From the UHGV virus genome UHGV-0134280: a stretch of 39,537 nt of DNA. The stretch is one strand, 5' to 3'. The translations under genes were made by a program, and so were the position numbers. Position 1 is the first letter of the stretch, and every line of letters starts with the position of its first letter. The stretch comes from a virus. Shown piece by piece: positions 1-39,537 of the stretch. The notes beneath the pieces were generated by a model. It was not told the origin of the DNA. It saw only the letters and a list, made by a program, of their open reading frames with translations, and did not search any database.

Positions 1-554
1 TTAATGTAAGTACCGTCCACGGCGTGGGACATACTTCAAGGAACCTTTTGTGAGTCAGGCAACCAGTATGCGAAAACGACACCGATTTAACAGTCGCATG
101 ACCCGTATCGTACTGCTCATCAGCTTTATCTTCTTCTTTGGCCGTTTTATCTACTCGTCCGTCGGTGCATGGCAGCACCATCAGAGCAAAAAAGAAGCTC
201 AGCAATCCACACTCTCCGTCGAATCACCGGTACAACGTTAGCGGTTACCTTCTCCACTTTTACAGAACATAACGGCACCTCGCTGTCGGATGCTTTTGCT
301 CTTTGGGATTATCAAAGCGGCAGATATTCTTTCATCTTAAATTTTACGTCTTTGTCCTGACTGATGTTTATCCTGTTTGGCTGCGAAATAAATATAAAAT
401 TAATACATATGTTTTAATGATGTATTTTTATAAATTATTTTCCACATGAATTTTAATAAATTTAATCTATTCCTTTATACGCAATACATTTACTTTCCTC
501 TTTTGATGATCTTAAATGTCTTATTTTTCGTAATGTGTATAACAAGGAATAGTG

Positions 555-1070
555 ATGAAATTTAAAAAATGTCTTCTGCCTGTGGCAATGTTAGCGTCAT
601 TCACTCTGGCAGGATGCCAGTCAAATGCTGATGATCATGCCGCCGATGTTTATCAAACCGATCAACTGAATACCAAACAAGAAACTAAAACCGTTAATAT
701 TATTTCCATTCTTCCCGCAAAAGTTGCCGTAGACAACTCCCAAAATAAACGAAACGCACAAGCCTTCGGCGCGCTTATTGGTGCAGTCGCTGGCGGTGTT
801 ATTGGCCACAACGTCGGGTCTGGCAGCAATTCCGGAACGACGGCAGGTGCAGTTGGCGGCGGAGCTGTTGGCGCGGCAGCGGGTTCTATGGTGAATGATA
901 AAACCTTAGTGGAAGGTGTTTCTTTAACATATAAGGAAGGCACCAAAGTGTATACCTCCACCCAGGTGGGTAAAGAGTGCCAGTTTACGACAGGTTTAGC
1001 CGTTGTTATTACCACGACGTATAACGAAACGCGTATTCAGCCAAATACCAAATGTCCTGAAAAGAGCTAA
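555..1070 (+). CDS. Outer-membrane lipoprotein with glycine-zipper segment (YcfJ / 17-kDa surface antigen-like)
   Basis: Lipobox LAGC after signal peptide; Gly/Ala-rich stretch GALIGAVAGGVIGHNVGSG; AAGGAA RBS before ATG at 555 (track ORF starts at GTG 552). Confidence 0.6.
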   Translation: MKFKKCLLPVAMLASFTLAGCQSNADDHAADVYQTDQLNTKQETKTVNIISILPAKVAVDNSQNKRNAQAFGALIGAVAGGVIGHNVGSGSNSGTTAGAVGGGAVGAAAGSMVNDKTLVEGVSLTYKEGTKVYTSTQVGKECQFTTGLAVVITTTYNETRIQPNTKCPEKS

Positions 1071-1085
1071 TGATCAGGAGGAGTC

Positions 1086-1625
1086 ATGAAGAAAGTTTTT
1101 CTTTGCGCCATCTTAGCCTCCTTAAGCTATCCGGCTATCGCCTCATCATTGCAGGATCAACTCTCTGCTGTCGCAGAAGCGGAACAGCAAGGTAAAAATG
1201 AAGAGCAAAGGCAGCATGACGAATGGGTCGCGGAGCGCAACAGGGAAATCCAGCAAGAGAAGCAACGTCGCGCAAACGCCCAGGCCGCGGCTAATAAAAG
1301 AGCGGCAACGGCAGCAGCGAATAAGAAAGCTCGTCAGGATAAACTGGACGCCGAAGCCACTGCGGACAAAAAACGCGATCAAAGTTATGAAGATGAGCTA
1401 CGTAGCTTAGAGATTCAGAAACAAAAACTGGCGCTGGCGAAAGAAGAAGCCCGCGTCAAGCGCGAAAACGAATTTATCGATCAGGAACTGAAGCACAAAG
1501 CTGCGCAAACCGATGTGGTGCAATCTGAAGCTGACGCAAACAGAAATATGACTGAAGGCGGTCGCGATCTGATGAAAAGCGTGGGCAAAGCAGAAGAGAA
1601 CAAATCGGACAGCTGGTTTAATTAA
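1086..1625 (+). CDS. Secreted coiled-coil protein rich in K/E/A/Q, function unknown
   Basis: N-terminal signal peptide (MKKVFLCAILASLSYPAIASS); charged low-complexity body; GGAGG RBS; 15 bp after the preceding gene. Confidence 0.5.
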   Translation: MKKVFLCAILASLSYPAIASSLQDQLSAVAEAEQQGKNEEQRQHDEWVAERNREIQQEKQRRANAQAAANKRAATAAANKKARQDKLDAEATADKKRDQSYEDELRSLEIQKQKLALAKEEARVKRENEFIDQELKHKAAQTDVVQSEADANRNMTEGGRDLMKSVGKAEENKSDSWFN

Positions 1626-1662
1626 TCGATGTAAGTAACTTCAAGCCTATAATTCTTGAAGA

Positions 1663-1696
1663 TAAAAAACCCTCTGTAGTAACAGAGGGTTTTGTT
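1663..1696. terminator. Bidirectional rho-independent terminator
   Basis: A-run, 8-bp GC-rich stem ccctctgt/acagaggg, then T-run; sits between the convergent 1086..1625 (+) and Rz (-) genes. Confidence 0.6.
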
Positions 1697-1844
1697 CATT
1701 CATAGTGCAGGGATCAAAATCATTCCCACTCAATTATTCACGGACACCATAACCAATTGAGTGATAACATTTTTCCAAAGATGAATTTTTCCCATACCGT
1801 TTTATATACCGTCACCGGAAATCAGTACCATGAAAAATGCCATG

Positions 1845-2327
1845 CTATCTGGTCAGGGTGTCGTACTGTTTTTCGCAGACTCTTCCGGCTTCGGCTGCCC
1901 GGTCAGCATACTCTGCCAGTTGTCTGTTTCTCTCGAGAGATTTGCTGAGCACGTCGGCAAGCAAAACTCCGGTGTCTGCGGCTGACGACCCAGCGCCGAC
2001 AATGGCGTTATAGTGCCTGAGCTGCTCACGGATGGCAACGAGCTGTTGCTGCAACCGGCCAGCGCGAGCGGCAGCATCAAGAGCATCATTGCGCGCCTGG
2101 TCGATCCTCTGCTGCGATTCACGTTCATTGATCGCTTTCTCCTGTTCGTAGTGCTGACGAACTCTCTCATCTTCAGTTTTGCGGTCTTCTTTCGCCTGAG
2201 CATACCCGGCGTCGTACTGACGACTGCCGTGCACATTCCAGGCAACAACTCCTGATGTGGCAAGAACAGCAAGCATCGCCACGATAATCAACTGTTTCCA
2301 GTATGCTTTTACGAATGCCCAGATCAT
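1845..2327 (-). CDS. Rz-like i-spanin
   Basis: N-terminal TM helix then coiled-coil periplasmic domain; directly downstream of the endolysin with overlapping stop/start; contains an embedded lipoprotein ORF. Confidence 0.7.
1853..2089 (-). CDS. Rz1-like o-spanin lipoprotein embedded in the +1 frame of Rz
   Basis: Internal start [17 protein letters not shown] gives a lipobox; Pro/Ser/Thr-rich short product entirely inside Rz; start assigned by eye. Confidence 0.6.
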   Translation of the reverse strand: MMLLMLPLALAGCSNSSLPSVSSSGTITPLSALGRQPQTPEFCLPTCSANLSRETDNWQSMLTGQPKPEESAKNSTTP

Positions 2328-2953
2328 ACAGCCAGCACCTTACTGGCAATGATGTATCGGGCGCGGCGGTCATCAATGCCGTTCCGGCCACCATTGATAA
2401 TCAGAGTTACACGTGCAATATCGCCGGTATACTTCATGCAGCCTTTGCTGGAGAAGAACCAGGCCGCGCTACGGGCCGCGTATTCGTCCTGTGCCAGCAG
2501 TTCAGGATTCTCCAGCAGGTCAACTTTCAGACCGTTTCCGCAGTCACGATAGTTATTCAAGCCGGTAATCTGGATAAGTCCGCGCCCACGGTAGTTCCAG
2601 CCATCACCAGGGGCATTGTTCCCCATGCGTTTGCTGTACACCAGATTGGCGATAGCGCGCTGTCGCTCAAGTGGTAATGCTGCTTCACCAGCACGGCGAC
2701 CCAGTGCATTAGCCTGCCCCTGGGTGAGACGCCCAGTCCGAACGAAGTTAGCCAGTCCGGTGACACTGTAGTTGAAATTTTCCTGCAACCGGGTGAAGCC
2801 CCCAGACTCATGCCCGACCTGAGCAATAAACATTGCCTGATCTTCGGGTTTGCTGATTCCAAACTCTTTCATCGCAGAAGTTATATGCAAGAACCAGCGT
2901 TCGGCCAGCGCCTCGCTAATACCAGCAGCACGCTGGAATTGTTTAATCTCCAT
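2324..2953 (-). CDS. Endolysin, glycoside hydrolase family 19 (chitinase-like lysozyme)
   Basis: Motifs [12 protein letters not shown] and [13 protein letters not shown] typical of GH19; start trimmed to MEIKQF with RBS; track ORF extends upstream to 3118 into the holin. Confidence 0.8.
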
Positions 2954-3251
2954 GTTTAGACCTCGTTGTTTTGAAAATTTGAACGACGTTACCGCGAGTT
3001 TTAAGAACCGCAGCAAGCATGACAGCGTTAATAATGACCTCAGATAAATCCACAGCCATTGGCGTACGTAACCAGATTGCATAGGCGACTCGAACAGGAA
3101 TACTGGCCGCAGCAACAATCAGGAAATAAGCAAGCCATCCTCCCCACCTTCGGTGTTGAGAGCCGTTACGCCGGAATGTGACAACGCGAATTGCTATGCC
3201 AGTGCAAATAACTGCATTGGTGATAAGCAAAAAAAACTCATGCGTTACCAT
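2943..3251 (-). CDS. Putative holin
   Basis: 102 aa, hydrophobic helices, basic C-terminus, immediately upstream of and overlapping the endolysin start. Confidence 0.5.
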
Positions 3252-3642
3252 CGTCTTTTCTCCCCGGAATTAACTCGCGTGGATTATCGGAACGGTGATA
3301 GAGCCATATACCAATACGCACAGCGACAATTGCTGACACGAATGCGCCTGCAGAGAAAACAATCCCTTTTTCAAAAGAGTCCTGCGTGATGGTAGGGATC
3401 AGGCTAGCTATGCCGATAAGAATTGATGCTGCTGGTTTGTAAAAGAGAAGGCCGCAAAGAAAGCTGAGCATCGACAGGAGCACCCGGCGACGGATGGGGT
3501 ACTCTACTGCAGAGGTAACAAAAATTACCGCCCCAGCCAAAGCCCCTAAAGCAACCTCCGGAGGGACACCTGCAATAACCGCAGCAAGAGAACCAAAACT
3601 AAGCAACTGATTTAATTGCTCACTTGTTACTTGAGCAGACAT
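3238..3642 (-). CDS. Second holin-like small membrane protein (holin or antiholin)
   Basis: 134 aa, several predicted TM helices, charged C-terminus, overlaps the next holin gene; first gene of the lysis cassette. Confidence 0.45.
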   Translation of the reverse strand: MSAQVTSEQLNQLLSFGSLAAVIAGVPPEVALGALAGAVIFVTSAVEYPIRRRVLLSMLSFLCGLLFYKPAASILIGIASLIPTITQDSFEKGIVFSAGAFVSAIVAVRIGIWLYHRSDNPRELIPGRKDDGNA

Positions 3643-3923
3643 ACTTTCTCCTGTTTACTATCTATAAGCCAGTCAATTATTGATGACTAAACCCGCATAG
3701 TAAACCATATATGAATCATTATTGTTCCATATCATATATCTCAATAAAAGTACTAATGATTTTACAGAACGAGCCAGCAGAGTGGGGGCAGTTGTACAGG
3801 AACCATAGACTTAATTTTGTATTTAATAATGCTATGGTGTAATAAACCTGAACATGTATTTAAAATACGTACTGATTCATGATAGAATTCAAAGATAACT
3901 TTTCACCAACTCCGTTTTTGATA

Positions 3924-3950
3924 CCCGCAAAATATTGCGGGCTTTTTTTT
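3924..3950. terminator. Hairpin cccgcaa/ttgcggg with 8-T run at the 3' end of the tailspike gene
   Basis: Stem-loop 3924-3941; the T-run is on the plus strand and overlaps the tailspike stop codon, so the transcript it terminates is unclear. Confidence 0.4.
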
Positions 3951-6900
3951 AACGTTCTTCCAGAGACTGAATCCGCTCTTTTATCTTATCCATTTCTCTG
4001 CGCTGCCATGCTGCCTCGATATAGAATAAGAGATCAGGTCTGACCCCCCATCTAGATCCTGCTGGCGTTATTTCAACGCGCTCAATGATGTCTTCCATTA
4101 CCATCACTGGATTATCATCCTCATCAACAATGATGCTCCCGTCATTATCAGTCAGCGGAATTTCCCTTTGGCCAGTAATGACGTCATCATATACTGCGGG
4201 ATAATCGTCATAGCAAAGAAAGGCATAGCGGCATGTTGTGCTTTCTTCTTCCATGAGTCCGTGAGAAATAAGAACATCACGAAGTTGCTGCGCGATTACA
4301 CCATGATGTATCCTCGCCCCTTCTTCTCCCTTTATAGCGACAGCGTTCAGCCATTTATAAGCGATATACCTGACGTCACCCCAGGCATCCAGCAATGCTT
4401 CGTCAGGAGAGACCGGCTCTGTCTTTAATGTTCCGTCACTGGTAACCACAGGATTGGAGCCAAGATAAACTGTCGAGAACCTGTTTCCCGGACCACCAAG
4501 AGCATTTACATTATCAAGATAAGGTTTAACATCTCCGTTCTCAAAAAGATGTTCGAGTGCGTTATATACCGCGCGACGTGGAGTACTGCTTCCGGAACCA
4601 TGCAACGTTATCATTGCACCATCTGCTGAAGACGTTGTTTCACCGCCGCTAACGATTAATCTCTGAGCGGTAACATCATCAGACGGTACTTTCTTCGCAA
4701 TAATGGCGTAATTGCCCTCCAGTTTGACTTCCGCGCGAACTTGTCCTGATGTACCTGCATGGACAGTCAGTGACTGGACGGCAACATCATCTGTGAAATC
4801 AACGGGTACAGGAACCGTCCTCACGCCGGACGTCGACATAAAAGTAGGAAGCGTTCTGTTAGGAGTGGCTCCGTAGACAAAATCCCTTGAAACAAATTCT
4901 TCCTGTTTAATTTTCACCCTGAAACAATACAAATCAGCCGGGTGACCATCGTGAACATAAGGATATTTTCTGTTGTTATCCCCTATGCTCCATGGGTTTA
5001 GAAAGTCTTCCCCACCGAAAATGTAGTACAGCCAGTTGTCTTTGATACAAACTGAACCAACACCAACCGCAGAGTTAACTATTCCGCCCTGATAAATCTG
5101 ATCAGTAACATTAACCCACTCTACATTATCCAGACTCCACTCATTGACGTTAACTCTGGTCATAAATGTTCTTGGATAATTTCCTGCATAACGATTATCA
5201 GGTTCCCCTCCTTCCCACTCACCAAATGCGCGCTCACTGCCAAAAATAACCAGCTCATCGCCAACTTTGGCAAAAGGAAGGTTTGAGTGATGAACATTAT
5301 TTGGGAAGCGAAGAGAATTCCATGATGCACCTAAATCAGAGCTTCTGTGCAATGAACTACCAGGTTGAGTACTTAATGTCCCCCTGGTCGTCAGATACAG
5401 AATGCCATCATAATATTTTACACATGGCTCAGATGCATTCGCCTCATATTCTGCAGGTATGCGTCTGCGAACAAAGCTACCAGGAGAACCGAAAGCATCA
5501 GAGAAATAGAGTATCCCAAGCTCGCGTGGACCAATATCACCATTATGGTAGCCAACAGCAAAACTGTTATCGCTAATCGTCGCAAAACTGTGAATCTCAG
5601 TAACAGGAGTGCTTCCGTCAACAAAAGAAGGAATAGTTCCAAGACTGGTTTTTCTCCATGGTGACGAGTGAAATGATGTACCAAAACTCCAGTATCTACC
5701 CTCGTTATTCTGATCCACATCCTGAGTATTTTGCGTCGTAACTGTAAAAGTATTTTTATCAATAACAGTAGTCACCGTCATATTCCCGGTAACACCTGTA
5801 ACACCAGAGTTTGAGAAGTTGACAAAATCACCAGCAAATAATCCGTGATCAGTAATGCGAATATAAGCGACTTGCTGATTTGCTGCTTTCGTTATACCAC
5901 CATAAACGCGAAGGCTGCGACTCATTGGACGATCCCACAACTCTGCAACCTGCAGTTTATTTCCGCTCACGGTCCGCGTCTCAATTACAGCAAAAAGGCG
6001 ATTTCTGACAACCCCCATACTCATGCAGTGATAGTTAACTGTGGGATAGTTTTCATGTAAATCTGTAAGCCATTCCGGCGTTGTCCAGGTCTTCCCGTCA
6101 TCTCCTGAGCGAACCCATGCAACATGGAGGTTATTTACACCATGGCGGTCTCCAGCCATAAAAGGCGCATAGATGACATTGTCATATACAAACGTTTTAT
6201 CCTGCGTCCAGGCGTTGTACCACGGTGTATCTGTAATTTTAAATAACTCTCCCTGGATAAAATCTTCAGAAGCATAAAAAAGAGGCTGACCCGGTATTCT
6301 CTCAAATAAAAAACGAGCATTTTTAAATCGGCTGACATCCGGAAGAGTTGATACTTTAAAAGTAAGCCCTAATCCGTCAATTTTATAACCTGGAGATGAG
6401 GCTTCAAGGCACGCGCTTATTGCAGTGGAATCGTCATTTATACCATCACCAACAGCTCCAAAATCTTTGGGGCTAATAGCATCACGCATTTTATCCTGGA
6501 ACGTTCGGTATACTGCCCCAGAACCATACTGAATAAACCAACCAAAACCACCAACAACCCCGGCGATTGCAGCATCGACATAATTACGCATTGAGCGATT
6601 ATTTACAGCGTCCTGTTCAAGTGATGGATCTGCAAGGTTAGAAATTCTGTTTTGCTTTGCATCGTAATATTTTGCAAGCAAAGATGGTTTCATCAATGCA
6701 CGTCTGAACCATCCAAAACATTGCTGGATCAGCATCGTCAGGTAGTCAAAGGCATCTTCATGCACTTCGGGGAAAAACTTTCCCTGATTGCGAAGGTCTG
6801 TCTCCTGCACTACATCAAGCACACGATCTATCGTAATTCGCCAGCCAGCAGCAAGCGGCGACGGAAGAACAACAGAACCGCCACTATAAGTGCCCGCCCC

Positions 6901-7068
6901 AGTTACCGTATAACCGGTATCCAGAACCAATTCTGTTACGTTCCCGTTCAGGTCAGACACCTGAACAACCAGGTCGGATTTTTTGAAAATACGGAAGGTA
7001 TACGGAAATGATGTCGTAGCGCCGTTACCGGTGTATTCGTTGTGGTCAACTTCGGTTGAGACCGTCAT
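3949..7068 (-). CDS. Tailspike/tail fibre: T7 gp17-like N-terminal anchor, sialidase-type beta-propeller with Asp-boxes, C-terminal intramolecular chaperone (peptidase S74-like)
   Basis: N-terminal pattern resembles the T7 fibre anchor; Asp-boxes SGDDGKTW and SSDLGASW; C-terminal about 160 aa carries SDGTLK...YKW...GVIAQQL typical of auto-cleaving chaperone domains. Confidence 0.75.
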   Translation of the reverse strand: MTVSTEVDHNEYTGNGATTSFPYTFRIFKKSDLVVQVSDLNGNVTELVLDTGYTVTGAGTYSGGSVVLPSPLAAGWRITIDRVLDVVQETDLRNQGKFFPEVHEDAFDYLTMLIQQCFGWFRRALMKPSLLAKYYDAKQNRISNLADPSLEQDAVNNRSMRNYVDAAIAGVVGGFGWFIQYGSGAVYRTFQDKMRDAISPKDFGAVGDGINDDSTAISACLEASSPGYKIDGLGLTFKVSTLPDVSRFKNARFLFERIPGQPLFYASEDFIQGELFKITDTPWYNAWTQDKTFVYDNVIYAPFMAGDRHGVNNLHVAWVRSGDDGKTWTTPEWLTDLHENYPTVNYHCMSMGVVRNRLFAVIETRTVSGNKLQVAELWDRPMSRSLRVYGGITKAANQQVAYIRITDHGLFAGDFVNFSNSGVTGVTGNMTVTTVIDKNTFTVTTQNTQDVDQNNEGRYWSFGTSFHSSPWRKTSLGTIPSFVDGSTPVTEIHSFATISDNSFAVGYHNGDIGPRELGILYFSDAFGSPGSFVRRRIPAEYEANASEPCVKYYDGILYLTTRGTLSTQPGSSLHRSSDLGASWNSLRFPNNVHHSNLPFAKVGDELVIFGSERAFGEWEGGEPDNRYAGNYPRTFMTRVNVNEWSLDNVEWVNVTDQIYQGGIVNSAVGVGSVCIKDNWLYYIFGGEDFLNPWSIGDNNRKYPYVHDGHPADLYCFRVKIKQEEFVSRDFVYGATPNRTLPTFMSTSGVRTVPVPVDFTDDVAVQSLTVHAGTSGQVRAEVKLEGNYAIIAKKVPSDDVTAQRLIVSGGETTSSADGAMITLHGSGSSTPRRAVYNALEHLFENGDVKPYLDNVNALGGPGNRFSTVYLGSNPVVTSDGTLKTEPVSPDEALLDAWGDVRYIAYKWLNAVAIKGEEGARIHHGVIAQQLRDVLISHGLMEEESTTCRYAFLCYDDYPAVYDDVITGQREIPLTDNDGSIIVDEDDNPVMVMEDIIERVEITPAGSRWGVRPDLLFYIEAAWQRREMDKIKERIQSLEER

Positions 7069-7171
7069 GTTAAATCTCCAGATAGTCGCAGCACCCGTTG
7101 CGCCGCATATCTGGTTATTCTATTACCTGAAAAACCACATATGGATAGAAAGACTGTGAATACGAATAGAT

Positions 7172-7188
7172 ATTACCTTTCAGGTAAT
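7172..7188. promoter_or_regulatory. 17-bp palindrome ATTACC-TTTCA-GGTAAT (site A, perfect)
   Basis: Read directly; in the divergent region between tailspike and the KilAC gene; an extra half-site ATTACCT lies at 7122-7128. Confidence 0.6.
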
Positions 7189-7224
7189 TTGCAAAACGTG
7201 CTGGATAGCAAACAAATTATTTGC

Positions 7225-7244
7225 TACTGTATAAATATACAGTT
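7225..7244. promoter_or_regulatory. LexA (SOS) box TACTGTATAAATATACAGTT
   Basis: CTGT-N8-ACAG with AT-rich spacer matches the enterobacterial SOS box; about 20 bp upstream of the ATG at 7264. Confidence 0.6.
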
Positions 7245-7263
7245 ATTGCATGGAGAAGATAAG

Positions 7264-7521
7264 ATGCAGCAGTATCACTATCCACTGGAAGACGGATTTA
7301 CCGAAAGGATTCACACGCCGGGAGGCGTCAGGTCACTGGTGGAGGGATCGCACTTGATGAAATTACTCCGGGATCTCAATAAGGATGGATTTAATGTCGA
7401 TGGCCCACTTGCCGAACTGACTGCACTGATTAACTACGTCACCAGCTCACAGATGTCTATGCAGGATCTGCAAACACATCTCGACTATTGTGCCGAACAA
7501 TTACGAAAACAAACCAGGTAA
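7264..7521 (+). CDS. Small KilAC/ANT C-terminal-domain protein (candidate SOS-controlled antirepressor)
   Basis: 86 aa from MQQYHY with GGAGAAG RBS; paralogous to the C-terminal domain of the Bro-N protein at 8668..9360. Confidence 0.55.
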   Translation: MQQYHYPLEDGFTERIHTPGGVRSLVEGSHLMKLLRDLNKDGFNVDGPLAELTALINYVTSSQMSMQDLQTHLDYCAEQLRKQTR

Positions 7522-7527
7522 ATTTAA

Positions 7528-7552
7528 AGGCCGCAAGAGCGGCCTATCGTTT
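7528..7552. terminator. Hairpin ggccgc-aaga-gcggcc between convergent genes
   Basis: 6-bp GC stem right after the stop at 7521, overlapping the stop of the minus gene; weak T-tract. Confidence 0.4.
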
Positions 7553-8272
7553 CGCTTTGTGCTCGTCCCAGCACGTTTTGCACCATGCCATTAAGCCGTC
7601 CGCATTTTGATTATTAGGGTAAAAGCTGGTTCGTTTTCTGCGGACATTACAAATTGGGCACCACTTCATATGACGTGTATTCTTTGGGCCATCGAGACAC
7701 CTTGCACACCACTTAGTCAATCCATCCGGATTTTTTGACGATTTCCTGAATTTTTCATATGGAAGGTTTATTCTGCATCGCAAGCACTGCTTGCTACCGC
7801 TTGAAACTCTGTTAGCTGATTCTTCTTTTGGCGGCGATACAGAAGATATTCTTGCTGGCTCTGATACTGCCTGAGGTGCTTTTTTAAATGACTGAGACGA
7901 TATGTCATCACCAGGGAATCTTCCATGATATGCCGGACGCGTTGACACTCCAGGTGGAAGCTCAGCTGTAAACGGCTTTGGCTGAATCAGTTGCCTCTCT
8001 TTTGCTAACTCCTGCTGTTTATAATATGTCTGGATTACCGCACTATCATAAGCATGAGGTACGGAAATATCAGGAGCGTTACCTCCAGTTTTTTGAAACT
8101 GAGTAGATGTGTGCTCTATCACCTGTGTACGATTAATCGTTATCTCCCCATCTTCGGTCTTTATCGTTTTGTTCTGATTAACGACCGTACGATCAGAGAT
8201 CTTAGTCTTGTTCTGGTTGATAACGTAAATAATCACCGCAACCACACCAACAACTATCCAGAAAACTTCCAT
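7544..8272 (-). CDS. N-terminally membrane-anchored protein with two C-terminal zinc-ribbon repeats, function unknown
   Basis: TM helix at residues 4-20; duplicated C-x2-C...DGL..WC..C modules in a basic C-terminal domain; GAGGAAAA RBS. Confidence 0.5.
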   Translation of the reverse strand: MEVFWIVVGVVAVIIYVINQNKTKISDRTVVNQNKTIKTEDGEITINRTQVIEHTSTQFQKTGGNAPDISVPHAYDSAVIQTYYKQQELAKERQLIQPKPFTAELPPGVSTRPAYHGRFPGDDISSQSFKKAPQAVSEPARISSVSPPKEESANRVSSGSKQCLRCRINLPYEKFRKSSKNPDGLTKWCARCLDGPKNTRHMKWCPICNVRRKRTSFYPNNQNADGLMAWCKTCWDEHKAKR

Positions 8273-8291
8273 TGCTTTTCCTCACAATAAC

Positions 8292-8308
8292 ATTACCTTA
8301 AAGGTAAT
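8292..8308. promoter_or_regulatory. 17-bp palindrome ATTACC-TTAAA-GGTAAT (site B, perfect)
   Basis: Read directly; immediately upstream of the RBS of the 7544..8272 gene. Confidence 0.6.
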
Positions 8309-8384
8309 ATCTTGCTTTCAGGTGATCAAGCGTTAAACGCAATCAACCAAATACGGTTGATTTTAATGTTTTTTCGCGCTTATC

Positions 8385-8401
8385 ATTACCTTTTCGGTAA
8401 A
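8385..8401. promoter_or_regulatory. 17-bp palindrome ATTACC-TTTTC-GGTAAa (site C)
   Basis: Read directly; one mismatch in the right half; inside the structured 8273-8667 intergenic region. Confidence 0.5.
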
Positions 8402-8667
8402 TTTACATCGCACTCCTCTTGTGCCATAGTAATCGGGCACTGGCAAAATCCAGTGCCGGGATTGGTCTCCCGGATTACTACAGAGGCACATATGCCGCAT
8501 AAGCGGTTTTTTTATGTGTAAAGCGCACCTATTCTATGGTGGGCTGTGTGGGGGCACCGAAAGGTGCGCCGGGTTCCTTTGTAGCCGGTAAGACCAACTC
8601 TGCACAGTTCACCACCATCTGATTGGTCTCAGCGGTGGTGATTAACCTAACTACAAAGGTGATCGCC

Positions 8668-9360
8668 ATGAATACCAAACCTTCCATCTTTTCCTTTGAG
8701 TCATCCTGCCAGATCCGTATGTTCATGATTGACGGAGAACCTTGGTTTGTCACCAAAGATGTGTGCAATGCTTTGAATATTGATGTTACACAAGCGAGAA
8801 AACTTGATAAAAAAGGCTGGAACAAAAAGGGGCTGCATTCAATACAGACCCCTGGTGGAATACAAGAACTATCCATCGTTTCAGAATCAGGTCTCTACAT
8901 CCTTATTCTGCGTTGCAAAGAGGCAATGACAGAGGGAACGAGAGCATTCAGATTTCTTGAATGGGTTACAGGTGAGGTTCTTCCTCAGATCCGCCGCACC
9001 GGAAGCTACATTAAAAACTCGCTCCCGCAGGAAGAACGCATAAAGATGGTTGCCGACCAGGTTGCCAACGCCACGGCGTCAGCAGTGATGCAGGCAATGA
9101 AGATAGAGAACAAAACCTACAGCGCCCCACTGAAGCCCGGCTACCGCAGTCTGATTCACTCGCCGTCTGGTGTTCTCGGCCTGACGGAGAACTCACTGCT
9201 GATGAATCTGCTGAACCAGTTACAGGAAGACGGGCACGACGTATCGGGCGCGGCGGCGGAGCTGACCACCATGTTCTGCTACATCGTCGGTGTGAGCAAA
9301 TGCCTGCGTGATATCGAGACCCACGCGGAGTACATCAACGATAAAGCAGGATTTTTCTGA
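8668..9360 (+). CDS. Ant-like antirepressor (Bro-N domain plus KilAC/ANT C-terminal domain)
   Basis: N-terminal pattern IRMFMIDGEPWFVTKDVCNAL typical of Bro-N; C-terminal domain paralogous to 7264..7521; start trimmed to MNTKP. Confidence 0.7.
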   Translation: MNTKPSIFSFESSCQIRMFMIDGEPWFVTKDVCNALNIDVTQARKLDKKGWNKKGLHSIQTPGGIQELSIVSESGLYILILRCKEAMTEGTRAFRFLEWVTGEVLPQIRRTGSYIKNSLPQEERIKMVADQVANATASAVMQAMKIENKTYSAPLKPGYRSLIHSPSGVLGLTENSLLMNLLNQLQEDGHDVSGAAAELTTMFCYIVGVSKCLRDIETHAEYINDKAGFF

Positions 9361-9432
9361 CGGAACGGCGGCACAGGGATGTGCCTTTAAATAATTCTGT
9401 ACAGATTGCAGACTGGGGGTGAATAGCGTACT

Positions 9433-9449
9433 ATTACCTTAAAGGTAAA
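9433..9449. promoter_or_regulatory. 17-bp palindrome ATTACC-TTAAA-GGTAAa (site D)
   Basis: Read directly; abuts the AGGAGG RBS of the small ORF at 9461. Confidence 0.55.
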
Positions 9450-9460
9450 GGAGGCGCGAT

Positions 9461-9628
9461 ATGACAGCGTTGAAAAATCGTACTCAGCACAATGAACAAG
9501 CCAAGCAATGCTGGGATGTCATTGGAAAAGTTATGCTTGGCCGCGCAAGCAAAGAGCGCGACAAGGATATGGTTTACCAGACAGGAACATCTTTCAGCGA
9601 CTTCAAGGCGGCATTTCGCTCCAAATAG
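9461..9628 (+). CDS. Small 55-aa protein, first gene of a two-gene moron
   Basis: ATG with AAGGAGG RBS; not in the ORF track because under 60 aa; translation MTALKNRTQHNEQAKQCWDVIGK...; 20 bp before the next gene. Confidence 0.4.
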   Translation: MTALKNRTQHNEQAKQCWDVIGKVMLGRASKERDKDMVYQTGTSFSDFKAAFRSK

Positions 9629-9648
9629 AAGCACATTAGGAGTTTGTC

Positions 9649-10089
9649 TTGAAGTTTAACATTAGAATATCTAATAGTTTTCTAAATGGGGAAAGCAACA
9701 CCCCTTTCGCTGTAGACGGACCTTTCCTTACTGACGATGAAATAAAAATCATACAAAGGTTTTTAGAAGATGTTGCCAATGGAAGGGCGCTTGTTGGAAA
9801 AAACAAGCCATCGTGGGTTGATGATAACCATGATAAAATTCCCGGCTCAGACAATTATGAGCAAGAGAATTATTGGCATTATCATTGTGGGCCAACATGG
9901 TATCCAAACACATTTAAGAATTATACCATTAACTTAAATTTCAACCCCGGCGGAATGCATTCTAATGAATGCATTCATTATGCAAAAAATGATAATGAAA
10001 TTGTCGTTGTTGGATTTTCAAGAGAACACATACCTTTCCTTTCATCAGATGGAAACGACAATCCGCTTTTTTATGATGAAGAAGAATAG
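9649..10089 (+). CDS. Moron protein of unknown function in an AT-rich segment
   Basis: TTG start with AGGAG RBS 7 nt upstream; base composition visibly lower in GC than flanking virion genes; strong terminator downstream; no recognisable motifs. Confidence 0.5.
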   Translation: MKFNIRISNSFLNGESNTPFAVDGPFLTDDEIKIIQRFLEDVANGRALVGKNKPSWVDDNHDKIPGSDNYEQENYWHYHCGPTWYPNTFKNYTINLNFNPGGMHSNECIHYAKNDNEIVVVGFSREHIPFLSSDGNDNPLFYDEEE

Positions 10090-10110
10090 CCCGCGCCGCG
10101 GGCTTTTTTG
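10088..10110. terminator. Rho-independent terminator gcccgcg/cgcgggc plus T6
   Basis: GC-rich hairpin then TTTTTT right after the stop of 9649..10089; an A-run on the other side makes it potentially bidirectional. Confidence 0.6.
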
Positions 10111-10174
10111 TGTCTGCGGATTCCCGTCCGGGCGGCGGTGGCATTCGTTAAAAACAAGGCCGCGAAAGCGGCAT

Positions 10175-10186
10175 GTGACATGTCAC
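10175..10186. repeat. 12-bp perfect palindrome GTGACATGTCAC (copy 1)
   Basis: Read directly; 8 bp downstream of the small minus-strand ORF, at the end of the virion operon. Confidence 0.7.
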
Positions 10187-10193
10187 GCTCACG

Positions 10194-10334
10194 TTATGAC
10201 AAGCCTATGTACCCTGCTACACCAGATAATATCAAAATAACTGCAACAGCAAATTCGCCATCGTCAATGATACATTTACGGTTCATAACGCCAAGTGCAA
10301 CAAGCGCAAACACAACAAGAATAAAAGCAATCAT
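10194..10334 (-). CDS. 46-aa two-helix hydrophobic peptide, translationally coupled to the last internal virion gene
   Basis: ATG 9 nt after the upstream stop with AAGGATGAG RBS; translation MIAFILVVFALVALGVMNRKCIIDDGEFAVAVILILSGVAGYIGLS; not in the ORF track. Confidence 0.4.
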   Translation of the reverse strand: MIAFILVVFALVALGVMNRKCIIDDGEFAVAVILILSGVAGYIGLS

Positions 10335-10343
10335 TTCTCATCC

Positions 10344-12818
10344 TTATTGCGGAGTGACATCCTGTGGTCGCCACCAGTATGTCTGGTTAAACTCTTTCTT
10401 CGAACGTTGCTCCATTTTACGCAAATAACCTGGTGAAAAATACTCCTGCATCTGGTTAAAGATCATGTGATCGAGAGCCGCCTTCAAGTACCAGAGATTC
10501 GCACCTGGCATCAGACCTTTCCCCAGCTTAACCAGATCACCACCAGTCTGCTCACTCTTCCCTTCCACAGCATTTAACGGTATGCCCTGAGCAATCTTCA
10601 CTACGTCATCAACCAGACCAGCTACCGGGCCAAGCATCGACGCCAGCGCGCCGCTTCCGTACCTAGTGTGATCTGACAATAAAAAGTCACCGTAAAGGCC
10701 AAGACCACCACCTTTCAGTAGAGCACCAAGCCAAAATTTAGCAGCATCTTCTCCTGTCATCTCGCGAGGATTACGACCAGACGCAAGGTCGTTAAGTTGC
10801 TGCGACAAAGCGCCAAGAATGGTCGTACTGGCAATAAACGTCGCAATATATGCCGCACGCCCACCAGCAGACGGCATACCCATAGCGCGTGACCAGTGAC
10901 GCATAACCACCGAGATAGGGAACGATTTAAACAGGAAAACACTTCTCGTTAATTCACCTTTCCATGTTCCACGCTGAATACCAGAACCGGTTATCAGTTG
11001 CTCACGTGCTCCCGGTGTAATAACAGCCATATCAACTTCTTCAGTTATGGCACCGAGCAGTTTACGCATTGCCTCAAATTTCACGCGTTCAGGCTCACCA
11101 AGATGTTTAACTGCTGAATCAGGGATACGCATAATGCTTTCCGGTGTCAGCATCGTATTATTGCCGTTCCCCCAGTCCTCCTGTTGCGCCAGCTTCCATA
11201 CGCTCCAGTCTGTGTCAGTAATCCCTTTGCTTTTCAGGATGCGAAAATCAGAATCATCGAGGCTACGAAGGTCTGGTGTCCGTGACACTACTTCTCCCAA
11301 GCTTCCCATCATGGTTACGCCATAGGCGCGCTTGTGCGCATCTGACCATGCTGTAAGCCCACTGGCACGCATTACCGCCGTTGCAGCCCAACGAGACACA
11401 GACGGCCCCATATTATCCATCGCCCAGCGGTTAACGCTGCCAAGTAGAGATTCCATCGCCAGACCAGCGCGGCGCGCCCGCGCAAGTTCTGTACGGTTCG
11501 TTGGGTCCATAGCTTCAAGCTGGTTGCGGAATAACTGGTTCATTGGAAGGTTGGTCACCTTCGCAGACAGATACATGGTTCCAAGATCAGAGAACGATGA
11601 CAGCAACGCGGATCCGAGTCTGCTGGCAACCAGCCAGTTGCGGATATTGTCAGACCATCGCGCGATGTGCGGATTCGCTACAGGCTGTGTCTTTCCGGAA
11701 ATAAAGTTGTACAGATTCTCTGTGTTGTTCGCCAGCCGCTCGACTTTACCGGTTTTACTCGGGTTAGCTGTTGCCGTTTCTGCCTTCACCTGATCAAGAA
11801 GAGAGCGGAAAACATGATCGGGGTTTGGGCCATATGTTTCCACCAGTGCAATATCTTTACTGATACCTTCCAGGTGACCGACCATGATTTCCCATAGAGA
11901 GCGATCGCCATAAAGTTGCTGATATTGCAGATAGGAATCTGCATCTTTGAAATGTATCTGTCGTGATGTATTACCACGGTTAGCACGTGCGCCTGAAATT
12001 CGCATTCCGGTATCAGTAAGCTTATTCAGCCCACCAGTAGCGATCGTGTTATAAGCCTCTCCAAGAAATGCAGACAACTCGGAATCGTTCATCAGTTGTC
12101 CATCGGCTCGGATATAATATTTGCGATCCAGCTTACCTATAACATCGCTAACCCACTTATCCTTTGATACCGCCCCAACCTTTTCCATAGAATGATGTTG
12201 AGGGATTCCCCAGTTTTCGAGATAGCCAATGTCCCCACCAGCATCATTAAACCGGCGGCGCAGTAGATCTGTCACTTCTCTCCACGCCTTAGCACCTTTT
12301 CTTGCTTTAGCATTGCCAGTATTTTGCCCTCGCATTTCATATACCAGGTCACGCACGCCAGCTTCATCTTCAAACAGGCCAAAAAAGCGAGGATCAACTG
12401 CTTCAAATGCCTCTTGCAATTGACTCAATGCATAATCACGAGTGGCTTTTGTTCTGGACTCAACAGAGAGGAAATTCGATTTACCGTCTGCATTAAAAGC
12501 AATAGTACGGTTAAGAGCGCCAAGTTTCCCATCAGCCCCTTGATAGCTATTGATAAATTTATCCAATCTCTGACGTGCGGATATAGTGAGGGCCACACGA
12601 CGTTTCTTTAATGCCGCTTCTCGCTGTAATTCTTCAGATGCCAATTGTGCTGCACGATATAGCCGCTCTGATTCGGAAAGTTGTCTCCACGACATCGGGT
12701 CATCACGAGCAATGGAGCGCATATTTCGATAAATGCGGTCTTCAATGTTCTGTATTTCTCGCGCCGTTAACGTGCGCTGCGCCGCCTGCTGGACCGCTTG
12801 TATACATTCCTGTCTCAT
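10344..12818 (-). CDS. Internal virion/ejection protein (T7 gp16-like, C-terminal part)
   Basis: 824 aa; called by size and position in the gp13-gp16-like block upstream of the tailspike. Confidence 0.5.
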   Translation of the reverse strand: MRQECIQAVQQAAQRTLTAREIQNIEDRIYRNMRSIARDDPMSWRQLSESERLYRAAQLASEELQREAALKKRRVALTISARQRLDKFINSYQGADGKLGALNRTIAFNADGKSNFLSVESRTKATRDYALSQLQEAFEAVDPRFFGLFEDEAGVRDLVYEMRGQNTGNAKARKGAKAWREVTDLLRRRFNDAGGDIGYLENWGIPQHHSMEKVGAVSKDKWVSDVIGKLDRKYYIRADGQLMNDSELSAFLGEAYNTIATGGLNKLTDTGMRISGARANRGNTSRQIHFKDADSYLQYQQLYGDRSLWEIMVGHLEGISKDIALVETYGPNPDHVFRSLLDQVKAETATANPSKTGKVERLANNTENLYNFISGKTQPVANPHIARWSDNIRNWLVASRLGSALLSSFSDLGTMYLSAKVTNLPMNQLFRNQLEAMDPTNRTELARARRAGLAMESLLGSVNRWAMDNMGPSVSRWAATAVMRASGLTAWSDAHKRAYGVTMMGSLGEVVSRTPDLRSLDDSDFRILKSKGITDTDWSVWKLAQQEDWGNGNNTMLTPESIMRIPDSAVKHLGEPERVKFEAMRKLLGAITEEVDMAVITPGAREQLITGSGIQRGTWKGELTRSVFLFKSFPISVVMRHWSRAMGMPSAGGRAAYIATFIASTTILGALSQQLNDLASGRNPREMTGEDAAKFWLGALLKGGGLGLYGDFLLSDHTRYGSGALASMLGPVAGLVDDVVKIAQGIPLNAVEGKSEQTGGDLVKLGKGLMPGANLWYLKAALDHMIFNQMQEYFSPGYLRKMEQRSKKEFNQTYWWRPQDVTPQ

Positions 12819-12823
12819 TTAAT

Positions 12824-14626
12824 TTAACCTCTCAAGAAACACGCCACAGCGACATCAAACAGGCTGGAATCCTGTATTGCCTGCTCACTTTCCCTGTTCG
12901 CTTCATCCAGTACTTCACGCGCGCTGCGCGATTGTGGATTACCATCATCATCCAGCACGGTGATTATCATGTCAGGTGATTCAAGCAGCGAGTCTTCAGC
13001 TATGCGCAGATCAATATCTCCTGCCTGATCCGCCATCATTTTTTGTTCTGCCTGTTGCAATATTTTATCAGGCTCAAAAGGAGCTACTTCGTCTGGCGTC
13101 CTGACCTCTGCTGTTTTATAGAATGAAACAGCCTGAGCATTAAGTTCACTTTCTACCTGCAGTCGCCGTGCCAGTTCTGCTCGAGCTTCAAAAAACTGAC
13201 CGCCAGGCTCATGCGGTGCCAACGCGTTACGAGAAAATTCCAGGCGTTCTTGTGCCTGCCTGATTCGTTGGTCAATATCGCGAAGTCTGGCCTGTTTATC
13301 TGATCGAGCACGAGATAAAGCCTTACCGCTACCGGTTGGATCTTCTGCAAGAATTTGTGCGCGCTGTTCAGTGAGATTTTCAATAATTCGTTGGCTATTA
13401 GCGATTTCAGACTGGTAAACCTGTCTATCGCCACGCGGCAAAAGCTGTGCGGCCTGTTCTTCAAGCAACCGATTTTCTATAGCGCGCGCCGTTACTCCAT
13501 CATCTACAGATGACAGAGCCTCATTAACTGCCTGAGACAGCAGACTCTTGCGCCCAGGAATTTCACTGAAAGATGCAGACTCAACAATGCTGGCAACGTC
13601 TACAGGTCTCCCCTGGCTAACATCAGACATGGCTTTTCGCAGAGCCTGAATGTGTGAATTACGCGAAAGCACGTTGATCGGCACGCCGGGAGCAATATCA
13701 ATTTCAGCATGATGAGCGGCATTCGCCGCCAGTGCAGCATCGATATCAACTGGTGAAAAATTTGGTGCGCTTGTAGACTCGCCGCGAGAGTTAATAAATC
13801 TGCCGACACCACCAAACGCCACCCCAAGAACAGCATCAATAGCAATTGCCTGTCGATCCAACACATCATACTGGTTAGCCATTTCGCTATAGCCACCATC
13901 ACGAAGCGTTTTAGCAGTAAGCCCACGCTGTGCCATACCGAACGCAATATTTGTACCTGCGGCATAGGCAATATCTGGCGTTGCACGTACTGCTGTTGCT
14001 GCGGCGCGTCGCACTGAACTTTCACCCGTCCGCGCAAGCTGAGCCGCCACACCTTCCGCCAGCGCACCACCCGCACGTAACCCGAGGCTCATAGGGATCA
14101 GTGTTCCGGCACCAGCAGTAATACCCTGCACTAATCCAGCTTCCTGCGCCGTCCTGAAATCAACACCCTGTGCTGTCAGCCGTTCAAACTCAGAAAAACC
14201 CTGTAGAGAAGTTACCGCCGCAGCACCTCCGACCGGACCACCGAGCGTTGTACCGACAACAGCCTGCCCGCCCATATCGAACAACCCATAAAGAACCTGC
14301 CCGGCGGTTCCGGTTGTCGCGGCATCAGGCGTCAGCCGCTTAACCTGCTGCTCTGCTAGTTTTCTCTGCTCGGCAATGTATGAAACTGAAGTATCATTGA
14401 GCGAGGTGTTTTCGTTAACAAACTGAGCAATCGGGGATACGATTTTATCCATCCCTGCCCATAGCAACTGATCTGGCTTTGCCACCAGCCCGGAGTACAA
14501 ACCAGACAATGCCGCTCCTACAGCATTGTCGAAAAAACCAACATCGCTGTTAAAACCAGCTGGATTTGATGCTGCTTCGTCAAGCTGCTGATTCTGGTTT
14601 ACTGGATTAAGGCCAAAGTAACTCAT
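12824..14626 (-). CDS. Internal virion protein (gp16-like, N-terminal part), Gly/Ala-rich
   Basis: 600 aa; Gly/Ala-rich hydrophobic segments and coiled coil; synteny only. Confidence 0.45.
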   Translation of the reverse strand: MSYFGLNPVNQNQQLDEAASNPAGFNSDVGFFDNAVGAALSGLYSGLVAKPDQLLWAGMDKIVSPIAQFVNENTSLNDTSVSYIAEQRKLAEQQVKRLTPDAATTGTAGQVLYGLFDMGGQAVVGTTLGGPVGGAAAVTSLQGFSEFERLTAQGVDFRTAQEAGLVQGITAGAGTLIPMSLGLRAGGALAEGVAAQLARTGESSVRRAAATAVRATPDIAYAAGTNIAFGMAQRGLTAKTLRDGGYSEMANQYDVLDRQAIAIDAVLGVAFGGVGRFINSRGESTSAPNFSPVDIDAALAANAAHHAEIDIAPGVPINVLSRNSHIQALRKAMSDVSQGRPVDVASIVESASFSEIPGRKSLLSQAVNEALSSVDDGVTARAIENRLLEEQAAQLLPRGDRQVYQSEIANSQRIIENLTEQRAQILAEDPTGSGKALSRARSDKQARLRDIDQRIRQAQERLEFSRNALAPHEPGGQFFEARAELARRLQVESELNAQAVSFYKTAEVRTPDEVAPFEPDKILQQAEQKMMADQAGDIDLRIAEDSLLESPDMIITVLDDDGNPQSRSAREVLDEANRESEQAIQDSSLFDVAVACFLRG

Positions 14627-17136
14627 TGCGGAATATCTCCGGAGAATCTCTGACGCTTCTGTGTCAGATCAAGAACAACGGGAGAACCATCATCTTTCAG
14701 CAGATAACCAGTACCAAGTTTCACCAGGTACTGACTATCGCCGTAACTTTGCAAACCATACTGACCAGGCGGTGTTTTTATCCCAGAGCCGACAACTTGT
14801 TCATTCCAAGCCTGATTAACCTGCTTATCGAATTGCTCTGCAGACATTCCCCACGGCAAAAGGACATTCCCCATTCCGTTATAGTCATGCACGCCACCTG
14901 TAGCTACGTTAACAGCCTGTTTCCAGACATCATTGTCAATTTCGCCTGATACCACGCCTTTTTTCGCCATCACACCAGCGTAATAATCCTTTGCGATCTC
15001 GTATGCCATTGATGCCCCCTGAGCGTCACCAGCAAATGCATCCTTCACCATGTCAGAAAACTCAAGGCGAAGATCAGCATCTTTAGGCATCGGAATACCT
15101 TTCGCATCATCAGTACCTTTACGAGCCGCCGCGCCAGCAAGAATTGTCTGCGCAGCGGTTTCAGGAGACACGGAAACATCCGGATTAAACCAGTTTTTTT
15201 CTGCCAAAATACCACCAGGCTTATCCATCAGTATCCCGGCAACGGCAGCAGATGGAGCGTTGGCACTGATCTGCTGTAGTGCTGACATATACACCTGCCC
15301 ACCACCAGTGCTCTGCCTGATGGTATCGAGATATGCTGCCTGTTGGGAAACTGGAGCATCACGAAAGAAAACACCGATCTGATTGGCCTCGTCTTTGGAA
15401 AAGAACGTCAGTGGAGTGCCATATGACTTAGCAAGGTCACTGACCTGAGCGGCACGCAAGGCAACGCTCTGTCCAAAGTTATCCTTATTGCTCATGTCGA
15501 TAGGCTTTGCCTGTCCGGAGGCAAGAGAGAACTGCACAGGATCCGACTGCCGCTGCTTTATCACCTGATTTGCAGCCGAAACAACGTTGTCATAAAGATC
15601 TGCGCGTGCCGCATACCCCTCCCCTGTCTCACCAGTATCCGGGCGTAATTGCTCAACATATGCTGTAATGCTGCTTGTCGGCATATTGCGGAAAGAGCCT
15701 ATATACTGTCCGGCGATCTGCGTATTTCTGAACTCGGTATATCGCAGGTTTCCTTCTCTGACGCCATAAGCTGCAATAAAATCAGCCTCACCAGGTGGGT
15801 TAGGAAATTCAACGCCACGCATATACGCAGCCGTCGCATCGCGAACCCGACTGTCAATCATCGTTTTATATTCAGCCTGCTGCTGCCGACGAAGTTGATC
15901 CGCCTGTCGCATAAAACTTGCCTGCGCCTCAGGAGATGCCGCATCGAATGCTGCATTACCGGTATAGCGTTTAGTGTTGGTTGGAATTGTTGATAAACCA
16001 AGTGCTGCACTGACACCAGCAGTTAACTGCTGATCACTGTATGGCTGGCTACCGTTCTCATGATGGATAATGGCTGCACAAAGCGCCTTCAGGGTATCAG
16101 GATTAGATGCATCGAGAGGCTCATCAGCAGAAACGCCAAGTTGTTCGCACACTGCTTTGATATACGACATAGTGTCATTTTTATCAGTAGGCGGTGCCCA
16201 GCGATTAATTATCTCGCTGACGGTATCAATACCCTGCCTCTGATACGACATCAGGTTTCGCCCTAATGCACGAATCCCGTGTTCAGGTGTTTCGAATTTA
16301 GCAAATCGACCATCATCACCGGTCTGGCCTACCCACGGATTAGTTTTGCTGTATTCGAGATTTCCTGGGTTATTGTTGCGTATGCCACGGGCACTATCGG
16401 AAGAGTCACTATCGGCTACAGCACGGCGAGCTCCAGCAGCAGTATCACTTAACTCGCCATTACTTTGGATGAATGCGGTCGCATTGTTTGCCGACCACTG
16501 GGACAATGCGGCATCAGCAACCTTCTCTTTAAACTCGATTTTCTTGGCCTGGATTTGCTCGTCGCTCCAGCCATGCGCAATGCCGTAATCCTCAATTTGC
16601 TGGAAAGTTTGCTTATTAGCCAGTACGTATGCGGCGTTGTCGCCATACAATGCTGCGGCATTTTTACCATTGTTCAGCAACGTCGCCTGAAACTGGCCTT
16701 CTTCGTAGGCTTTTATTTGCCCTATCTCGTGCCGCCCGGCCTGCGTAGTGAACTGAATACGCTGCTGCTGCGCCTGCTGCATGAAAGCATTACGAGCCTG
16801 TTCATCCGGCAGCGACATAGCCAGTTGTTCGATCTGAGCATCAAACTGCTGCGTATACTCCTGACCTTTTCCAATAGCATTTTTCCCTTTCAGGTTAAGC
16901 AAACCTGTTTCAGGGTTATTCAACAGATCGCTGCTTATCTGGCTTAAGCTAAGAGAAGCATCCTGAGCCATAGCAACATTCGCACGCTGTTTTGCCTGCG
17001 CAACAATACCTGCATATTGCTCTGCAACATCGCCAAGTACATCACCGACATTTGGTGTCTGAAACGATGAGAATCCCTGAGTCGAAATCCCTCTGCTCTG
17101 AACCTGACGGCCCGATGTTGTTGGTACAACTGGCAT
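14623..17136 (-). CDS. Internal virion protein (gp15-like)
   Basis: 837 aa; size and order; contains a conserved-looking RNNNPGNL segment of uncertain meaning. Confidence 0.45.
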   Translation of the reverse strand: MPVVPTTSGRQVQSRGISTQGFSSFQTPNVGDVLGDVAEQYAGIVAQAKQRANVAMAQDASLSLSQISSDLLNNPETGLLNLKGKNAIGKGQEYTQQFDAQIEQLAMSLPDEQARNAFMQQAQQQRIQFTTQAGRHEIGQIKAYEEGQFQATLLNNGKNAAALYGDNAAYVLANKQTFQQIEDYGIAHGWSDEQIQAKKIEFKEKVADAALSQWSANNATAFIQSNGELSDTAAGARRAVADSDSSDSARGIRNNNPGNLEYSKTNPWVGQTGDDGRFAKFETPEHGIRALGRNLMSYQRQGIDTVSEIINRWAPPTDKNDTMSYIKAVCEQLGVSADEPLDASNPDTLKALCAAIIHHENGSQPYSDQQLTAGVSAALGLSTIPTNTKRYTGNAAFDAASPEAQASFMRQADQLRRQQQAEYKTMIDSRVRDATAAYMRGVEFPNPPGEADFIAAYGVREGNLRYTEFRNTQIAGQYIGSFRNMPTSSITAYVEQLRPDTGETGEGYAARADLYDNVVSAANQVIKQRQSDPVQFSLASGQAKPIDMSNKDNFGQSVALRAAQVSDLAKSYGTPLTFFSKDEANQIGVFFRDAPVSQQAAYLDTIRQSTGGGQVYMSALQQISANAPSAAVAGILMDKPGGILAEKNWFNPDVSVSPETAAQTILAGAAARKGTDDAKGIPMPKDADLRLEFSDMVKDAFAGDAQGASMAYEIAKDYYAGVMAKKGVVSGEIDNDVWKQAVNVATGGVHDYNGMGNVLLPWGMSAEQFDKQVNQAWNEQVVGSGIKTPPGQYGLQSYGDSQYLVKLGTGYLLKDDGSPVVLDLTQKRQRFSGDIPQ

Positions 17137-17148
17137 CTTATTATCCCC

Positions 17149-17688
17149 TTATCGACCGGTTGGAGTGCCAACAGCAGCAGAAATCGGCGCAGCCTTCTGA
17201 GAGAACGGGCTCCACGTTCCGCCGCCCATCTGGTATGCACCGTATGCTTTTAGTGGTGCCGTTAACAAAGTGCTGGTCATCGATGATTTAGCAGCCGACT
17301 GAGCAGCAGCCCCCTGTGCCTGAGCATTCATTCCCTGAACCTGATACCCATATGCCTCACGCTGAGCATTATTCACTGTCGTTAACGCATCAAGAGTGCC
17401 GAACTGAGCATTATCCGCAAAAACGTCAAGAGCTGTTCCGCTACTTAATTCCGCACCGGTAGCCCCCATAGTGGCCGCCGCAGTACCTGAGCGTTGACGC
17501 ATTTCACGACGACGCTGATCCGCTTCAATATTCCCACGATTGATTGAATCCTGTGCCTGAGCTTCAGCAATTTCAGCATTCCGATCAGCTATGGCTGACT
17601 GGTATTTTGCCTGCTTGCTCTGGCTGTACATTGACGCGGCTGTGGATGCCACTGTGACGGCAACCAAAGCGATGGCTGGGTTACACAT
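17149..17688 (-). CDS. Internal virion protein (gp14-like)
   Basis: 179 aa, Ala/Gln-rich with hydrophobic N-terminus; synteny. Confidence 0.4.
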   Translation of the reverse strand: MCNPAIALVAVTVASTAASMYSQSKQAKYQSAIADRNAEIAEAQAQDSINRGNIEADQRRREMRQRSGTAAATMGATGAELSSGTALDVFADNAQFGTLDALTTVNNAQREAYGYQVQGMNAQAQGAAAQSAAKSSMTSTLLTAPLKAYGAYQMGGGTWSPFSQKAAPISAAVGTPTGR

Positions 17689-18152
17689 TATTTTCTCTCC
17701 ATGTGAAATCTGTGGAAATTAAGACCAAGAGCACCATAAGGCGCGGCTTCTTCAAGCCTAAATCCAAGCCAGTGGAGCCATGCTTTGGCAACATGGTTTC
17801 GCTCGTCGACGTAGTTTTCCAGGCGCGGATAAACTGCCAGCATCTGCTGCAATACAGGGCGGCAGTGGCGAAGAAATGTCTTCTGATATTTTTCAATATG
17901 GCTGGTACCGACCAGCCAGGGCGTACCATTGCCACCGATCATTGACGCCGGAGATACACCAAACATGGTTACCAGTTCTCCGTTCGCGAACCCTGACCAG
18001 GCCATAGTCGCAGTGCGAAGACCAACACGCAGCGCATCTTCGGTAGTCATCAGTGATACCGCATACAGTTCGTCAATATCAGCCTGACGAACATCCGGCA
18101 AAATCATCTGAAGATGCTCTTCGGTAGCGGGAATAATTTGAACGTCGATCAT
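17688..18152 (-). CDS. Small virion protein (gp13-like)
   Basis: 154 aa, overlapping stop/start with neighbours; synteny only. Confidence 0.35.
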   Translation of the reverse strand: MIDVQIIPATEEHLQMILPDVRQADIDELYAVSLMTTEDALRVGLRTATMAWSGFANGELVTMFGVSPASMIGGNGTPWLVGTSHIEKYQKTFLRHCRPVLQQMLAVYPRLENYVDERNHVAKAWLHWLGFRLEEAAPYGALGLNFHRFHMERK

Positions 18153-20623
18153 CAGAATCCCCCAACAGTAAGGCGAGGAATAACGGCAAGAACAGACAGC
18201 GGCAACGGGTCAAGCTGACGGATTTTTACACGTCCGTTTTTGCCCCAGTTACTGTCCAGTTTCACTTCTACTTTTCCGGTAGCATCATCAACAGGATCAT
18301 CGTAGAACTCGAATTCACGCTGTGGATATTCGTACCATTTACCGCCGGGCGTAGTCGCCCAGATGCCGCGACTGGCATTCACAACCAGAGTAACGGACGG
18401 GATCACCTGTTTTTTGTCCAGCAGCGTTTCCTGTCCGTTAATGTTGATATCCAGTGTTTCGAATTCAGCAGTTATTGGCAGGCCGATGTGCACTACAGCC
18501 CCCGGAGATTCCAGCGTGACGGCACCTCCGGAAACCACTTTCTGTGGCTCCACGTTCGCATCAGAGAGAATGTTTACGGTCTGGCCTTCAAGATGAGACA
18601 GGCCTCCAAATGTCCGGCGCGCCATCTGCCAGTTCGTGGTGGCCACATTCCTGAGGGATGGCGGGACGTTCCTGTTAGCACGAACCACTACAGCGGTATT
18701 GCTGGTTACAGAAATAATGTCGCAACGTAATTCTTTTGACACTTCATCGCCAGTATCAGGATCAGTTCCGACATAAGGGAACTGTAGTTGCGCGCCGACA
18801 TCACTACTGGTGAAGTACGCACCACCAGAAACACTGATTGTATATTCCGCGCGATAATCCCATTCGCCAGAACCACCAGTGATGGTCATCGTTCTGTCAG
18901 ACGTATTTCTTCCATCATAGCTAAGGCCAGAATCAACAAAGAAAGCATCTTCATCGCTGGTAAATAAACGGCTGGACAGTCGCTCGATGTATCTCACTGT
19001 TTGCCCGTTAATAGTTCGGTTAACGACGAAATACACCGCATCTTCATTGCCTTCGCTGATACTGCATGTGCTTTCATATTTTCCGGTACTGGACTGTGGT
19101 GCCCATGCAAAAACCTGTTGATCACGCAGATAGGTCATCACCAGTAATTTGCCGTCATCACGAATGCAGAAGGCGCTGGAGTAAGGGACAATCGAGAAGC
19201 ACCAGTCAACAATGCTGTGCTTCTGAAAAAGATGATTGGCAAGGATGGTCAGGTCGTTCCCCTGATAGCCGTCAACATCGAATGAATAGGCCAGATCACG
19301 GACAACACTGCCTTTCTCCTGGACGAACAGAGCAATATTCGCCACAGCAATTGGTGGGACATTGCTCGAGCCATTTGATCCCTGAGAGCTGAATGCAAAT
19401 GATGATGGGGTTAACACTTTGTTCTGGTCGCCGGTGATGACGTACTCACCTCCGGAAGTCAGTGCCACCAGCGAACCGACATCAATCAGGTGGCGGATCT
19501 CATTAACCTGACGCCCGGCATAGGTGTAGATAATTCTGTCGTCATCCTGCGTAGGATTGCTTTTGCCAAAATCCTTATAATCCCCGGTACGGCTGGCCCA
19601 GATAGTCTGAGGGAACGCAGTCGATGCGGCGAAGTAAAGACGTTGTTGATAATAAACAACAGTGCCAGGATAACCATTAACACTGTTCCAGGCATATTTA
19701 GCCCATTTATAGCTGGCATTATCCTCGCCAACGACCTGCGAAGGGATATAGGAAATCACCTCGGCAGTTGCAGTAGTTCCATTTGCAGCAGTGATACGGG
19801 CAATGCCAAAACCACTGTGCAGATATTCCCACTCAATGCCAGTATCATCATCACCGGATCCGCCCCAGCCATCCCATGATGTGCCTTCTGTATGCGAAGG
19901 GCGCAAAGTGCCTGTTTTGCCTGCTGTAACGGCGCGATAGTAGTTACTGTCTGCACGGCGAATATCGCCAATCGACGTACTCTTACTGGTTTCCCATACC
20001 GGCACTGAATCCACTGCAGGCTGTTCCAGATAGAACAATTTGCCTACCTGCTCCGCGCCAAAAATAGAGGCGCTTGCCGTTAACGTAATTGTCCCAGTGC
20101 TGGCGCTGGCATAAACCGTCACTGACTCGTCAATATTGATATCTTCAAATGGCCCGTTCTTCGTTACCACATCAACCAGTTGCCAGTTGTCATGCGCATA
20201 GCGGCGCAACTCTTTCGGCGGGTATGCCGGGTGAACCAGCGTAAGCACGTCGGCGCTTTGCGTAAATTTAATTCGGAACAGATCGGCTTCAGTATATGGC
20301 GTGGCAATTTCATAAATAACATTGCTGCTGTTCAGCACCAACGCACCATCTTTGATAACGCGCATGTACTGGTGCCCGAACTCCAGAGCATAGGTCTGAA
20401 CCGTCGAGAACTGGAACGGGATCAGGCGGCATTTCCGATTTGGGTATTTGGCGGCACCGACAAAACGCGTACCAGGTCGATTCTCAACGCCGCCATACTG
20501 CCGCACGATAAAGTTATCGCACTTGCGCAATGCCACCTGGTACTTCGCCATGTCGATACGACCGTACAACGACGGTCCAATCTCACCACCGGCAAAGCTG
20601 GGCTGGATCCAACTGATAGCCAT
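18152..20623 (-). CDS. Tail tubular protein B / nozzle (gp12-like)
   Basis: 823 aa directly after the gp11-like gene; weak N-terminal resemblance to T7 gp12. Confidence 0.5.
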   Translation of the reverse strand: MAISWIQPSFAGGEIGPSLYGRIDMAKYQVALRKCDNFIVRQYGGVENRPGTRFVGAAKYPNRKCRLIPFQFSTVQTYALEFGHQYMRVIKDGALVLNSSNVIYEIATPYTEADLFRIKFTQSADVLTLVHPAYPPKELRRYAHDNWQLVDVVTKNGPFEDINIDESVTVYASASTGTITLTASASIFGAEQVGKLFYLEQPAVDSVPVWETSKSTSIGDIRRADSNYYRAVTAGKTGTLRPSHTEGTSWDGWGGSGDDDTGIEWEYLHSGFGIARITAANGTTATAEVISYIPSQVVGEDNASYKWAKYAWNSVNGYPGTVVYYQQRLYFAASTAFPQTIWASRTGDYKDFGKSNPTQDDDRIIYTYAGRQVNEIRHLIDVGSLVALTSGGEYVITGDQNKVLTPSSFAFSSQGSNGSSNVPPIAVANIALFVQEKGSVVRDLAYSFDVDGYQGNDLTILANHLFQKHSIVDWCFSIVPYSSAFCIRDDGKLLVMTYLRDQQVFAWAPQSSTGKYESTCSISEGNEDAVYFVVNRTINGQTVRYIERLSSRLFTSDEDAFFVDSGLSYDGRNTSDRTMTITGGSGEWDYRAEYTISVSGGAYFTSSDVGAQLQFPYVGTDPDTGDEVSKELRCDIISVTSNTAVVVRANRNVPPSLRNVATTNWQMARRTFGGLSHLEGQTVNILSDANVEPQKVVSGGAVTLESPGAVVHIGLPITAEFETLDININGQETLLDKKQVIPSVTLVVNASRGIWATTPGGKWYEYPQREFEFYDDPVDDATGKVEVKLDSNWGKNGRVKIRQLDPLPLSVLAVIPRLTVGGF

Positions 20624-21228
20624 CAGGACAACCTCGCAATGGTAAACTCATCAACAGGTGGCTGTGGTTCCTGTGATTCATTCTGGCTATGCGAGCCAGC
20701 ACTAAGAATCACGCGATTGTACATATTGAGGGCAAACGTACCGAGGTCTGCATTCCCAGTCAGCGCCATGTTAATAGCTGCCGCAAGACGCCAGGCCAGC
20801 GCCTCCATAAAAATGGCATCAAACATGTTCACATCTGTAACGCGAGAGACATACTTGAGCCATGCCTGCGGCTGGTCTGTGTAGATCAACTTTCCTGTTC
20901 CGTTGGTGTCTGCACCAACTTCGTACTGAACGCGCATTGCCGCTGTTGGATTGCGTACACCAGGAAGCATAATTTCAGTAATGCGCAGACAATCGGACGG
21001 GTACTGGTACGCATATTCCCAGTCAGGCGGTGGATTGCTCGTATCTGCAAGCGCCACGCGTTTGGTAGCAAAGTTCCAGTCAAAATCAGAAAGCACAGCA
21101 TCACGGCAGGCCTCAAAGTGCAGCGAACATTCCCCCGCTTCCTTGCTGGCTTCCGTCAGGCTGTTAATACTGCGGCTGTTGCCAATATTGGACAGCGCAC
21201 GATTGCAGATCTCTACTACAGAGGCCAT
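20623..21228 (-). CDS. Tail tubular protein A / head-tail adaptor (gp11-like)
   Basis: 201 aa between capsid genes and the nozzle gene; size matches T7 gp11. Confidence 0.45.
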   Translation of the reverse strand: MASVVEICNRALSNIGNSRSINSLTEASKEAGECSLHFEACRDAVLSDFDWNFATKRVALADTSNPPPDWEYAYQYPSDCLRITEIMLPGVRNPTAAMRVQYEVGADTNGTGKLIYTDQPQAWLKYVSRVTDVNMFDAIFMEALAWRLAAAINMALTGNADLGTFALNMYNRVILSAGSHSQNESQEPQPPVDEFTIARLS

Positions 21229-21284
21229 AAGTTTCTATACTCCTGCAATAAAGGGGCCGAAGCCCCTTGTCTGATTCGCGAGGC

Positions 21285-21629
21285 TTACACGCCCAGTTCT
21301 TTACGCTTATCTGCGATCTTCTCGCGGAGCGTTTCGGCTTTGGCGTTATGGTGTGGCTTCTCGTTAAAGAGCAATTCGTACTCTTCACGGAGCTTATCCA
21401 GTTCACCATCATCTGACACATCGTTGATGATTTTGGTGCTGGTTGCTGCCATAGACACCTTTCCTGTTACCTTTGCTTTTGCCTGTCTGGCTGCATCGTT
21501 AACAGGTTCCAGTGCGCTACCAGGCTCACCTTCGTATTCGATTTCTGCCCCCTCCGGCCACAGAGTGTTATGGATATGAGAGAGGCGCAGAACGCGGTAT
21601 CTTGGTTTCTCACCTGACATCGATATCAC
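21285..21629 (-). CDS. Hypothetical head-associated protein
   Basis: 114 aa in the capsid block; no recognisable motifs. Confidence 0.35.
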   Translation of the reverse strand: MISMSGEKPRYRVLRLSHIHNTLWPEGAEIEYEGEPGSALEPVNDAARQAKAKVTGKVSMAATSTKIINDVSDDGELDKLREEYELLFNEKPHHNAKAETLREKIADKRKELGV

Positions 21630-21630
21630 C

Positions 21631-22068
21631 TTAACCAGTTACTTTTGAGCGGATCGGATACGGCGTATTAGCATCAACATCAAGACTGATACCAGCAGTG
21701 AATTCGCCAGCCGTTAGTGGGCCAGTTGCGACGGAGTAGTTAACACGCAGATATCGCTGAACACCGGCAGGCACCTTTGCAGAAACAACTCGTTTACCTG
21801 CTGTCAGGGTGGTCTTTGCCAGTGCACCACTATCATAAATAGTGGTCCATGAGCTGTTATCCTCACTCGTCTGCAACTGGATGTTTACAGTTGCATCACC
21901 GCTTGCTGCGGCGGCTGTGTTAACCAGCGCCCAAAACTCAAGCGGGTAACCCACGCCGATATCACGACGTTTTCCGTCAATTGGACCGAGATCGATTACG
22001 TCAGTAGAAGCCGCGGTATCAGTTACCGCCTGTGCTTCGGAGAACATCAACAGTTTGTCGGTGATCAT
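21631..22068 (-). CDS. Possible capsid decoration/minor capsid protein
   Basis: 145 aa, Thr/Ala/Val-rich, immediately after the major capsid gene. Confidence 0.35.
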   Translation of the reverse strand: MITDKLLMFSEAQAVTDTAASTDVIDLGPIDGKRRDIGVGYPLEFWALVNTAAAASGDATVNIQLQTSEDNSSWTTIYDSGALAKTTLTAGKRVVSAKVPAGVQRYLRVNYSVATGPLTAGEFTAGISLDVDANTPYPIRSKVTG

Positions 22069-22119
22069 CTTCTTTCTCCATTAGTGGGTCTGTTACGACC
22101 CACAGGTTAATAACAGGCG

Positions 22120-23112
22120 TTACACCACGCGGGCTTCTGTTTCCAGAAGCGCATCAGTTTCACGGATTGGTACACCACGGAATGACGTCCACCACTCGCC
22201 TTCAGTCTCTTTTACGCTAATCGCCAGAGATGTTTTCTCCAGAGACTGCAAATCAAGAGCCTGGCCTACAGTGCGGTTCATGTAGAACACCGGGCGACCC
22301 ATGCCACGGTTTGGAATGCGATGCAGTGCTTTAACCATCAACTTCGCAATATTTGCGGCAGAGGAAGGTTCTGAAAGATTGCTGACATCGATGTTTGCAA
22401 TGCGAACAACATAACGCCAGTCACGCAGAGCAAGTCCGTTATCCCATTTGTAATGGGTACGGTAGCCTTCGTACTTGCCGCCATTAGCATCTTCCAGTGT
22501 CACCTGGCCTTTATCTTCCATCTGAATGCCAGCCTTCTGCCCTTTCGGGAAGATGCCATGCACGGTGTTTTCGCCCCACACCACTAACCAGATTGAGGTG
22601 TTATCTGTACCCGTGCCACCAGCATCAATGATGTTCTGAGCATTACCTGCAGACAGGCTGGAATAGCGGGAGGACAGTCCCATAAACTGCTGAGGGTTAA
22701 CGCTGGAATCACCATAAAACAGCGTCTGCGCCATCTGCTGATTCATCGCTTCAATAAATGCGCGGTCTTCAGACAGGCGGAATTCGGCGGTATTTCCGTT
22801 CAGATCAGCCAGTGACTTATCGACTTCAGCATAGGTTTCCAGCATGCCAACGGAATCGGTTACCTGCACTGTGGTTGATTTGCTTGGCTGTACGCCATAG
22901 TTCAGCAAACGCCAGGTAGCTGAAGGTAAACCAGAACGAATGGTGGTTCGGTGTCCGGTAGGAAGGTTCCCTTCGACAAAAGGCATATCCTGAAGGATCG
23001 GGTTAGTTTGACCGAGAAGCTCGATAATCTTATCGACTTTCCCGTTTGGATCGACGCGCTTACCCCAGTCAGCCAGCGTTAGCGCAGTTAAGCCTTTAAC
23101 AGTCATTGTCAT
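22120..23112 (-). CDS. Major capsid protein
   Basis: 330 aa directly downstream of the scaffold gene; size and position as in T7 gene 10. Confidence 0.7.
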   Translation of the reverse strand: MTMTVKGLTALTLADWGKRVDPNGKVDKIIELLGQTNPILQDMPFVEGNLPTGHRTTIRSGLPSATWRLLNYGVQPSKSTTVQVTDSVGMLETYAEVDKSLADLNGNTAEFRLSEDRAFIEAMNQQMAQTLFYGDSSVNPQQFMGLSSRYSSLSAGNAQNIIDAGGTGTDNTSIWLVVWGENTVHGIFPKGQKAGIQMEDKGQVTLEDANGGKYEGYRTHYKWDNGLALRDWRYVVRIANIDVSNLSEPSSAANIAKLMVKALHRIPNRGMGRPVFYMNRTVGQALDLQSLEKTSLAISVKETEGEWWTSFRGVPIRETDALLETEARVV

Positions 23113-23120
23113 TTCCTCTC

Positions 23121-23822
23121 TTATTTGCCATAGAGCACTTCGGCCGCACTACGCTGGCCTTCATTACCACCGGTGACCATGCCATCTTCAGACATCGCCT
23201 TTCCGATTTTCACGAACGTTTTGACCAGATCAGGGTGATTACCCAGCCCGGTGGTCTTCAGATATTCTTTGAGTTCAGGTGTCCCGAACTGGTCAAGCGC
23301 ACGCTGTGCAGCGCTAAGGTTAGAAATCAACTTGTCGCCACCGATTTCTTTGTCAGCTTTTACATCCGCAGCCCACTGCTCGGTTGTTTTCTGCCAGGCT
23401 TCTGCCTGGCGCTGCTGAACACCTGCCAGAATCTTCGGATAAGCATCAACCAGCTTTTGCGCTTGCTCGTTGGTCAGGTTAAGTTCTCGCGCCACCGGCT
23501 CGAATTCCTTCAACGCTTCTGTATCCAGCTCTACGCCTTCGGCAGCCTGAAACTCGTACTTCTCAGGCGCACCCTCTGGTTTATCGCCGTCCTTTTTTTC
23601 ACCCTGCTTATCGTTTTCAGGCTTTTTGTCATCAGCAGGTTTATCGCCATCAGCAACAGGTTGTGGCTTATCACCTTCCTGTTGTGATGGATCACCAACT
23701 GGAGCAGGGTTATCACCTGCAGGCGCTGACGGTTCTGACGCAGCCGGAGCTGCTCCACCATCGACTGGTTGCTCATTGCAAAGACGGCGATACAGCAAAC
23801 GCTCAAATAAATTCATGATCAC
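23121..23822 (-). CDS. Scaffolding protein
   Basis: 233 aa, acidic, Pro/Asp/Lys-rich low-complexity N-terminal half; between portal and capsid genes. Confidence 0.6.
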   Translation of the reverse strand: MIMNLFERLLYRRLCNEQPVDGGAAPAASEPSAPAGDNPAPVGDPSQQEGDKPQPVADGDKPADDKKPENDKQGEKKDGDKPEGAPEKYEFQAAEGVELDTEALKEFEPVARELNLTNEQAQKLVDAYPKILAGVQQRQAEAWQKTTEQWAADVKADKEIGGDKLISNLSAAQRALDQFGTPELKEYLKTTGLGNHPDLVKTFVKIGKAMSEDGMVTGGNEGQRSAAEVLYGK

Positions 23823-24115
23823 TCCTGTTCACTGGCCTCTTTGGCCATCTTCAAATACTGTTCAGGGCAATGCGCCATAACGCGCTGAAACAGTTCCAGC
23901 GCCAGATTGCGTTGCCCCTCATTAAATGCCATTGCCATAGCGTCCATCGGTGAGATAGCGGAAAACACACGGCCTTTCTCCAGCACCGACCAGACAACTC
24001 GACGCCCCTGTTCACTGCTCATGACAAAGCGAATGTCATCAATTTCACGCTGTGCCATGTCACGTTGCTTACGGGCGTTTTCTTCTTTCAGTTGATCGTC
24101 TTCGTAATCTGTCAT
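23819..24115 (-). CDS. Small acidic protein between portal and scaffold
   Basis: 98 aa, overlapping stop/start with both neighbours. Confidence 0.35.
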   Translation of the reverse strand: MTDYEDDQLKEENARKQRDMAQREIDDIRFVMSSEQGRRVVWSVLEKGRVFSAISPMDAMAMAFNEGQRNLALELFQRVMAHCPEQYLKMAKEASEQE

Positions 24116-25791
24116 TGTGATTGCCCACCCTGACCACTAACTGCATTCGCCATAGCTGACAAAACACTCGGATCCGAAGTTTTAGCTTCGCTTAGCGTCT
24201 TGACACCCTGTGCCGCCGCCATCCCCATCGCCATCATTTGTTGCTGCTGTTGTTGCTGTGCCCGTTGCTGGCGAGCCTGCTCAACCTGTTCCTGAGGAAC
24301 AATGACGGTTGGAGACACTCCGGACATATCAGCGAATGCATCGATCGCCTGATCAACGTTGAGTTTGTCGAGAGCTTCTGGTTTCGCTTGCGCAAGTTGA
24401 CCAATGAAGTTGACCGTGGACGCCAGACTGGACAGGCCGATAGACTTCTGCGCCTGAGCCATGACGGAAATGTATTCGACCTTCAGGGGCATACCTTCCA
24501 TCACGTCTGGCGGTGGCGGCAGCATGTTTTTACGAACCATCATCGAGAAAGCGCGGTCAATGAGAGGATTAAGACATTCGTCGTTCAGACGCTCCAGAAC
24601 CGGCCCCAACATCAGAAGTTTTTCTTCTTTCATTTCGATCACCGCTTCAACAGGCATCGAGCGGGTATTGATGTTCTGCAACATCATGAACAGATCGACA
24701 AAGTAGGCGCTGTTAATGATTTGGCGGGTGTCCTGAATGTCTGCTACCAGATCTGCTGTACTGGGGTTAACCAGATAAGCAGGCCTGAAACCATCCTGAC
24801 CAGTAATCTGATCGATATACGTGATGTCGCCAGGAAGAAGGGAGGCGCGCTGATTCTTGAGGGAAGTCGGAGCAACCATCGGCGGATTGGTGGCTTTATC
24901 AATCAACTGCGACTTGCGCTTCTGGAGAAGCTGCAATGCCTTAACAGGTCCAAGCGCCAGCATACCAGGGCATGATGATCCATAAACATCTTCGCCGTTA
25001 ACTTCCCAGCGCGGAGCCATAATTGGAAACTCATCGAATCCGGACTCACGCAACAACTTGTCGTTATCGCCACCAACCTCGTAATAAACCGATTTGAATG
25101 GCTTGTTCTTGCTATCCAGCTTCGATGTATCGCGGTCAATGTTCGGGTAAACCGAATGCATCACTTCAATCCACTTCTCGTAGGTGCCGCTTTCCCACAT
25201 GCTTTTTACGGATTCGCTGACGTTATTTAGCCCGAACTCCTGAACAAGCTGACGAACAGTCATAGAGAACTTGCGAAAACAGGTGTCCACACTGCCACGA
25301 GGTGAGTTAGCCAGGTAGTAACTGCCTATCGGGAATGGCATTGTGCGAATGATGTCCTCGTCATCCTCCAGCACCGCCATTGCACCAGTGCTGTATGTGC
25401 CTAGGCTTCCGTATAACTGCGGAAGAGACTGATAGAGATTCGACTTATTGAACATATCGTTCATGCGGTTCTGCACCGCCTCAAGCCACAACTTAACAGG
25501 GCCATAATCCATCATTTCAGGATCTGGCGTAGCCAGGCGAAACCACGGACGCGCGGGGCTTGTGATGCCTGACATCATGCCGCTGGCGAGAGTGCGCGCC
25601 GCCATTGTCCCGGTCGAATCAATAATGCGTGTATTGCGTCGATCGTTACGGTTGACCTCAGAAGTCAGAAAGCGGGAACCACGCGGGTTGATGTAATCAC
25701 TCAACTCGCGCCAGTGCGGCTCGAACGACTGACGCTCGCTTTCAAGTTGTGCGAACTGTTTGTTCAATCGCTCTTTAGTTGTTTCCGCCAT
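24112..25791 (-). CDS. Portal protein (T7 gp8-like)
   Basis: 559 aa; Gln/Ala/Met-rich C-terminal tail like T7 gp8; GGAG RBS; follows the terminase genes. Confidence 0.75.
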   Translation of the reverse strand: MAETTKERLNKQFAQLESERQSFEPHWRELSDYINPRGSRFLTSEVNRNDRRNTRIIDSTGTMAARTLASGMMSGITSPARPWFRLATPDPEMMDYGPVKLWLEAVQNRMNDMFNKSNLYQSLPQLYGSLGTYSTGAMAVLEDDEDIIRTMPFPIGSYYLANSPRGSVDTCFRKFSMTVRQLVQEFGLNNVSESVKSMWESGTYEKWIEVMHSVYPNIDRDTSKLDSKNKPFKSVYYEVGGDNDKLLRESGFDEFPIMAPRWEVNGEDVYGSSCPGMLALGPVKALQLLQKRKSQLIDKATNPPMVAPTSLKNQRASLLPGDITYIDQITGQDGFRPAYLVNPSTADLVADIQDTRQIINSAYFVDLFMMLQNINTRSMPVEAVIEMKEEKLLMLGPVLERLNDECLNPLIDRAFSMMVRKNMLPPPPDVMEGMPLKVEYISVMAQAQKSIGLSSLASTVNFIGQLAQAKPEALDKLNVDQAIDAFADMSGVSPTVIVPQEQVEQARQQRAQQQQQQQMMAMGMAAAQGVKTLSEAKTSDPSVLSAMANAVSGQGGQSQ

Positions 25792-25805
25792 TTCAATGAC
25801 TCCGG

Positions 25806-26012
25806 TTACTGACCAAGCAGCGTTTTACCGCTGGTATTAGCAGTTGATGTGTCGCCCTGAGAACCGGTAAGCAGCGTAGAACTACGACCAGCAGCAGCGC
25901 GACGGCGACGAGTTTCTTCGTCGCGGGCATCAACAACGGCGGCATCCTGCTCCTGTGGTGCTGCCTGAACTTCTGGTGTTGCAGGCACTGATGGTGAGCT
26001 ACCCATGCACAT
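25806..26012 (-). CDS. Small Ala/Pro/Arg-rich protein upstream of portal
   Basis: 68 aa, GGAG RBS 8 nt upstream; function unknown. Confidence 0.35.
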   Translation of the reverse strand: MCMGSSPSVPATPEVQAAPQEQDAAVVDARDEETRRRRAAAGRSSTLLTGSQGDTSTANTSGKTLLGQ

Positions 26013-26101
26013 ATCAATGACTCCGTACGCAATTAAATTATTACCAATTTAACCACATATGATTTATTTATCGTAGACGGTTGACATTTAACGCGTGAAT
26101 T

Positions 26102-26118
26102 ATTACCTTTCAGGTAAC
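26102..26118. promoter_or_regulatory. 17-bp palindrome ATTACC-TTTCA-GGTAAc (site E)
   Basis: Read directly; about 16 bp after a TTGACA hexamer at 26081-26086; upstream of the tRNA island. Confidence 0.5.
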
Positions 26119-26439
26119 CAAAGAGTTCATTCCGGTTACTAACCTGACTGGCTTGTCGTTAAATTGAACAGGTGGAGTGAGCTTTTATTTTGAGCAGTAC
26201 GGCGTATGGCACATGCGCCGATAGCGGTCTGGATACGTTTAAGGGGCACCCTCCCTTGCTCGGGCAAACGAACCAGGTAGCCGGAATGTGCAAGTCGAGC
26301 GGTTTTATTCCGCGCACGGGGATTCACCATCCAGGCGATTCGGTGTGACACCTCGGAAGAGACGAGGGTACAACGATGAGAGCATTTATGGAGCCGCGAC
26401 AAAGTGTGGCGCCTTAACAGGCTAAGTGCTCTCAGCGTT

Positions 26440-26516
26440 GTGGCATTAGCTCAGCTGGACAGAGCAACCGCCTTCTAAGCGGTTGGTCGCAGGTTCGAAT
26501 CCTGCATGCCACGCCA
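26440..26516 (+). tRNA. tRNA-Arg (anticodon UCU)
   Basis: Cloverleaf folded by hand: 7-bp acceptor stem GTGGCAT/ATGCCAC, D-arm, anticodon loop CTTCTAA, T-loop TTCGAAT, discriminator G and encoded CCA. Confidence 0.85.
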
Positions 26517-26714
26517 GAATCACACCTAAGGACCGTGATGCCAGAAGTTCCAGGGGCTTGGCGGTGATGGTTTCCCTTGAAGGACTATCACCGCCCTTTT
26601 TACAGCAGGACGCCATTGCGATGACTTCATGCTGTAAACCCGTACAGCCACGGAAGGCAGAACCCATTGCTTCCAGTTCGCCCGGTTCGCCGGGCATTTT
26701 TTTAAGGTGAGATT

Positions 26715-27086
26715 ATGAACGACCAGCAAATCGAAAAAGAAATCGTTGAGAAAGGCAAAACTGCTCCGCGCGTTACGCCAGACCATATCGAAAGCATTAT
26801 TGCTCAGGAGGCATATTTCACAGCAGAGGATGGTGCCTTTGGCAAAGCCATAAAAGAGAAACATACTGGCGGAGAGGTAAACTACCAGCCGCACGAATCA
26901 CTTTCTCTGCTGACGTTCTGCGTCCTGGTGCTGCGCAACGGCTTCACCGTCACCGGAGTGAGCGCCTGTGCAAGCCCGGAAAACTTTGATGCAGAAATTG
27001 GTCGGAAGATTGCCCGGCAGAATGCTGTAAACAAAATCTGGATGCTTGAAGGTTACTTGCTGAAGCAGAAGTTAAGCGAGCAATAA
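26715..27086 (+). CDS. Small phage protein, possibly N4 gp49 / Sf6 gp66 family
   Basis: 123 aa with AAGGTGAG RBS on the strand opposite the structural genes; family assignment from memory only. Confidence 0.4.
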   Translation: MNDQQIEKEIVEKGKTAPRVTPDHIESIIAQEAYFTAEDGAFGKAIKEKHTGGEVNYQPHESLSLLTFCVLVLRNGFTVTGVSACASPENFDAEIGRKIARQNAVNKIWMLEGYLLKQKLSEQ

Positions 27087-27090
27087 CACC

Positions 27091-27102
27091 GTGACATGTC
27101 AC
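27091..27102. repeat. 12-bp perfect palindrome GTGACATGTCAC (copy 2)
   Basis: Read directly; 5 bp after the stop of 26715..27086 and next to the terminator hairpin downstream of the large terminase gene. Confidence 0.7.
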
Positions 27103-27104
27103 AA

Positions 27105-27134
27105 ACAGCCAGCCTACGAGCTGGCTTTGTTTTA
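27105..27134. terminator. Terminator hairpin agccagc/gctggct with T-tract
   Basis: 7-bp stem, 6-nt loop, TTGTTTT downstream on plus and an A-run on the other side; between convergent genes. Confidence 0.5.
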
Positions 27135-27176
27135 TCCTCACCAGAGGATATCAACGACATTATCCCCACCAGCGGA

Positions 27177-28652
27177 TTAAGCATAGGGATCGTAATCTGT
27201 AATGGCCTTGCCTTGCTGGTTCTGCTGACCTGGAATTCGCAGACGCTTCGACACAGGGAAAGCAAACGTCAGCAATAGCGCATCGCCTTTACCAGGAGAA
27301 CGCCCAAGCCGCTCCTTGATATCTTCCTTCGGTTCGATAACGATTTTACCGTCCACTCGAACTTTGTACTCTGCCGCCGACAGGTCGTCCGCTGTTTCCT
27401 GGTCATCAAGCATGCCGCCCAGCCTCAGCCATGTCTTGCATGAGTTGAACATCTCCCCGCGCTTATTGAGCATCTGCGGGTCAGTAGACGCGCCACCGAA
27501 CGGAACAAGTTGCCATGTACGACCCCAGCCGTCACCGATTGACTTCAGACCAGTTCCGTAACCGAAGTCGATGAACACTGCGTCAGCCTGGTACTGGTCT
27601 TCAAAGTCAGCGATACGCTTCGCCATAATCAGATCGTCAGTAGTCTTGTTGCCAGTCCACAGCACCTTACTGTGCAGCCCCTGCCGCAGGTATATCACCG
27701 CGTCATCAACGCCTGAGTATGCCGGGTCAACGCCGATTATCACCGGAGCATGTGCAACCTGCGCAGCGGTTACCACCCGTTTCATTGCCTCATCAGTAAG
27801 ACCGGTAGGGATAAACTGCAATTCAGATGCATCAGGGAATATGCCGCGCACACGGATTTTAACGAAGTCGCTGTCTTCCCCGTAGTCATCAACCCATTTC
27901 TGCAACTGCTGTTTGTTAGTGCCTTCCACCGTCCGGCTGTCAATCTGCGCAGTTTTCCAGCGGTGTTTATATTTGCGGAAACATTCGCGGAAACGCCCGG
28001 TGTTACGTGTAGGGTTTCCGAACGCCACCCAGATAATCTCAGTGTCTTCGTCCGTAAGCGCACCCTCGGCAACTTCCCACACCAGATCGGCAATGTTGGA
28101 TGCTTCGTCGAATACCACGATGATGCGTTTGCGCTCGTTGTGTAGTCCGGCGAATGCCTCAGTGTTGTGCTCAGACCAGGGGATTGCGTCAGCTCGCCAC
28201 CGCTTGTCGTGCCCAGGATCATTGCTGTACATCGCGGTAGCGGTACAGGTAAACCAGTCTTTCGTGATAGCAAGGTTCGACCACTTGATAATTTCCGGCC
28301 AGGTCTTCGTTCGTAGCTGGTTGTCGGTGTTGGCGGTCACCACGACCTTACAATCCTCGCAAGTGGACATGCCCCAGTTGATCAGCATTGAGATGAATGC
28401 GGATTTACCAATACCGTGACCAGAAGCGCGTGCCAGCATAAGCGGCTGATAACGCGTCTCTGGATTCTGCAGGTGATCACGTATCTCTCGGAACGCATCG
28501 GCCTGCCACTGACGTGGACCGGTAGCATGTGCCAGTTCAGTCCCCTCTTCCCCCCAAGGGAACGCATAGAGGGCATAGCCAAGCGGATCGTGAGTGAACC
28601 CTGCAATATCCTCGATCAACTGCTCTTCAGGAGATAACGCTGTATCTGTCAC
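27177..28652 (-). CDS. Terminase large subunit
   Basis: 491 aa; Walker A-like GHGIGKS near the N-terminus; overlapping stop/start with the small subunit gene. Confidence 0.85.
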   Translation of the reverse strand: MTDTALSPEEQLIEDIAGFTHDPLGYALYAFPWGEEGTELAHATGPRQWQADAFREIRDHLQNPETRYQPLMLARASGHGIGKSAFISMLINWGMSTCEDCKVVVTANTDNQLRTKTWPEIIKWSNLAITKDWFTCTATAMYSNDPGHDKRWRADAIPWSEHNTEAFAGLHNERKRIIVVFDEASNIADLVWEVAEGALTDEDTEIIWVAFGNPTRNTGRFRECFRKYKHRWKTAQIDSRTVEGTNKQQLQKWVDDYGEDSDFVKIRVRGIFPDASELQFIPTGLTDEAMKRVVTAAQVAHAPVIIGVDPAYSGVDDAVIYLRQGLHSKVLWTGNKTTDDLIMAKRIADFEDQYQADAVFIDFGYGTGLKSIGDGWGRTWQLVPFGGASTDPQMLNKRGEMFNSCKTWLRLGGMLDDQETADDLSAAEYKVRVDGKIVIEPKEDIKERLGRSPGKGDALLLTFAFPVSKRLRIPGQQNQQGKAITDYDPYA

Positions 28653-29245
28653 TGATTACCATCCTGACGTTCTTTGAGTCGCTTCCTGGCTGCTGCTATG
28701 CGATCAGCAATTGTCACATTCACATTAACATCCAGACGTTCTTTGAACGCGTTGACATCAACATGCTTACCAATCAGCTCAAGGTTCTTCACCTTGTCAG
28801 GCCATTTAATTTTTTTGAGGATTGTCTCTATCGAATCCTCGTTCATGTTCATGATGGTCGATGACAGATCAAAGCCACTAAGCGTAGTGCGCCAGATTTT
28901 CGGCCACTCACGGATTGGTTTAAGGCTCCCATCGTCGTTGAGGATATCGATCACGTCCATCTGGTCGATCTCCACCAGGCGCATGAGAACGTAATCAGCA
29001 CTGACGCGCATTCGTTTGTTGCGCTCCTCCATCAACTCGGCAATCCGTTTTTGAATGCGTTCATCGCGCATCATGACACTGGCTTTAACTGCCGCTGTAT
29101 TTGGGGAGAATCCTGCGTTAATCGCAGCCTGAGTCTGGTTTTCAGGCGTTTTGATGTATGACTGGCAATAAGCCTCCTGCATTGCTGTGAGCGGCTTAAA
29201 TTGCGTTGATTTGCGTTTATAGGTTTTAGGTTCAGCAGGCATCAT
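28649..29245 (-). CDS. Terminase small subunit
   Basis: HTH-like segment QAAINAGFSPNTAA; start trimmed to ATGATG with GGTGG RBS because the track extension to 29323 runs through a terminator hairpin. Confidence 0.65.
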   Translation of the reverse strand: MMPAEPKTYKRKSTQFKPLTAMQEAYCQSYIKTPENQTQAAINAGFSPNTAAVKASVMMRDERIQKRIAELMEERNKRMRVSADYVLMRLVEIDQMDVIDILNDDGSLKPIREWPKIWRTTLSGFDLSSTIMNMNEDSIETILKKIKWPDKVKNLELIGKHVDVNAFKERLDVNVNVTIADRIAAARKRLKERQDGNQ

Positions 29246-29261
29246 AACCACCCTGGTAATT

Positions 29262-29278
29262 GTTACCGTTGTGGTAAT
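29262..29278. promoter_or_regulatory. 17-bp palindrome gTTACC-GTTGT-GGTAAT (site J) with an extra GGTAAT half-site at 29255-29260
   Basis: Read directly; between the terminator at 29286-29314 and the small terminase RBS. Confidence 0.5.
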
Positions 29279-29285
29279 AGTACCA

Positions 29286-29314
29286 TGCAAAATAAAGCCG
29301 CCATAGTTGGCGGC
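29286..29314 (-). terminator. Rho-independent terminator gccgcca/tggcggc upstream of the terminase genes
   Basis: 7-bp GC stem with 4-nt loop; on the minus-strand transcript it is followed by UUUAUUUUG. Confidence 0.55.
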
Positions 29315-29355
29315 AGTATTCAAAACCCATCAAATTCATCATGCATAATCTACTC

Positions 29356-29367
29356 GTGACATGTCAC
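29356..29367. repeat. 12-bp perfect palindrome GTGACATGTCAC (copy 3)
   Basis: Read directly; overlaps the stop codon of 29364..29705, about 40 bp upstream of the terminator before the small terminase gene. Confidence 0.7.
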
Positions 29368-29705
29368 ACTATTAATTTAGTTTCATGCCAGCCTTTAGTC
29401 ACCCAGCATTGTGAGTCACCATTACACGGGCATGAATTCACAGGAACTCTCTCGCCGCACTTACCGCAACGTTTTCTGCTGATCGATTTTATACGCCCGT
29501 GCACGCGAGCATCATCCTGGCGGATAAGTAACGCAATATACTCACCAAATTCGTAAGGCACACGCCCGGGGCGACGCGTGGCACAGTTACGCTCCAGCAT
29601 TTCAATTTCCTGAGCATCAAGCACAATCTCCAGCTTACGTACACCGGATGCAGCTTGTCTGGCTCTCTGAGCGGCTTTGCGCTCTGCTGCTGATTTAGCC
29701 ATCAA
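29364..29705 (-). CDS. Small basic protein with C-terminal Cys cluster (possible zinc-ribbon regulator)
   Basis: 113 aa; KRCGKCG...CPCNGDSQC motif; last gene before the terminator that precedes the late operon. Confidence 0.4.
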   Translation of the reverse strand: MMAKSAAERKAAQRARQAASGVRKLEIVLDAQEIEMLERNCATRRPGRVPYEFGEYIALLIRQDDARVHGRIKSISRKRCGKCGERVPVNSCPCNGDSQCWVTKGWHETKLIV

Positions 29706-30015
29706 TATTCACCTTTATCGCGTAAACCTTTACCGGTTTATCGCCGAAGTGGGGATGTGTGATTGTCTTGATTTCATATCCGTCATACGGGACATCAATT
29801 CTGCGACTGAAGTCGTCGCGCTTCGGATATCCCTTTGTGATAATCAGGCGGTCATACTCGCGGAACATAATTCGCTTATTCCAGTAGTCATTACACAGGC
29901 GATACTCTTCCGTTTTCTCTCCGCGAATCATGGCATCGAAGTATTCACCTTTAACGGCAAGTTGCAGGTTAGCCACGGTTAACCTCCTGCGGCGGTTTTG
30001 CTGCAAAATGCGCAA
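29695..30015 (-). CDS. ASCH/DUF3850-like (PUA-fold) protein
   Basis: 106 aa; pattern resembles ASCH-type domains common in phage early regions; from memory. Confidence 0.4.
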   Translation of the reverse strand: MRILQQNRRRRLTVANLQLAVKGEYFDAMIRGEKTEEYRLCNDYWNKRIMFREYDRLIITKGYPKRDDFSRRIDVPYDGYEIKTITHPHFGDKPVKVYAIKVNIDG

Positions 30016-31000
30016 TACCTTTATCCCAGATGGATTTTATGGTCGTCCACGTGACTGGTACTTTAATTTCAATTCGTCCGCTCCCGTCACAGGTATCGCA
30101 ATCATCATCGCCAAAGCATTCCGGGCAGCTTATAAACGTAGTTTCTGAAAATTCACCGGATAGCACACCCTTAGCGCCGTTCTCAGCGGTTAGTTTCTTC
30201 GGCACCATAACCCAACCATCCGGAGTTACCGGAAGCGAGAACGGCAGCACATCTCTGTGAACAAGTTTTTGCTGTGACAGGTTATCCAGAACTTTCTGTA
30301 CTGCTGCATCACCGAATACACCAAGCGCATCTGCCATAACTCCTACAACCTGATAAGCCTCAGCGCATACCGTGGATAAACCATCCGGAATTACCGGAGA
30401 GTTGCCTGCCAGTCTACGCAAAACAGCCTTAACAGCCTCAATACGGTCATCATCGCAACTTTCCAGCGTATCTATGCGATCGAGCATGATGATGGCGTTA
30501 TCAATATCAGGATTGCCGGTCCACTCATTACCGCGATTGGATTCGGCAGCCTGGTTGCCGCGTACTGGTTGATTCTCGGCTTTACCCAGTCTGTCGTTGC
30601 TGCATGAATGCCCTTCCAGCCAGGCCAATGCTTGTCGCATGAAATACGCAATATGTTTGCCGTGGTAATCGTCTTCATCTATGTGAAAAGCGATACTGCG
30701 AATGTATTCAATTGCATTTTCAATAGCCTCCAACGCTATCGGCGCTGGCGGCGCAGCGAATAGATATCCGCCAAAATCAGGAAGCTCTCCAATGGCCTGT
30801 ACGAACTTTTGTTTGCCTACGTCAATTCCTAATGGGTAGTGAGCTATAATCTTTGCCACTGGCTCTGCTTCCAGCGATGCCAGAGCAATTCGTGCCAGTT
30901 CTTCCGCTTCTTCTGCTGGCAGTACAACGTTGCTACCAGGTCCGTATGTTTCGCGCCACTGCTTGATTGTCAGCAGGCGTTCTTTGGTAATAGTGGTCAT
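29969..31000 (-). CDS. Hypothetical protein with C-terminal DnaJ-type zinc finger
   Basis: C-terminal CPEC...CDTCDGSG; start trimmed to MTTITKE with AAGGAGAG RBS (track start 31081). Confidence 0.45.
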   Translation of the reverse strand: MTTITKERLLTIKQWRETYGPGSNVVLPAEEAEELARIALASLEAEPVAKIIAHYPLGIDVGKQKFVQAIGELPDFGGYLFAAPPAPIALEAIENAIEYIRSIAFHIDEDDYHGKHIAYFMRQALAWLEGHSCSNDRLGKAENQPVRGNQAAESNRGNEWTGNPDIDNAIIMLDRIDTLESCDDDRIEAVKAVLRRLAGNSPVIPDGLSTVCAEAYQVVGVMADALGVFGDAAVQKVLDNLSQQKLVHRDVLPFSLPVTPDGWVMVPKKLTAENGAKGVLSGEFSETTFISCPECFGDDDCDTCDGSGRIEIKVPVTWTTIKSIWDKGIAHFAAKPPQEVNRG

Positions 31001-31095
31001 CTCACTCTCCTTTGATGCGAATACCAGCGGCGCGTGGCACATTAACTTCCACGATGCGCACTGTTGGTTTGTACATCTCAATCGCTGTCAGCCAG

Positions 31096-31533
31096 TCAGC
31101 TCCTGTCATGCGCTTTTCCGCAACCAGTAAAACCAGATACAACGACCAGAACTTCACCTTTGGCTGGTTTTATTTCCCGTGCTTCCAGTTCTGCAATGCG
31201 CTTACTTCCATCCGAGATAACGCCCTCGTAATACTCACGCTGCTCGTTGAGTTTTGATTTTGCCAACTCCAGTTGTTTTGTTAGTTCTGCAATACGACAA
31301 ACATCGTTGATACGCGTTTCCTCTAATGCGTTGCTCTCATCCAGTAGCGCCAGCACGGTTTCTGGTCCGGCCAGAAATTTGAAGGCGTTGAGGGCATCAA
31401 TATCAACACCGCTATCTTTAAGTTCCTGTTCGCTTATCAGATCATCATCAACTGGCAACATTAACAGGCGTTCCATTGCTGGAGTTGCACGTTCTGCCGC
31501 CTCACGTAGTGCCTGGTAATTAATTTCGCTCAC
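31096..31533 (-). CDS. Ead/Ea22-like protein
   Basis: N-terminus MSEINYQALREAAERATP resembles lambdoid Ea22-like proteins; from memory. Confidence 0.45.
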   Translation of the reverse strand: MSEINYQALREAAERATPAMERLLMLPVDDDLISEQELKDSGVDIDALNAFKFLAGPETVLALLDESNALEETRINDVCRIAELTKQLELAKSKLNEQREYYEGVISDGSKRIAELEAREIKPAKGEVLVVVSGFTGCGKAHDRS

Positions 31534-32144
31534 TGGTTGCCTCCTTTGCGAAGCTGGGCAGCAAAGTCAACTAACCACTCAGTCATTTCAACCTTCCCTA
31601 CCAGGTCTGAACCAGGGTGCATACAGCAATCACTCTGCGCCGCTTTGAAATCCTTATACTCATATTCTTGGACCACCAGATTTTTTGCAGCTTCTATAGC
31701 AGCATCCACCCCCTGCGCCCGCACTTCAGACAGGAAAGCATCAGTGGCTGGAATGGGCTTTTGTGGTGATATAGCAATGCGAATTGTCTCAAGGTCTGGA
31801 TCTGTTTCCGCTGCTGGCACCTTGATATAACCCATCTGCACCCCATTCATGATGAACCTGCGACGGTCATCACATATCGCCTTTAGCCCCGCACTCTCCG
31901 CTGCCAGCGCCGAAAACTTCTCGTGTGCCAACTTAACAGCCGAATCAGCCTGCTTAATTGACTCAATCGCTTTCTGCTGGTCTTCGGCCAGCGCATTAGC
32001 ACGCACCAGTTGCACTTCCAGTTGCGTTGCCAAATCGCTGATCAGCTTTGCCACACTGCGCATATCAACGGCACCACATTCTGCTTTCAGTTCCGAAGCC
32101 ATCTCATGCCCGGCGGAAACTAACCCTTTGATATTACTTTCCAT
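31530..32144 (-). CDS. Hypothetical early protein, coiled-coil N-terminal half
   Basis: 204 aa; overlapping stop/start with the next gene. Confidence 0.35.
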   Translation of the reverse strand: MESNIKGLVSAGHEMASELKAECGAVDMRSVAKLISDLATQLEVQLVRANALAEDQQKAIESIKQADSAVKLAHEKFSALAAESAGLKAICDDRRRFIMNGVQMGYIKVPAAETDPDLETIRIAISPQKPIPATDAFLSEVRAQGVDAAIEAAKNLVVQEYEYKDFKAAQSDCCMHPGSDLVGKVEMTEWLVDFAAQLRKGGNQ

Positions 32145-32205
32145 CTTTACCCTCGCTTATCCATATAACTTATTGATTACATTGATAACTAAAAAGATCG
32201 TCGAT

Positions 32206-32550
32206 TCAGAACTCTTCGATGTTCCAGCCACCACCTGCTTTCTTTGGTTTAACCGTTACCCCGATGATTCGGAACGGATACTGATCTGCGGCGACTTTGG
32301 TTTTCACCCTGGCGTCGTCGGTCCAGAAACCTTTCACTTCGTGCAGTTCCATCTCGCCGGTGGCGAGCATCACAGCAAAATCGGGCGTATAGAACGTGTT
32401 GTCAGCTAATCGCAGCTTGATACCCTCAAATCGATACCAGGCGATTTCCCCTGCACGTTTACGCAGCTCAAGGTGCTGGCAATACGCAGATTCTGTTTTG
32501 TTCATCTGGCCTGTTTTGAGTCGACCAAGAGCCTGTATCTGTTTTCTCAT
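32206..32550 (-). CDS. PD-(D/E)XK nuclease-like protein (DUF1064-type)
   Basis: Motif YTPDF...HEVKG fits D...E-x-K; N-terminal KTESAYCQHLEL pattern; has its own promoter-like TTGATT-N17-TTTAAT and RBS AGGGGGAAA. Confidence 0.5.
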   Translation of the reverse strand: MRKQIQALGRLKTGQMNKTESAYCQHLELRKRAGEIAWYRFEGIKLRLADNTFYTPDFAVMLATGEMELHEVKGFWTDDARVKTKVAADQYPFRIIGVTVKPKKAGGGWNIEEF

Positions 32551-32614
32551 AATTTCCCCCTGAGGTAATTAAAAACCACATAAGACACGAAATCAATAGA
32601 GTTTAGAATATTTT

Positions 32615-32631
32615 ATTACCTCACAGGTAAT
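32615..32631. promoter_or_regulatory. 17-bp palindrome ATTACC-TCACA-GGTAAT (site F, perfect)
   Basis: Read directly; between a weak terminator after the P-like gene and the nuclease gene promoter. Confidence 0.6.
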
Positions 32632-32667
32632 TATCGAGACGTAAAAAAATGCGCTATCGCGCTGGTA

Positions 32668-33468
32668 TTACTTGATAAATCCTGCCGCCTTTCCCCGCCT
32701 GTATTCCTCCATCAGCCACTGCGCCGGTGTTATTCCCCCAAGGGTGGCGGCGTTAGGCATGCACCCGAAACTTCGCCCTGGTGGATGGTAAACGTCTCTC
32801 CCTGTGTCCGGAGGCGTACTCATGGGTTCTGGCTTTGCCTGTATGCTGATCACCGGATCGGGTATCTGCTGTCCGGAAGCTACCTTTTTCGCCCAATCAT
32901 CGAGCAGCCTGCGCGCGTGTTTCTCAACCTCAATCTCGCTAAGCTGGCGCTGATACATTGCACGGCGGGTATCACATACGACCCAGTACATAACCGGATG
33001 TCGCCACGGGAATCTTTCGGGACCACCAGGATATAAACTTTTTTCCTTGCTGTACCGGTGAAACTCCGCCATCACATCGTCAATGGTGACGCCAAGAACC
33101 ATCTTGCTGTCTTTACACCACTTGATGAATTGCCCTGGCGACGGCCAGAACGGAGATTCACTGGCGCGGGCGTGGCGCATACCAGCAGAAACCTGTTCAC
33201 GGGTTCGGATCCCCCCTTCGGCAAACGCAGCAATCCACTGCTGTTTTGCAGCAACTTCCTGCTCTGGCGTCTTCAGGTTGGTTACTACTGCCGCCGGAAA
33301 CAGTTGTTTCAGCTGTTTGAAAAGGGCATCAACAAGCCTCTCTGCTGACATGTTCACCACATTGTCATTGTTGACGTACTGATGCTCATAACCTGACATG
33401 CGAGAAAGGGCTTCTCCGTCACGGTTTTGTATCGCGGTAAAAACGTTGTTCACAAGAAATCCTCCCAC
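32668..33468 (-). CDS. Replication protein P-like helicase loader
   Basis: Clear similarity to lambda P as recalled: QQWIAAFAEGGIRTREQVSAGMRHARASESPFWPSPGQFIKWC against EIRRQWVLAFRENGITTMEQVNAGMRVARRQNRPFLPSPGQFVAWC. Confidence 0.8.
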   Translation of the reverse strand: MGGFLVNNVFTAIQNRDGEALSRMSGYEHQYVNNDNVVNMSAERLVDALFKQLKQLFPAAVVTNLKTPEQEVAAKQQWIAAFAEGGIRTREQVSAGMRHARASESPFWPSPGQFIKWCKDSKMVLGVTIDDVMAEFHRYSKEKSLYPGGPERFPWRHPVMYWVVCDTRRAMYQRQLSEIEVEKHARRLLDDWAKKVASGQQIPDPVISIQAKPEPMSTPPDTGRDVYHPPGRSFGCMPNAATLGGITPAQWLMEEYRRGKAAGFIK

Positions 33469-34265
33469 GCTTCAGGGCTGTTCCAGTGCGGAACGTTGTT
33501 ATCAGGTAATGTTGATTGCTTCTGTCTGCTAATCTGCAGCCGCCTTGCCAGCTTCTGCTCCCACTGTGCCTGATGGTATGCCTTACCCTCAGCCATCCAG
33601 TAAATTCTGAACTCTGCAAGCTCCTGTGCCGTTGGCAGGCTGTCCAGGTAGATCCCCTGCAATGAGCTTTTCCGAAGAAAGTCATCTGATGGCTGCCATT
33701 GTTCATGCATGACAAATTTGCCTAATTGCCCTGGCCCACCAGGAGGAACAAAGTTATTCATCACGGCGTTGTTTGCGCCGGGGTCATGAGGCACAGAATC
33801 CCCGCTTTTTGTCCTGCTCTCCCTCTCTTGGTTAAATGACTGGTTATATGACTGGTTCTGGATCCCGTTTTTGGGATCATTCAACATCCCGTTTTTGGGA
33901 TCATTCAACATCCCGTTTTTGGGTATATTCCCGTTTTCGGTAACATTACCGTTTTCGGGTTCATTACCCCCTTCCCGGTTGCCTTTAATGTTCCCGTTTT
34001 TGGTTATATTAAGAGAGAAAACCCGCACTCTTTTCGTCGCACCCTTTCTCTCTCCGGTATCTGAAATAAGCCCCATTTTCATGAGCGATATAAGCCCGGC
34101 CTGCACGGTTTTTTTATTCAGGCAAGTGTCTTTAACGAGGCGTTCTATGCTGGGGTAGCAGAGGTTATATTCATCGGCTCTGTCAGCCATCGAGAGCAGT
34201 ATGAGCTTTAATGACGAGCTACCTGGATCTGTCTCCCAGGCCCAATCTGTTGCATGTCTGCTCAT
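33450..34265 (-). CDS. Replication initiator, O-like (N-terminal winged-HTH, iteron-encoded Asn/Gly-rich linker, DnaT-like C-terminal domain)
   Basis: Directly upstream of and overlapping the P-like gene; internal peptide repeats NGMLNDPKNG encoded by DNA iterons; GGAG RBS. Confidence 0.65.
   Translation of the reverse strand: MSRHATDWAWETDPGSSSLKLILLSMADRADEYNLCYPSIERLVKDTCLNKKTVQAGLISLMKMGLISDTGERKGATKRVRVFSLNITKNGNIKGNREGGNEPENGNVTENGNIPKNGMLNDPKNGMLNDPKNGIQNQSYNQSFNQERESRTKSGDSVPHDPGANNAVMNNFVPPGGPGQLGKFVMHEQWQPSDDFLRKSSLQGIYLDSLPTAQELAEFRIYWMAEGKAYHQAQWEQKLARRLQISRQKQSTLPDNNVPHWNSPEAWEDFL
33861..34017. repeat. Candidate origin iterons (ATCCCGTTTTTGGGATCATTCAAC and variants, 5-6 copies)
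   Basis: Tandem near-identical repeats of about 24 bp inside the O-like gene, each with an internal dyad ATCCC...GGGAT; arrangement mirrors ori-lambda inside gene O. Confidence 0.6.
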
Positions 34266-34280
34266 GATTAATCTCCGCTA

Positions 34281-34480
34281 TCAGCTTGAATGTTGTGGGG
34301 AGGAATTAATCATGATCTGCTTAATCTCTGCCCTGATGCGACGGTTTGATTCCATAGTGCACTCAACACAGTGTCCGTTGTAAACCCAGCGTTCACTGTC
34401 ATGTCCGTGCTTACATGGTTTTCCGGTGTAGTAGCGTTTAAGTCCGCGCTTTGCGGCATCAATACGTGTAATGATTTCCA
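34281..34480 (-). CDS. Small Cys/His-rich protein (possible zinc-binding regulator)
   Basis: 66 aa from MEIITR; motif CKHGHDSERWVYNGHCVEC; first gene after the terminator that follows the Cro-like gene. Confidence 0.4.
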
Positions 34481-34560
34481 TGGTAAGCCCTGTTATTAGT
34501 ATTGGGATTACGGTCATTTTGTGCTGACACAAAAAAAAGATCAACCAGATTTGGTTTTTT

Positions 34561-34577
34561 ATTACCTTTGAGGTACG
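34561..34577. promoter_or_regulatory. 17-bp palindrome ATTACC-TTTGA-GGTAcg (site G)
   Basis: Read directly; right half degenerate; lies just after the terminator hairpin that follows the Cro-like gene. Confidence 0.45.
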
Positions 34578-34586
34578 AATAGATAT

Positions 34587-34610
34587 GAAAAGACCGCCGG
34601 ATGGCGGTCT
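34587..34610 (-). terminator. Terminator hairpin agaccgcc/ggcggtct after the Cro-like gene (tR1-like position)
   Basis: 8-bp GC stem with 4-nt loop, followed on the minus transcript by UUUUC. Confidence 0.5.
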
Positions 34611-34631
34611 ACAGAGGGTTGTGGATGGATA

Positions 34632-34862
34632 TCATGAGTAGAAGAAGTATGCCAGTTCTGCTTTTGAGCGCAGCCATTGTCTTGTTTTACAGGCTTTAAA
34701 AAGCCCATTCATCAATACCTTACCTGGCATTTTGCGCTTACCTGTTAAGTGAGTCTGGATATAGTGACTCGTCGTTCCGGCTTCCTGTGCGAAGGCTTCA
34801 CGCTCATCCGGAGTAAGTGCAAGCCAGTGCTTTTTGAAATCGAAATGTCCGTTATCGCTCAT
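34632..34862 (-). CDS. Cro-like HTH regulator (XRE family)
   Basis: 76 aa; HTH-like segment QEAGTTSHYIQTHLTGKRKMPG; first gene of the early operon divergent from the repressor. Confidence 0.55.
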   Translation of the reverse strand: MSDNGHFDFKKHWLALTPDEREAFAQEAGTTSHYIQTHLTGKRKMPGKVLMNGLFKACKTRQWLRSKAELAYFFYS

Positions 34863-34906
34863 AGCTATTGCCTGATATTTATTTCAGATAATAAATATTC
34901 ACCCAT

Positions 34907-34961
34907 AAGGTAACAAAAATCAAGGATAGTTACCTATGAGGTGCATTTACCTGTTGGGTAA
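34907..34961. promoter_or_regulatory. Operator array in the divergent immunity region (overlapping TTACC/GGTAA sites K and L plus a half-site)
   Basis: AGGTAAC at 34907-34913, TTACC-TATGA-GGTgc at 34929-34945, TTACC-TGTTG-GGTAAT at 34945-34961; between the Cro-like start (34862) and repressor start (35017). Confidence 0.55.
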
Positions 34962-35016
34962 TATTGCTTTAAATTGAATCATCTACTGATTCATATATGA
35001 GGCGATTTTCCAGAAA

Positions 35017-35601
35017 ATGAAAAGTATCCAGGACGTCCGCAGGCAAAATCTCAACGACTTGATCGACCGTGAATTCAATGGTGTTCAGACGCGGATGGCA
35101 GAAAAACTTGGAACTCAGGCAAATCTGGTAAACCGCTGGGCTCTTGGCAAGAAGGTTATCGGCGACCAGGTTGCGCGAAAAATTGAAGCTGCCGCCAATA
35201 AACCCCGTAACTGGCTTGATATCGATCGCTCGCTTTCTCAGGAAGGTTTTCAGCCTGTCGGCCCAAGCGACATTGGTCAGCTGGCGGCTCACAACCTGGA
35301 ACGCTGGATGAGCGAAAGCCGCGACCTTTCAACACAGGGAAAACTTCACCGCGCATCCGGCGTCGCCCAGGTAACAATCAGCCGCCTGTTAAACAATGAG
35401 GTCAGCGTTTCCATTTCCACCCTGGAGAATGTTGCATCCGCATTCGGGCGTCACGGCTATGAATTACTGATTCACCCGCACGACCCTGCGACCATCAACT
35501 ATGACCGCTCGCGCTACGCATTGTTACCCGAAACCGAGAAAGCAAAGATCGAAAGTTACATTGAATTTGTCATCAACCAGAACGAAAAAAATAAACAATA
35601 A
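35017..35601 (+). CDS. Immunity repressor candidate with two XRE-type HTH domains and no S24 peptidase domain
   Basis: HTH-like segments around residues 20-55 and 105-150; no LexA-like Ser/Lys autocleavage module seen; no obvious RBS (possibly leaderless). Confidence 0.65.
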   Translation: MKSIQDVRRQNLNDLIDREFNGVQTRMAEKLGTQANLVNRWALGKKVIGDQVARKIEAAANKPRNWLDIDRSLSQEGFQPVGPSDIGQLAAHNLERWMSESRDLSTQGKLHRASGVAQVTISRLLNNEVSVSISTLENVASAFGRHGYELLIHPHDPATINYDRSRYALLPETEKAKIESYIEFVINQNEKNKQ

Positions 35602-35621
35602 AACTATAGTTTTCAGCAAGT

Positions 35622-35647
35622 AAGCCGCCTCATGGCGGCTTTTTTAT
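35622..35647 (+). terminator. Rho-independent terminator aagccgcc/ggcggctt plus T6 after the repressor gene
   Basis: 8-bp GC stem, 4-nt loop, TTTTTT tract. Confidence 0.65.
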
Positions 35648-35657
35648 TGCCATCAAG

Positions 35658-35674
35658 ATTACCTTATGGGTAAT
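35658..35674. promoter_or_regulatory. 17-bp palindrome ATTACC-TTATG-GGTAAT (site H, perfect)
   Basis: Read directly; between the repressor terminator and the TTGACA hexamer at 35693. Confidence 0.6.
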
Positions 35675-35692
35675 TTTTTTAACTCATATCTA

Positions 35693-35736
35693 TTGACATC
35701 AAACCAAATACGCATAATCATTACCTAAACGGTAAC
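35693..35736 (+). promoter_or_regulatory. Candidate early-left promoter (TTGACA ... CATAAT/TAATCA) with overlapping palindrome ATTACC-TAAAC-GGTAAc (site I, 35720-35736)
   Basis: Consensus -35 hexamer; -10-like hexamers 14-16 bp downstream; operator-like palindrome over the predicted start region. Confidence 0.4.
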
Positions 35737-35754
35737 AAGCCGAGGTAACAAGTT

Positions 35755-35907
35755 ATGCAGTGGAAAATCATCAACGGTTGGTACTGCGTTACTGCATGCG
35801 GATTCATGAGCTGGAAGTTCCGCACCTTACAGGAAGGCATCAAGTGGGCTTTCGTCAGCAAAGAAGCTCGCGATGTAGCCAACGATAACGAGATATGGGA
35901 GGGCTGA
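35755..35907 (+). CDS. Small 50-aa Trp/Cys-containing protein, first gene of the early-left operon
   Basis: ATG with GAGGT RBS; translation MQWKIINGWYCVTACGFMSWKFRTLQEGIKWAFVSKEARDVANDNEIWEG; not in the ORF track. Confidence 0.35.
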   Translation: MQWKIINGWYCVTACGFMSWKFRTLQEGIKWAFVSKEARDVANDNEIWEG

Positions 35908-35909
35908 TA

Positions 35910-36209
35910 ATGAACGTTAATCAGCAGAAAAATCTTCAAAAAATCATGCTGGCATTCGACAAGGACTACCGCCTGTCAGAACAGCTATATGACCGACAAG
36001 TTGAACTGATTGAGAGCGTCCGACTTCATCAACTGTCCTCAACTTTCGACGTTGTAACAGGCAAAGGCGTTCGTCAGGAAGTACTGGAGGCTGCTAAAGA
36101 CAGCCCTGAGTTCGAAGAACTGATGGATGCCTACCGGCGAGATGCAATGGCAATTATCGCCCGCTGGGATCTGGCGGATCAGCTTGATGGGCAGAGGGAC
36201 GCGGCATGA
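35910..36209 (+). CDS. Hypothetical early protein
   Basis: 99 aa from MNVNQQ with GGGAGG RBS; overlapping stop/start with the exonuclease gene. Confidence 0.4.
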   Translation: MNVNQQKNLQKIMLAFDKDYRLSEQLYDRQVELIESVRLHQLSSTFDVVTGKGVRQEVLEAAKDSPEFEELMDAYRRDAMAIIARWDLADQLDGQRDAA

Positions 36210-37105
36210 TGCGGAACGCTGGAATCATGGATAGAACAAAATACATCGGAGGAAGCGATGTTGCAGGTATTCTTGGAATTAGCCCATGGCGCACCCCGCT
36301 TGAGGTTTATCTGGATAAAGTCCAGCCACGTGTCAAACCAGTAGACCCAAGCAAGCAGAAAGTTTTCACGCGTGGCCAGCGTATGGAGCCATACGTAATA
36401 GACCTGCTTTCTGAGGAAACAGGGATGGAAATCGTTCATCGCGGAAACCGCTATATCCACCGTGATTACGATTTTATTGCAGCTGAGATCGATGCAGAAG
36501 CAGCGTCAGGCGAGAACATTGAGATCAAAACAGTTAGTCCGTTCAAAGCCAAAGAATGGGGAGAAATCCAGACAGATGCAATTCCTGTGCATTACACGGC
36601 CCAGGCCATGCACGGGTTGATGGTTACAAACAAACAGGTATGCGTTTTCGGTGTGCTTATCGGTGGCGACGACTTCCGAATCTATCGGGTTGAGCGTGAT
36701 GAAGAAACTATCCAGGCGATCTTAGAAAAAGAAATCGCTTTCTGGGACCGAGTGAAAAATCTTAACCCGCCGGAAGCTACCAGCGTAAGCGATGTATCGC
36801 TGATGTTTGAGAAAGATGCCGGGACAAGTATCGAGGCTGACGGAAAGGCACTCGCACTATTCAACGATCTACGAGACATGAAGTCACGCAGAAAATCACT
36901 GGAAGAAGAAATAGCTATATCAGAAGAGAAGCTGAAGATGTACATGCAAGAGCACTCAGTCCTGACCCTGGACGGAAAGCCGCTCTGCACATGGAAATCT
37001 CAGATCAGCAACAGATTCGACCAGAAGCTATTCCAGTCAGTACACCCTGAGTTATTCGAAAAATTCAAAACAACAACGACACAACGCGTCTTCAGAATGA
37101 AGTAA
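36206..37105 (+). CDS. YqaJ-type viral recombinase exonuclease
   Basis: N-terminal KYIGGSDVAGILGISPWRTPLEVY pattern typical of YqaJ/lambda-Exo-like nucleases; paired with RecT downstream. Confidence 0.75.
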   Translation: MMRNAGIMDRTKYIGGSDVAGILGISPWRTPLEVYLDKVQPRVKPVDPSKQKVFTRGQRMEPYVIDLLSEETGMEIVHRGNRYIHRDYDFIAAEIDAEAASGENIEIKTVSPFKAKEWGEIQTDAIPVHYTAQAMHGLMVTNKQVCVFGVLIGGDDFRIYRVERDEETIQAILEKEIAFWDRVKNLNPPEATSVSDVSLMFEKDAGTSIEADGKALALFNDLRDMKSRRKSLEEEIAISEEKLKMYMQEHSVLTLDGKPLCTWKSQISNRFDQKLFQSVHPELFEKFKTTTTQRVFRMK

Positions 37106-37114
37106 GGAGAAAAA

Positions 37115-38137
37115 ATGTCTATCAATGCACTTAAGGCAGCGGCTACCGGTAACCAAGTTGCACATCATAATGAGAAACCAACAACTCTGGCCGGACTTCT
37201 GGCAGACCCAAAAATAAAAGCCCAGATGGCTTTGGCACTTCCAAAGCACATGACAGCAGACCGTCTGGCGCGCATAGCAACCACAGAGATCCGAAAGGTT
37301 CCAAAACTTGCATCATGCGACCAAGCCAGCTTCCTGGGGGCAATTATGCAATGTGCCCAATTGGGTCTTGAACCAGGTGGAGCTCTTGGACACGCTTACC
37401 TGATACCGTTCGACAAACGCCAGAAAGTAAATGGAAGATGGGAAACCGTATCTACAGAAGCACAGCTGATTATCGGCTATCGCGGAATGATTGACCTTGC
37501 CCGCCGCTCTGGGCAGATCCTGAGTATCTCGGCTCGTACCGTACATACAAACGACAAATTCAGCTACTCATACGGCCTGGAAGAAACGCTCGAGCATTTA
37601 CCTTGCGAAACAGGTGACCGCGGAGAATTAACGCACGTTTACGCCGTTGCACGACTGAAAGATGGTGGAGTCCAATTTGAAGTTATGAGCCGGGCAGACG
37701 TTGAGAAAGTTCGTGCACTGAGCAAAGCCGGTAGCAGTGGCCCATGGGTTGATCACTTCGATGAGATGGCTAAAAAAACAGTAATTCGCCGACTGTTCAA
37801 ATATCTTCCTGTTTCTATTGAGATGCAGAAGGCTGTTGTTATGGATGAGCGCGCTGAAGCTGGACTTAGCCAAGATAACGCAGCTGTTATCACTGGTGAA
37901 TATTCCGTAGTTGACGATGAGCGTCAACACCTATCGCCAATTTCAGATTCAGAACGAGAAGAAGCTCGAGAATATATCATCGCGATACTTAATAGCCTGG
38001 ATCCATCTGCTGAAGATGCAAAAACGATGTTCAAGCGCGCTGAAAATGAAATTAACACCATGGCTGAAAAGCTCGGTGATGAATATCACCAAAAATTCAT
38101 GATGACGCTTAACGATATGCGTACAGAATTCGAGTAA
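37115..38137 (+). CDS. recT: RecT-family single-strand annealing protein
   Basis: Central segment LIIGYRGMIDLARRSG characteristic of RecT/Red-beta-like proteins; directly follows the exonuclease gene. Confidence 0.8.
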   Translation: MSINALKAAATGNQVAHHNEKPTTLAGLLADPKIKAQMALALPKHMTADRLARIATTEIRKVPKLASCDQASFLGAIMQCAQLGLEPGGALGHAYLIPFDKRQKVNGRWETVSTEAQLIIGYRGMIDLARRSGQILSISARTVHTNDKFSYSYGLEETLEHLPCETGDRGELTHVYAVARLKDGGVQFEVMSRADVEKVRALSKAGSSGPWVDHFDEMAKKTVIRRLFKYLPVSIEMQKAVVMDERAEAGLSQDNAAVITGEYSVVDDERQHLSPISDSEREEAREYIIAILNSLDPSAEDAKTMFKRAENEINTMAEKLGDEYHQKFMMTLNDMRTEFE

Positions 38138-38186
38138 CCACCACCGCGGCGCCACGCGCGCCGCACTGCAACCAAGAGAGGTATTT

Positions 38187-38435
38187 ATGAAAGGTGCATT
38201 AGGTAAGAAGGAACTCCTGGCGGTGGTGCCACTGTCATGGAGCACTATCGACCGTATGGAGCGCGCAGGTGAATTTCCTAAACGCTGGTATATCACTGAC
38301 AAACGCTGCGCATGGAACCGTGACGAAGTTGAGCGTTGGCTTGATGAACGTCAGGCAGCAAGCCCGGCAGAGTTCCAGGGTAAAAAACCTCCTGTTCAGC
38401 AACGTGTATATCGTCCTGTGAGCAACGCGGCATGA
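38187..38435 (+). CDS. AlpA/Xis-like small DNA-binding protein (excisionase-type)
   Basis: 82 aa; pattern LSWSTIDRMERAGEFPKRWYITDKRCAWNRDEVERWL resembles AlpA-family HTH proteins. Confidence 0.55.
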   Translation: MKGALGKKELLAVVPLSWSTIDRMERAGEFPKRWYITDKRCAWNRDEVERWLDERQAASPAEFQGKKPPVQQRVYRPVSNAA

Positions 38436-38544
38436 GTGTGCTGCTAAGGCACTGGAGCAAATGGTCAGGATGGTACTTATTCCTGGCCTCTGTTTCAGCA
38501 TGGCTTTATCTGCTGGCATTAATTTTCAGAGAGGGTTGGATTAA

Positions 38545-38844
38545 GTGAGAAAGTTAAGCCGACTTGAAAAATATCACATGAACAAGGTTTCAATGCGCAG
38601 TCCGTCAAAGATTGTCGCCGTTACTCCTGCGGCGATAGAGATCGAAAAACGCGCGATTGAAAGAGAGAAAAAAGGGCAGTTCCGCATTGCCGCTCACCTT
38701 TGGCTTCAGTGTATGGATGTTGCTTCTGGTGATGTTGAGCGTGCAAGGATCGCGGTTCGCAGGGACCAATGTATCACAAAAGGTAACGGCCTTCGCCGTG
38801 GAGACTATAGCGGTATAGGATGTTGCGGGGTGGTTTATGACTAA
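38545..38844 (+). CDS. PerC-family-like regulator
   Basis: Segment GQFRIAAHLWLQCMD...RRDQC resembles the conserved PerC/Pch core (G.WRRAA.RWLEVMD ... RR.QC) as recalled; GTG start. Confidence 0.4.
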   Translation: MRKLSRLEKYHMNKVSMRSPSKIVAVTPAAIEIEKRAIEREKKGQFRIAAHLWLQCMDVASGDVERARIAVRRDQCITKGNGLRRGDYSGIGCCGVVYD

Positions 38845-39487
38845 GAAATACACACTAATCTATGCAGATCCACCCTGGGTATACCGGGACAAAGCCGCAG
38901 ATGGTAATCGCGGTGCCGGTTTTAAATATCCGGTTATGAGTGTGATGGATATCTGCCGCCTTCCTGTGTGGGATTTGGCCGATGAAAACTGTCTGTTGGC
39001 CATGTGGTGGGTGCCAACACAACCACTCGAAGCACTAAAAGTTGTTGAAGCCTGGGGGTTCCGTCTGATGACCATGAAGGGCTTCACGTGGATAAAATGT
39101 GGTAGTCGACAACCAGATAAACTGGTTATGGGTATGGGACACATGACTCGCGCCAATAGTGAAGATTGCCTGTTTGCAGTTAAGGGAAAACTACCTCCGC
39201 GCATTAATGCAGGGATCGTTCAGTCATTTACCGCACCGCGGCTTGAGCATTCAAGAAAACCAGATGTCGTTCGTGAAAAACTTGTGCAATTGTTAGGCGA
39301 TGTTTCTCGCATTGAACTGTTCGCCCGCCAGACGTCTCATGGCTTCGATGTTTGGGGTAATCAGTGCGAAGACCCAGCAGTGCAACTACACCCTGGATAC
39401 GCGTTGTATATTGCCGGATTAACAAATGCATTCAGCAATGCTCCGCTGTCACCAACAGACAACCAGGGGCGGGAGCGTGCAGCATGA
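38837..39487 (+). CDS. MT-A70-family N6-adenine DNA methyltransferase
   Basis: N-terminal LIYADPPW catalytic motif; 216 aa; overlaps the start of the next gene. Confidence 0.8.
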   Translation: MTKKYTLIYADPPWVYRDKAADGNRGAGFKYPVMSVMDICRLPVWDLADENCLLAMWWVPTQPLEALKVVEAWGFRLMTMKGFTWIKCGSRQPDKLVMGMGHMTRANSEDCLFAVKGKLPPRINAGIVQSFTAPRLEHSRKPDVVREKLVQLLGDVSRIELFARQTSHGFDVWGNQCEDPAVQLHPGYALYIAGLTNAFSNAPLSPTDNQGRERAA

Positions 39488-39537
39488 ACAGGGCATCACC
39501 AGCAGATTTAAGGAAATGCCTTGAAACTGCAAACATG
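39484..39537 (+). CDS. Start of a further gene, truncated by the window end
   Basis: ATG overlapping the methyltransferase stop; only 18 codons visible. Confidence 0.3.
   Translation, partial: MNRASPADLRKCLETANM

Follow-up and report, generated by a model that had tools for sequence, protein, structure and literature searches.

The genome of the phage studied here (UHGV-0134280; the window, meaning the whole stretch of DNA analysed, is 39,537 nucleotides long) carries a perfect 12-bp palindrome, GTGACATGTCAC, at three places, which raises the question of what recognizes this sequence and what it does there. A search for exact matches recovered the three identical copies of the original prediction (copies A, B and C; Table 1), and not one of 100 dinucleotide-preserving shuffles of the genome held even a single copy (none expected). 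A sequence with one mismatch, GTGCCATGTCAC, occurs once (24052-24063), within a coding region, and is otherwise present only in phiV10. As argued below from sequence comparisons, the palindromes are most likely docking sites, or operators, of a small uncharacterised DNA-binding protein encoded beside copy C.

Table 1. Positions of the palindromes and neighbouring features in the window, with equivalent palindrome positions in related phages.
Feature	Position	Strand	Description
Terminator-like hairpin at A	10159..10172	-	GCCGCTTTCGCGGC plus CTTGTTTTTA T-run; 2 nt past copy A in the late direction
Palindrome copy A	10175..10186	.	GTGACATGTCAC; 3' end of the long minus-strand virion operon, converging plus-strand antirepressor island opposite; equivalents epsilon15 19517, Tyrion 20377, SPN1S 19662, phiV10 19493
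PF13876 gene	26715-27086	+	Converges on terL
Palindrome copy B	27091..27102	.	Between the converging terL (minus) and PF13876 gene (plus); equivalents epsilon15 2142, Tyrion 2702, SPN1S 2174, phiV10 2262
Terminator-like hairpin at B	27107..27126	+	AGCCAGCCTACGAGCTGGCT plus TTTGTTTTATC T-run; 4 nt from copy B; possibly bidirectional
Terminator hairpin at C	29297..29314	-	GCCGCCAACTATGGCGGC plus TTTATTTTG; 41 nt past copy C
Palindrome copy C	29356..29367	.	TGA of the gp49-like gene inside; end of the early-right operon, terminator and terS downstream; equivalents epsilon15 39612, SPN1S 38653; at record junctions in Tyrion and phiV10
gp49/N15-gp46-family gene	29364..29702	-	112 aa; basic helix, ribbon-helix-helix, zinc ribbon; proposed palindrome binder

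Palindromes and terminators in the late region

All three copies lie near stop codons, as had been claimed, but the stop nearest to copy B is not that of terL, which is 75 nt away; it belongs to the plus-strand PF13876 gene (27084-27086), 4 nt from the palindrome. The last small gene of the virion operon ends in a TAA (10196-10194, minus strand) 7 nt before copy A, while the TGA of the gp49-like gene (29366-29364, minus strand) sits inside copy C. Neither copy A nor copy B has a downstream gene on either strand.

The proximity of each copy to a terminator hairpin was also confirmed, at the distances given in Table 1. The hairpin at copy A coincides with an annotated terminator of phiV10 (19505-19522), and the hairpin at copy B, located between the palindrome and the terL stop codon, is annotated in phiV10 as a terminator for the late direction. 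The hairpin at copy C divides the early-right operon from the repressor-controlled promoter region of terS and is kept in epsilon15, Tyrion and SPN1S as well as in prophages of several genera. Three successive leftward transcription units end at the sites: the early-right operon, terS-terL, and the unit running from the portal gene to the last virion gene. The prophage-repressor-type operator ATTACC-N5-GGTAAT has 14 matches in the phage, all away from the palindromes, and the late region is laid out with repressor operators at unit starts and a palindrome plus terminator at unit ends. The Rep operators of epsilon15 and SPC32H are, like the GTGACATGTCAC sites, palindromic, present in multiple copies in the same genome and found in the late region, but they differ in sequence and in standing at unit starts; the epsilon15 record annotates the Rep sites and not the palindromes. 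The palindrome was accordingly rejected as an operator of the prophage repressor, whose motif is different and located elsewhere.

Conservation in related phages

The original prediction described the phage as T7-like; it is instead phiV10/epsilon15-like (Uetakevirus). The proposed check for positional conservation at equivalent boundaries gave a clear answer in this group, as the exact 12-mer is found at three equivalent places in epsilon15, SPN1S and Tyrion, with differing flanks and in relatives that are only about 77% identical. In phiV10, the third copy has one mismatch. The 12-mer is likewise unchanged at the same three positions in prophages of approximately ten genera, being invariant in 4 distinct flank contexts for copy A, 11 for copy B and 16 for copy C. 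We also considered a fourth site where the lysis cassette ends, and rejected it: it is near-perfect in SPN1S but degenerate in epsilon15 and decayed in this phage.

Linkage between the palindrome and the gp49-like gene

To describe the site beyond this phage group, we use the form GTGAC-N2-GTCAC. The 866 kb of DNA surrounding 47 homologues of the gp49-like gene (from different species, with 39-85% identity) contain 66 such sites where about 0.8 would be expected, and at least one site is present at 43 of the 47 loci, counts that are not independent events because many of the loci are related. The site lies no more than 12 nt from the homologue's stop codon in 29 of the 47 cases, and in 23 of these the TGA is inside the site. 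The remaining four of the 47 lack any site within 10 kb, and none is present in the locus of a Mu-like member. Other spacers gave almost no matches in the same DNA (one each for N0 and N3; zero for N1, N4, N5 and N6), and the inverted order of the arms gave none. The site occurs at or near the stop codon in nearly all homologues, with one to three further copies elsewhere in the genome.

This pattern recurs in phages with unrelated virion genes. For example, there are three sites in ZF40, three in Vibrio K303, three each in N15 and phiKO2 at the same places, and four copies of a variant 12-mer in an Aeromonas phage, while a P2-like Yersinia phage has one site at the stop codon and the lambda-like Chlobot has one adjoining a gene remnant. 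Sites with the N2 spacer are still found near members with only 30-36% identity, some of them in tandem, 23 bp apart, and one lineage has three GTGAC-N1-GTCAC sites in their place. Even where the proteins share only 30-40% identity, the arms are invariant and do not covary. Judging from these comparisons, the sites travel with a gp49-like gene, and the pair is common to many unrelated temperate phages. The original prediction contained neither the association of the site with the gene that ends inside copy C nor its sharing by unrelated phages, and our literature search returned no paper with the 12-mer and none on the gp49-like family.

The contexts of the sites are more varied outside this phage group. 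According to a tally from annotation tables, annotated genomes have roughly three quarters of their sites between genes or over a stop codon, although most of their sequence is coding. N15 and phiKO2 also have sites within repA and ahead of the antirepressor promoter, and ZF40 has them within cII-like and other genes. A Shine-Dalgarno sequence and start codon follow within 10-19 nt of the site in N15, phiKO2, K303, the Aeromonas phage and Chlobot, and the site precedes terS by 28-31 bp in K303 and the P0254 lineage. In view of this heterogeneity, one single mechanism may not hold everywhere. Across relatives, 34 of 88 sites (39%) are within 60 nt of a terminator-like hairpin, compared with 7% of random positions and 11% of ORF ends, yet terminators are not near the sites of ZF40, N15, phiKO2 or Vibrio K303. 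Terminator adjacency is thus a feature of the Uetakevirus-type context only, and we rejected coupling to terminators as a general function.

The gp49-like protein

The product of the gene resembles gp49 of epsilon15 and gp46 of N15. A confident structure model predicts an N-terminal basic helix, a ribbon-helix-helix domain and a C-terminal zinc ribbon, which ends in a short helix with no coiled coil. The modelled order of beta-strand, helix and helix, with dimer pairing, is that of the ribbon-helix-helix (CopG/Arc/MetJ) superfamily, a DNA-binding fold, and the model has a fold-level match to PDB 3vea. Searches with the single protein against Pfam (including the curated ribbon-helix-helix families), NCBIfam, PADLOC models and PDB sequences gave no family match; only 2 of 54 family members touched RHH_5 or RepB-RCR_reg, with E values of 0.01-0.03 that fall below the cut-off. 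At 50% identity the family forms at least 150 clusters, and its members go under no other names than 'hypothetical' or 'transcriptional regulator', the latter label coming solely from PHROG or RefSeq naming. Its carriers include podo-, myo- and siphoviruses, P2-like phages and phage-plasmids of Enterobacterales, Vibrio and Aeromonas, to which nearly all named hosts belong. The basic-helix motif ERKxxQRxR is nearly invariant, whereas the beta-strand and the central dinucleotide of the site vary between subfamilies. Cysteines C79, C82 and C99 are invariant or nearly so, with a fourth cysteine in mid-loop in most members.

The C-terminal half is weakly similar to the RNA-polymerase-binding zinc finger of TraR/YbiI (hmmsearch E 0.035 and 0.054; hhalign probability 48% over 58 columns), a likeness that would favour a role in late transcription. 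As in TraR/DksA-type proteins, which are the top PDB sequence matches of the family profile, a long helix is followed by CxxC-G-x2-[IL]-P and a later cysteine. However, the statistics are weak and there is no PF01258 match. The C4 finger of DksA/TraR has the pattern CxxC-x17-CxxC after its long helix, with an acidic tip in the members that bind RNA polymerase, whereas the gp49-like family places the fourth zinc ligand elsewhere and lacks the acidic (DxxDxA) tip. Insertion into the polymerase channel is also doubtful because the helix would double as helix B of the predicted ribbon-helix-helix domain.

Proposed operator and boundary role

We consider it reasonably probable that the 12-mer is the cognate operator of the gp49-like protein and that the bound protein acts as a boundary or roadblock at the ends of transcription units. 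We infer that a dimer would occupy each GTGAC-N2-GTCAC site, with the basic helix reading the invariant arms and the variable beta-ribbon lying over the variable central dinucleotide. As the stop codon is inside the site, the gene and one site would form a mobile unit, transferred among many kinds of temperate phage, with about three sites per carrier genome. The position of the sites at 3' ends beside terminators, together with repressor operators at the starts of late units, suggests that the palindromes probably act as symmetric boundary or roadblock elements in this phage. The bound protein may reinforce termination at the three unit ends, keep early transcription and the converging prophage-expressed islands out of neighbouring late units, and exert feedback on its own operon.

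Well-known relatives of this fold offer a partial parallel. P22 Arc and Mnt, CopG, ParD, the TacA antitoxins and AmrZ are, like the gp49-like protein as modelled, small beta-alpha-alpha dimers acting on short inverted repeats, and tandem operators are found with Arc/Mnt/CopG-type repressors as they are in some gp49-like lineages. The operators of those repressors overlap the promoter of the regulated operon, often their own, whereas a gp49-like gene has its linked site at its 3' end, the remaining sites being at operon ends. The predicted N-terminal basic helix and C-terminal zinc ribbon are additional to that type, and the gp49-like family, unlike known ribbon-helix-helix repressors, matches no Pfam ribbon-helix-helix model above threshold. 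An operator at the 3' end of its regulator's own gene is unusual, and the co-occurrence of site and gene is not the same as contact between them.

Alternative explanations

The original prediction favoured a DNA site for a dimeric protein over an RNA hairpin, and the present data support this. If a protein bound the transcribed palindrome, or the transcript were processed there, so as to control how the following gene is translated or how stable the 3' end is, this would agree with the closely following start codons in the five phages listed above and with the location of the sites in this phage at mRNA 3' ends, just before terminator hairpins. However, the stem amounts to only -1.2 kcal/mol, no better than shuffles (z about 0), the arms never covary, there is no Rfam match at the sites, copies A and B have no gene beyond them to control, and the modelled fold belongs to a DNA-binding family, making an RNA-level element highly improbable. 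A cos or pac packaging site, or a recombination site at module boundaries as the original prediction had suggested, is the least probable of all the readings. Copy C lies just upstream of terS, the GenBank records of phiV10 and Tyrion start inside the palindrome, and K303 and two other lineages have a site with a cos-like region on one side and terS on the other; sites also lie on either side of the terminase and virion modules, next to variable islands. Against packaging, three identical copies would mean cutting or initiation at three places, TerL is of the headful type according to notes in the epsilon15 record, the phiV10 record was merely opened after the stop codon of the last gene, the cos of N15 is at the start of its record, far from the three sites, and the ZF40 sites are far from terminase. 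Nothing was found in support of recombination, for which 12 bp is too short if exchange is homologous, and no recombinase is linked to the sites. The late-gene regulator or antitermination factor that had also been envisaged fares better. A protein in the 'Q position' could load RNA polymerase at the palindromes or activate promoters, so that terminators are passed on the way to the terS-terL, virion and lysis genes. As with lambda Q and qut, the last early gene (here the gp49-like gene, before terS) is followed by a short interval, a terminator and late genes, and in K303, the Aeromonas phage and the P0216 lineage the gene stands shortly before genes for lysis or terminase. Copy C has the look of a promoter (GTGACA, 18 nt, CATGAT; 9/12) with a terminator after it, as in lambda PR'-tR', copies C and A are both upstream of terminators in the late direction, other lineages have sites 28-56 bp before terS or before lysis cassettes, and in the P0212 lineage an extended -10 element is preceded by tandem sites at about -44 and -67. 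On the other hand, the promoter-like match is not conserved in epsilon15 or Tyrion, several prophages have a LexA-box promoter after copy C in place of the terminator, copy B is past its hairpin in the late direction, and separate Q-like genes are also carried by ZF40, N15, phiKO2 and Chlobot. The gp49-like protein has no Q family domain (Pfam, PHROG, NCBIfam) and a cysteine pattern unlike TraR, and its putative sites differ from qut in being palindromic, repeated at operon ends and variable in geometry. Fixed promoter geometry was sought and rejected: the interval from copy C to the repressor-controlled terS promoter is 47 or 65 nt, with the terminator between, and 131 distinct flanks show no preferred distance from site to -10 element. 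With no fixed geometry, the protein is unlikely to be a late activator of the classical kind or an antiterminator of the Q type. We disfavour the activator, Q-like, packaging, RNA-hairpin and prophage-repressor readings.

A more tentative possibility, and one we hold at low probability, is that temperate phages and phage-plasmids carry a miniature MatP/matS-like system, in which the protein, bound at about three dispersed sites and not controlling particular promoters, would organise, bridge or position the DNA of the phage or plasmid-prophage, or would interfere with the host Ter, MukBEF or divisome machinery; the zinc ribbon might also contact RNA polymerase like TraR. Enterobacterales, Vibrio and Aeromonas, which supply nearly all named carrier hosts, are the bacteria with MatP and MukBEF, and many carriers are ParA-bearing phage-plasmids. 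The half-sites are identical to the matS arms (GTGAC-N3-GTCAC in E. coli), so that the same arms occur with N1 in one phage lineage, N2 in the gp49-like family and N3 in the host. MatP, too, is a ribbon-helix-helix protein with a preceding basic helix (KQTIRARRK, compared with RKAAQRARQ in the phage protein), the 3vea fold match adds to the likeness, and the phage sites are few and dispersed, depend little on context and mostly lie where converging genes leave a poorly transcribed gap. However, sequence comparison showed no homology to MatP (hhalign probability 0.4%, BLAST E 1.3), its Pfam domains PF06303 and PF17414 were found in neither the phage protein nor family members, and a zinc ribbon replaces its four-helix bundle and C-terminal coiled coil. 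The matS consensus is GTGAC[AG]N[TC]GTCAC, of 13 bp (PMC3603311), whereas the phage site has a 2-bp spacer and a total of 12 bp, and the phage system would be orthogonal to host matS because its spacer is one bp shorter. The phage system differs, too, in that its gene is carried by the phage and has its stop codon overlapped by one site. With so many motifs known, a half-site match of 5 bp may be due to chance, it is not obvious why integrating phages would need positioning, and the tandem sites 23 bp apart resemble ordinary cooperative operators. No phage MatP-like or matS-like system was described in the literature searched. The resemblance to matS also allows the palindrome to be bound by a host protein, such as MatP or another common factor, or by a different phage protein, the linkage to gp49 being incidental; the palindrome also resembles further host palindromes whose arms are GTGA...TCAC (the SlmA site, CRP half-sites). 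We find this very unlikely, given that the site accompanies the gene from one unrelated phage to another, in most cases no more than 12 nt from the stop codon, that only the N2 spacer is enriched, the matS spacing having one match in the 866 kb and one (in K303) among 11 phages, and that the prophage repressor has its own distinct and well-separated operator. Prophages, moreover, are reported to avoid matS (PMC3603311).

Implications

Interpreted as the operator of the gp49-like protein, the palindrome assigns a concrete and testable predicted DNA target to a widespread protein family, which occurs in epsilon15/phiV10-type phages, in N15-type and Vibrio phage-plasmids, and in P2-like and ZF40-like phages. 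The epsilon15/phiV10-type phages are in use for the detection and typing of Salmonella and E. coli O157, and a regular layout is now revealed in their late region, with repressor operators first and palindrome plus terminator last. If the match to matS exceeds chance, a host chromosome-organising system would have a phage counterpart, the first that we have found, and the N1, N2 and N3 sites would provide a natural spacing series in which to study the half-site distance of ribbon-helix-helix proteins.

Copies of the palindrome and their conservation

Between positions 9000 and 30500 the window shares 97-98% identity with phiV10, phiv142-3 and the E. coli O157 typing phages 9 and 10; for Enterobacter phage Tyrion and Salmonella phage epsilon15 the figure over this region is ~77-82%. 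On the basis of these identities the phage is assigned to the phiV10/epsilon15-like temperate podoviruses (Uetakevirus), replacing the T7-like label of the original prediction. Its late genes are encoded on the minus strand.

The 12-mer GTGACATGTCAC is present in three exact copies (A, B and C), and shuffled window sequence contained zero copies in every shuffle. The reported distances from the copies to stop codons and terminators were reproduced, except that the stop adjoining copy B, which had been attributed to the large terminase gene (terL), is that of a converging plus-strand PF13876 gene. Copy C encloses the TGA of a 112-aa open reading frame (ORF), a homologue of epsilon15 gp49 and N15 gp46. 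A one-mismatch copy is present in phiV10 and absent from epsilon15, SPN1S and Tyrion; since it is intragenic and common only to phiV10, it is probably due to chance.

Coordinates of palindrome copies, genes and repressor operators (window coordinates unless another genome is named)
Feature	Position	Strand	Remark
Palindrome copy A	10175-10186
Palindrome copy B	27091-27102
Palindrome copy C	29356-29367
One-mismatch copy	24052-24063		GTGCCATGTCAC; within small gene after portal gene
12-mer, epsilon15	2142, 19517, 39612		exact
12-mer, SPN1S	2174, 19662, 38653		exact
12-mer, Tyrion	2702, 20377, record junction		exact
12-mer, phiV10	2262, 19493, record junction		first two exact; junction with one mismatch
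gp49-like gene	29364-29702	minus	112 aa
terS	28649-29323	minus	Terminase_2
terL	27177-28652	minus
824-aa gene	10344-12818	minus	near end of portal-to-virion operon
Small membrane-protein gene	about 10334-10194	minus	last of portal-to-virion operon
tRNA gene	26440-26513	plus	Rfam 71.7 bits; variable island between terL and portal gene; strand opposite to late genes
isrK-like sRNA	8437-8513	plus
C4 antisense RNA	8532-8619	plus
Bro-N antirepressor ORF	8623-9360		after isrK-like sRNA and C4
ATTACC-N5-GGTAAT	29244, 29262		before terS
ATTACC-N5-GGTAAT	26102		before portal operon
ATTACC-N5-GGTAAT	7172		before tailspike
ATTACC-N5-GGTAAT	8292, 8385		among matches at antirepressor module
ATTACC-N5-GGTAAT	9433, 32553, 32615, 34561, 34946, 35658, 35720		further matches

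The expectation that the 12-mer would recur at equivalent boundaries of related phages was borne out, with the three equivalent places kept in epsilon15, SPN1S and Tyrion. In anchored comparisons the 12 bases are unvarying in 16, 11 and 4 distinct contexts at the three positions, and the flanks differ. The finding is judged genuine: it is conserved and not random. A possible fourth site closes the lysis cassette; near-perfect in SPN1S, it is degenerate in epsilon15 and has decayed in the window. It overlaps the stop codon of the Rz-like gene, reading GTGACATGTCAT in SPN1S and GTGACATGGCAT in epsilon15; the window has ATAGCATGGCAT (minus strand, about 1836-1850), which looks like this site in decay.

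Linkage of the site to a gp49-like gene

The 112-aa ORF matches PHROG 536 ("transcriptional regulator"), and no family for its product was found in Pfam, NCBIfam or PADLOC. Searches with tblastn recovered homologues in 152 phage records spanning very different phage types: Uetakeviruses, Pectobacterium myovirus ZF40 (66%), Vibrio K303-type phages, Aeromonas phages, P2-like Yersinia phages (42%), N15 and phiKO2-type linear plasmid prophages (35-37%), and, as a remnant only, the lambda-like E. coli phage Chlobot. In every phage examined, GTGAC-N2-GTCAC occurs at, just after or near the homologue's stop codon, and most examined carrier genomes have about three copies, against a shuffle expectation of about 0.02-0.06 per genome. 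For example, ZF40, K303 and N15 (GTGACTGGTCAC) each have three sites, those of N15 being found in the same places in phiKO2; an Aeromonas phage has four copies of GTGACCGGACAC, while the Yersinia phage (GTGACGCGTCAC, enclosing the TGA) and Chlobot have one each.

A wider pattern search, using one genome per species, covered 47 loci (866 kb) whose homologues are 39-85% identical and found 66 sites where about 0.8 were expected, with at least one site in 43 loci; these counts of loci and sites take in related sequences. The site lies within 12 nt of the homologue's stop codon in 29 of the 47 loci, and in 23 of those 29 the stop is inside it. The same arms in the same DNA with spacers N0, N1, N3, N4, N5 and N6 occurred 1, 0, 1, 0, 0 and 0 times, and the reversed arm order did not occur. 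The family comprises at least 150 clusters at 50% identity, its members being named "hypothetical" in the sources. A representative search showed N2 sites in loci of distant members (30-36% identity), at some of which tandem sites lie 23 bp apart. No site was found at the locus of a Mu-like member, and no N2 site in one distant lineage, which instead has three copies of CGTGAC-N1-GTCACG, a natural spacer variant. This lineage is P0239, a phage-plasmid with IncFII RepA and ParA (loci L145/L146, positions 13221, 15770 and 16055); one of its copies is 56 bp before terS.

Predicted fold and resemblance to known systems

AlphaFold2, run on a 54-sequence alignment, gave a model (pLDDT 92) with a basic helix (residues 5-19) followed by an extended segment, two helices (residues 30-42 and 52-75), a zinc ribbon and a short final helix. 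Across the aligned family the basic-helix motif E-R-K-x-x-Q-R-x-R is almost unvarying, the zinc-ribbon cysteines 79, 82 and 99 are unvarying or nearly so, and a mid-loop cysteine is also present in most members. Subfamilies differ in the strand expected to enter the groove and in the central dinucleotide of the site (AT, TG, GC, AC or CG), and the correlation between the two is imperfect. We infer that the basic helix reads the unvarying arms, with the ribbon over the centre.

The arms are the same as those of matS, the site bound by E. coli MatP (GTGAC[AG]N[TC]GTCAC; PMC3603311), and the phage spacer is one base pair shorter. Prophages have been reported to avoid matS (PMC3603311). The ribbon-helix-helix of MatP is likewise preceded by a basic helix (KQTIRARRK), but the other MatP domains are missing from the phage protein, and no sequence homology was detected by hhalign (0.4%) or BLAST (E 1.3). 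For these reasons we treat the resemblance, intriguing but unproven, as an analogy and not as demonstrated membership. Besides its three N2 sites, Vibrio K303 has a single site that matches the host-type matS consensus perfectly (GTGACACCGTCAC, L089 19491). TraR/YbiI zinc fingers weakly match the C-terminal half of the phage protein, which lacks the acidic tip and Pfam signature of that family; this resemblance is a lead only.

Boundary layout and repressor operators

The prophage-repressor operator ATTACC-N5-GGTAAT, known from the epsilon15 annotation (epsilon15/SPC32H), has 14 matches in the window where 1 is expected, some of them in the immunity region. Because operators immediately precede terS, the portal operon and the tailspike gene, the late promoters appear to be under direct control of the prophage repressor. 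The layout is thus regular: each late unit carries repressor operators at its start and a terminator with a palindrome at its end, and the early-right operon ends at copy C and a terminator. Copies A and B fall precisely at the junctions between late units and converging plus-strand islands: at copy B a tRNA and the PF13876 gene, and at copy A an isrK/C4 RNA/Bro-N module (8437-9360), which is a P1/N15-type RNA-controlled antirepressor module and converges on the palindrome. The isrK/C4 pair recurs in N15. Among the collected sites, 39% have a terminator-like hairpin within 60 nt, compared with 7% of random positions and 11% of ORF ends.

In other phage groups the sites stand in different contexts. 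N15 and phiKO2 have sites inside repA and about 66 bp ahead of the start of the isrK/C4 transcript, ZF40 has sites inside genes, several phages have a site directly before a ribosome-binding site, and in K303-type phages it lies between a cos-like region and terS. Three lineages with Terminase_4 small subunits (L089 35942, L147 14095, L145 16055) have the site 28-56 bp upstream of the start of terS, where it closely follows a conserved stretch, G-rich and then AT-rich, that resembles a cos region. In Citrobacter, Pseudocitrobacter, Erwinia and Kluyvera prophages (L091, L092, L097 and L098) a LexA-box promoter follows the palindrome just past the gp49 homologue, its -35 element 6-7 bp after the site in three of the four; in L091 the promoter drives an inserted ORF of 85 aa, possibly for an SOS-controlled antirepressor, that precedes terS. 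N15 also has four copies of GCGACC-N2-GGTCGC (L088 33482, 35933, 41127 and 45564), which correspond to what the phiKO2 annotation calls "putative plasmid partitioning sites" and make up a dispersed palindrome family separate from the GTGAC sites.

Alternative roles and interpretation

A classical activator or Q-like loading site is disfavoured: the interval from copy C to the terS promoter is 47 versus 65 nt and contains a terminator, several prophages have in place of this terminator the LexA-box promoter together with one more small gene, 131 distinct flanks show no favoured distance from site to -10 element, and several carriers have a separate Q. A role in packaging might be suggested by the GenBank record of Tyrion, which opens exactly at the palindrome centre. 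The phiV10 record, however, opens after the palindrome's fourth base, where the stop codon of its last gene ends, an annotation convention; this, the three copies per genome and the location of the N15 cos elsewhere disfavour packaging. An element acting as RNA is similarly disfavoured by a marginal hairpin and by arms that never covary, and binding by a host factor sits poorly with a site that tracks the gene and with enrichment of the N2 spacing only.

The best explanation is instead that the palindromes are the operator set of an uncharacterised family of ribbon-helix-helix plus zinc-ribbon regulators, which are predicted to bind them; in the literature searched, nothing published on either the motif or the protein family was found. 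Given the late-unit layout and the enrichment of terminator hairpins, a symmetric boundary or roadblock role is the most economical reading in this phage, and since contexts differ outside its group, the downstream effect of binding may be context-dependent or architectural.

Follow-up and report, generated by a model that had tools for sequence, protein, structure and literature searches.

Contents and boundaries of the window

The window, that is, the whole 39,537-nucleotide stretch that we analyzed, starts in the E. coli chromosome and continues into a prophage (Table 1). Its first 1717 bases, with Pfam matches to Gly-zipper and DUF5384, were matched in 5426/5426 complete E. coli genomes, and matches to phage genomes start at position 1718. 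The att core located there is a 17-bp direct repeat found at both ends of the VR50 prophage. The recombination/methylase arm at the other end (35600–39537) had matches in 565 of the 5426 genomes. Past the position corresponding to the right end of the window, the order in VR50 is a DUF1382 gene, int and guaA. The prophage is integrated in the 3′ end of guaA, with the DUF1382 gene, the integrase gene and attL just past the right edge of the window.

Table 1. Features of the window, with the basis of each assignment.
Feature	Coordinates	Strand	Basis
Host chromosome: yfgG; yfgH; yfgI	1–1717 (yfgH 552–1070; yfgI 1086–1625)	+	PGAP names in VR50, GPEC403
attR core AATCATTCCCACTCAAT, copy of guaA 3′ end	1718–1734	none	Repeat comparison with VR50
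Lysis cassette	1845–3642	-	Pfam PF10721, PF00182, PF05449, PF16931
Rz-like DUF2514	1845–2327	-	Pfam
GH19 endolysin	2324–2953	-	End by homology to the annotated 630-bp gene of VR50; mechanical ORF to 3118
Holin	2943–3251	-	Pfam
Holin-like membrane protein	3238–3642	-	Pfam
Tailspike	3949–7068	-	Pfam End_beta_propel (5e-233) and related domains
LexA box TACTGTATAAATATACAGT; 85-aa gene (epsilon15 gp19 homologue)	7225–7521 (7225–7243; 7264–7521)	+	phrog_450, phrog_1760
immI-like module: IsrK RNA; C4 antisense RNA; Bro-N/Ant antirepressor	8437–9360 (8437–8513; 8532–8619; 8623–9360)	+	
Internal/ejection protein, epsilon15 gp17 homologue, 824 aa	10344–12818	-	epsilon15 gp17 match; phrog_684
Internal proteins, gp16-like; gp15-like	12824–17136 (12824–14626; 14623–17136)	-	PHROGs; epsilon15 annotation
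Internal virion proteins, gp14-like; gp13-like	17149–18152 (17149–17688; 17688–18152)	-	PF24072; phrog_418, phrog_308
Tail nozzle (gp12-like); tail adaptor (gp11-like)	18152–21228 (18152–20623; 20623–21228)	-	PDB 8CK1, Foldseek
Site of absent gp10 gene	21229–21235	none	Alignment with relatives
gp9-like; Bbp16-family cement; epsilon15-type major capsid	21285–23112 (21285–21629; 21631–22068; 22120–23112)	-	Pfam
Protease or scaffold; Bbp19; portal; gp3	23121–23822; 23819–24115; 24112–25791; 25806–26012	-	PF25181, PF12236, phrog_458 'protease'
tRNA-Arg(TCT), antisense to late genes	26440–26516	+	ARAGORN, Rfam
Large terminase; small terminase	27177–29245 (27177–28652; 28649–29245)	-	phrog_2, phrog_51; PF03592 Terminase_2
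Late control region	29245–29367	-	Palindrome, promoter-like site, terminator, operator-like sites, in that order
Palindrome GTGACATGTCAC, includes TGA of the regulator gene	29367–29356	-	
Promoter-like site	29367–29338	-	
Intrinsic-terminator hairpin between upstream gene and terS	29314–29297	-	
Two operator-like sites	29277–29245	-	
Small regulator, epsilon15 gp49 family, 113 aa, Cys-rich C-terminus	29364–29705	-	phrog_536 'transcriptional regulator'
Replication module	32668–34265	-	Profile matches, repeat search
Lambda P homologue	32668–33468	-	PF06992
Replication initiator; six iterons within	33450–34265; 33863–34010	-	HTH_36, DnaT domain
Immunity region	34632–35735	both	Domain/PHROG matches; phiV10, epsilon15 annotations
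Cro-like gene	34632–34862	-	
OR operator-like sites	34899–34961		
Two-HTH repressor, divergent from Cro-like gene	35017–35601	+	
OL operator-like sites	35659–35735		
Early-left genes	36206–39487	+	Pfam; VR50 context
YqaJ exonuclease	36206–37105	+	
RecT	37115–38137	+	
AlpA/Xis-like gene	38187–38435	+	

Comparison with temperate podoviral prophages, as proposed in the original prediction, led to the genus Uetakevirus. Over 88% of the segment 10344–35300, identity was 98.1% to both PAS61 and phiv142-3, the latter listed as Uetakevirus in its taxonomy line; phiV10 covered 73% of the segment, and the virion genes of epsilon15 were ~77% identical to it. All four phages are assigned to this genus. 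Further Uetakevirus matches were found on both prophage arms, and the VR50 prophage was collinear with the window, with 97.4–99.7% identity in blocks. The Uetakevirus gene order was matched gene by gene against epsilon15, phiV10, Tyrion and phiv142-3. On the late side, it runs terS–terL, portal, protease, capsid, cement proteins, gp11–gp17, tailspike, lysis genes and int; the early side consists of early-left genes, repressor/cro, replication genes and a gp49-type regulator. The sole missing gene was gp10, while int lies outside the window and is present in the VR50 homologue.

Positions 1718–39537 (~37.8 kb) are almost certainly part of a ~39.4-kb E. coli prophage of the genus Uetakevirus (epsilon15/phiV10 group). 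This is an already-described kind of temperate E. coli phage, and its architecture is standard and conserved in the named genus (members compared: epsilon15, phiV10, phiv142-3, ZX5 and Tyrion). The original prediction had presented a mosaic of a little-characterized kind; most of the genes that it listed are present, but what we found is the fixed architecture of a genus sequenced repeatedly since epsilon15 and phiV10. As first stated, the finding redescribes the known epsilon15/phiV10-like genome plan and matters very little. The window departs from every sequenced relative in patches (17025–17684, 26719–27084 and 30233–31882), and these, together with the loss of gp10, mean that no single described phage is identical to it.

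Virion genes and their kinship with T7

The predicted portal gene was confirmed by a match to PF12236 (1.3e-187), the family that is also matched by T7 gp8. A capsid gene was present as well, but it belongs to PF20911 (GP7, 2.1e-149) and not, as its presumed T7 likeness would require, to PF21703, the family matched by T7 gp10A. The capsid is of the epsilon15/BPP-1 type. The product of the predicted scaffold gene (23121–23822) is annotated as a protease or peptidase by PHROGs, PGAP and RefSeq. The claim of an Autographiviridae virion does not agree with this capsid, with the Bbp16-family cement protein (PF21190, 1.7e-46), with the Terminase_2 small terminase or with gp11/gp12 homologues that lie outside the T7 Pfam families. 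The large terminase and the gp16/gp17-type proteins had no sequence match in Pfam, NCBIfam or PDB, and their roles were assigned from PHROGs, synteny and the literature.

A 324-bp gene, the gp10 'capsid staple' gene of VR50, phiv142-3, phiV10, epsilon15 and Tyrion, is cleanly absent from the window, as if the prophage were a defective remnant. However, exactly this gp10-less junction is shared by 68 complete E. coli genomes and by Escherichia phage EC.W1-9, which is reported to have been isolated and has a database record as a phage. Moreover, all other structural ORFs are intact, and the Bbp16-type cement gene is kept, which makes a defective remnant unlikely.

The prediction of a gp11/gp12-like tail tube was borne out. 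The nozzle protein matched the 'Tail Nozzle' of Carin-1 (PDB 8CK1, 1.2e-217), and the adaptor matched the Carin-1 connector (4e-26). In a Foldseek search, the AlphaFold model of the adaptor (pLDDT 85.8) matched T7 gp11 (7BOX; 8.5e-7, TM 0.58). As neither protein matched Tube PF17212 or Phage_nozzle PF25675, even at E values up to 10, the adaptor and nozzle are homologous parts outside the T7 sequence families. Internal core proteins had also been predicted, and five internal/ejection-protein genes indeed follow one another on the minus strand between 10344 and 18152. The gp14-like protein matched PF24072 T7_gp14 (32.8 bits, cut-off 27), as did T7 gp14 itself, while the gp13-like protein matched PF11090 T7_Gp13 at E 0.077 only. 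The gp15-like protein contains a lytic transglycosylase domain (residues 249–398; PDB 9vvp_L Gp29, 3.3e-38). The 824-aa ORF was considered as a fibre gene and rejected: its product matched epsilon15 gp17 over the full length (28% identity, E 3e-109), and epsilon15 gp17 is IVP-D, the counterpart of T7 gp16 (Hardies et al. 2016, PMC4819975). All four ORFs longer than 800 aa were identified as virion proteins.

A fibre with a probable T7-type anchor does exist, but it is the tailspike, which lies to the left of the region for which such a fibre was predicted. The N-terminus of the tailspike is 72% identical to that of epsilon15 gp20 and 92% to that of phiv142-3, and residues 1 to ~230 make up the N-terminal anchor of Uetakevirus tailspikes, probably with a fold of the T7 gp17 type. 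The match of residues 1–230 to PF03906 (gp17 anchor) was below threshold (20.6 bits against a cut-off of 25.2, E 3.8e-4); T7 gp17, used as a control, matched this family. The top Foldseek matches of the N-terminus model (mean pLDDT 70) were all N-termini of fibres of T7-type tails (T7, PhiM1 and Carin-1), with a low TM of 0.37–0.45 on the query. A conserved-domain match for the fibre anchor is reported for the homologue in ZX5, a temperate Uetakevirus, in PMC9782041, where the ZX5 tail protein is described as an endosialidase with a T7-like domain at its N-terminus and a chaperone at its C-terminus. The remainder of the tailspike studied here is a K1 endosialidase with a C-terminal chaperone. 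With a K1-capsule endosialidase joined to a T7 gp17-type anchor, the tailspikes should direct the phage to K1 strains, and the practical meaning of the element would be that of a K1-capsule-targeting temperate phage. The left arm with the endosialidase tailspike was found in 68 complete E. coli genomes; the carriers among those listed came from humans, chickens and other poultry.

Bases 3978–6370, in the endosialidase part of the tailspike, are 99.1% identical to the P22-like phage CUS-3. In addition, an antirepressor region lies between the ejection genes and the tailspike gene, as immI does in P22, and Ead/Ea22- and Eae-like genes are present, as if the prophage were a P22-like (Lederbergvirus) podovirus, the competing identity named in the original prediction. 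However, the similarity to CUS-3 does not begin before about residue 233 in the tailspike protein, which indicates a swap of the receptor-binding module. No window protein matched PF16510, PF11650, PF11134 or PF25688 (P22_portal, P22_Tail-4, Phage_stabilise and P22_gp7, representing P22 portal, gp4, gp10 and gp7), whereas the P22 proteins matched 4/4. Pairwise searches against P22 found nothing, and there was no P22 gp4 chain among the top 50 Foldseek matches of the adaptor model. Clearly, the family assignments rule out a P22-like identity, to which we give practically no chance.

The T7 link of the virion is real, but remote and partial. A relationship to T7 is supported for the portal, for gp14, for the tail adaptor and, less firmly, for the fibre anchor. 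A search for homology to the T7 group succeeded at the level of the portal and gp14 Pfam families but not in pairwise phmmer comparisons with T7 proteins, which gave nothing significant (best E 0.003–0.013 in a tiny database). This kinship of the tail and ejection parts is already known: Hardies et al. 2016 (PMC4819975) grouped epsilon15 gp12 and gp17 with T7 gp12 and gp16 and found IVP-A/B homologues, and it has now entered RefSeq and PGAP product names. By family and fold assignment, the virion combines a capsid of the epsilon15/BPP-1 type and the Bbp16 cement protein with a portal of the T7 family; its adaptor is of the gp11 type, its nozzle of the gp12 type, and its internal ejection proteins are of the gp13 to gp17 types.

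Immunity, replication and late transcription

The repressor contains two HTH motifs, and an S24 peptidase domain was not detected in it. An operator-like motif, TTACC-N5-GGTAA, had 14 matches against 0.68 expected, and its exact copies in epsilon15 coincide with sites annotated 'repressor' in the epsilon15 record. These putative operators occur not only in OR and OL but also ahead of the terS, gp3, tailspike, ant and nin-like genes; through them, the repressor would probably silence every transcription unit directly. Induction would probably proceed by antirepression, for which there are two candidates: the small antirepressor-like gene preceded by a consensus LexA box, and the Bro-N/Ant gene preceded by C4/IsrK-type RNAs. 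The LexA box is conserved in six relatives (epsilon15, Tyrion, phiV10, phiv142-3, VR50 and GPEC403), and the product of the 85-aa gene shares a domain with antirepressors. The IsrK and C4 RNAs matched Rfam models above the gathering thresholds (74.7 and 78.6 bits), and the antirepressor matched PF02498 and phrog_130 (Ant). This antirepressor control is similar to P1/P22 immI.

By family assignment, replication relies on a DnaT-domain initiator, whose gene bears the iterons, and on a helicase loader of the lambda P type (1.5e-56 to its family). The initiator, designated 'O' in the original prediction, had no match to the lambda O family, and no early ORF matched an N-like or Q-like family in Pfam or PHROGs. 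The early region is only loosely lambdoid: it has a divergent repressor/Cro pair, a lambda P family protein and iterons inside the initiator gene, along with YqaJ, RecT and an AlpA/Xis-like gene, but N, Q and lambda-O-family genes were not detected. The other early-left genes include those of a PerC-like activator and an MT-A70 methylase.

Such a combination could be taken for a novel or poorly characterized mosaic, in which an Autographiviridae virion module was joined to a lambdoid control and replication module. The portal and gp14 in T7's Pfam families, the T7-type folds of the gp11-like adaptor and, probably, the fibre anchor, and the presence of lambda P, a repressor/Cro pair, iterons and a RecT module would fit that. 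Moreover, BPP-1 joins the same virion module to a different early module (T7-like DNA polymerase, Gp2.5-like SSB), indicating that deep mosaicism is real. However, the combination is fixed in a named genus and the architecture is not lacking in other genomes; no recent T7-group donor with high virion identity was seen, and pairwise phmmer found nothing significant. As neither the capsid nor the cement proteins nor the small terminase is of the T7 type, and N, Q and lambda-O-family genes were undetected, we consider this reading very improbable in comparison with that of a standard Uetakevirus.

The window was predicted to lack a phage RNA polymerase gene, and this was upheld. A tblastn search with T7 RNA polymerase gave no E value better than 1.4 for the window and 2.1 for the VR50 locus including both flanks. 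A polymerase gene just outside the window, the other way in which the prediction might have failed, was not seen in the nearest relative either, the VR50 flank consisting of DUF1382, int and guaA. No T7 promoter was found in the window when up to 3 mismatches were allowed, nor was any dispersed promoter-like repeat, the only multi-copy repeat being the iteron array. Lacking an RNA polymerase gene, the phage must presumably rely on the host enzyme for all its transcription, as predicted.

The terminator predicted ahead of the small terminase gene was found, and is conserved in epsilon15, Tyrion and phiV10. The late genes lie behind this terminator, which would have to be passed or bypassed by some means. 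The gp49-family gene is followed by the promoter-like site and then by the terminator, at roughly +17 to +42, a geometry resembling that of P22 gene 23, P-late and t-late. Homologues of the gp49-family protein occur in N15-like, ZF40, Yersinia and Vibrio temperate phages.

We also observed that the palindrome GTGAC-NN-GTCAC lies on or beside the stop codon of the gp49-family gene, both here and in the unrelated ZF40, phiKO2 and a Vibrio phage. In Uetakeviruses, two further exact copies adjoin intrinsic terminators at late-operon boundaries. Given these positions, the palindrome and the protein could control late transcription. The route could be Q-like antitermination by a protein unrelated to Q, but could also be late-promoter activation or late-operon insulation. 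We propose only tentatively, and with more doubt than confidence, that they form a regulator-and-site pair, of which we found no description in the literature consulted. Nor did we find there an explanation of how late genes are activated in these phages, which have no N, no Q and no polymerase of their own, and for this late control the palindrome and the small regulator offer a concrete, testable hypothesis. These side observations matter slightly more than the finding as first stated.

Comparison with known phages

Phages phiv142-3, PAS61, phiV10, O157 typing phages 9 and 10, and the VR50 prophage have the same gene order as the window, with 97–99.7% nucleotide identity over most of the prophage. 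The VR50 prophage occupies the same yfgI–guaA insertion site, and base 1 of the phiv142-3 record aligns with position 1718. The receptor-binding part of the tailspike is an endosialidase here and in VR50, whereas phiV10 and phiv142-3 have other specificities. The likeness to the phiv142-3/PAS61/phiV10/VR50 group is patchy in the nin-like region, and YqaJ/RecT is found here in contrast to the RecE/RecT fusion or Bet of others in this group. ZX5 (vB_EcoP_ZX5) matched positions 1718–9386 at 97.1% identity and, elsewhere, had 83% coverage at 98%. The type member, epsilon15, is completely syntenic from terS to gp17 and shares the three GTGACATGTCAC palindromes, the terminators, the operator motif and the LexA box, but its nucleotide identity to the window is ~75–82%, in parts only, and it has O-antigen conversion genes, a different tailspike and gp10.

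T7 and the window have in common the Pfam families of the portal and gp14, the fold of the gp11 adaptor and probably that of the N-terminal anchor of gp17, and also the order portal, capsid, gp11, gp12, gp13, gp14 and large internal proteins. It differs in its capsid family, and its Pfam assignments contain no counterpart of the small terminase. Unlike T7, the window phage is temperate and is without RNA polymerase, T7 promoters and T7-type replication genes. The temperate T7-like Pseudomonas phage LUZ100 (PMC10134795) is, like the window phage, a podovirus with temperate features; phages of its type, however, are Autographiviridae with their own RNA polymerase, which the window element lacks.

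BPP-1 (Rauchvirus) shares with the window phage the capsid (GP7 family), Bbp16 cement, Bbp19, the portal, the gp11-/gp12-like tail proteins and the transglycosylase-bearing internal protein, all in the same order. Both the palindrome and the operator motif are absent from BPP-1, its early region also encodes a helicase and a primase in addition to the T7-like polymerase and the SSB, and its fibre has a diversity-generating retroelement. Finally, in the lambdoid plan the lysis genes are placed ahead of the head genes, whereas in the window they come after the tailspike gene.

Identity and Boundaries of the Prophage

The window is a typical Uetakevirus prophage. In a megablast comparison of 10344-35300 with 50,697 phage records, the Escherichia phages phiv142-3 and PAS61 covered 88% of the query at 98.1% identity, the O157 typing phages 9 and 10 covered 85%, and phiV10 covered 73% at 98% identity, while the virion genes of Salmonella phage epsilon15 were ~77% identical to those of the window; the taxonomy of all these phages is Uetakevirus. 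The original prediction, which described a T7-like virion module joined to a lambdoid early region and lacking a phage RNA polymerase, was largely correct except for the fibre and several labels, but it overstated both its novelty and the degree of T7 likeness. As worded, the finding was already known.

The window begins with 1.7 kb of host DNA that contains yfgG, yfgH and yfgI; this stretch is matched in 5426/5426 complete E. coli genomes. Similarity to phage genomes starts at 1718, at a 17-bp core that recurs in E. coli VR50 at the guaA 3' end; VR50 carries the nearest collinear prophage (97.4-99.7% identity by blocks). Past the position of the window's right edge, VR50 continues with a DUF1382 gene, a tyrosine integrase gene and then guaA. 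Given this collinearity and order of flanking genes, the window holds all of a ~39.4-kb prophage except int and attL. A polymerase gene just beyond the window's edge was rejected on the evidence of this VR50 flank. Within the window, the predicted lack of a phage RNA polymerase held: a tblastn search with the T7 enzyme against the window and the VR50 locus, including both flanks, gave nothing better than E = 1.4, and the four window ORFs longer than 800 aa encode virion proteins, namely the nozzle, two internal proteins and the tailspike. Additionally, the T7 promoter consensus was absent from the window, the search for repeats with multiple copies there found only an iteron array, and the complete, circular phiv142-3 record (54 features) contains no RNA polymerase gene.

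Several patches diverge from the nearest relatives (see the table). They represent ordinary module shuffling inside the genus: the YqaJ/RecT pair of the window is nearest to that of epsilon15 (~80% identity), whereas another relative, E. coli GPEC403-625 (L003), has Bet and a PD-(D/E)XK nuclease instead. In that strain (NZ_CM142769.1, 1417500-1465500), a second endosialidase gene and a lysis cassette lie directly past the integrase gene, a picture that suggests either a tandem pair of such prophages or an artefact of assembly. The 324-bp gene of the gp10 'capsid staple', present in VR50, phiv142-3, phiV10, epsilon15 and Tyrion, is cleanly missing from the window, with a few bases in its place. 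Phage EC.W1-9 and 68/5426 complete E. coli genomes have the identical junction, so a natural lineage that retains the Bbp16-type cement gene seems able to do without gp10. The 1.1 kb separating terL from gp3 contain a tRNA-Arg(TCT) gene, which is oriented against the late genes and followed by two terminator-like hairpins; in the phiv142-3 record the tRNA is annotated on the other strand.

Coordinates of features in the window
Feature	Position	Strand	Remark
Core AATCATTCCCACTCAAT	1718-1734
Tailspike gene	3949-7068	-	1039 aa
Operator-like motif TTACC-N5-GGTAA	7173, 8293, 8386, 9434, 26103, 29245-29277, 32554-32630, 34562, 34899-34961, 35659-35735		10 exact, 4 with one mismatch
LexA box TACTGTATAAATATACAGT	7225-7243
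epsilon15 gp19 homologue	7264-7521	+	85 aa
phrog_6762 ORF	7544-8272	-	242 aa
IsrK	8437-8513	+	74.7 bits
C4 antisense RNA	8532-8619	+	78.6 bits
Bro-N/Ant gene	8623-9360	+
Palindrome GTGACATGTCAC, late-operon end	10175-10186
epsilon15 gp17 homologue	10344-12818		824 aa
Divergent patch	17025-17684		part of gp14
gp10-less junction	21203-21264		gp10 missing at 21229-21235
tRNA-Arg(TCT)	26440-26516	+
Terminator-like hairpins	26560-26595, 26680-26695	+
Divergent patch	26719-27084		plus-strand ORF beside palindrome copy
Palindrome GTGACATGTCAC, after terL	27091-27102
Terminator before terS	29314-29297	-	hairpin GCCGCCAACTATGGCGGC, then TTTATTTTG
Palindrome GTGACATGTCAC, before terS	29356-29367
gp49-family regulator gene	29364-29705	-	113 aa
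Divergent patch	30233-31882		nin-like region
Iterons	33863-34010		six
Divergent patch	36209-38134		recombination genes

T7 Likeness of the Virion Module and Origin of the Tailspike

The relationship of the virion to that of T7 is real and remote, and extends only to the portal, the tail and the ejection apparatus. The virion genes come in the originally predicted order, which is that of epsilon15 gene for gene except for the missing gp10. The portal belongs to PF12236 (1.3e-187), a model matched by T7 gp8 at 2.8e-113, and the gp14 homologue scored 32.8 bits for T7's family PF24072, above the cut-off of 27. The tailspike N-terminus stayed under the cut-off for the T7 fibre-anchor family PF03906 (20.6 against 25.2 bits). 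Modelled with AlphaFold (mean pLDDT 85.8), the 201-aa adaptor matched the Carin-1 connector (7.6e-17), LME-1 and then T7 gp11 (7BOX; 8.5e-7, TM 0.58), with many more T7-type adaptors below it. For tailspike residues 1-180, whose model was weaker (mean pLDDT 70), the only matches at E <=0.001 were fibre N-termini of T7-type tails, including T7 gp17 (8DSP, 7EY9, 7BOZ), with low TM scores. The nozzle matched the Carin-1 'Tail Nozzle' at 1.2e-217; no paper on the Carin-1 structures 8CK1/8CK0 was found in the literature searched.

Other parts of the module do not follow T7. The capsid protein belongs to PF20911 (epsilon15 GP7), in contrast to PF21703 in T7, and, unlike the T7 module, that of the window includes the Bbp16 cement protein and Bbp19, and a small terminase of the Terminase_2 type. 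The gp11 and gp12 homologues fell below T7's Pfam models and had no Pfam match even at E up to 10, a threshold at which the large terminase and the gp49-like regulator gave only noise. Pairwise phmmer of 17 virion proteins of the window against those of T7 and P22 revealed nothing significant, the only traces in consistent positions being portal/gp8 (0.0046), gp14/gp14 (0.013) and gp13/gp13 (0.077). When single T7 and P22 proteins were compared by hhalign with profiles of 3-4 sequences (window, epsilon15, Tyrion, BPP-1), which are too shallow, only gp13 paired with T7 gp13 (probability 27.8). NCBIfam had no family for the ten virion and regulator proteins compared with it, and the PDB sequence search returned none for the large terminase, the gp17 homologue and the gp49-like regulator. 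A virion closer to that of P22 found no support either, as no window protein matched a P22-specific family. The conclusion on T7 stated above, of a real but remote and partial kinship, had been reached by Hardies et al. (2016; PMC4819975), who related epsilon15 gp12 to T7 gp12 and epsilon15 gp17 to T7 gp16, and grouped the epsilon15 terminase and capsid with those of siphoviruses; their gp12 and gp17 HMM-HMM links were not reproduced with our 3-4-sequence profiles. Notes and product names in RefSeq and PGAP are already in line with this relationship, one reading 'HHpred: 3j4b_A Tail tubular protein A {T7}' and another 'virion core protein, T7 gp14 family'.

The ORF at the left edge of the range first considered is a homologue of epsilon15 gp17 (28% identity over the full length, E 3e-109); its product is an internal/ejection protein rather than a fibre. 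The receptor-binding protein is the tailspike, encoded outside the range first considered. It shares 72% identity with epsilon15 gp20 over residues 1-165 and 92% with the phiv142-3 fibre over residues 1-227; from about residue 233 its DNA is 99.1% identical to the endosialidase gene of the P22-like phage CUS-3; Pfam detected the full endosialidase domain set and the C-terminal chaperone. The tailspike is a chimera of a Uetakevirus anchor (residues 1-~230) and a CUS-3-like endosialidase, and represents a recent exchange of a receptor-binding module between two podovirus groups. The same three-part protein has already been described for the Uetakevirus ZX5 (PMC9782041). The left arm with this tailspike occurs in 68 complete E. 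coli genomes, those listed being from humans, chickens and other poultry. Between the tailspike gene and the ant region, and transcribed in the late-gene direction, lies the phrog_6762 ORF, with weak endonuclease VII-like and Lar-like matches.

Early Region and Induction

The lambdoid character of the early region was borne out in part. A lambda P family protein, the iterons within the initiator gene, a divergent pair of repressor and Cro-like genes, YqaJ, RecT and an AlpA/Xis-like gene were all confirmed. Unlike in lambda, the initiator is a protein with HTH_36 and DnaT domains, no peptidase domain could be detected in the repressor, which has two HTH motifs, and the lysis genes come after the tailspike gene; no N or Q homologue was detectable in the window.

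The operator-like motif occurs in 14 copies against 0.68 expected. It is present at OR and OL and before terS, gp3, the tailspike gene, ant and the nin-like genes. Practically all transcription units, late ones among them, have it in front. Its exact copies in epsilon15 fall on the sites annotated as 'repressor' in that record. This distribution and annotation suggest that every operon, late ones included, may be repressed directly rather than through a lambda-style cascade.

A consensus LexA box lies ~20 nt upstream of the gp19 homologue, whose product has a C-terminal domain in common with antirepressors, and is kept in six relatives (epsilon15, Tyrion, phiV10, phiv142-3, VR50 and GPEC403). 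Since the repressor has no detectable peptidase domain, this suggests that SOS induction could proceed through the small antirepressor. Additionally, Rfam detected IsrK and a C4 antisense RNA directly upstream of the Bro-N/Ant gene, and this module would correspond to immI-type control of P1/P7; it is placed like P22 immI, between the ejection-protein genes and the tailspike gene. Taken together, the antirepressor-like gene with its LexA box and the C4/IsrK-ant module make antirepression the likely route of induction.

The Late-Operon Palindrome and the Terminator before terS

A perfect 12-bp palindrome, GTGACATGTCAC, is present in the window in three exact copies. Each copy adjoins an intrinsic terminator hairpin at a late-operon boundary, in a position that is conserved among Uetakeviruses. 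Both after terL and at the late-operon end, epsilon15, Tyrion and phiV10 have exact copies; before terS, an exact copy is present in epsilon15, phiv142-3 and VR50, that of phiV10 has one mismatch, and that of Tyrion falls across the record end. The palindrome is absent from T7, P22 and BPP-1. The copy before terS includes the TGA with which the gp49-family regulator gene ends. Unrelated temperate phages have this palindrome or a related one on or beside the stop codon of their homologue of that gene: ZF40 carries the exact sequence, phiKO2 has GTGACTGGTCAC and a Vibrio phage has GTGACAGGTCAC. In the neighbourhood of a Yersinia and of an Aeromonas homologue, no copy was found. As phiKO2 has a separate Q-like gene besides its homologue, the gp49 family is not Q itself. 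CRP was considered as the protein binding TGTGA-CATG-TCACA and was rejected, since the half-sites are spaced by 4 and those of the CRP consensus by 6. The palindrome sequence was not found in the literature searched.

The terminator originally predicted before the small terminase gene was confirmed between the regulator gene and terS; its sequence hardly varies in epsilon15, Tyrion and phiV10, and the epsilon15 and phiV10 records both annotate it. The terminator is preceded by a promoter-like site (GTGACA, 18 nt, CATGAT), whose -35 hexamer is part of the palindrome. As an alternative to antitermination, it is equally possible that a distinct late promoter lies downstream of the terminator, ahead of terS, and is controlled by the two operator sites in that stretch. 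The arrangement of gene, promoter-like site and terminator at about +17 to +42 resembles P22 gene 23, P-late and t-late, in which the terminator lies at +30 to +58, and is compatible with the antitermination originally proposed.

Follow-up and report, generated by a model that had tools for sequence, protein, structure and literature searches.

The non-coding DNA upstream of the tRNA-Arg(UCU) gene, at positions 26193-26439, almost certainly encodes a folded RNA that belongs to a widespread family and whose fold, judging by the covariation of its helices, is under selection. The family is absent from Rfam 15 and from genome annotation. Our best reading, to which we assign a probability of about 45%, is that this RNA is made early in lytic growth, excised from its transcript and active in trans, possibly in counter-defence.

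The window, i.e., the whole stretch of 39,537 nucleotides analyzed here, comes from a phiV10/epsilon15-like prophage. Its late genes, on the minus strand, border a plus-strand island, with terS (28649-29323) and terL (27177-28652) on one side and a 68-aa gp3-like ORF (25806-26012) and the portal gene (24112-25791; PF12236) on the other. The island interrupts the late operon, as the original prediction proposed, and every item of that prediction was found where it had been placed. The island is a single transcription unit, which would be early and repressor-controlled and would run in the order operator/promoter, P0 hairpin, structured RNA (~250 nt), tRNA-Arg(UCU), terminators T1 and T2, a gene of the Acb4 family and terminator T3. 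The individual features are as follows.

26081..26117, plus strand: putative early promoter and operator, with a -35 TTGACA at 26081-26086, a weak -10 TACCTT 17 nt downstream and a palindrome at 26103-26117
26121..26186, plus strand: P0, a long leader hairpin of a form homologous to P6, proposed as an RNase III-type punctuation stem
26193..26373, plus strand: RNA core, from covariation and a match to model R1
26200-08/26212-20, plus strand: core helix P1, from covariation
26225-28/26280-83, plus strand: core pairing J (CGGU/GCCG), from covariation
26229-32/26273-76, plus strand: core helix P2, from covariation
26235-39/26267-71, plus strand: core helix P2a, from covariation
26277-95, plus strand: invariant core segment GGUAGCCGGAAUGUGCAAG
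26294-96/26334-36, plus strand: core helix P3b, from covariation
about 26299-26313, plus strand: core hairpin P3, from covariation
26320-23/26329-32, plus strand: core helix P4, from covariation
26325-28 (CACC) with 26342-45 (GGUG), plus strand: core pseudoknot, from covariation
26351-55/26363-67, plus strand: core helix P5, from covariation
26371..26440, plus strand: closing stem P6, 14 bp (26371-84 with 26427-40), enclosing a hypervariable insert
26440..26516, plus strand: tRNA-Arg(UCU), from ARAGORN and the Rfam tRNA model RF00005
26519..26539, plus strand: small hairpin AUCAC...GUGAU 3' of the tRNA, kept in other carriers of the module
26560..26601, plus strand: intrinsic terminator T1, a 14-bp stem and U-run (hairpin with T-run at 26560-26595)
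26680..26702, plus strand: intrinsic terminator T2 (hairpin and T-run at 26680-26695), its T-run touching the Shine-Dalgarno sequence of the gene that follows
26715..27086, plus strand: gene for an Acb4-family protein (PF13876, 'gp49/gene 66'; 123 aa), from a Pfam match
27107..27126, no strand assigned: T3, a terminator hairpin at the point where the Acb4-like gene and terL converge and where the phiV10 record annotates a terminator

The case for the RNA begins with its homologues. Using blastn, we found 26199-26443 to be ~82% identical to non-coding DNA of the lambdoid phages cdtI and mEp460 and of Stx2c and Stx2a phages, and ~80% identical in P1, P7 and D6. Across 25 non-redundant sequences, paired cells amounted to 94.4%, as compared with 33-41% with slid partners; 16-17 pairs carried compensatory changes on both sides (16 on the 25-sequence set), none of 500 shuffles reached the observed score, and the outcome was unchanged with 44 sequences. 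The pseudoknot itself takes part in this pattern, CACC/GGUG being replaced by AACC/GGUU in the lambdoid copies. The core so defined is 180 nt in size and comprises at least seven helices, two proposed pseudoknots and ~60 invariant, mostly unpaired nucleotides. One proposed pairing, GCACAU/AUGUGC, is invariant. The closing stem P6 has a folding z of -6.0 and carries the conserved 3' motif GUUGUGG; of 36 distinct family members, 27 form the stem, compensatory variants included. Its last pair involves nucleotide 1 of the tRNA (G26440), and P6 and the acceptor stem are stacked without a gap. The folding energy of P0 is unexceptional (z = -1.6), and the epsilon15 record labels the homologous stretch 'RNaseIII mRNA processing'. 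A covariance model, R1, was built from the 25 non-redundant homologues, and its features include P1, P2, P4, P5 and the pseudoknot; it matches the window once, at full length (147 bits, E=1e-44), a match by construction because the window sequence is in the seed, so that independent support comes from blastn homology and covariation.

We also considered what the stretch could be among known elements. At the Rfam 15 gathering score, the whole window yielded only the tRNA; the Infernal/Rfam check that the original prediction proposed likewise matched the tRNA alone, and at E<=10 nothing apart from tRNA was returned for the island, for the cdtI copy or for six loci, the best non-tRNA matches of 26120-26439, and likewise of the cdtI copy, being to unrelated eukaryotic families (E>=2). 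That prediction had seen no convincing ORF or cloverleaf in 26120-26439, which holds: ARAGORN detects neither a tRNA nor a tmRNA there, and no reading frame is open throughout the 25 homologues. The ORFs annotated over the region or the tRNA in phiV10, mEp460 and Ayreon are spurious. Its suggestion of a leader, a degenerate tRNA or a small RNA fares less evenly, since the degenerate tRNA falls away and the stretch is more than a leader or small RNA, namely a multi-helix, pseudoknotted family of ~250 nt. Other members do not retain the tmRNA-like ORF of nine codons that lies in the P6 insert. As for an antisense regulator, we found no stretch of >=12 nt complementary to other parts of the phage, and no target is evident. 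tRNA-Ile(CAU) and tRNA-Arg genes are known intron hosts; here a group I intron is rejected by the lack of an Rfam match and by tRNAs that are intact and outside the element. The Pas sRNAs and UG27 ncRNA arrays of recent preprints are unrelated to the island RNA, and a search of the open-access full-text literature by sequence words and topic returned no description of the family.

The RNA is common. A 23-nt pattern search of IMG/VR gave at least 120 loci, and a lambdoid copy at >=80% coverage is carried by 1454 of 5426 complete E. coli genomes, with a family copy in roughly 30%; the element is un-annotated in every E. coli record among the matches listed. A search of genome contigs with the 14-mer CCGGAATGTGCAAG, which is too short for the purpose, gave chance matches in 119 of the 120 listed, the one in Kosakonia sacchari being real. 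The range given here therefore describes mainly phages of Enterobacteriaceae, those beyond being poorly sampled. The orientation of the element is constant relative to the flanking promoter, tRNA and terminator. In lambdoid phages the module directly follows the cI-controlled left promoter (that of cdtI matches the consensus at 11 of 12 positions and is overlapped by a 20-mer that recurs in the cI-cro region), and in P1 it is found 15 nt past trnI in the ban operon, which C1 controls. By this comparison, the RNA follows, in each of three unrelated phage types, a promoter bearing the operator of that phage. The genes downstream are unrelated between carriers, and five further downstream cargo proteins had no match in Pfam.

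In the window, that operator is the palindrome TTACCTTTCAGGTAA, which overlaps the promoter; the latter is our inference, a consensus promoter scan having made no call there. The operator-like site of the original prediction proved real, in that the motif TTACC-N5-GGTAA is over-represented in the window, at 14 sites (<=1 mismatch; 10 exact) vs 0.68 expected. The identical 15-mer recurs at 7173, and further sites lie just upstream of isrK/C4 and of terS. The region is kept in epsilon15, Klebsiella and IMG/VR relatives by alignment, and the record of epsilon15 annotates the homologous site as repressor-binding, plus IHF. The palindrome thus has the properties of a dispersed phage-repressor operator with a logic like that of P1 C1, a putative site repeated at several promoters.

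The tRNA-Arg(UCU) of the original prediction was accepted by both searches, scoring 71.7 bits against a cut-off of 29 with RF00005 and showing the anticodon tct at position 35 in ARAGORN; its CCA end is encoded at 26514-26516, and RefSeq and GenBank relatives likewise annotate tRNA-Arg at this site. The AGA codon occurs 7.6 times per 1000 codons in the window ORFs (90 in all), including 16 times in the 1039-aa ORF at 3949-7068 and never in the head, portal and terminase genes. In E. coli, AGA makes up roughly 2-3 per 1000 codons. The compensation for codon usage that had been suggested is therefore plausible, but it is not the sole reading, as phage tRNAs can also serve counter-defence, according to a preprint (bioRxiv 10.1101/2023.03.15.532788).

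The RNA is almost always joined to a tRNA or tRNA-like domain. Among the 120 matches listed, a tRNA-Arg follows it in 26 and a tRNA-like domain in 56; a tRNA whose anticodon is CAU (annotated as tRNA-Ile2 in P1) precedes it in 17. The tRNA-like domains, of which that of cdtI is not matched by the Rfam tRNA model, retain the acceptor stem GUGGUG/CACCAC and an adjoining, covarying T-arm-like hairpin. RNase P recognizes a tRNA by its acceptor stem and T-arm.

Downstream, both hairpin-plus-T-run elements that had been noted between the tRNA and the next gene were confirmed as T1 and T2, and the epsilon15 homologue of T2 is annotated as a rho-independent terminator. T1 is homologous between epsilon15-like and lambdoid carriers and hence belongs to the RNA module, which fits an RNA gene that is complete in itself; this membership had escaped the original prediction. 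So had the affiliation of the small gp49-like gene, whose ORF (26715-27086) matches Phage_gp49_66 over the whole profile (PF13876; 119.8 bits vs a cut-off of 27, E=7e-35). PF13876 is the Acb4 anti-CBASS family, all eight tested homologues of which bound 3'3'-cGAMP (PMC11722364). The product is thus a predicted cyclic-dinucleotide sponge, with a Pfam match far above the cut-off but weak similarity to the solved SPO1 Acb4 sequence (structure 9e4w, E=0.004 over 42 residues). In a Klebsiella relative, a Tad2-like protein occupies the slot of the Acb4-family gene. The RNA thus has counter-defence genes as neighbors, which speaks for the reading that we prefer.

Two carriers help to separate the parts of the module. 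P1 retains the core without P6, tRNA-like domain, terminator or any downstream tRNA, and the core would therefore have a function of its own. In epsilon15, the core and the tRNA have been lost, in a deletion that also took the 5' arm of T1, and T2 and the gene are kept. CRISPRi knock-down of the P1 genes flanking the element was tolerated (PMC10695390), which, together with the loss in epsilon15, suggests that the RNA is dispensable in the laboratory.

In the reading that we prefer, RNase P would cut at the 5' end of the tRNA or tRNA-like domain (26439/26440) and so free the RNA from its precursor, the primary transcript; the long stems P0 and P6 may in addition be cleaved by RNase III. Once released, the compact RNA would act in trans early in lytic growth, probably by binding a host or defence factor tied to tRNA biology, as a member of a counter-defence or take-over set. 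In rrn operons and in MALAT1-mascRNA, a stable RNA is likewise flanked by long processing stems and by RNase P-cleavable tRNA or tRNA-like units. The island shows a resemblance to these and no more. The 3' strand of P6, UGCUCUUU, is like the start of a boxA. The boxA consensus of gamma-proteobacteria is GYTCTTTAANA (PMC5725501), from which the window (GCTCTCAGCGT at 26428-26438) and the other members (GCTCTTTCCGT) depart, and a boxA-, boxB- or boxC-like reading of P5/P6 was dropped.

The trans reading must be set against accounts in which the RNA acts where it is made. In lambdoid carriers, the module with its terminator separates the left promoter from the early-left genes, and an N-like gene is absent; some read-through is needed there, which favors a cis-acting role. 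The RNA could be a processive antiterminator like HK022 put, staying on RNA polymerase as it emerges and permitting read-through of T1, T2 and later terminators, and would then switch on the Acb4-like gene or, in lambdoid phages, the early-left operon. We regard this, the main rival, as doubtful, with several observations pulling each way. The phage of the window is not lambdoid; in cdtI, mEp460, Stx2a_1447 and BUCT708, where the family has a PL-like position, transcription from a repressor-controlled promoter beside cI meets the element first, then a terminator and then the early-left genes, with no N-like protein, and it is at this position that HK022 provides a precedent for RNA-only antitermination (PMC9378689). 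In these lambdoid carriers, the family resembles put in the placement of a structured RNA directly after the left early promoter of N-less phages, with terminators following. Moreover, in the window the Acb4-like gene, whose ribosome-binding site adjoins the T-run of T2, could not be expressed without read-through, and the epsilon15 deletion removed the core together with an arm of T1. However, put has ~70 nt in two stem-loops (PMC9378689) and differs from this RNA in sequence, size and architecture; it is present in both early operons, whereas the island family lies on the left side only, with no second copy on the PR/cro side within the loci, and occurs in non-lambdoid phages as well. R1 has no match in HK022 22000-29000 (7 kb, in a record where the put sites are not annotated and were not located). 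A terminator belonging to the mobile module itself would be odd for an antiterminator, conservation of the tRNA-like domain would have no explanation, T2 and the gene persist in epsilon15 in the absence of the core, and the 3' strand of P6 departs from the boxA consensus.

A humbler role in cis, in which the RNA is a precursor scaffold that only aids folding, processing or stability of the adjacent tRNA or tRNA-like RNA and is then degraded, seems to us unlikely. It would agree with the fusion to the tRNA through P6 and the shared G26440, with the recurrent adjacency to tRNAs and with the tRNA fragments in the P6 inserts of two members (L097 and L008), but the invariant nucleotides and proposed pseudoknots of the core far exceed the needs of a leader, the lambdoid core adjoins a tRNA-like domain that cannot decode, and no tRNA lies downstream of the P1 core. 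Very unlikely is a riboswitch-like sensor, in which the core would bind a small molecule or ion and set termination at T1/T2: size, pseudoknots and invariant junction nucleotides are aptamer-like, and terminators do lie downstream, yet between core and terminator stands an entire tRNA or a tRNA-like domain some 100 nt long, an alternative P6/terminator pairing was not found, the P1 copies have no terminator and the downstream genes are unrelated across carriers. We give the least credence, and next to none, to the view that the stretch is no RNA gene at all, but a site that works as DNA in recombination, replication or packaging, a coding gene that has decayed or the relic of a tRNA array. The genomic slot does vary by phage, as for a mobile cassette, inserts hold tRNA and 16S rRNA fragments, and GenBank annotators placed hypothetical ORFs over the element in mEp460 and Ayreon; against this, G-U pairs are among the compensatory changes, which are specific to one strand, folding is stronger for the plus than for the minus strand (z = -3.4 vs -2.5), the orientation always matches that of the flanking elements and no frame is conserved.

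GOLLD and ROOL offer a different comparison, being complex, pseudoknotted ncRNAs of unknown function that are often found in prophages beside tRNA genes and are probably co-transcribed with them (PMC5737381). The island RNA is also complex, pseudoknotted, prophage-borne and tRNA-adjacent, but it has no Rfam match even at E<=10, is ~250 nt long vs 580-800 nt, and belongs to enterobacterial phages, whereas GOLLD and ROOL come from Firmicutes or from rumen and lake metagenomes; a repressor-controlled early promoter and a tRNA or tRNA-like fusion are defined for the island family. As a more speculative proposal, which we advance tentatively, P1, Stx-converting and other lambdoid phages and epsilon15-like phages may share a class of ornate RNAs that need no dedicated protein, working either as RNA-only modifiers of the polymerase (antiterminators that greatly exceed put in size) or as tRNA-linked decoys or inhibitors of a host defence or tRNA-directed enzyme. 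The P6 and tRNA-like inserts would be modular hairpin slots into which fragments of tRNA and 16S rRNA are taken.

We suggest that the island be annotated with an operator and promoter, an ncRNA, tRNA-Arg, terminators and an Acb4-family gene. If our reading is true, a complex pseudoknotted RNA has been overlooked in phages as intensively studied as P1, the Shiga-toxin phages and the O157 typing phages (phiV10 group), and its early repressor-controlled promoter, its fusion to a tRNA or tRNA mimic and its neighboring sponge genes, Acb4-like or Tad2-like, would make it a candidate in phage take-over or counter-defence. Should it act in cis instead, it could add a second type to the RNA-only antiterminators. 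In either case, the family resides in genetically tractable phages and hosts and would be a contextual relative of the unexplained GOLLD and ROOL RNAs.

At 95.7% identity to Escherichia phage phiV10 and 98% to many E. coli prophages, the island, a plus-strand block (26013-27134) between terL and the gp3-like ORF, places the window among the epsilon15/phiV10-like (Uetakevirus) prophages. Everything that the original prediction had placed in the island was recovered: an operator-like site, a tRNA-Arg(UCU) (71.7 bits with the Rfam tRNA model, against a gathering score of 29), T-run hairpins between the tRNA and the downstream gene, and a gp49-like gene. The features of the region are:

28649-29323, minus strand, terS
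27177-28652, minus strand, terL
27107-27126, terminator-like hairpin and T-run
26715-27086, plus strand, Acb4-like gene, matching PF13876 (Phage_gp49_66; E=7e-35)
26680-26695, terminator-like hairpin and T-run (T2)
26560-26595, terminator-like hairpin and T-run (T1)
26440-26516, plus strand, tRNA-Arg(UCU), the sole tRNA in the window (ARAGORN)
26121-26186, plus strand, P0, a long leader hairpin 5' of the RNA core in epsilon15-like phages
26103-26117, plus strand, operator-like palindrome TTACCTTTCAGGTAA (TTACC-N5-GGTAA motif)
17 nt downstream of the -35, within the operator, plus strand, weak -10 TACCTT
26081-86, plus strand, -35 TTGACA
25806-26012, minus strand, gp3-like ORF, 68 aa
24112-25791, minus strand, portal gene (PF12236)

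The plus-strand island, with its three terminators, stands between two minus-strand blocks, terS-terL and gp3-portal. Late transcription must therefore start anew within 26013-26080, or else cross the tRNA and RNA genes in antisense. Among relatives, 26030-26075 is nearly invariant.

The 300 bp of non-coding sequence upstream of the tRNA had been called unexplained, which held insofar as Rfam 15 returned nothing over it, even at E<=10, and failed in that homology and covariation identify a conserved structured RNA gene. Sensitive blastn matches 26199-26443 at ~82% identity to non-coding sequence in unrelated phages, among them the lambdoid cdtI and mEp460 and many of the Stx2c and Stx2a type; for P1, P7, D6, SJ46 and RCS47 the figure is ~80%. 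The best-conserved portion supplied a 23-nt pattern that matched at least 120 IMG/VR loci, and 1454 of 5426 complete E. coli genomes carry a lambdoid copy at >=80% coverage, on chromosomes and P1-like plasmids. Among the matches listed in E. coli, no annotated feature covers the RNA; only the adjacent tRNA-Arg is annotated.

We worked out the structure by hand from compensatory changes in an alignment of 25 sequences of <93% mutual identity, made with MAFFT and not fitted to structure. Its elements are:

26200-08 / 26212-20, plus strand, P1 hairpin
26225-28 (CGGU) / 26280-83 (GCCG), plus strand, J helix, enclosing P2 and P2a
26229-32 / 26273-76, plus strand, P2
26235-39 / 26267-71, plus strand, P2a, with a variable tip
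26277-95, plus strand, invariant segment GGUAGCCGGAAUGUGCAAG
26294-96 (GUC) / 26334-36 (GGC), plus strand, closing a three-way junction that bears a variable P3 hairpin and P4
26320-23 / 26329-32, plus strand, P4
26325-28 (CACC, P4 loop) / 26342-45 (GGUG), plus strand, pseudoknot
26351-55 / 26363-67, plus strand, P5, with the conserved loop GAAGAGA
26371-84 / 26427-40, plus strand, P6, closing a hypervariable insert

In these 25 sequences, 94.4% of cells hold standard pairs; sliding the 3' partners by 1-3 columns lowers this to 33-41%. Double-sided changes occur in 16 pairs (85 cells), and the observed covariation score was not reached in any of 500 column shuffles. Typical compensations run from CGGCG/CGCCG to CGGCA/UGCCG in P1, from CUGG/CCAG to CCAC/GUGG in P2, from GGAU/AUCC to ACGC/GCGU in P4, from CCUCG/CGAGG to GCCGG/CCGGC in P5 and from CACC/GGUG to AACC/GGUU in the pseudoknot. 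Of 36 distinct variants, 27 form P6 through compensated stems (folding z = -6.0 in the window). We turned the alignment into a covariance model, which found one copy in the window (147 bits) and full-length copies at 44 further places; Kosakonia, a Klebsiella epsilon15-like phage and phages listed under Stenotrophomonas are among the carriers. The 44-sequence alignment, which leans towards the structure because it was fitted to the model, is 94.1% paired, with double changes in 17 pairs (141 cells). A second pseudoknot, between the P1 loop GCACAU and AUGUGC at 26286-91, is possible; as both hexamers are invariant, covariation speaks neither for nor against it, and it would explain why they stay fixed while P1-type copies have a disrupted inner P1 pair.

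Every reading frame, on either strand, is interrupted within the core in at least one homologue, helix lengths vary by non-multiples of three bases, and folding is stronger for the plus strand than for shuffled controls (z = -3.4). We thus conclude with high confidence that the stretch is an RNA gene, of a family absent from Rfam 15 and unannotated in GenBank/RefSeq. Some 60 positions, mainly in junctions and loops, are invariant; the family as sampled consists of phages of Enterobacteriaceae and a few neighbours, and part of this invariance may reflect shallow divergence, though the helices vary enough to covary.

The core is closely tied to tRNAs. The last P6 pair (C26371-G26440) takes nucleotide 1 of tRNA-Arg, so that P6 abuts the acceptor stem, and the GUUGUGG motif at this junction is kept even in copies without a tRNA. 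There it starts an 80-160-nt domain closed by GUGGUG/CACCAC, with a D-arm-like hairpin (GCGC-AGGCUGAU-GCGC) and, adjoining the 3' acceptor strand, a covarying hairpin (CCGG/CCGG, CUGG/CCAG, CCGGG/CCCGG, GGUGG/CCACC) that in one copy bears a canonical T-loop (GCAUG-UUCGAUU-CAUGC). On these structural grounds we call the domain tRNA-like; the Rfam tRNA model does not recognize it in cdtI. Among 120 IMG/VR and reference extracts, the RNA is followed by tRNA-Arg(UCU) in 26 and by the tRNA-like domain in 56, and 17 P1-type copies have a CAU-anticodon tRNA (tRNA-Ile2 in the P1 annotation) 15 nt 5' of it. After the tRNA or tRNA-like domain comes a small hairpin and an intrinsic terminator (..CUUGGCGG...CCGCCCUUUUU), and as the terminator sequence is homologous across families, T1 of the window is part of the RNA module. 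On the 5' side, the P0 stem resembles P6 of other family members (AAAGCGCAC...GUGCGCUU), and the P0-homologous stretch is annotated as an RNase III site in the epsilon15 record.

Some loci hold extra tandem P5-P6 units or a second whole core: P5-P6-GUGG units recur at L009, L067, L090 and L097, and L021 has the core twice (3994-4159 and 4801-4964, ~800 nt apart). In cdtI (L005 2913-2995), a P6-like hairpin ending GUUUUGUGG lies after the terminator, directly before the first early-left gene. At three loci (L065, L092 and L097, e.g., L097 3971-4017), ~47 nt of the tRNA-like 3' domain match small-subunit rRNA models (E=2.5e-7); this stretch, AGCUAGAUGGUGAGGUAAUGGCUCACCAUGGCGACGA, is presumably a 16S rRNA hairpin, possibly helix 11. 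T-arm-like pieces of tRNA occur inside the P6 inserts of L097 and L008. The variable slots seem to gather fragments or mimics of stable RNAs.

The operator motif occurs 14 times in the window (1-mismatch search), against 0.68 expected, with ten exact sites (7173, 8293, 8386, 9434, 26103, 29263, 32616, 34947, 35659 and 35721), of which the 15-mer at 7173 is identical to that of the island; the homologue of the island site in the epsilon15 GenBank record is labelled repressor-binding and overlaps an IHF site. Such scattered operators, one of them directly 5' of terS, suggest a P1-like regime of many dispersed repressor-controlled operons. Two palindromes (8293 and 8386) lie immediately 5' of the isrK and C4 RNAs. 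These RNAs (isrK, 74.7 bits; C4 antisense RNA, 78.6 bits) sit side by side at 8437-8619, as in the immI region of P1 and P7, yet here inside an epsilon15-like podovirus prophage; the pair also occurs in a lambdoid locus (L017). A consensus promoter scan made no call at 26081-26117; we infer the island promoter from its sequence, which is conserved among the epsilon15, Klebsiella and IMG/VR relatives. A repressor-controlled promoter precedes the module in each of the three phage types. The window has its operator over the -10. The P1 copy is part of the ban operon, where the record annotates the C1 operator Op72 as overlapping the promoters. In cdtI the RNA follows the cI terminator and a TTGACA-16-CATAAT promoter (11/12 consensus matches) overlapped by the 20-mer ATGTACCCTTGAGATACATA, three relatives of which lie in the cI-cro intergenic region; this site is OL/PL. 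The arrangement is the same in mEp460, Stx2a_1447 and BUCT708. The RNA would therefore be on early in lytic growth and off in the lysogen, a well-supported reading.

The PF13876 family of the downstream gene was founded by Acb4 of phage SPO1, an anti-CBASS sponge for cyclic dinucleotides; binding of 3'3'-cGAMP was seen for each of the eight homologues tested (PMC11722364). The window's protein matches the solved Acb4 chain (9e4w) weakly in direct comparison (E=0.004). In a Klebsiella relative (L248 3178-3699) a Tad2-like (PF11195) protein fills the slot, and in others (L008, L054 and L067) it holds an unrelated conserved protein of 142-144 aa, with no match in Pfam, a candidate new counter-defence gene. 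The slot behind the module is thus a variable cargo position, taken by counter-defence genes in at least two cases. As the T2 T-run directly abuts the Shine-Dalgarno of the Acb4-like gene, this gene can only be transcribed by read-through.

The tRNA had been proposed to supply AGA decoding. AGA makes up 90 of the 11,850 codons of window ORFs (7.6 per 1000), which we take to be a few-fold above E. coli usage in published tables. It is concentrated in a large ORF (3949-7068; 1039 aa, 16 AGA) and in internal and early genes. Several more of the large minus-strand ORFs have 4-8, as do ORFs flanking the structural block on either side, and the head, portal and terminase genes (21631-29323) have none. 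Codon supply is a reasonable idea, and counter-defence is an alternative, since phage tRNAs are also documented as counter-measures to tRNA-cleaving defences (bioRxiv 10.1101/2023.03.15.532788).

Epsilon15 (L003 1782-1960 against window 26200-26600) keeps P1 and the start of P2, then jumps into the T1 loop, having lost the RNA core, tRNA-Arg and the 5' arm of T1; ..UUCCCUUGAUGCU.., which relatives carry in both P2 tip and T1 loop, is a likely recombination point. P1 keeps the core and has lost P6, the tRNA-like domain and the terminator. Under laboratory conditions the RNA can be dispensed with: epsilon15 lacks it, and no plating defect followed CRISPRi against trnI and ban, the P1 genes that flank it (PMC10695390). 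Between the P1 core and ban (L004 ~2725-2772) lies a Shine-Dalgarno and a 14-codon ORF (MPIISDIQHAWVEC) whose stop overlaps the annotated ban start (TAATG), suggesting that ban is translationally coupled to a leader peptide.

Fold, distribution, operator-bearing promoters and tRNA linkage have been shown, and we infer the further steps. Maturation of the tRNA needs an RNase P cut at 26439/26440. RNase P recognizes the acceptor and T-arm half of tRNA, the half that the tRNA-like domains retain, so it would set the RNA's 3' end throughout the family. RNase III may trim further, P0 and P6 being long regular helices of the kind that it cuts. The product would be a compact ~250-nt RNA acting in trans, and to this reading, of a processed, trans-acting RNA, we give a probability of roughly 45%. 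That the core functions autonomously is argued by the terminator belonging to the module, by P1 keeping the core after losing P6, tRNA-like domain and terminator, by lambdoid phages keeping it beside a non-decoding tRNA mimic, and by its invariant junctions and loops. The neighbours of the RNA (tRNAs, an Acb4-family gene and a Tad2-like gene) and its early timing suggest, by guilt by association, a role in host take-over or counter-defence tied to tRNA biology. A pure tRNA-precursor scaffold is an improbable account, a riboswitch a very improbable one, and a DNA site or relic slightly less probable still.

The main rival, a cis-acting, put-like processive antiterminator, is doubtful, at about half the weight of the preferred reading. 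It would suit the lambdoid carriers, where module and terminator lie between PL and early-left genes of which the first ORF is not N-like, but no copy stands on the PR side within the loci examined, and the conserved tRNA mimic and a terminator moving with the element are both hard to account for. Read-through is required for the Acb4-like gene, and the deletion in epsilon15 took the T1 5' arm together with core and tRNA; epsilon15 nevertheless still has T2 and the gene without the core. The RNA is also unlike put, and the covariance model had no match in the searched stretch of HK022, in whose record put sites are unannotated. 

By context, the closest known things are GOLLD and ROOL, ornate prophage RNAs of unknown function that often adjoin tRNAs (PMC5737381); the RNA described here belongs to neither family, having no match to their models and one third of their size. 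HK022 put is closest by position in lambdoid genomes, yet the RNA is not a member. The 3' strand of P6 (UGCUCUUU) resembles boxA but departs from the published consensus, and that reading was rejected. Nothing is unusual about the tRNA, the operator logic or the Acb4-family gene, each of which belongs to a known kind. No account of the RNA itself turned up in Rfam 15, in the annotation of ~1700 E. coli and 88 phage records, or in open-access full texts searched by sequence and topic; an earlier description may exist in subscription journals. What had been a vague, unexplained non-coding stretch thus becomes a specific, testable and apparently undescribed class of RNA in model phages.

Follow-up and report, generated by a model that had tools for sequence, protein, structure and literature searches.

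A probable lambda/phi80-type origin of replication in an iteron array within the initiator gene of virus genome UHGV-0134280

The virus genome UHGV-0134280, that of a phiV10-like Escherichia coli phage and analyzed here as a single stretch of 39,537 bp (the window), carries a cluster of short repeats inside a gene for a replication protein, which raises the question of whether these repeats matter as DNA or only through the peptide that they encode. The original prediction, made from the letters of the window alone, took them for an origin of replication lying within the gene of its own initiator, as in ori-lambda. We found this plan to be supported by the position of the array between the N- and C-terminal domains of the initiator, by a coupled lambda P homolog, by conservation at the level of DNA, by a core shared with phi80, and by a swap of modules in Edwardsiella phage GF-2. 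Judging from these sequence comparisons, the array is likely to be the initiator-binding part of an origin of lambda/phi80 type that lies within the initiator gene. This probable origin is well supported and essentially ordinary, its departures being the Pfam family of the initiator, the lack of a strong AT-rich tract, and the conserved 12-mers beside the array. Our literature search, which may have missed older work on lambdoid origins, returned no report on the origin or iterons of phiV10-like or epsilon15-like phages.

The array comprises six iterons with the core CCC-RAAAAC-GGG and spans 33862–34006; it is antisense relative to the window strand, and its repeat unit on the coding (minus) strand is GATCCCAAAAACGGGATG (Table 1). 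Tandem Repeats Finder recovered repeats at the predicted location, namely a 24-bp unit (2.6 copies, 100% identity, 33862–33923) and an 18-bp unit (3.1 copies, 33913–33968) that overlaps the tract of the former. A repeat search gave six in-register copies, starting at 33862, 33886, 33910, 33928, 33946, and 33991, with start-to-start spacings of 24, 24, 18, 18, and 45 bp, all multiples of three. Five to six tandem copies with a period of about 24 bp had been predicted; the total is six, but the 24-bp period holds for only the first two units and a portion of the third, the rest being spaced by 18 bp, with one copy behind a 45-bp nonrepeat spacer. The internal dyad ATCCC...GGGAT was likewise borne out in part, since it is perfect in two copies only (33862–33877 and 33886–33901), whereas the remaining four keep CCC/CC-N6-GG with degenerate outer arms. 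All six copies retain CC(C)-N6-GG(G); a lambdoid origin calls for a cluster of no fewer than three or four direct repeats of inverted-repeat form, and the array has six. Allowing at most one mismatch, the pattern CCCGTTTTYGG has six matches in the window, every one of them inside the 145 bp of the array; 1.2 matches were expected in the shuffled window, and none of 100 shuffles reached six. The predicted peptide repeat of the NGMLNDPKNG type was correct: the array encodes ...NGNIPKNGMLNDPKNGMLNDPKNGIQ... at residues ~88–135 of the 271-aa protein. A search of Rfam gave no known RNA family in the region. DnaA boxes were absent from 33700–34100 and not enriched across the window, and their absence near the array fits an origin driven by a phage initiator. 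Terminator-like hairpins on the plus strand were rejected as functional elements, as they consist of the arms of neighboring iterons and a T-run.

Table 1. Features of the putative origin and its surroundings (positions in the window)
Feature	Position	Strand	Description
Replication initiator gene, 271 aa	33450..34265	-	ORF; Pfam HTH_36 and DnaT domain; 97% identical to phiV10 p43
Lambda-P-type helicase-loader gene	32668..33453	-	Pfam Phage_lambda_P 1.5e-56; start placed by the 786-nt annotation of phiV10 p44
Iteron 1	33991..34006	-	Coding TAACCAAAAACGGGAA; first in the direction of transcription; 45-bp start-to-start gap to iteron 2, with nonrepeat sequence
Iteron 2	33946..33961	-	Coding AACCCGAAAACGGTAA
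Iteron 3	33928..33943	-	Coding TTACCGAAAACGGGAA
Iteron 4	33910..33925	-	Coding TACCCAAAAACGGGAT
Iteron 5	33886..33901	-	Perfect dyad ATCCCAAAAACGGGAT; within the 24-bp unit of strain-variable copy number
Iteron 6	33862..33877	-	Perfect dyad ATCCCAAAAACGGGAT; last iteron, adjoins the 12-mers
Tandem 12-mers	33829..33857	-	Coding AACCAGTCATAT AACCAGTCATTT AACCA; Tandem Repeats Finder 12 bp x 2.4, unit TGGTTAAATGAC
Purine-rich run	33800..33828	-	Coding AAGAGAGGGAGAGCAGGACAAAAAGCGGGG; sits where many homologs and lambda have an A-rich tract
pR-like promoter candidate	34888..34916	-	TTGTTA-17-TATTAT; consensus scan only, 9/12 matches; in front of the cro-like gene and across from the divergent repressor gene

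The initiator consists of a winged-helix N-terminal domain (residues 1–87), a linker of ~90 residues partly encoded by the iterons and the 12-mers, and a DnaT-like C-terminal domain (residues 184–252). The array, at codons ~88–135, thus follows the winged-helix domain and precedes the DnaT-like one. Pfam matched HTH_36 at residues 18–67 (1.8e-10) and the DnaT domain PF17948 at residues 184–252 (1.2e-15). In an AF2 model of residues 1–100 (pLDDT 87.8), helices were placed at 3–11, 17–28, 40–47, and 51–63 and strands at 67–74 and 80–85; residues 91–100 fell below 50, and disorder is predicted where the iteron-coded peptide begins. The phiV10 counterpart p43 is annotated as "replication initiation protein." GenBank uses for the gene the name of DnaT, or primosomal protein I, and we rejected this identity: similarity does not run over the full length but is confined to residues 184–252, where the C-terminal ~70 aa match the DNA-binding domain of Escherichia coli DnaT, and the N-terminal part is HTH_36. 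The winged helix at the N terminus, the iterons, and the setting in phage replication have no counterpart in E. coli DnaT; the label fits one domain and misdescribes the role of the initiator.

The gene had been predicted to be O-like, which is right as to role and position but not as to family, Pfam giving only HTH_36 and DnaT and not the lambda O family (PF04492, Phage_rep_O). Compared with phi80 gp15, which is itself Phage_rep_O, the initiator gave E = 23 in BLASTP, and hhalign assigned the comparisons with lambda O and phi80 gp15 a probability of 25%, then 36.6% with deeper alignments. A structure search of BFVD matched other HTH_36 phage proteins, with lambda O absent from the top 50; a sequence search of the PDB gave nothing below E = 0.2; and Foldseek matched the N-terminal domain to generic MarR-like winged helices only, plasmid Rep structures being weak (E ≥ 0.014). 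Homology of this domain to the N-terminal domains of lambda O and phi80 gp15 is unproven.

We followed the repeats through 80 loci of different species, collected by a scan of genome contigs and with N-terminal domains 40–87% identical; a scan of IMG/VR yielded near-identical E. coli prophages only and served for copy-number counts, not for diversity. With at most one mismatch, the core occurs across the 80 loci at 4.9/kb in nucleotides 240–600 of the gene, against 0.05/kb elsewhere on the same strand and 0.02/kb on the opposite strand. The density in the array is thus about 100 times that of the flanks, on one strand only. The original prediction had named, as evidence that would speak against it, repeats missing from genes whose protein is conserved; using a looser pattern, we found two or more sites at the corresponding place in the gene in 68 of the 80 homologs with a conserved N-terminal domain, an outcome that does not refute the prediction. 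The three reading frames (0, 1, and 2) hold the sites in the proportions 82:34:23, with at least two frames used in 26 loci and with spacings of 17, 25, and 26 bp common, and the peptides encoded by the core differ accordingly (TQKRD in GF-2, DPKTE in H20, PKNG in the window). At the unselected flanking positions -6 and -5, A is present in 93% and 91% of sites, respectively. The occurrence of the core in all three frames, at a fixed position and on a fixed strand, indicates selection on the DNA rather than on the peptide, an argument that rests on the homologs, the six sites of the window being all in one frame.

Sites and N-terminal domain occur together in Enterobacterales, Vibrio, Pseudoalteromonas, Acinetobacter, Polaromonas, and Sphingomonadales, regardless of which genes adjoin or which C-terminal domain is present. 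All 72 of 72 N-domain homologs are HTH_36, whereas their C-terminal domains vary, and the downstream partner is lambda P in 15, with DnaB, IstB, and AAA_25 types also found. The type of site follows the N-terminal domain: of the two clades, the one with the longer N-terminal domain (31 loci) has 83 C-type sites and no A-type sites, while in the other (49 loci) 125 sites are A-type and 14 are C-type. One Acinetobacter clade has only the variant CCAAYAA..GG (CCAACAATGG). In epsilon15, SPN1S, Tyrion, and TL-2011b, relatives through the C-terminal domain only, the array is absent; a look for iterons of their own gave only a two-copy 14-mer, common to epsilon15 and SPN1S. GF-2 offers a natural swap. 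Residues 137–280 of its initiator are 62% identical to residues 156–299 of lambda O (E = 2e-67), and its residues 1–136 are an HTH_36-type N-terminal domain with five iterons of the window type, in place of lambda O residues 1–155 with their N-terminal domain, four iterons, and AT-rich tract. By these comparisons of sequence, C-terminal domain and partner gene are exchanged as modules, and the iterons are coinherited and covary with the N-terminal domain, which lends indirect support to their being bound by it.

Among known systems, the closest parallels are with phi80 and with lambda, where initiation goes through an O-some and the P-DnaB pathway. The phi80 origin likewise lies inside the initiator gene (gene 15), just behind the N-terminal DNA-binding domain, and is followed by a lambda-P-family gene (the loader gp14). 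Its annotated gp15 sites, TTCCCGAAAACGGGAA, have the same CCC-GAAAAC-GGG core and CCC-N6-GGG geometry as ACCCGAAAACGGT, TACCGAAAACGGG, and ATCCCAAAAACGGGAT of the window. There are differences as well: phi80 has four iterons with a period of ~21 bp, against six at 24, 18, and 45 bp in a single frame, and AAGAAC repeats with an AT-rich run where the window has tandem 12-mers; phi80 and many members of the family, but not the window, show ACAC behind the last iteron and the motif AAAGATCT downstream. In lambda, the iterons lie inside the O gene, between the domains of the initiator, with P downstream (PMC7466680). They occupy O codons ~117–145 and, like those of the window, have the form of inverted repeats whose TCCC/GGGA arms enclose a central A-tract. 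Both coding strands are purine-rich, P is translationally coupled through a 4-nt overlap in both, and both lie, in the window to judge by gene order, in an early operon beside a divergent repressor; GF-2 shows, in addition, that the two modules of N-terminal domain plus iterons are interchangeable before the C-terminal domain of lambda O. Lambda differs in an arm spacer that is 3 bp longer (CCC-N9-GGG), in spacings that are not multiples of three and hence give no peptide repeat, in a 40-bp tract of ~25% GC without equivalent in the window, and in an initiator of another Pfam family with another C-terminal domain. An iteron-plasmid origin of the RepA, RepE, or pi type, with iterons outside the rep gene, DnaA boxes, and a Rep protein of two winged helices, was rejected: here the iterons are intragenic, 33700–34100 has no DnaA box, and the initiator contains only one winged-helix domain.

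The number of iterons varies among close relatives. The 24-bp unit occurs one, two, three, or five times in the IMG/VR loci that could be scored (78 of 80), and seven times in a 311-aa variant; each step changes the protein by 8 aa, the shortest variant having 263 aa and the longest 311. With a tolerant linker and spacings in multiples of three, gain or loss of a unit shifts the iteron number while adding or removing peptide repeats of 8 or 6 aa. By analogy, this variation matches that between lambda, with four iterons, and the Stx phages, with six (PMC7466680). The linker of the O protein is 13 aa longer in the Stx phages 933W and P27 owing to additional iterons within its gene, and there, as here, related phages differ in iteron number (PMC7466680); their O proteins, however, belong to the true lambda O family, with lambda-type iterons fixed at six copies, whereas copy number is polymorphic here.

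The surroundings of the array resemble an early operon. The repressor gene (plus strand, 35017–35601) diverges from a cro-like gene, a small gene, the initiator, and P, all on the minus strand, and the GTG start of the loader overlaps the TGA stop of the initiator (GTGA), placing the loader downstream in translational coupling. Transcription from the pR-like promoter candidate would run through the origin; the 9/12 match is weak, the consensus scan found no more sites than in shuffles, and a predicted terminator (34610–34591) intervenes between the candidate and the origin. The tandem 12-mers, an observation additional to the original prediction, adjoin the array on its promoter-distal side. 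They belong to a family-wide repeat of 12–13 nt, GAAYCnnnCAW, behind the last iteron: 48 of 72 loci have at least two GAAYC units there, the 12-mer is present in one more copy in phiV10, and in Vibrio phage H20 the element has a 13-nt period and hence passes into another reading frame. The 12-mers are, in our view, a candidate for an unwinding element or an auxiliary one. Profiles of composition and nearest-neighbor stability showed no AT-rich tract of lambda grade in the window. The 12-mer region has ~39–40% GC and is among the 6–8% least stable 30–40-mers of the window, and the least stable 40-mer (33983–34022, top 1.8%) is at the opposite, promoter-proximal edge. Purines make up 67% of the coding strand over 33800–33862 and 48% over the whole window (plus-strand pyrimidine 0.667 and 0.516, respectively). 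In the family as a whole, GC falls to 0.35–0.38 at +30 to +60, with A-rich runs in many members.

Could the repeats have arisen and persisted for reasons other than replication? They might be a by-product of slippage in a disordered linker rich in Asn, Gly, Pro, and Lys, with any selection acting on the peptide. The spacings in the window, all multiples of three, with PKNG/ENG peptide repeats in phase, the changes of copy number in steps of 8 aa, and the disorder predicted at the start of the iteron-coded peptide would all suit such an origin. We nevertheless strongly disfavor it and hold it to be very improbable, given that the homologs write the same DNA core in three frames (PKNG, TQKR, DPKT) and on one strand only, at the density noted above, that the core persists with its CCC...GGG at N-domain identities of only ~40%, and that each clade of N-terminal domains has its own variant of the site. 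We give the least credence of all to the idea, for which nothing specific speaks, that the repeats are sites for a protein unrelated to the initiator, be it a host factor, the repressor of the phage, or a protein of packaging or partition: over many taxa the sites accompany the N-terminal domain irrespective of neighbors or C-terminal domain, change with its clade, and are absent where it has been replaced, and their phi80 equivalents are annotated as bound by gp15.

A closer competitor accepts that the initiator binds the sites but makes their role mainly regulatory (titration, autoregulation of the initiator operon, copy control of the handcuffing type, or exclusion of related phages), with unwinding and loading elsewhere. 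The window has no strong AT-rich tract beside the array, a variable number of iterons would be more easily tolerated in titration sites, and only four of the six iterons of Stx phages are efficiently bound, so that some copies can be auxiliary (PMC7466680). Yet the GF-2 module replaces the N-terminal domain, iterons, and AT-rich tract of lambda together, so that the gene there contains no further candidate for an origin; most family members have conserved GAAYC 12–13-mers, often followed by an A-rich run, on the promoter-distal side, as a DNA-unwinding element would be; and there is no further copy of the site in the window. We consider a mainly regulatory role unlikely.

If the array is an origin of this type, initiation may proceed as follows. 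Rightward-type early transcription from the immunity region would express the initiator, whose N-terminal winged-helix domains would bind as dimers to the six CCC-RAAAAC-GGG dyads. With an A5 tract in each dyad, binding may wrap and bend the DNA into a complex resembling the O-some, and a neighboring segment would be destabilized, the best candidate being the promoter-distal stretch of 12-mers and purine-rich run. The DnaT-like C-terminal domain would then recruit the lambda-P-type loader carrying host DnaB and possibly contact the exposed single strand. Binding by the initiator, bending, the site of melting, contact with P, and the firing of the origin are all steps that we infer from sequence.

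The core shared with phi80 invites a broader, tentative reading. It is possible, though we would not favor it, that CCC-RAAAAC-GGG and its flanks (ACAC after the last site, the GAAC/GAAYC repeats, AAAGATCT) constitute an ancient origin "address" common to dissimilar initiators, Phage_rep_O in phi80 and HTH_36 here and in Gamma-, Beta-, and Alphaproteobacteria. This would fit either with N-domain families that are deep homologs, the DNA site having outlasted protein similarity, or with the capture of an existing origin by a different winged-helix domain. If the address were real, unrelated types of phage in one host could cross-recognize or compete for origins, as might phi80-type and phiV10-type phages in E. 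coli.

Read as a probable origin, the array gives the phiV10/epsilon15-like phages (Uetakevirus) and their prophages a concrete, testable site, an aid to annotation and to the building of replicons and reporter phages from phiV10. It also yields a rule for predicting origins, namely that HTH_36-type phage initiators of many Proteobacteria carry the ~20-bp motif AAyAnnCCCAAAAACGGRA some 260–540 nt into their own gene. The family is a clean case of dual coding, in which an array of binding sites is held at the level of DNA in three frames while the linker peptide is free to vary. The core in common with phi80 raises an evolutionary question, limited in scope yet testable, about the coevolution of origin sites with initiator domains.

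Inside the initiator gene, a repeat search recovered six in-register iteron copies, and Tandem Repeats Finder resolved parts of the array into 24-bp and 18-bp units (see table). Allowing up to one mismatch, the core CCCGTTTTYGG matches the window at six places, none of them outside the array; 1.2 matches are expected after shuffling the window, and none of 100 shuffles reached six. The original prediction had described tandem copies of a roughly 24-bp unit with an internal dyad, ATCCC...GGGAT. Tandem copies with such a dyad do lie here, but their period is not uniform (24 and 18 bp mixed, with one 45-bp gap), and the dyad is perfect in two copies only. The array encodes the peptide ...ITKNGNIKGNREGGNEPENGNVTENGNIPKNGMLNDPKNGMLNDPKNGIQ... 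and is followed by a second tandem repeat. On the antisense strand, two terminator-like hairpins arise when an iteron pairs through its GGGAT arm with the ATCCC arm of the following iteron, with a T5 run after them; the iteron dyads themselves probably account for these hairpins. The array is also mirrored by a 95-aa antisense ORF, which contains GSFNIPFL repeats and is labelled "putative membrane protein" in GenBank CP025713 (phage YDC107_2). In that record, 1-nt indels in the iteron A-runs disrupt the initiator ORF, most likely as sequencing errors. We found no RNA family at the array region in Rfam, and no DnaA boxes near the array.

Features of the window and of comparison loci (window positions unless a locus is named)
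Feature	Coordinates	Strand	Sequence or remark
isrK Hfq-binding RNA	8437-8513	plus	Rfam, 74.7 bits
C4 antisense RNA	8532-8619	plus	Rfam, 78.6 bits; directly after isrK
tRNA gene	26440-26513	plus	Rfam tRNA, 71.7 bits
DUF1064 gene		minus	beyond the lambda-P homologue
Lambda-P homologue	32668-33453	minus	Pfam, 1.5e-56
Initiator gene	33450-34265	minus	
Second tandem repeat	33857-33829		AACCAGTCATAT AACCAGTCATTT AACCA; after the array in the direction of transcription
Iteron array	33862-34006		starts 33862, 33886, 33910, 33928, 33946, 33991; copies on the coding strand TAACCAAAAACGGGAA; AACCCGAAAACGGTAA; TTACCGAAAACGGGAA; TACCCAAAAACGGGAT; ATCCCAAAAACGGGAT (twice)
24-bp unit	33862-33923		2.6 copies, 100% identity
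18-bp unit	33913-33968		3.1 copies
Terminator-like hairpins	33872-33891, 33896-33915	plus	antisense to the initiator gene
Antisense ORF	33871-34158	plus	also L004 (YDC107_2) 1877-2119
Least stable 40-mer	33983-34022		
Small Cys-rich gene	starts 34281	minus	
Intrinsic-terminator-like hairpin	34591-34610	minus	strong; 8 pairs (6 GC)
cro-like gene	34632-34862	minus	
Repressor	35017-35601	plus	two HTH motifs
phi80 iterons	L174 8664-8740		four sites annotated as gp15-binding: AAACCGGAAACGGGAAG, ATTCCCGAAAACGGGAAAA, CTTCCCGAAATCAGGAAT, CTTCCCGAAAACGGTAGA
epsilon15 14-mers	L010 1473-1529		GTCTGCCAAGCGTC and GTCCGCAAAGCGTC
SPN1S 14-mers	L009 1338-1394		GTCTGCCAAGCGTC and GTCCGCAAAGCGTC

The window is the genome, or a prophage, of an Escherichia coli podovirus of the phiV10/epsilon15 kind (genus Uetakevirus), and at the DNA level its initiator gene shares 97-99% identity with those of phiV10, phiv142-3, EC.W1-9 and others; the phiV10 record annotates no origin. 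All genes around the array except the repressor are on the minus strand, and the start of the lambda-P homologue overlaps the initiator stop. The hairpin that separates the cro-like gene from the initiator operon occupies the position of lambda tR1, and an equivalent site is annotated in phiV10. Expression of the replication genes would need read-through or antitermination of some form. Elsewhere, the genome carries a tRNA gene and an isrK-C4 pair, the antisense immunity pair of the P1/P7 type. The Uetakevirus immunity and replication module is also present in two larger records, PP488543 (phage BP9; 138 kb, classified as Vequintavirus), where it lies close to one end, and PP350014 (PH444; 115 kb); these may be chimeric assemblies or contaminated by prophage DNA.

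Pfam assigns HTH_36 to residues 18-67 of the initiator (1.8e-10) and the DnaT DNA-binding domain to residues 184-252 (1.2e-15), but not Phage_rep_O, so that by sequence it is not the initiator type that marks lambdoid origins. Public records name the gene "primosomal protein I / DnaT"; since the DnaT match covers only the C-terminal ~70 aa, this name hides the predicted role of an origin-binding initiator. An AlphaFold model of residues 1-100, derived from an alignment of 64 sequences, has high confidence (pLDDT 87.8, pTM 0.78) and shows a winged helix up to about residue 85; at the start of the iteron-coded peptide, in residues 91-100, scores are below 50. Among predicted viral structures, the closest belong to other HTH_36 replication proteins of phages, and the PDB yielded nothing but generic winged helices.

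In tblastn searches of phage genomes, the initiator falls into two separately matching parts. The first, residues 1-150, shares 36-50% identity with the initiators from Edwardsiella phage GF-2, Vibrio phage H20, Acinetobacter phage AP22 and E. coli prophage PPompW, and in each of these four genes a repeat array with a related core lies at nt ~270-480. The second, residues ~154-258, finds its matches in the initiators from epsilon15, SPN1S, Tyrion, TL-2011b and Rac YdaU, whose N-termini are different; the array is absent from all four such C-domain-only relatives examined. The epsilon15 and SPN1S initiators, with N-domains unlike that of the window, have in common a two-copy 14-mer, 43 bp apart and ~290 nt into the gene, which could represent putative initiator sites of their own.

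What is conserved is a DNA motif. The same core is read as CCC AAA AAC GGG (PKNG) in the window, ACC CAA AAA CGG GAT (TQKRD) in GF-2 and PPompW, and GAC CCA AAA ACG GAA (DPKTE) in H20. We retrieved 80 loci with N-domain alignment (40-87% identity) from one-genome-per-species contigs of Enterobacterales, Vibrio, Pseudoalteromonas, Marinomonas, Acinetobacter, Desulfovibrionaceae, Polaromonas and Sphingomonadales. With up to one mismatch, the core CCCAAAAACGG occurs 139 times in gene nt 240-600 (4.9/kb), against 11 times elsewhere on the same strand (0.05/kb) and five on the opposite strand (0.02/kb). Sites use the reading frames 82:34:23, with at least two frames in 26 loci, and are commonly spaced by 17, 25 or 26 bp. 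A frequency matrix from 170 distinct sites gives AAyAnnCCCAAAAACGGGA; flank positions -6 and -5, neither used for site selection, are A in 93% and 91% of sites. This density, on one strand and in three frames with conserved flanks, rules out selection for a peptide repeat only, and that the repeats are a mere repetitive linker is highly improbable. The original prediction had made the origin depend on repeats persisting in orthologues with conserved protein; by a looser pattern, 68 of the 80 loci have at least two sites, several exceptions being truncated genes.

Site type follows the N-domain. Thirty-one loci, most of them from Acinetobacter, form a clade with a longer N-domain; this clade has 83 variant sites (CCAAYAAnKG, including the perfect palindrome GTCCCAACGTTGGGAC) and none with the usual core; the remaining 49 loci have 125 usual and 14 variant sites, and both clades retain the CCC-N6-GGG geometry. 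This co-variation, together with the absence of the array from C-domain-only relatives, speaks against sites serving another protein, which we regard as the most remote of the alternatives. It is unlikely, though less so, that the sites bind the initiator in a regulatory role only. The array is very likely an origin of replication of the lambda/phi80 type within the initiator gene, as judged from sequence comparison; its placement, its conservation as DNA, its co-variation with the N-domain and its modular exchange back the ori-lambda-like arrangement originally proposed.

Copy number varies. One 24-bp unit is missing from BP9, and phiV10 carries an additional 12-mer; E. coli prophage initiators range from 263 to 311 aa, with MLNDPKNG present 1, 2, 3, 4 or 7 times and block duplications in some. 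In IMG/VR (78 of 80 loci scorable), the 24-bp unit occurs once in nine, twice in 64, three times in four and five times in one. This parallels lambda and the Stx phages, with four and six iterons, the extra sites adding 13 O residues (PMC7466680).

The layout 3' of the last iteron is common across the family. Most members have two or three 12-13-nt GAAYCnnnCAW units (at least two in 48 of 72 loci), often followed by an A-rich run; in H20, the 13-nt period shifts the second GAAYC copy to another reading frame. From a baseline of ~0.45, mean GC drops to 0.35-0.38 between +30 and +60, counted from the last site. ACAC directly follows the last site in 22 of 72 loci, as in lambda and phi80, and AAGATCW lies within 120 nt in 14 of 72, ~9 times the background rate, with AAAAGATCT as the phi80 counterpart. 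The lineage of the window has two 12-mers and a purine-rich run, without ACAC or AAGATCT; the window flank is only moderately unstable (6-8th percentile), and the least stable 40-mer is at the opposite end of the array. By analogy, the array is predicted to work like ori-lambda and ori-phi80: following the lambda paradigm (PMC7466680) and what is generally known of lambda replication, the initiator would bind, the DNA would bend and melt, P would be recruited and the origin would fire.

HTH_36 is present in all 72 full-length homologues, while their C-domains vary (DnaT-like in six, Phg_2220_C in five, DnaA_N in two, most without a Pfam match), as does the downstream gene (lambda P in 15; otherwise DnaB, IstB/DnaC-like, AAA_25 or other). 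So the N-domain and array form one module, for origin recognition, and the C-domain and downstream gene another, for helicase recruitment, a division of labour familiar from lambda O and P. In GF-2, initiator residues 1-136 comprise the N-domain of the window family and, after it, five such iterons and the GAAYC units; residues 137-280 share 62% identity with lambda O residues 156-299 (E = 2e-67), and a lambda P gene comes next. The junction is just past the position of the lambda AT-rich tract, so the module takes the exact place of the lambda N-domain, four iterons and AT-rich region. Lambda iterons, of the ATCCCTCAAAACGAGGGA type, have TCCC/GGGA arms and a central AAAAC as in the window, with a spacer 3 bp longer. 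Phi80 and the window share the iteron core (CCC-GAAAAC-GGG in phi80, CCC-RAAAAC-GGG jointly), whereas the phi80 initiator gp15 is Phage_rep_O and that of the window HTH_36. BLASTP detects no similarity between the two proteins, and profile-profile comparison gives a probability of only 25%, which deeper alignments raise to 36.6%, over 72 columns that make topological sense. It is possible, though less likely than not, that one iteron "address" is common to initiator families that are no longer alike.
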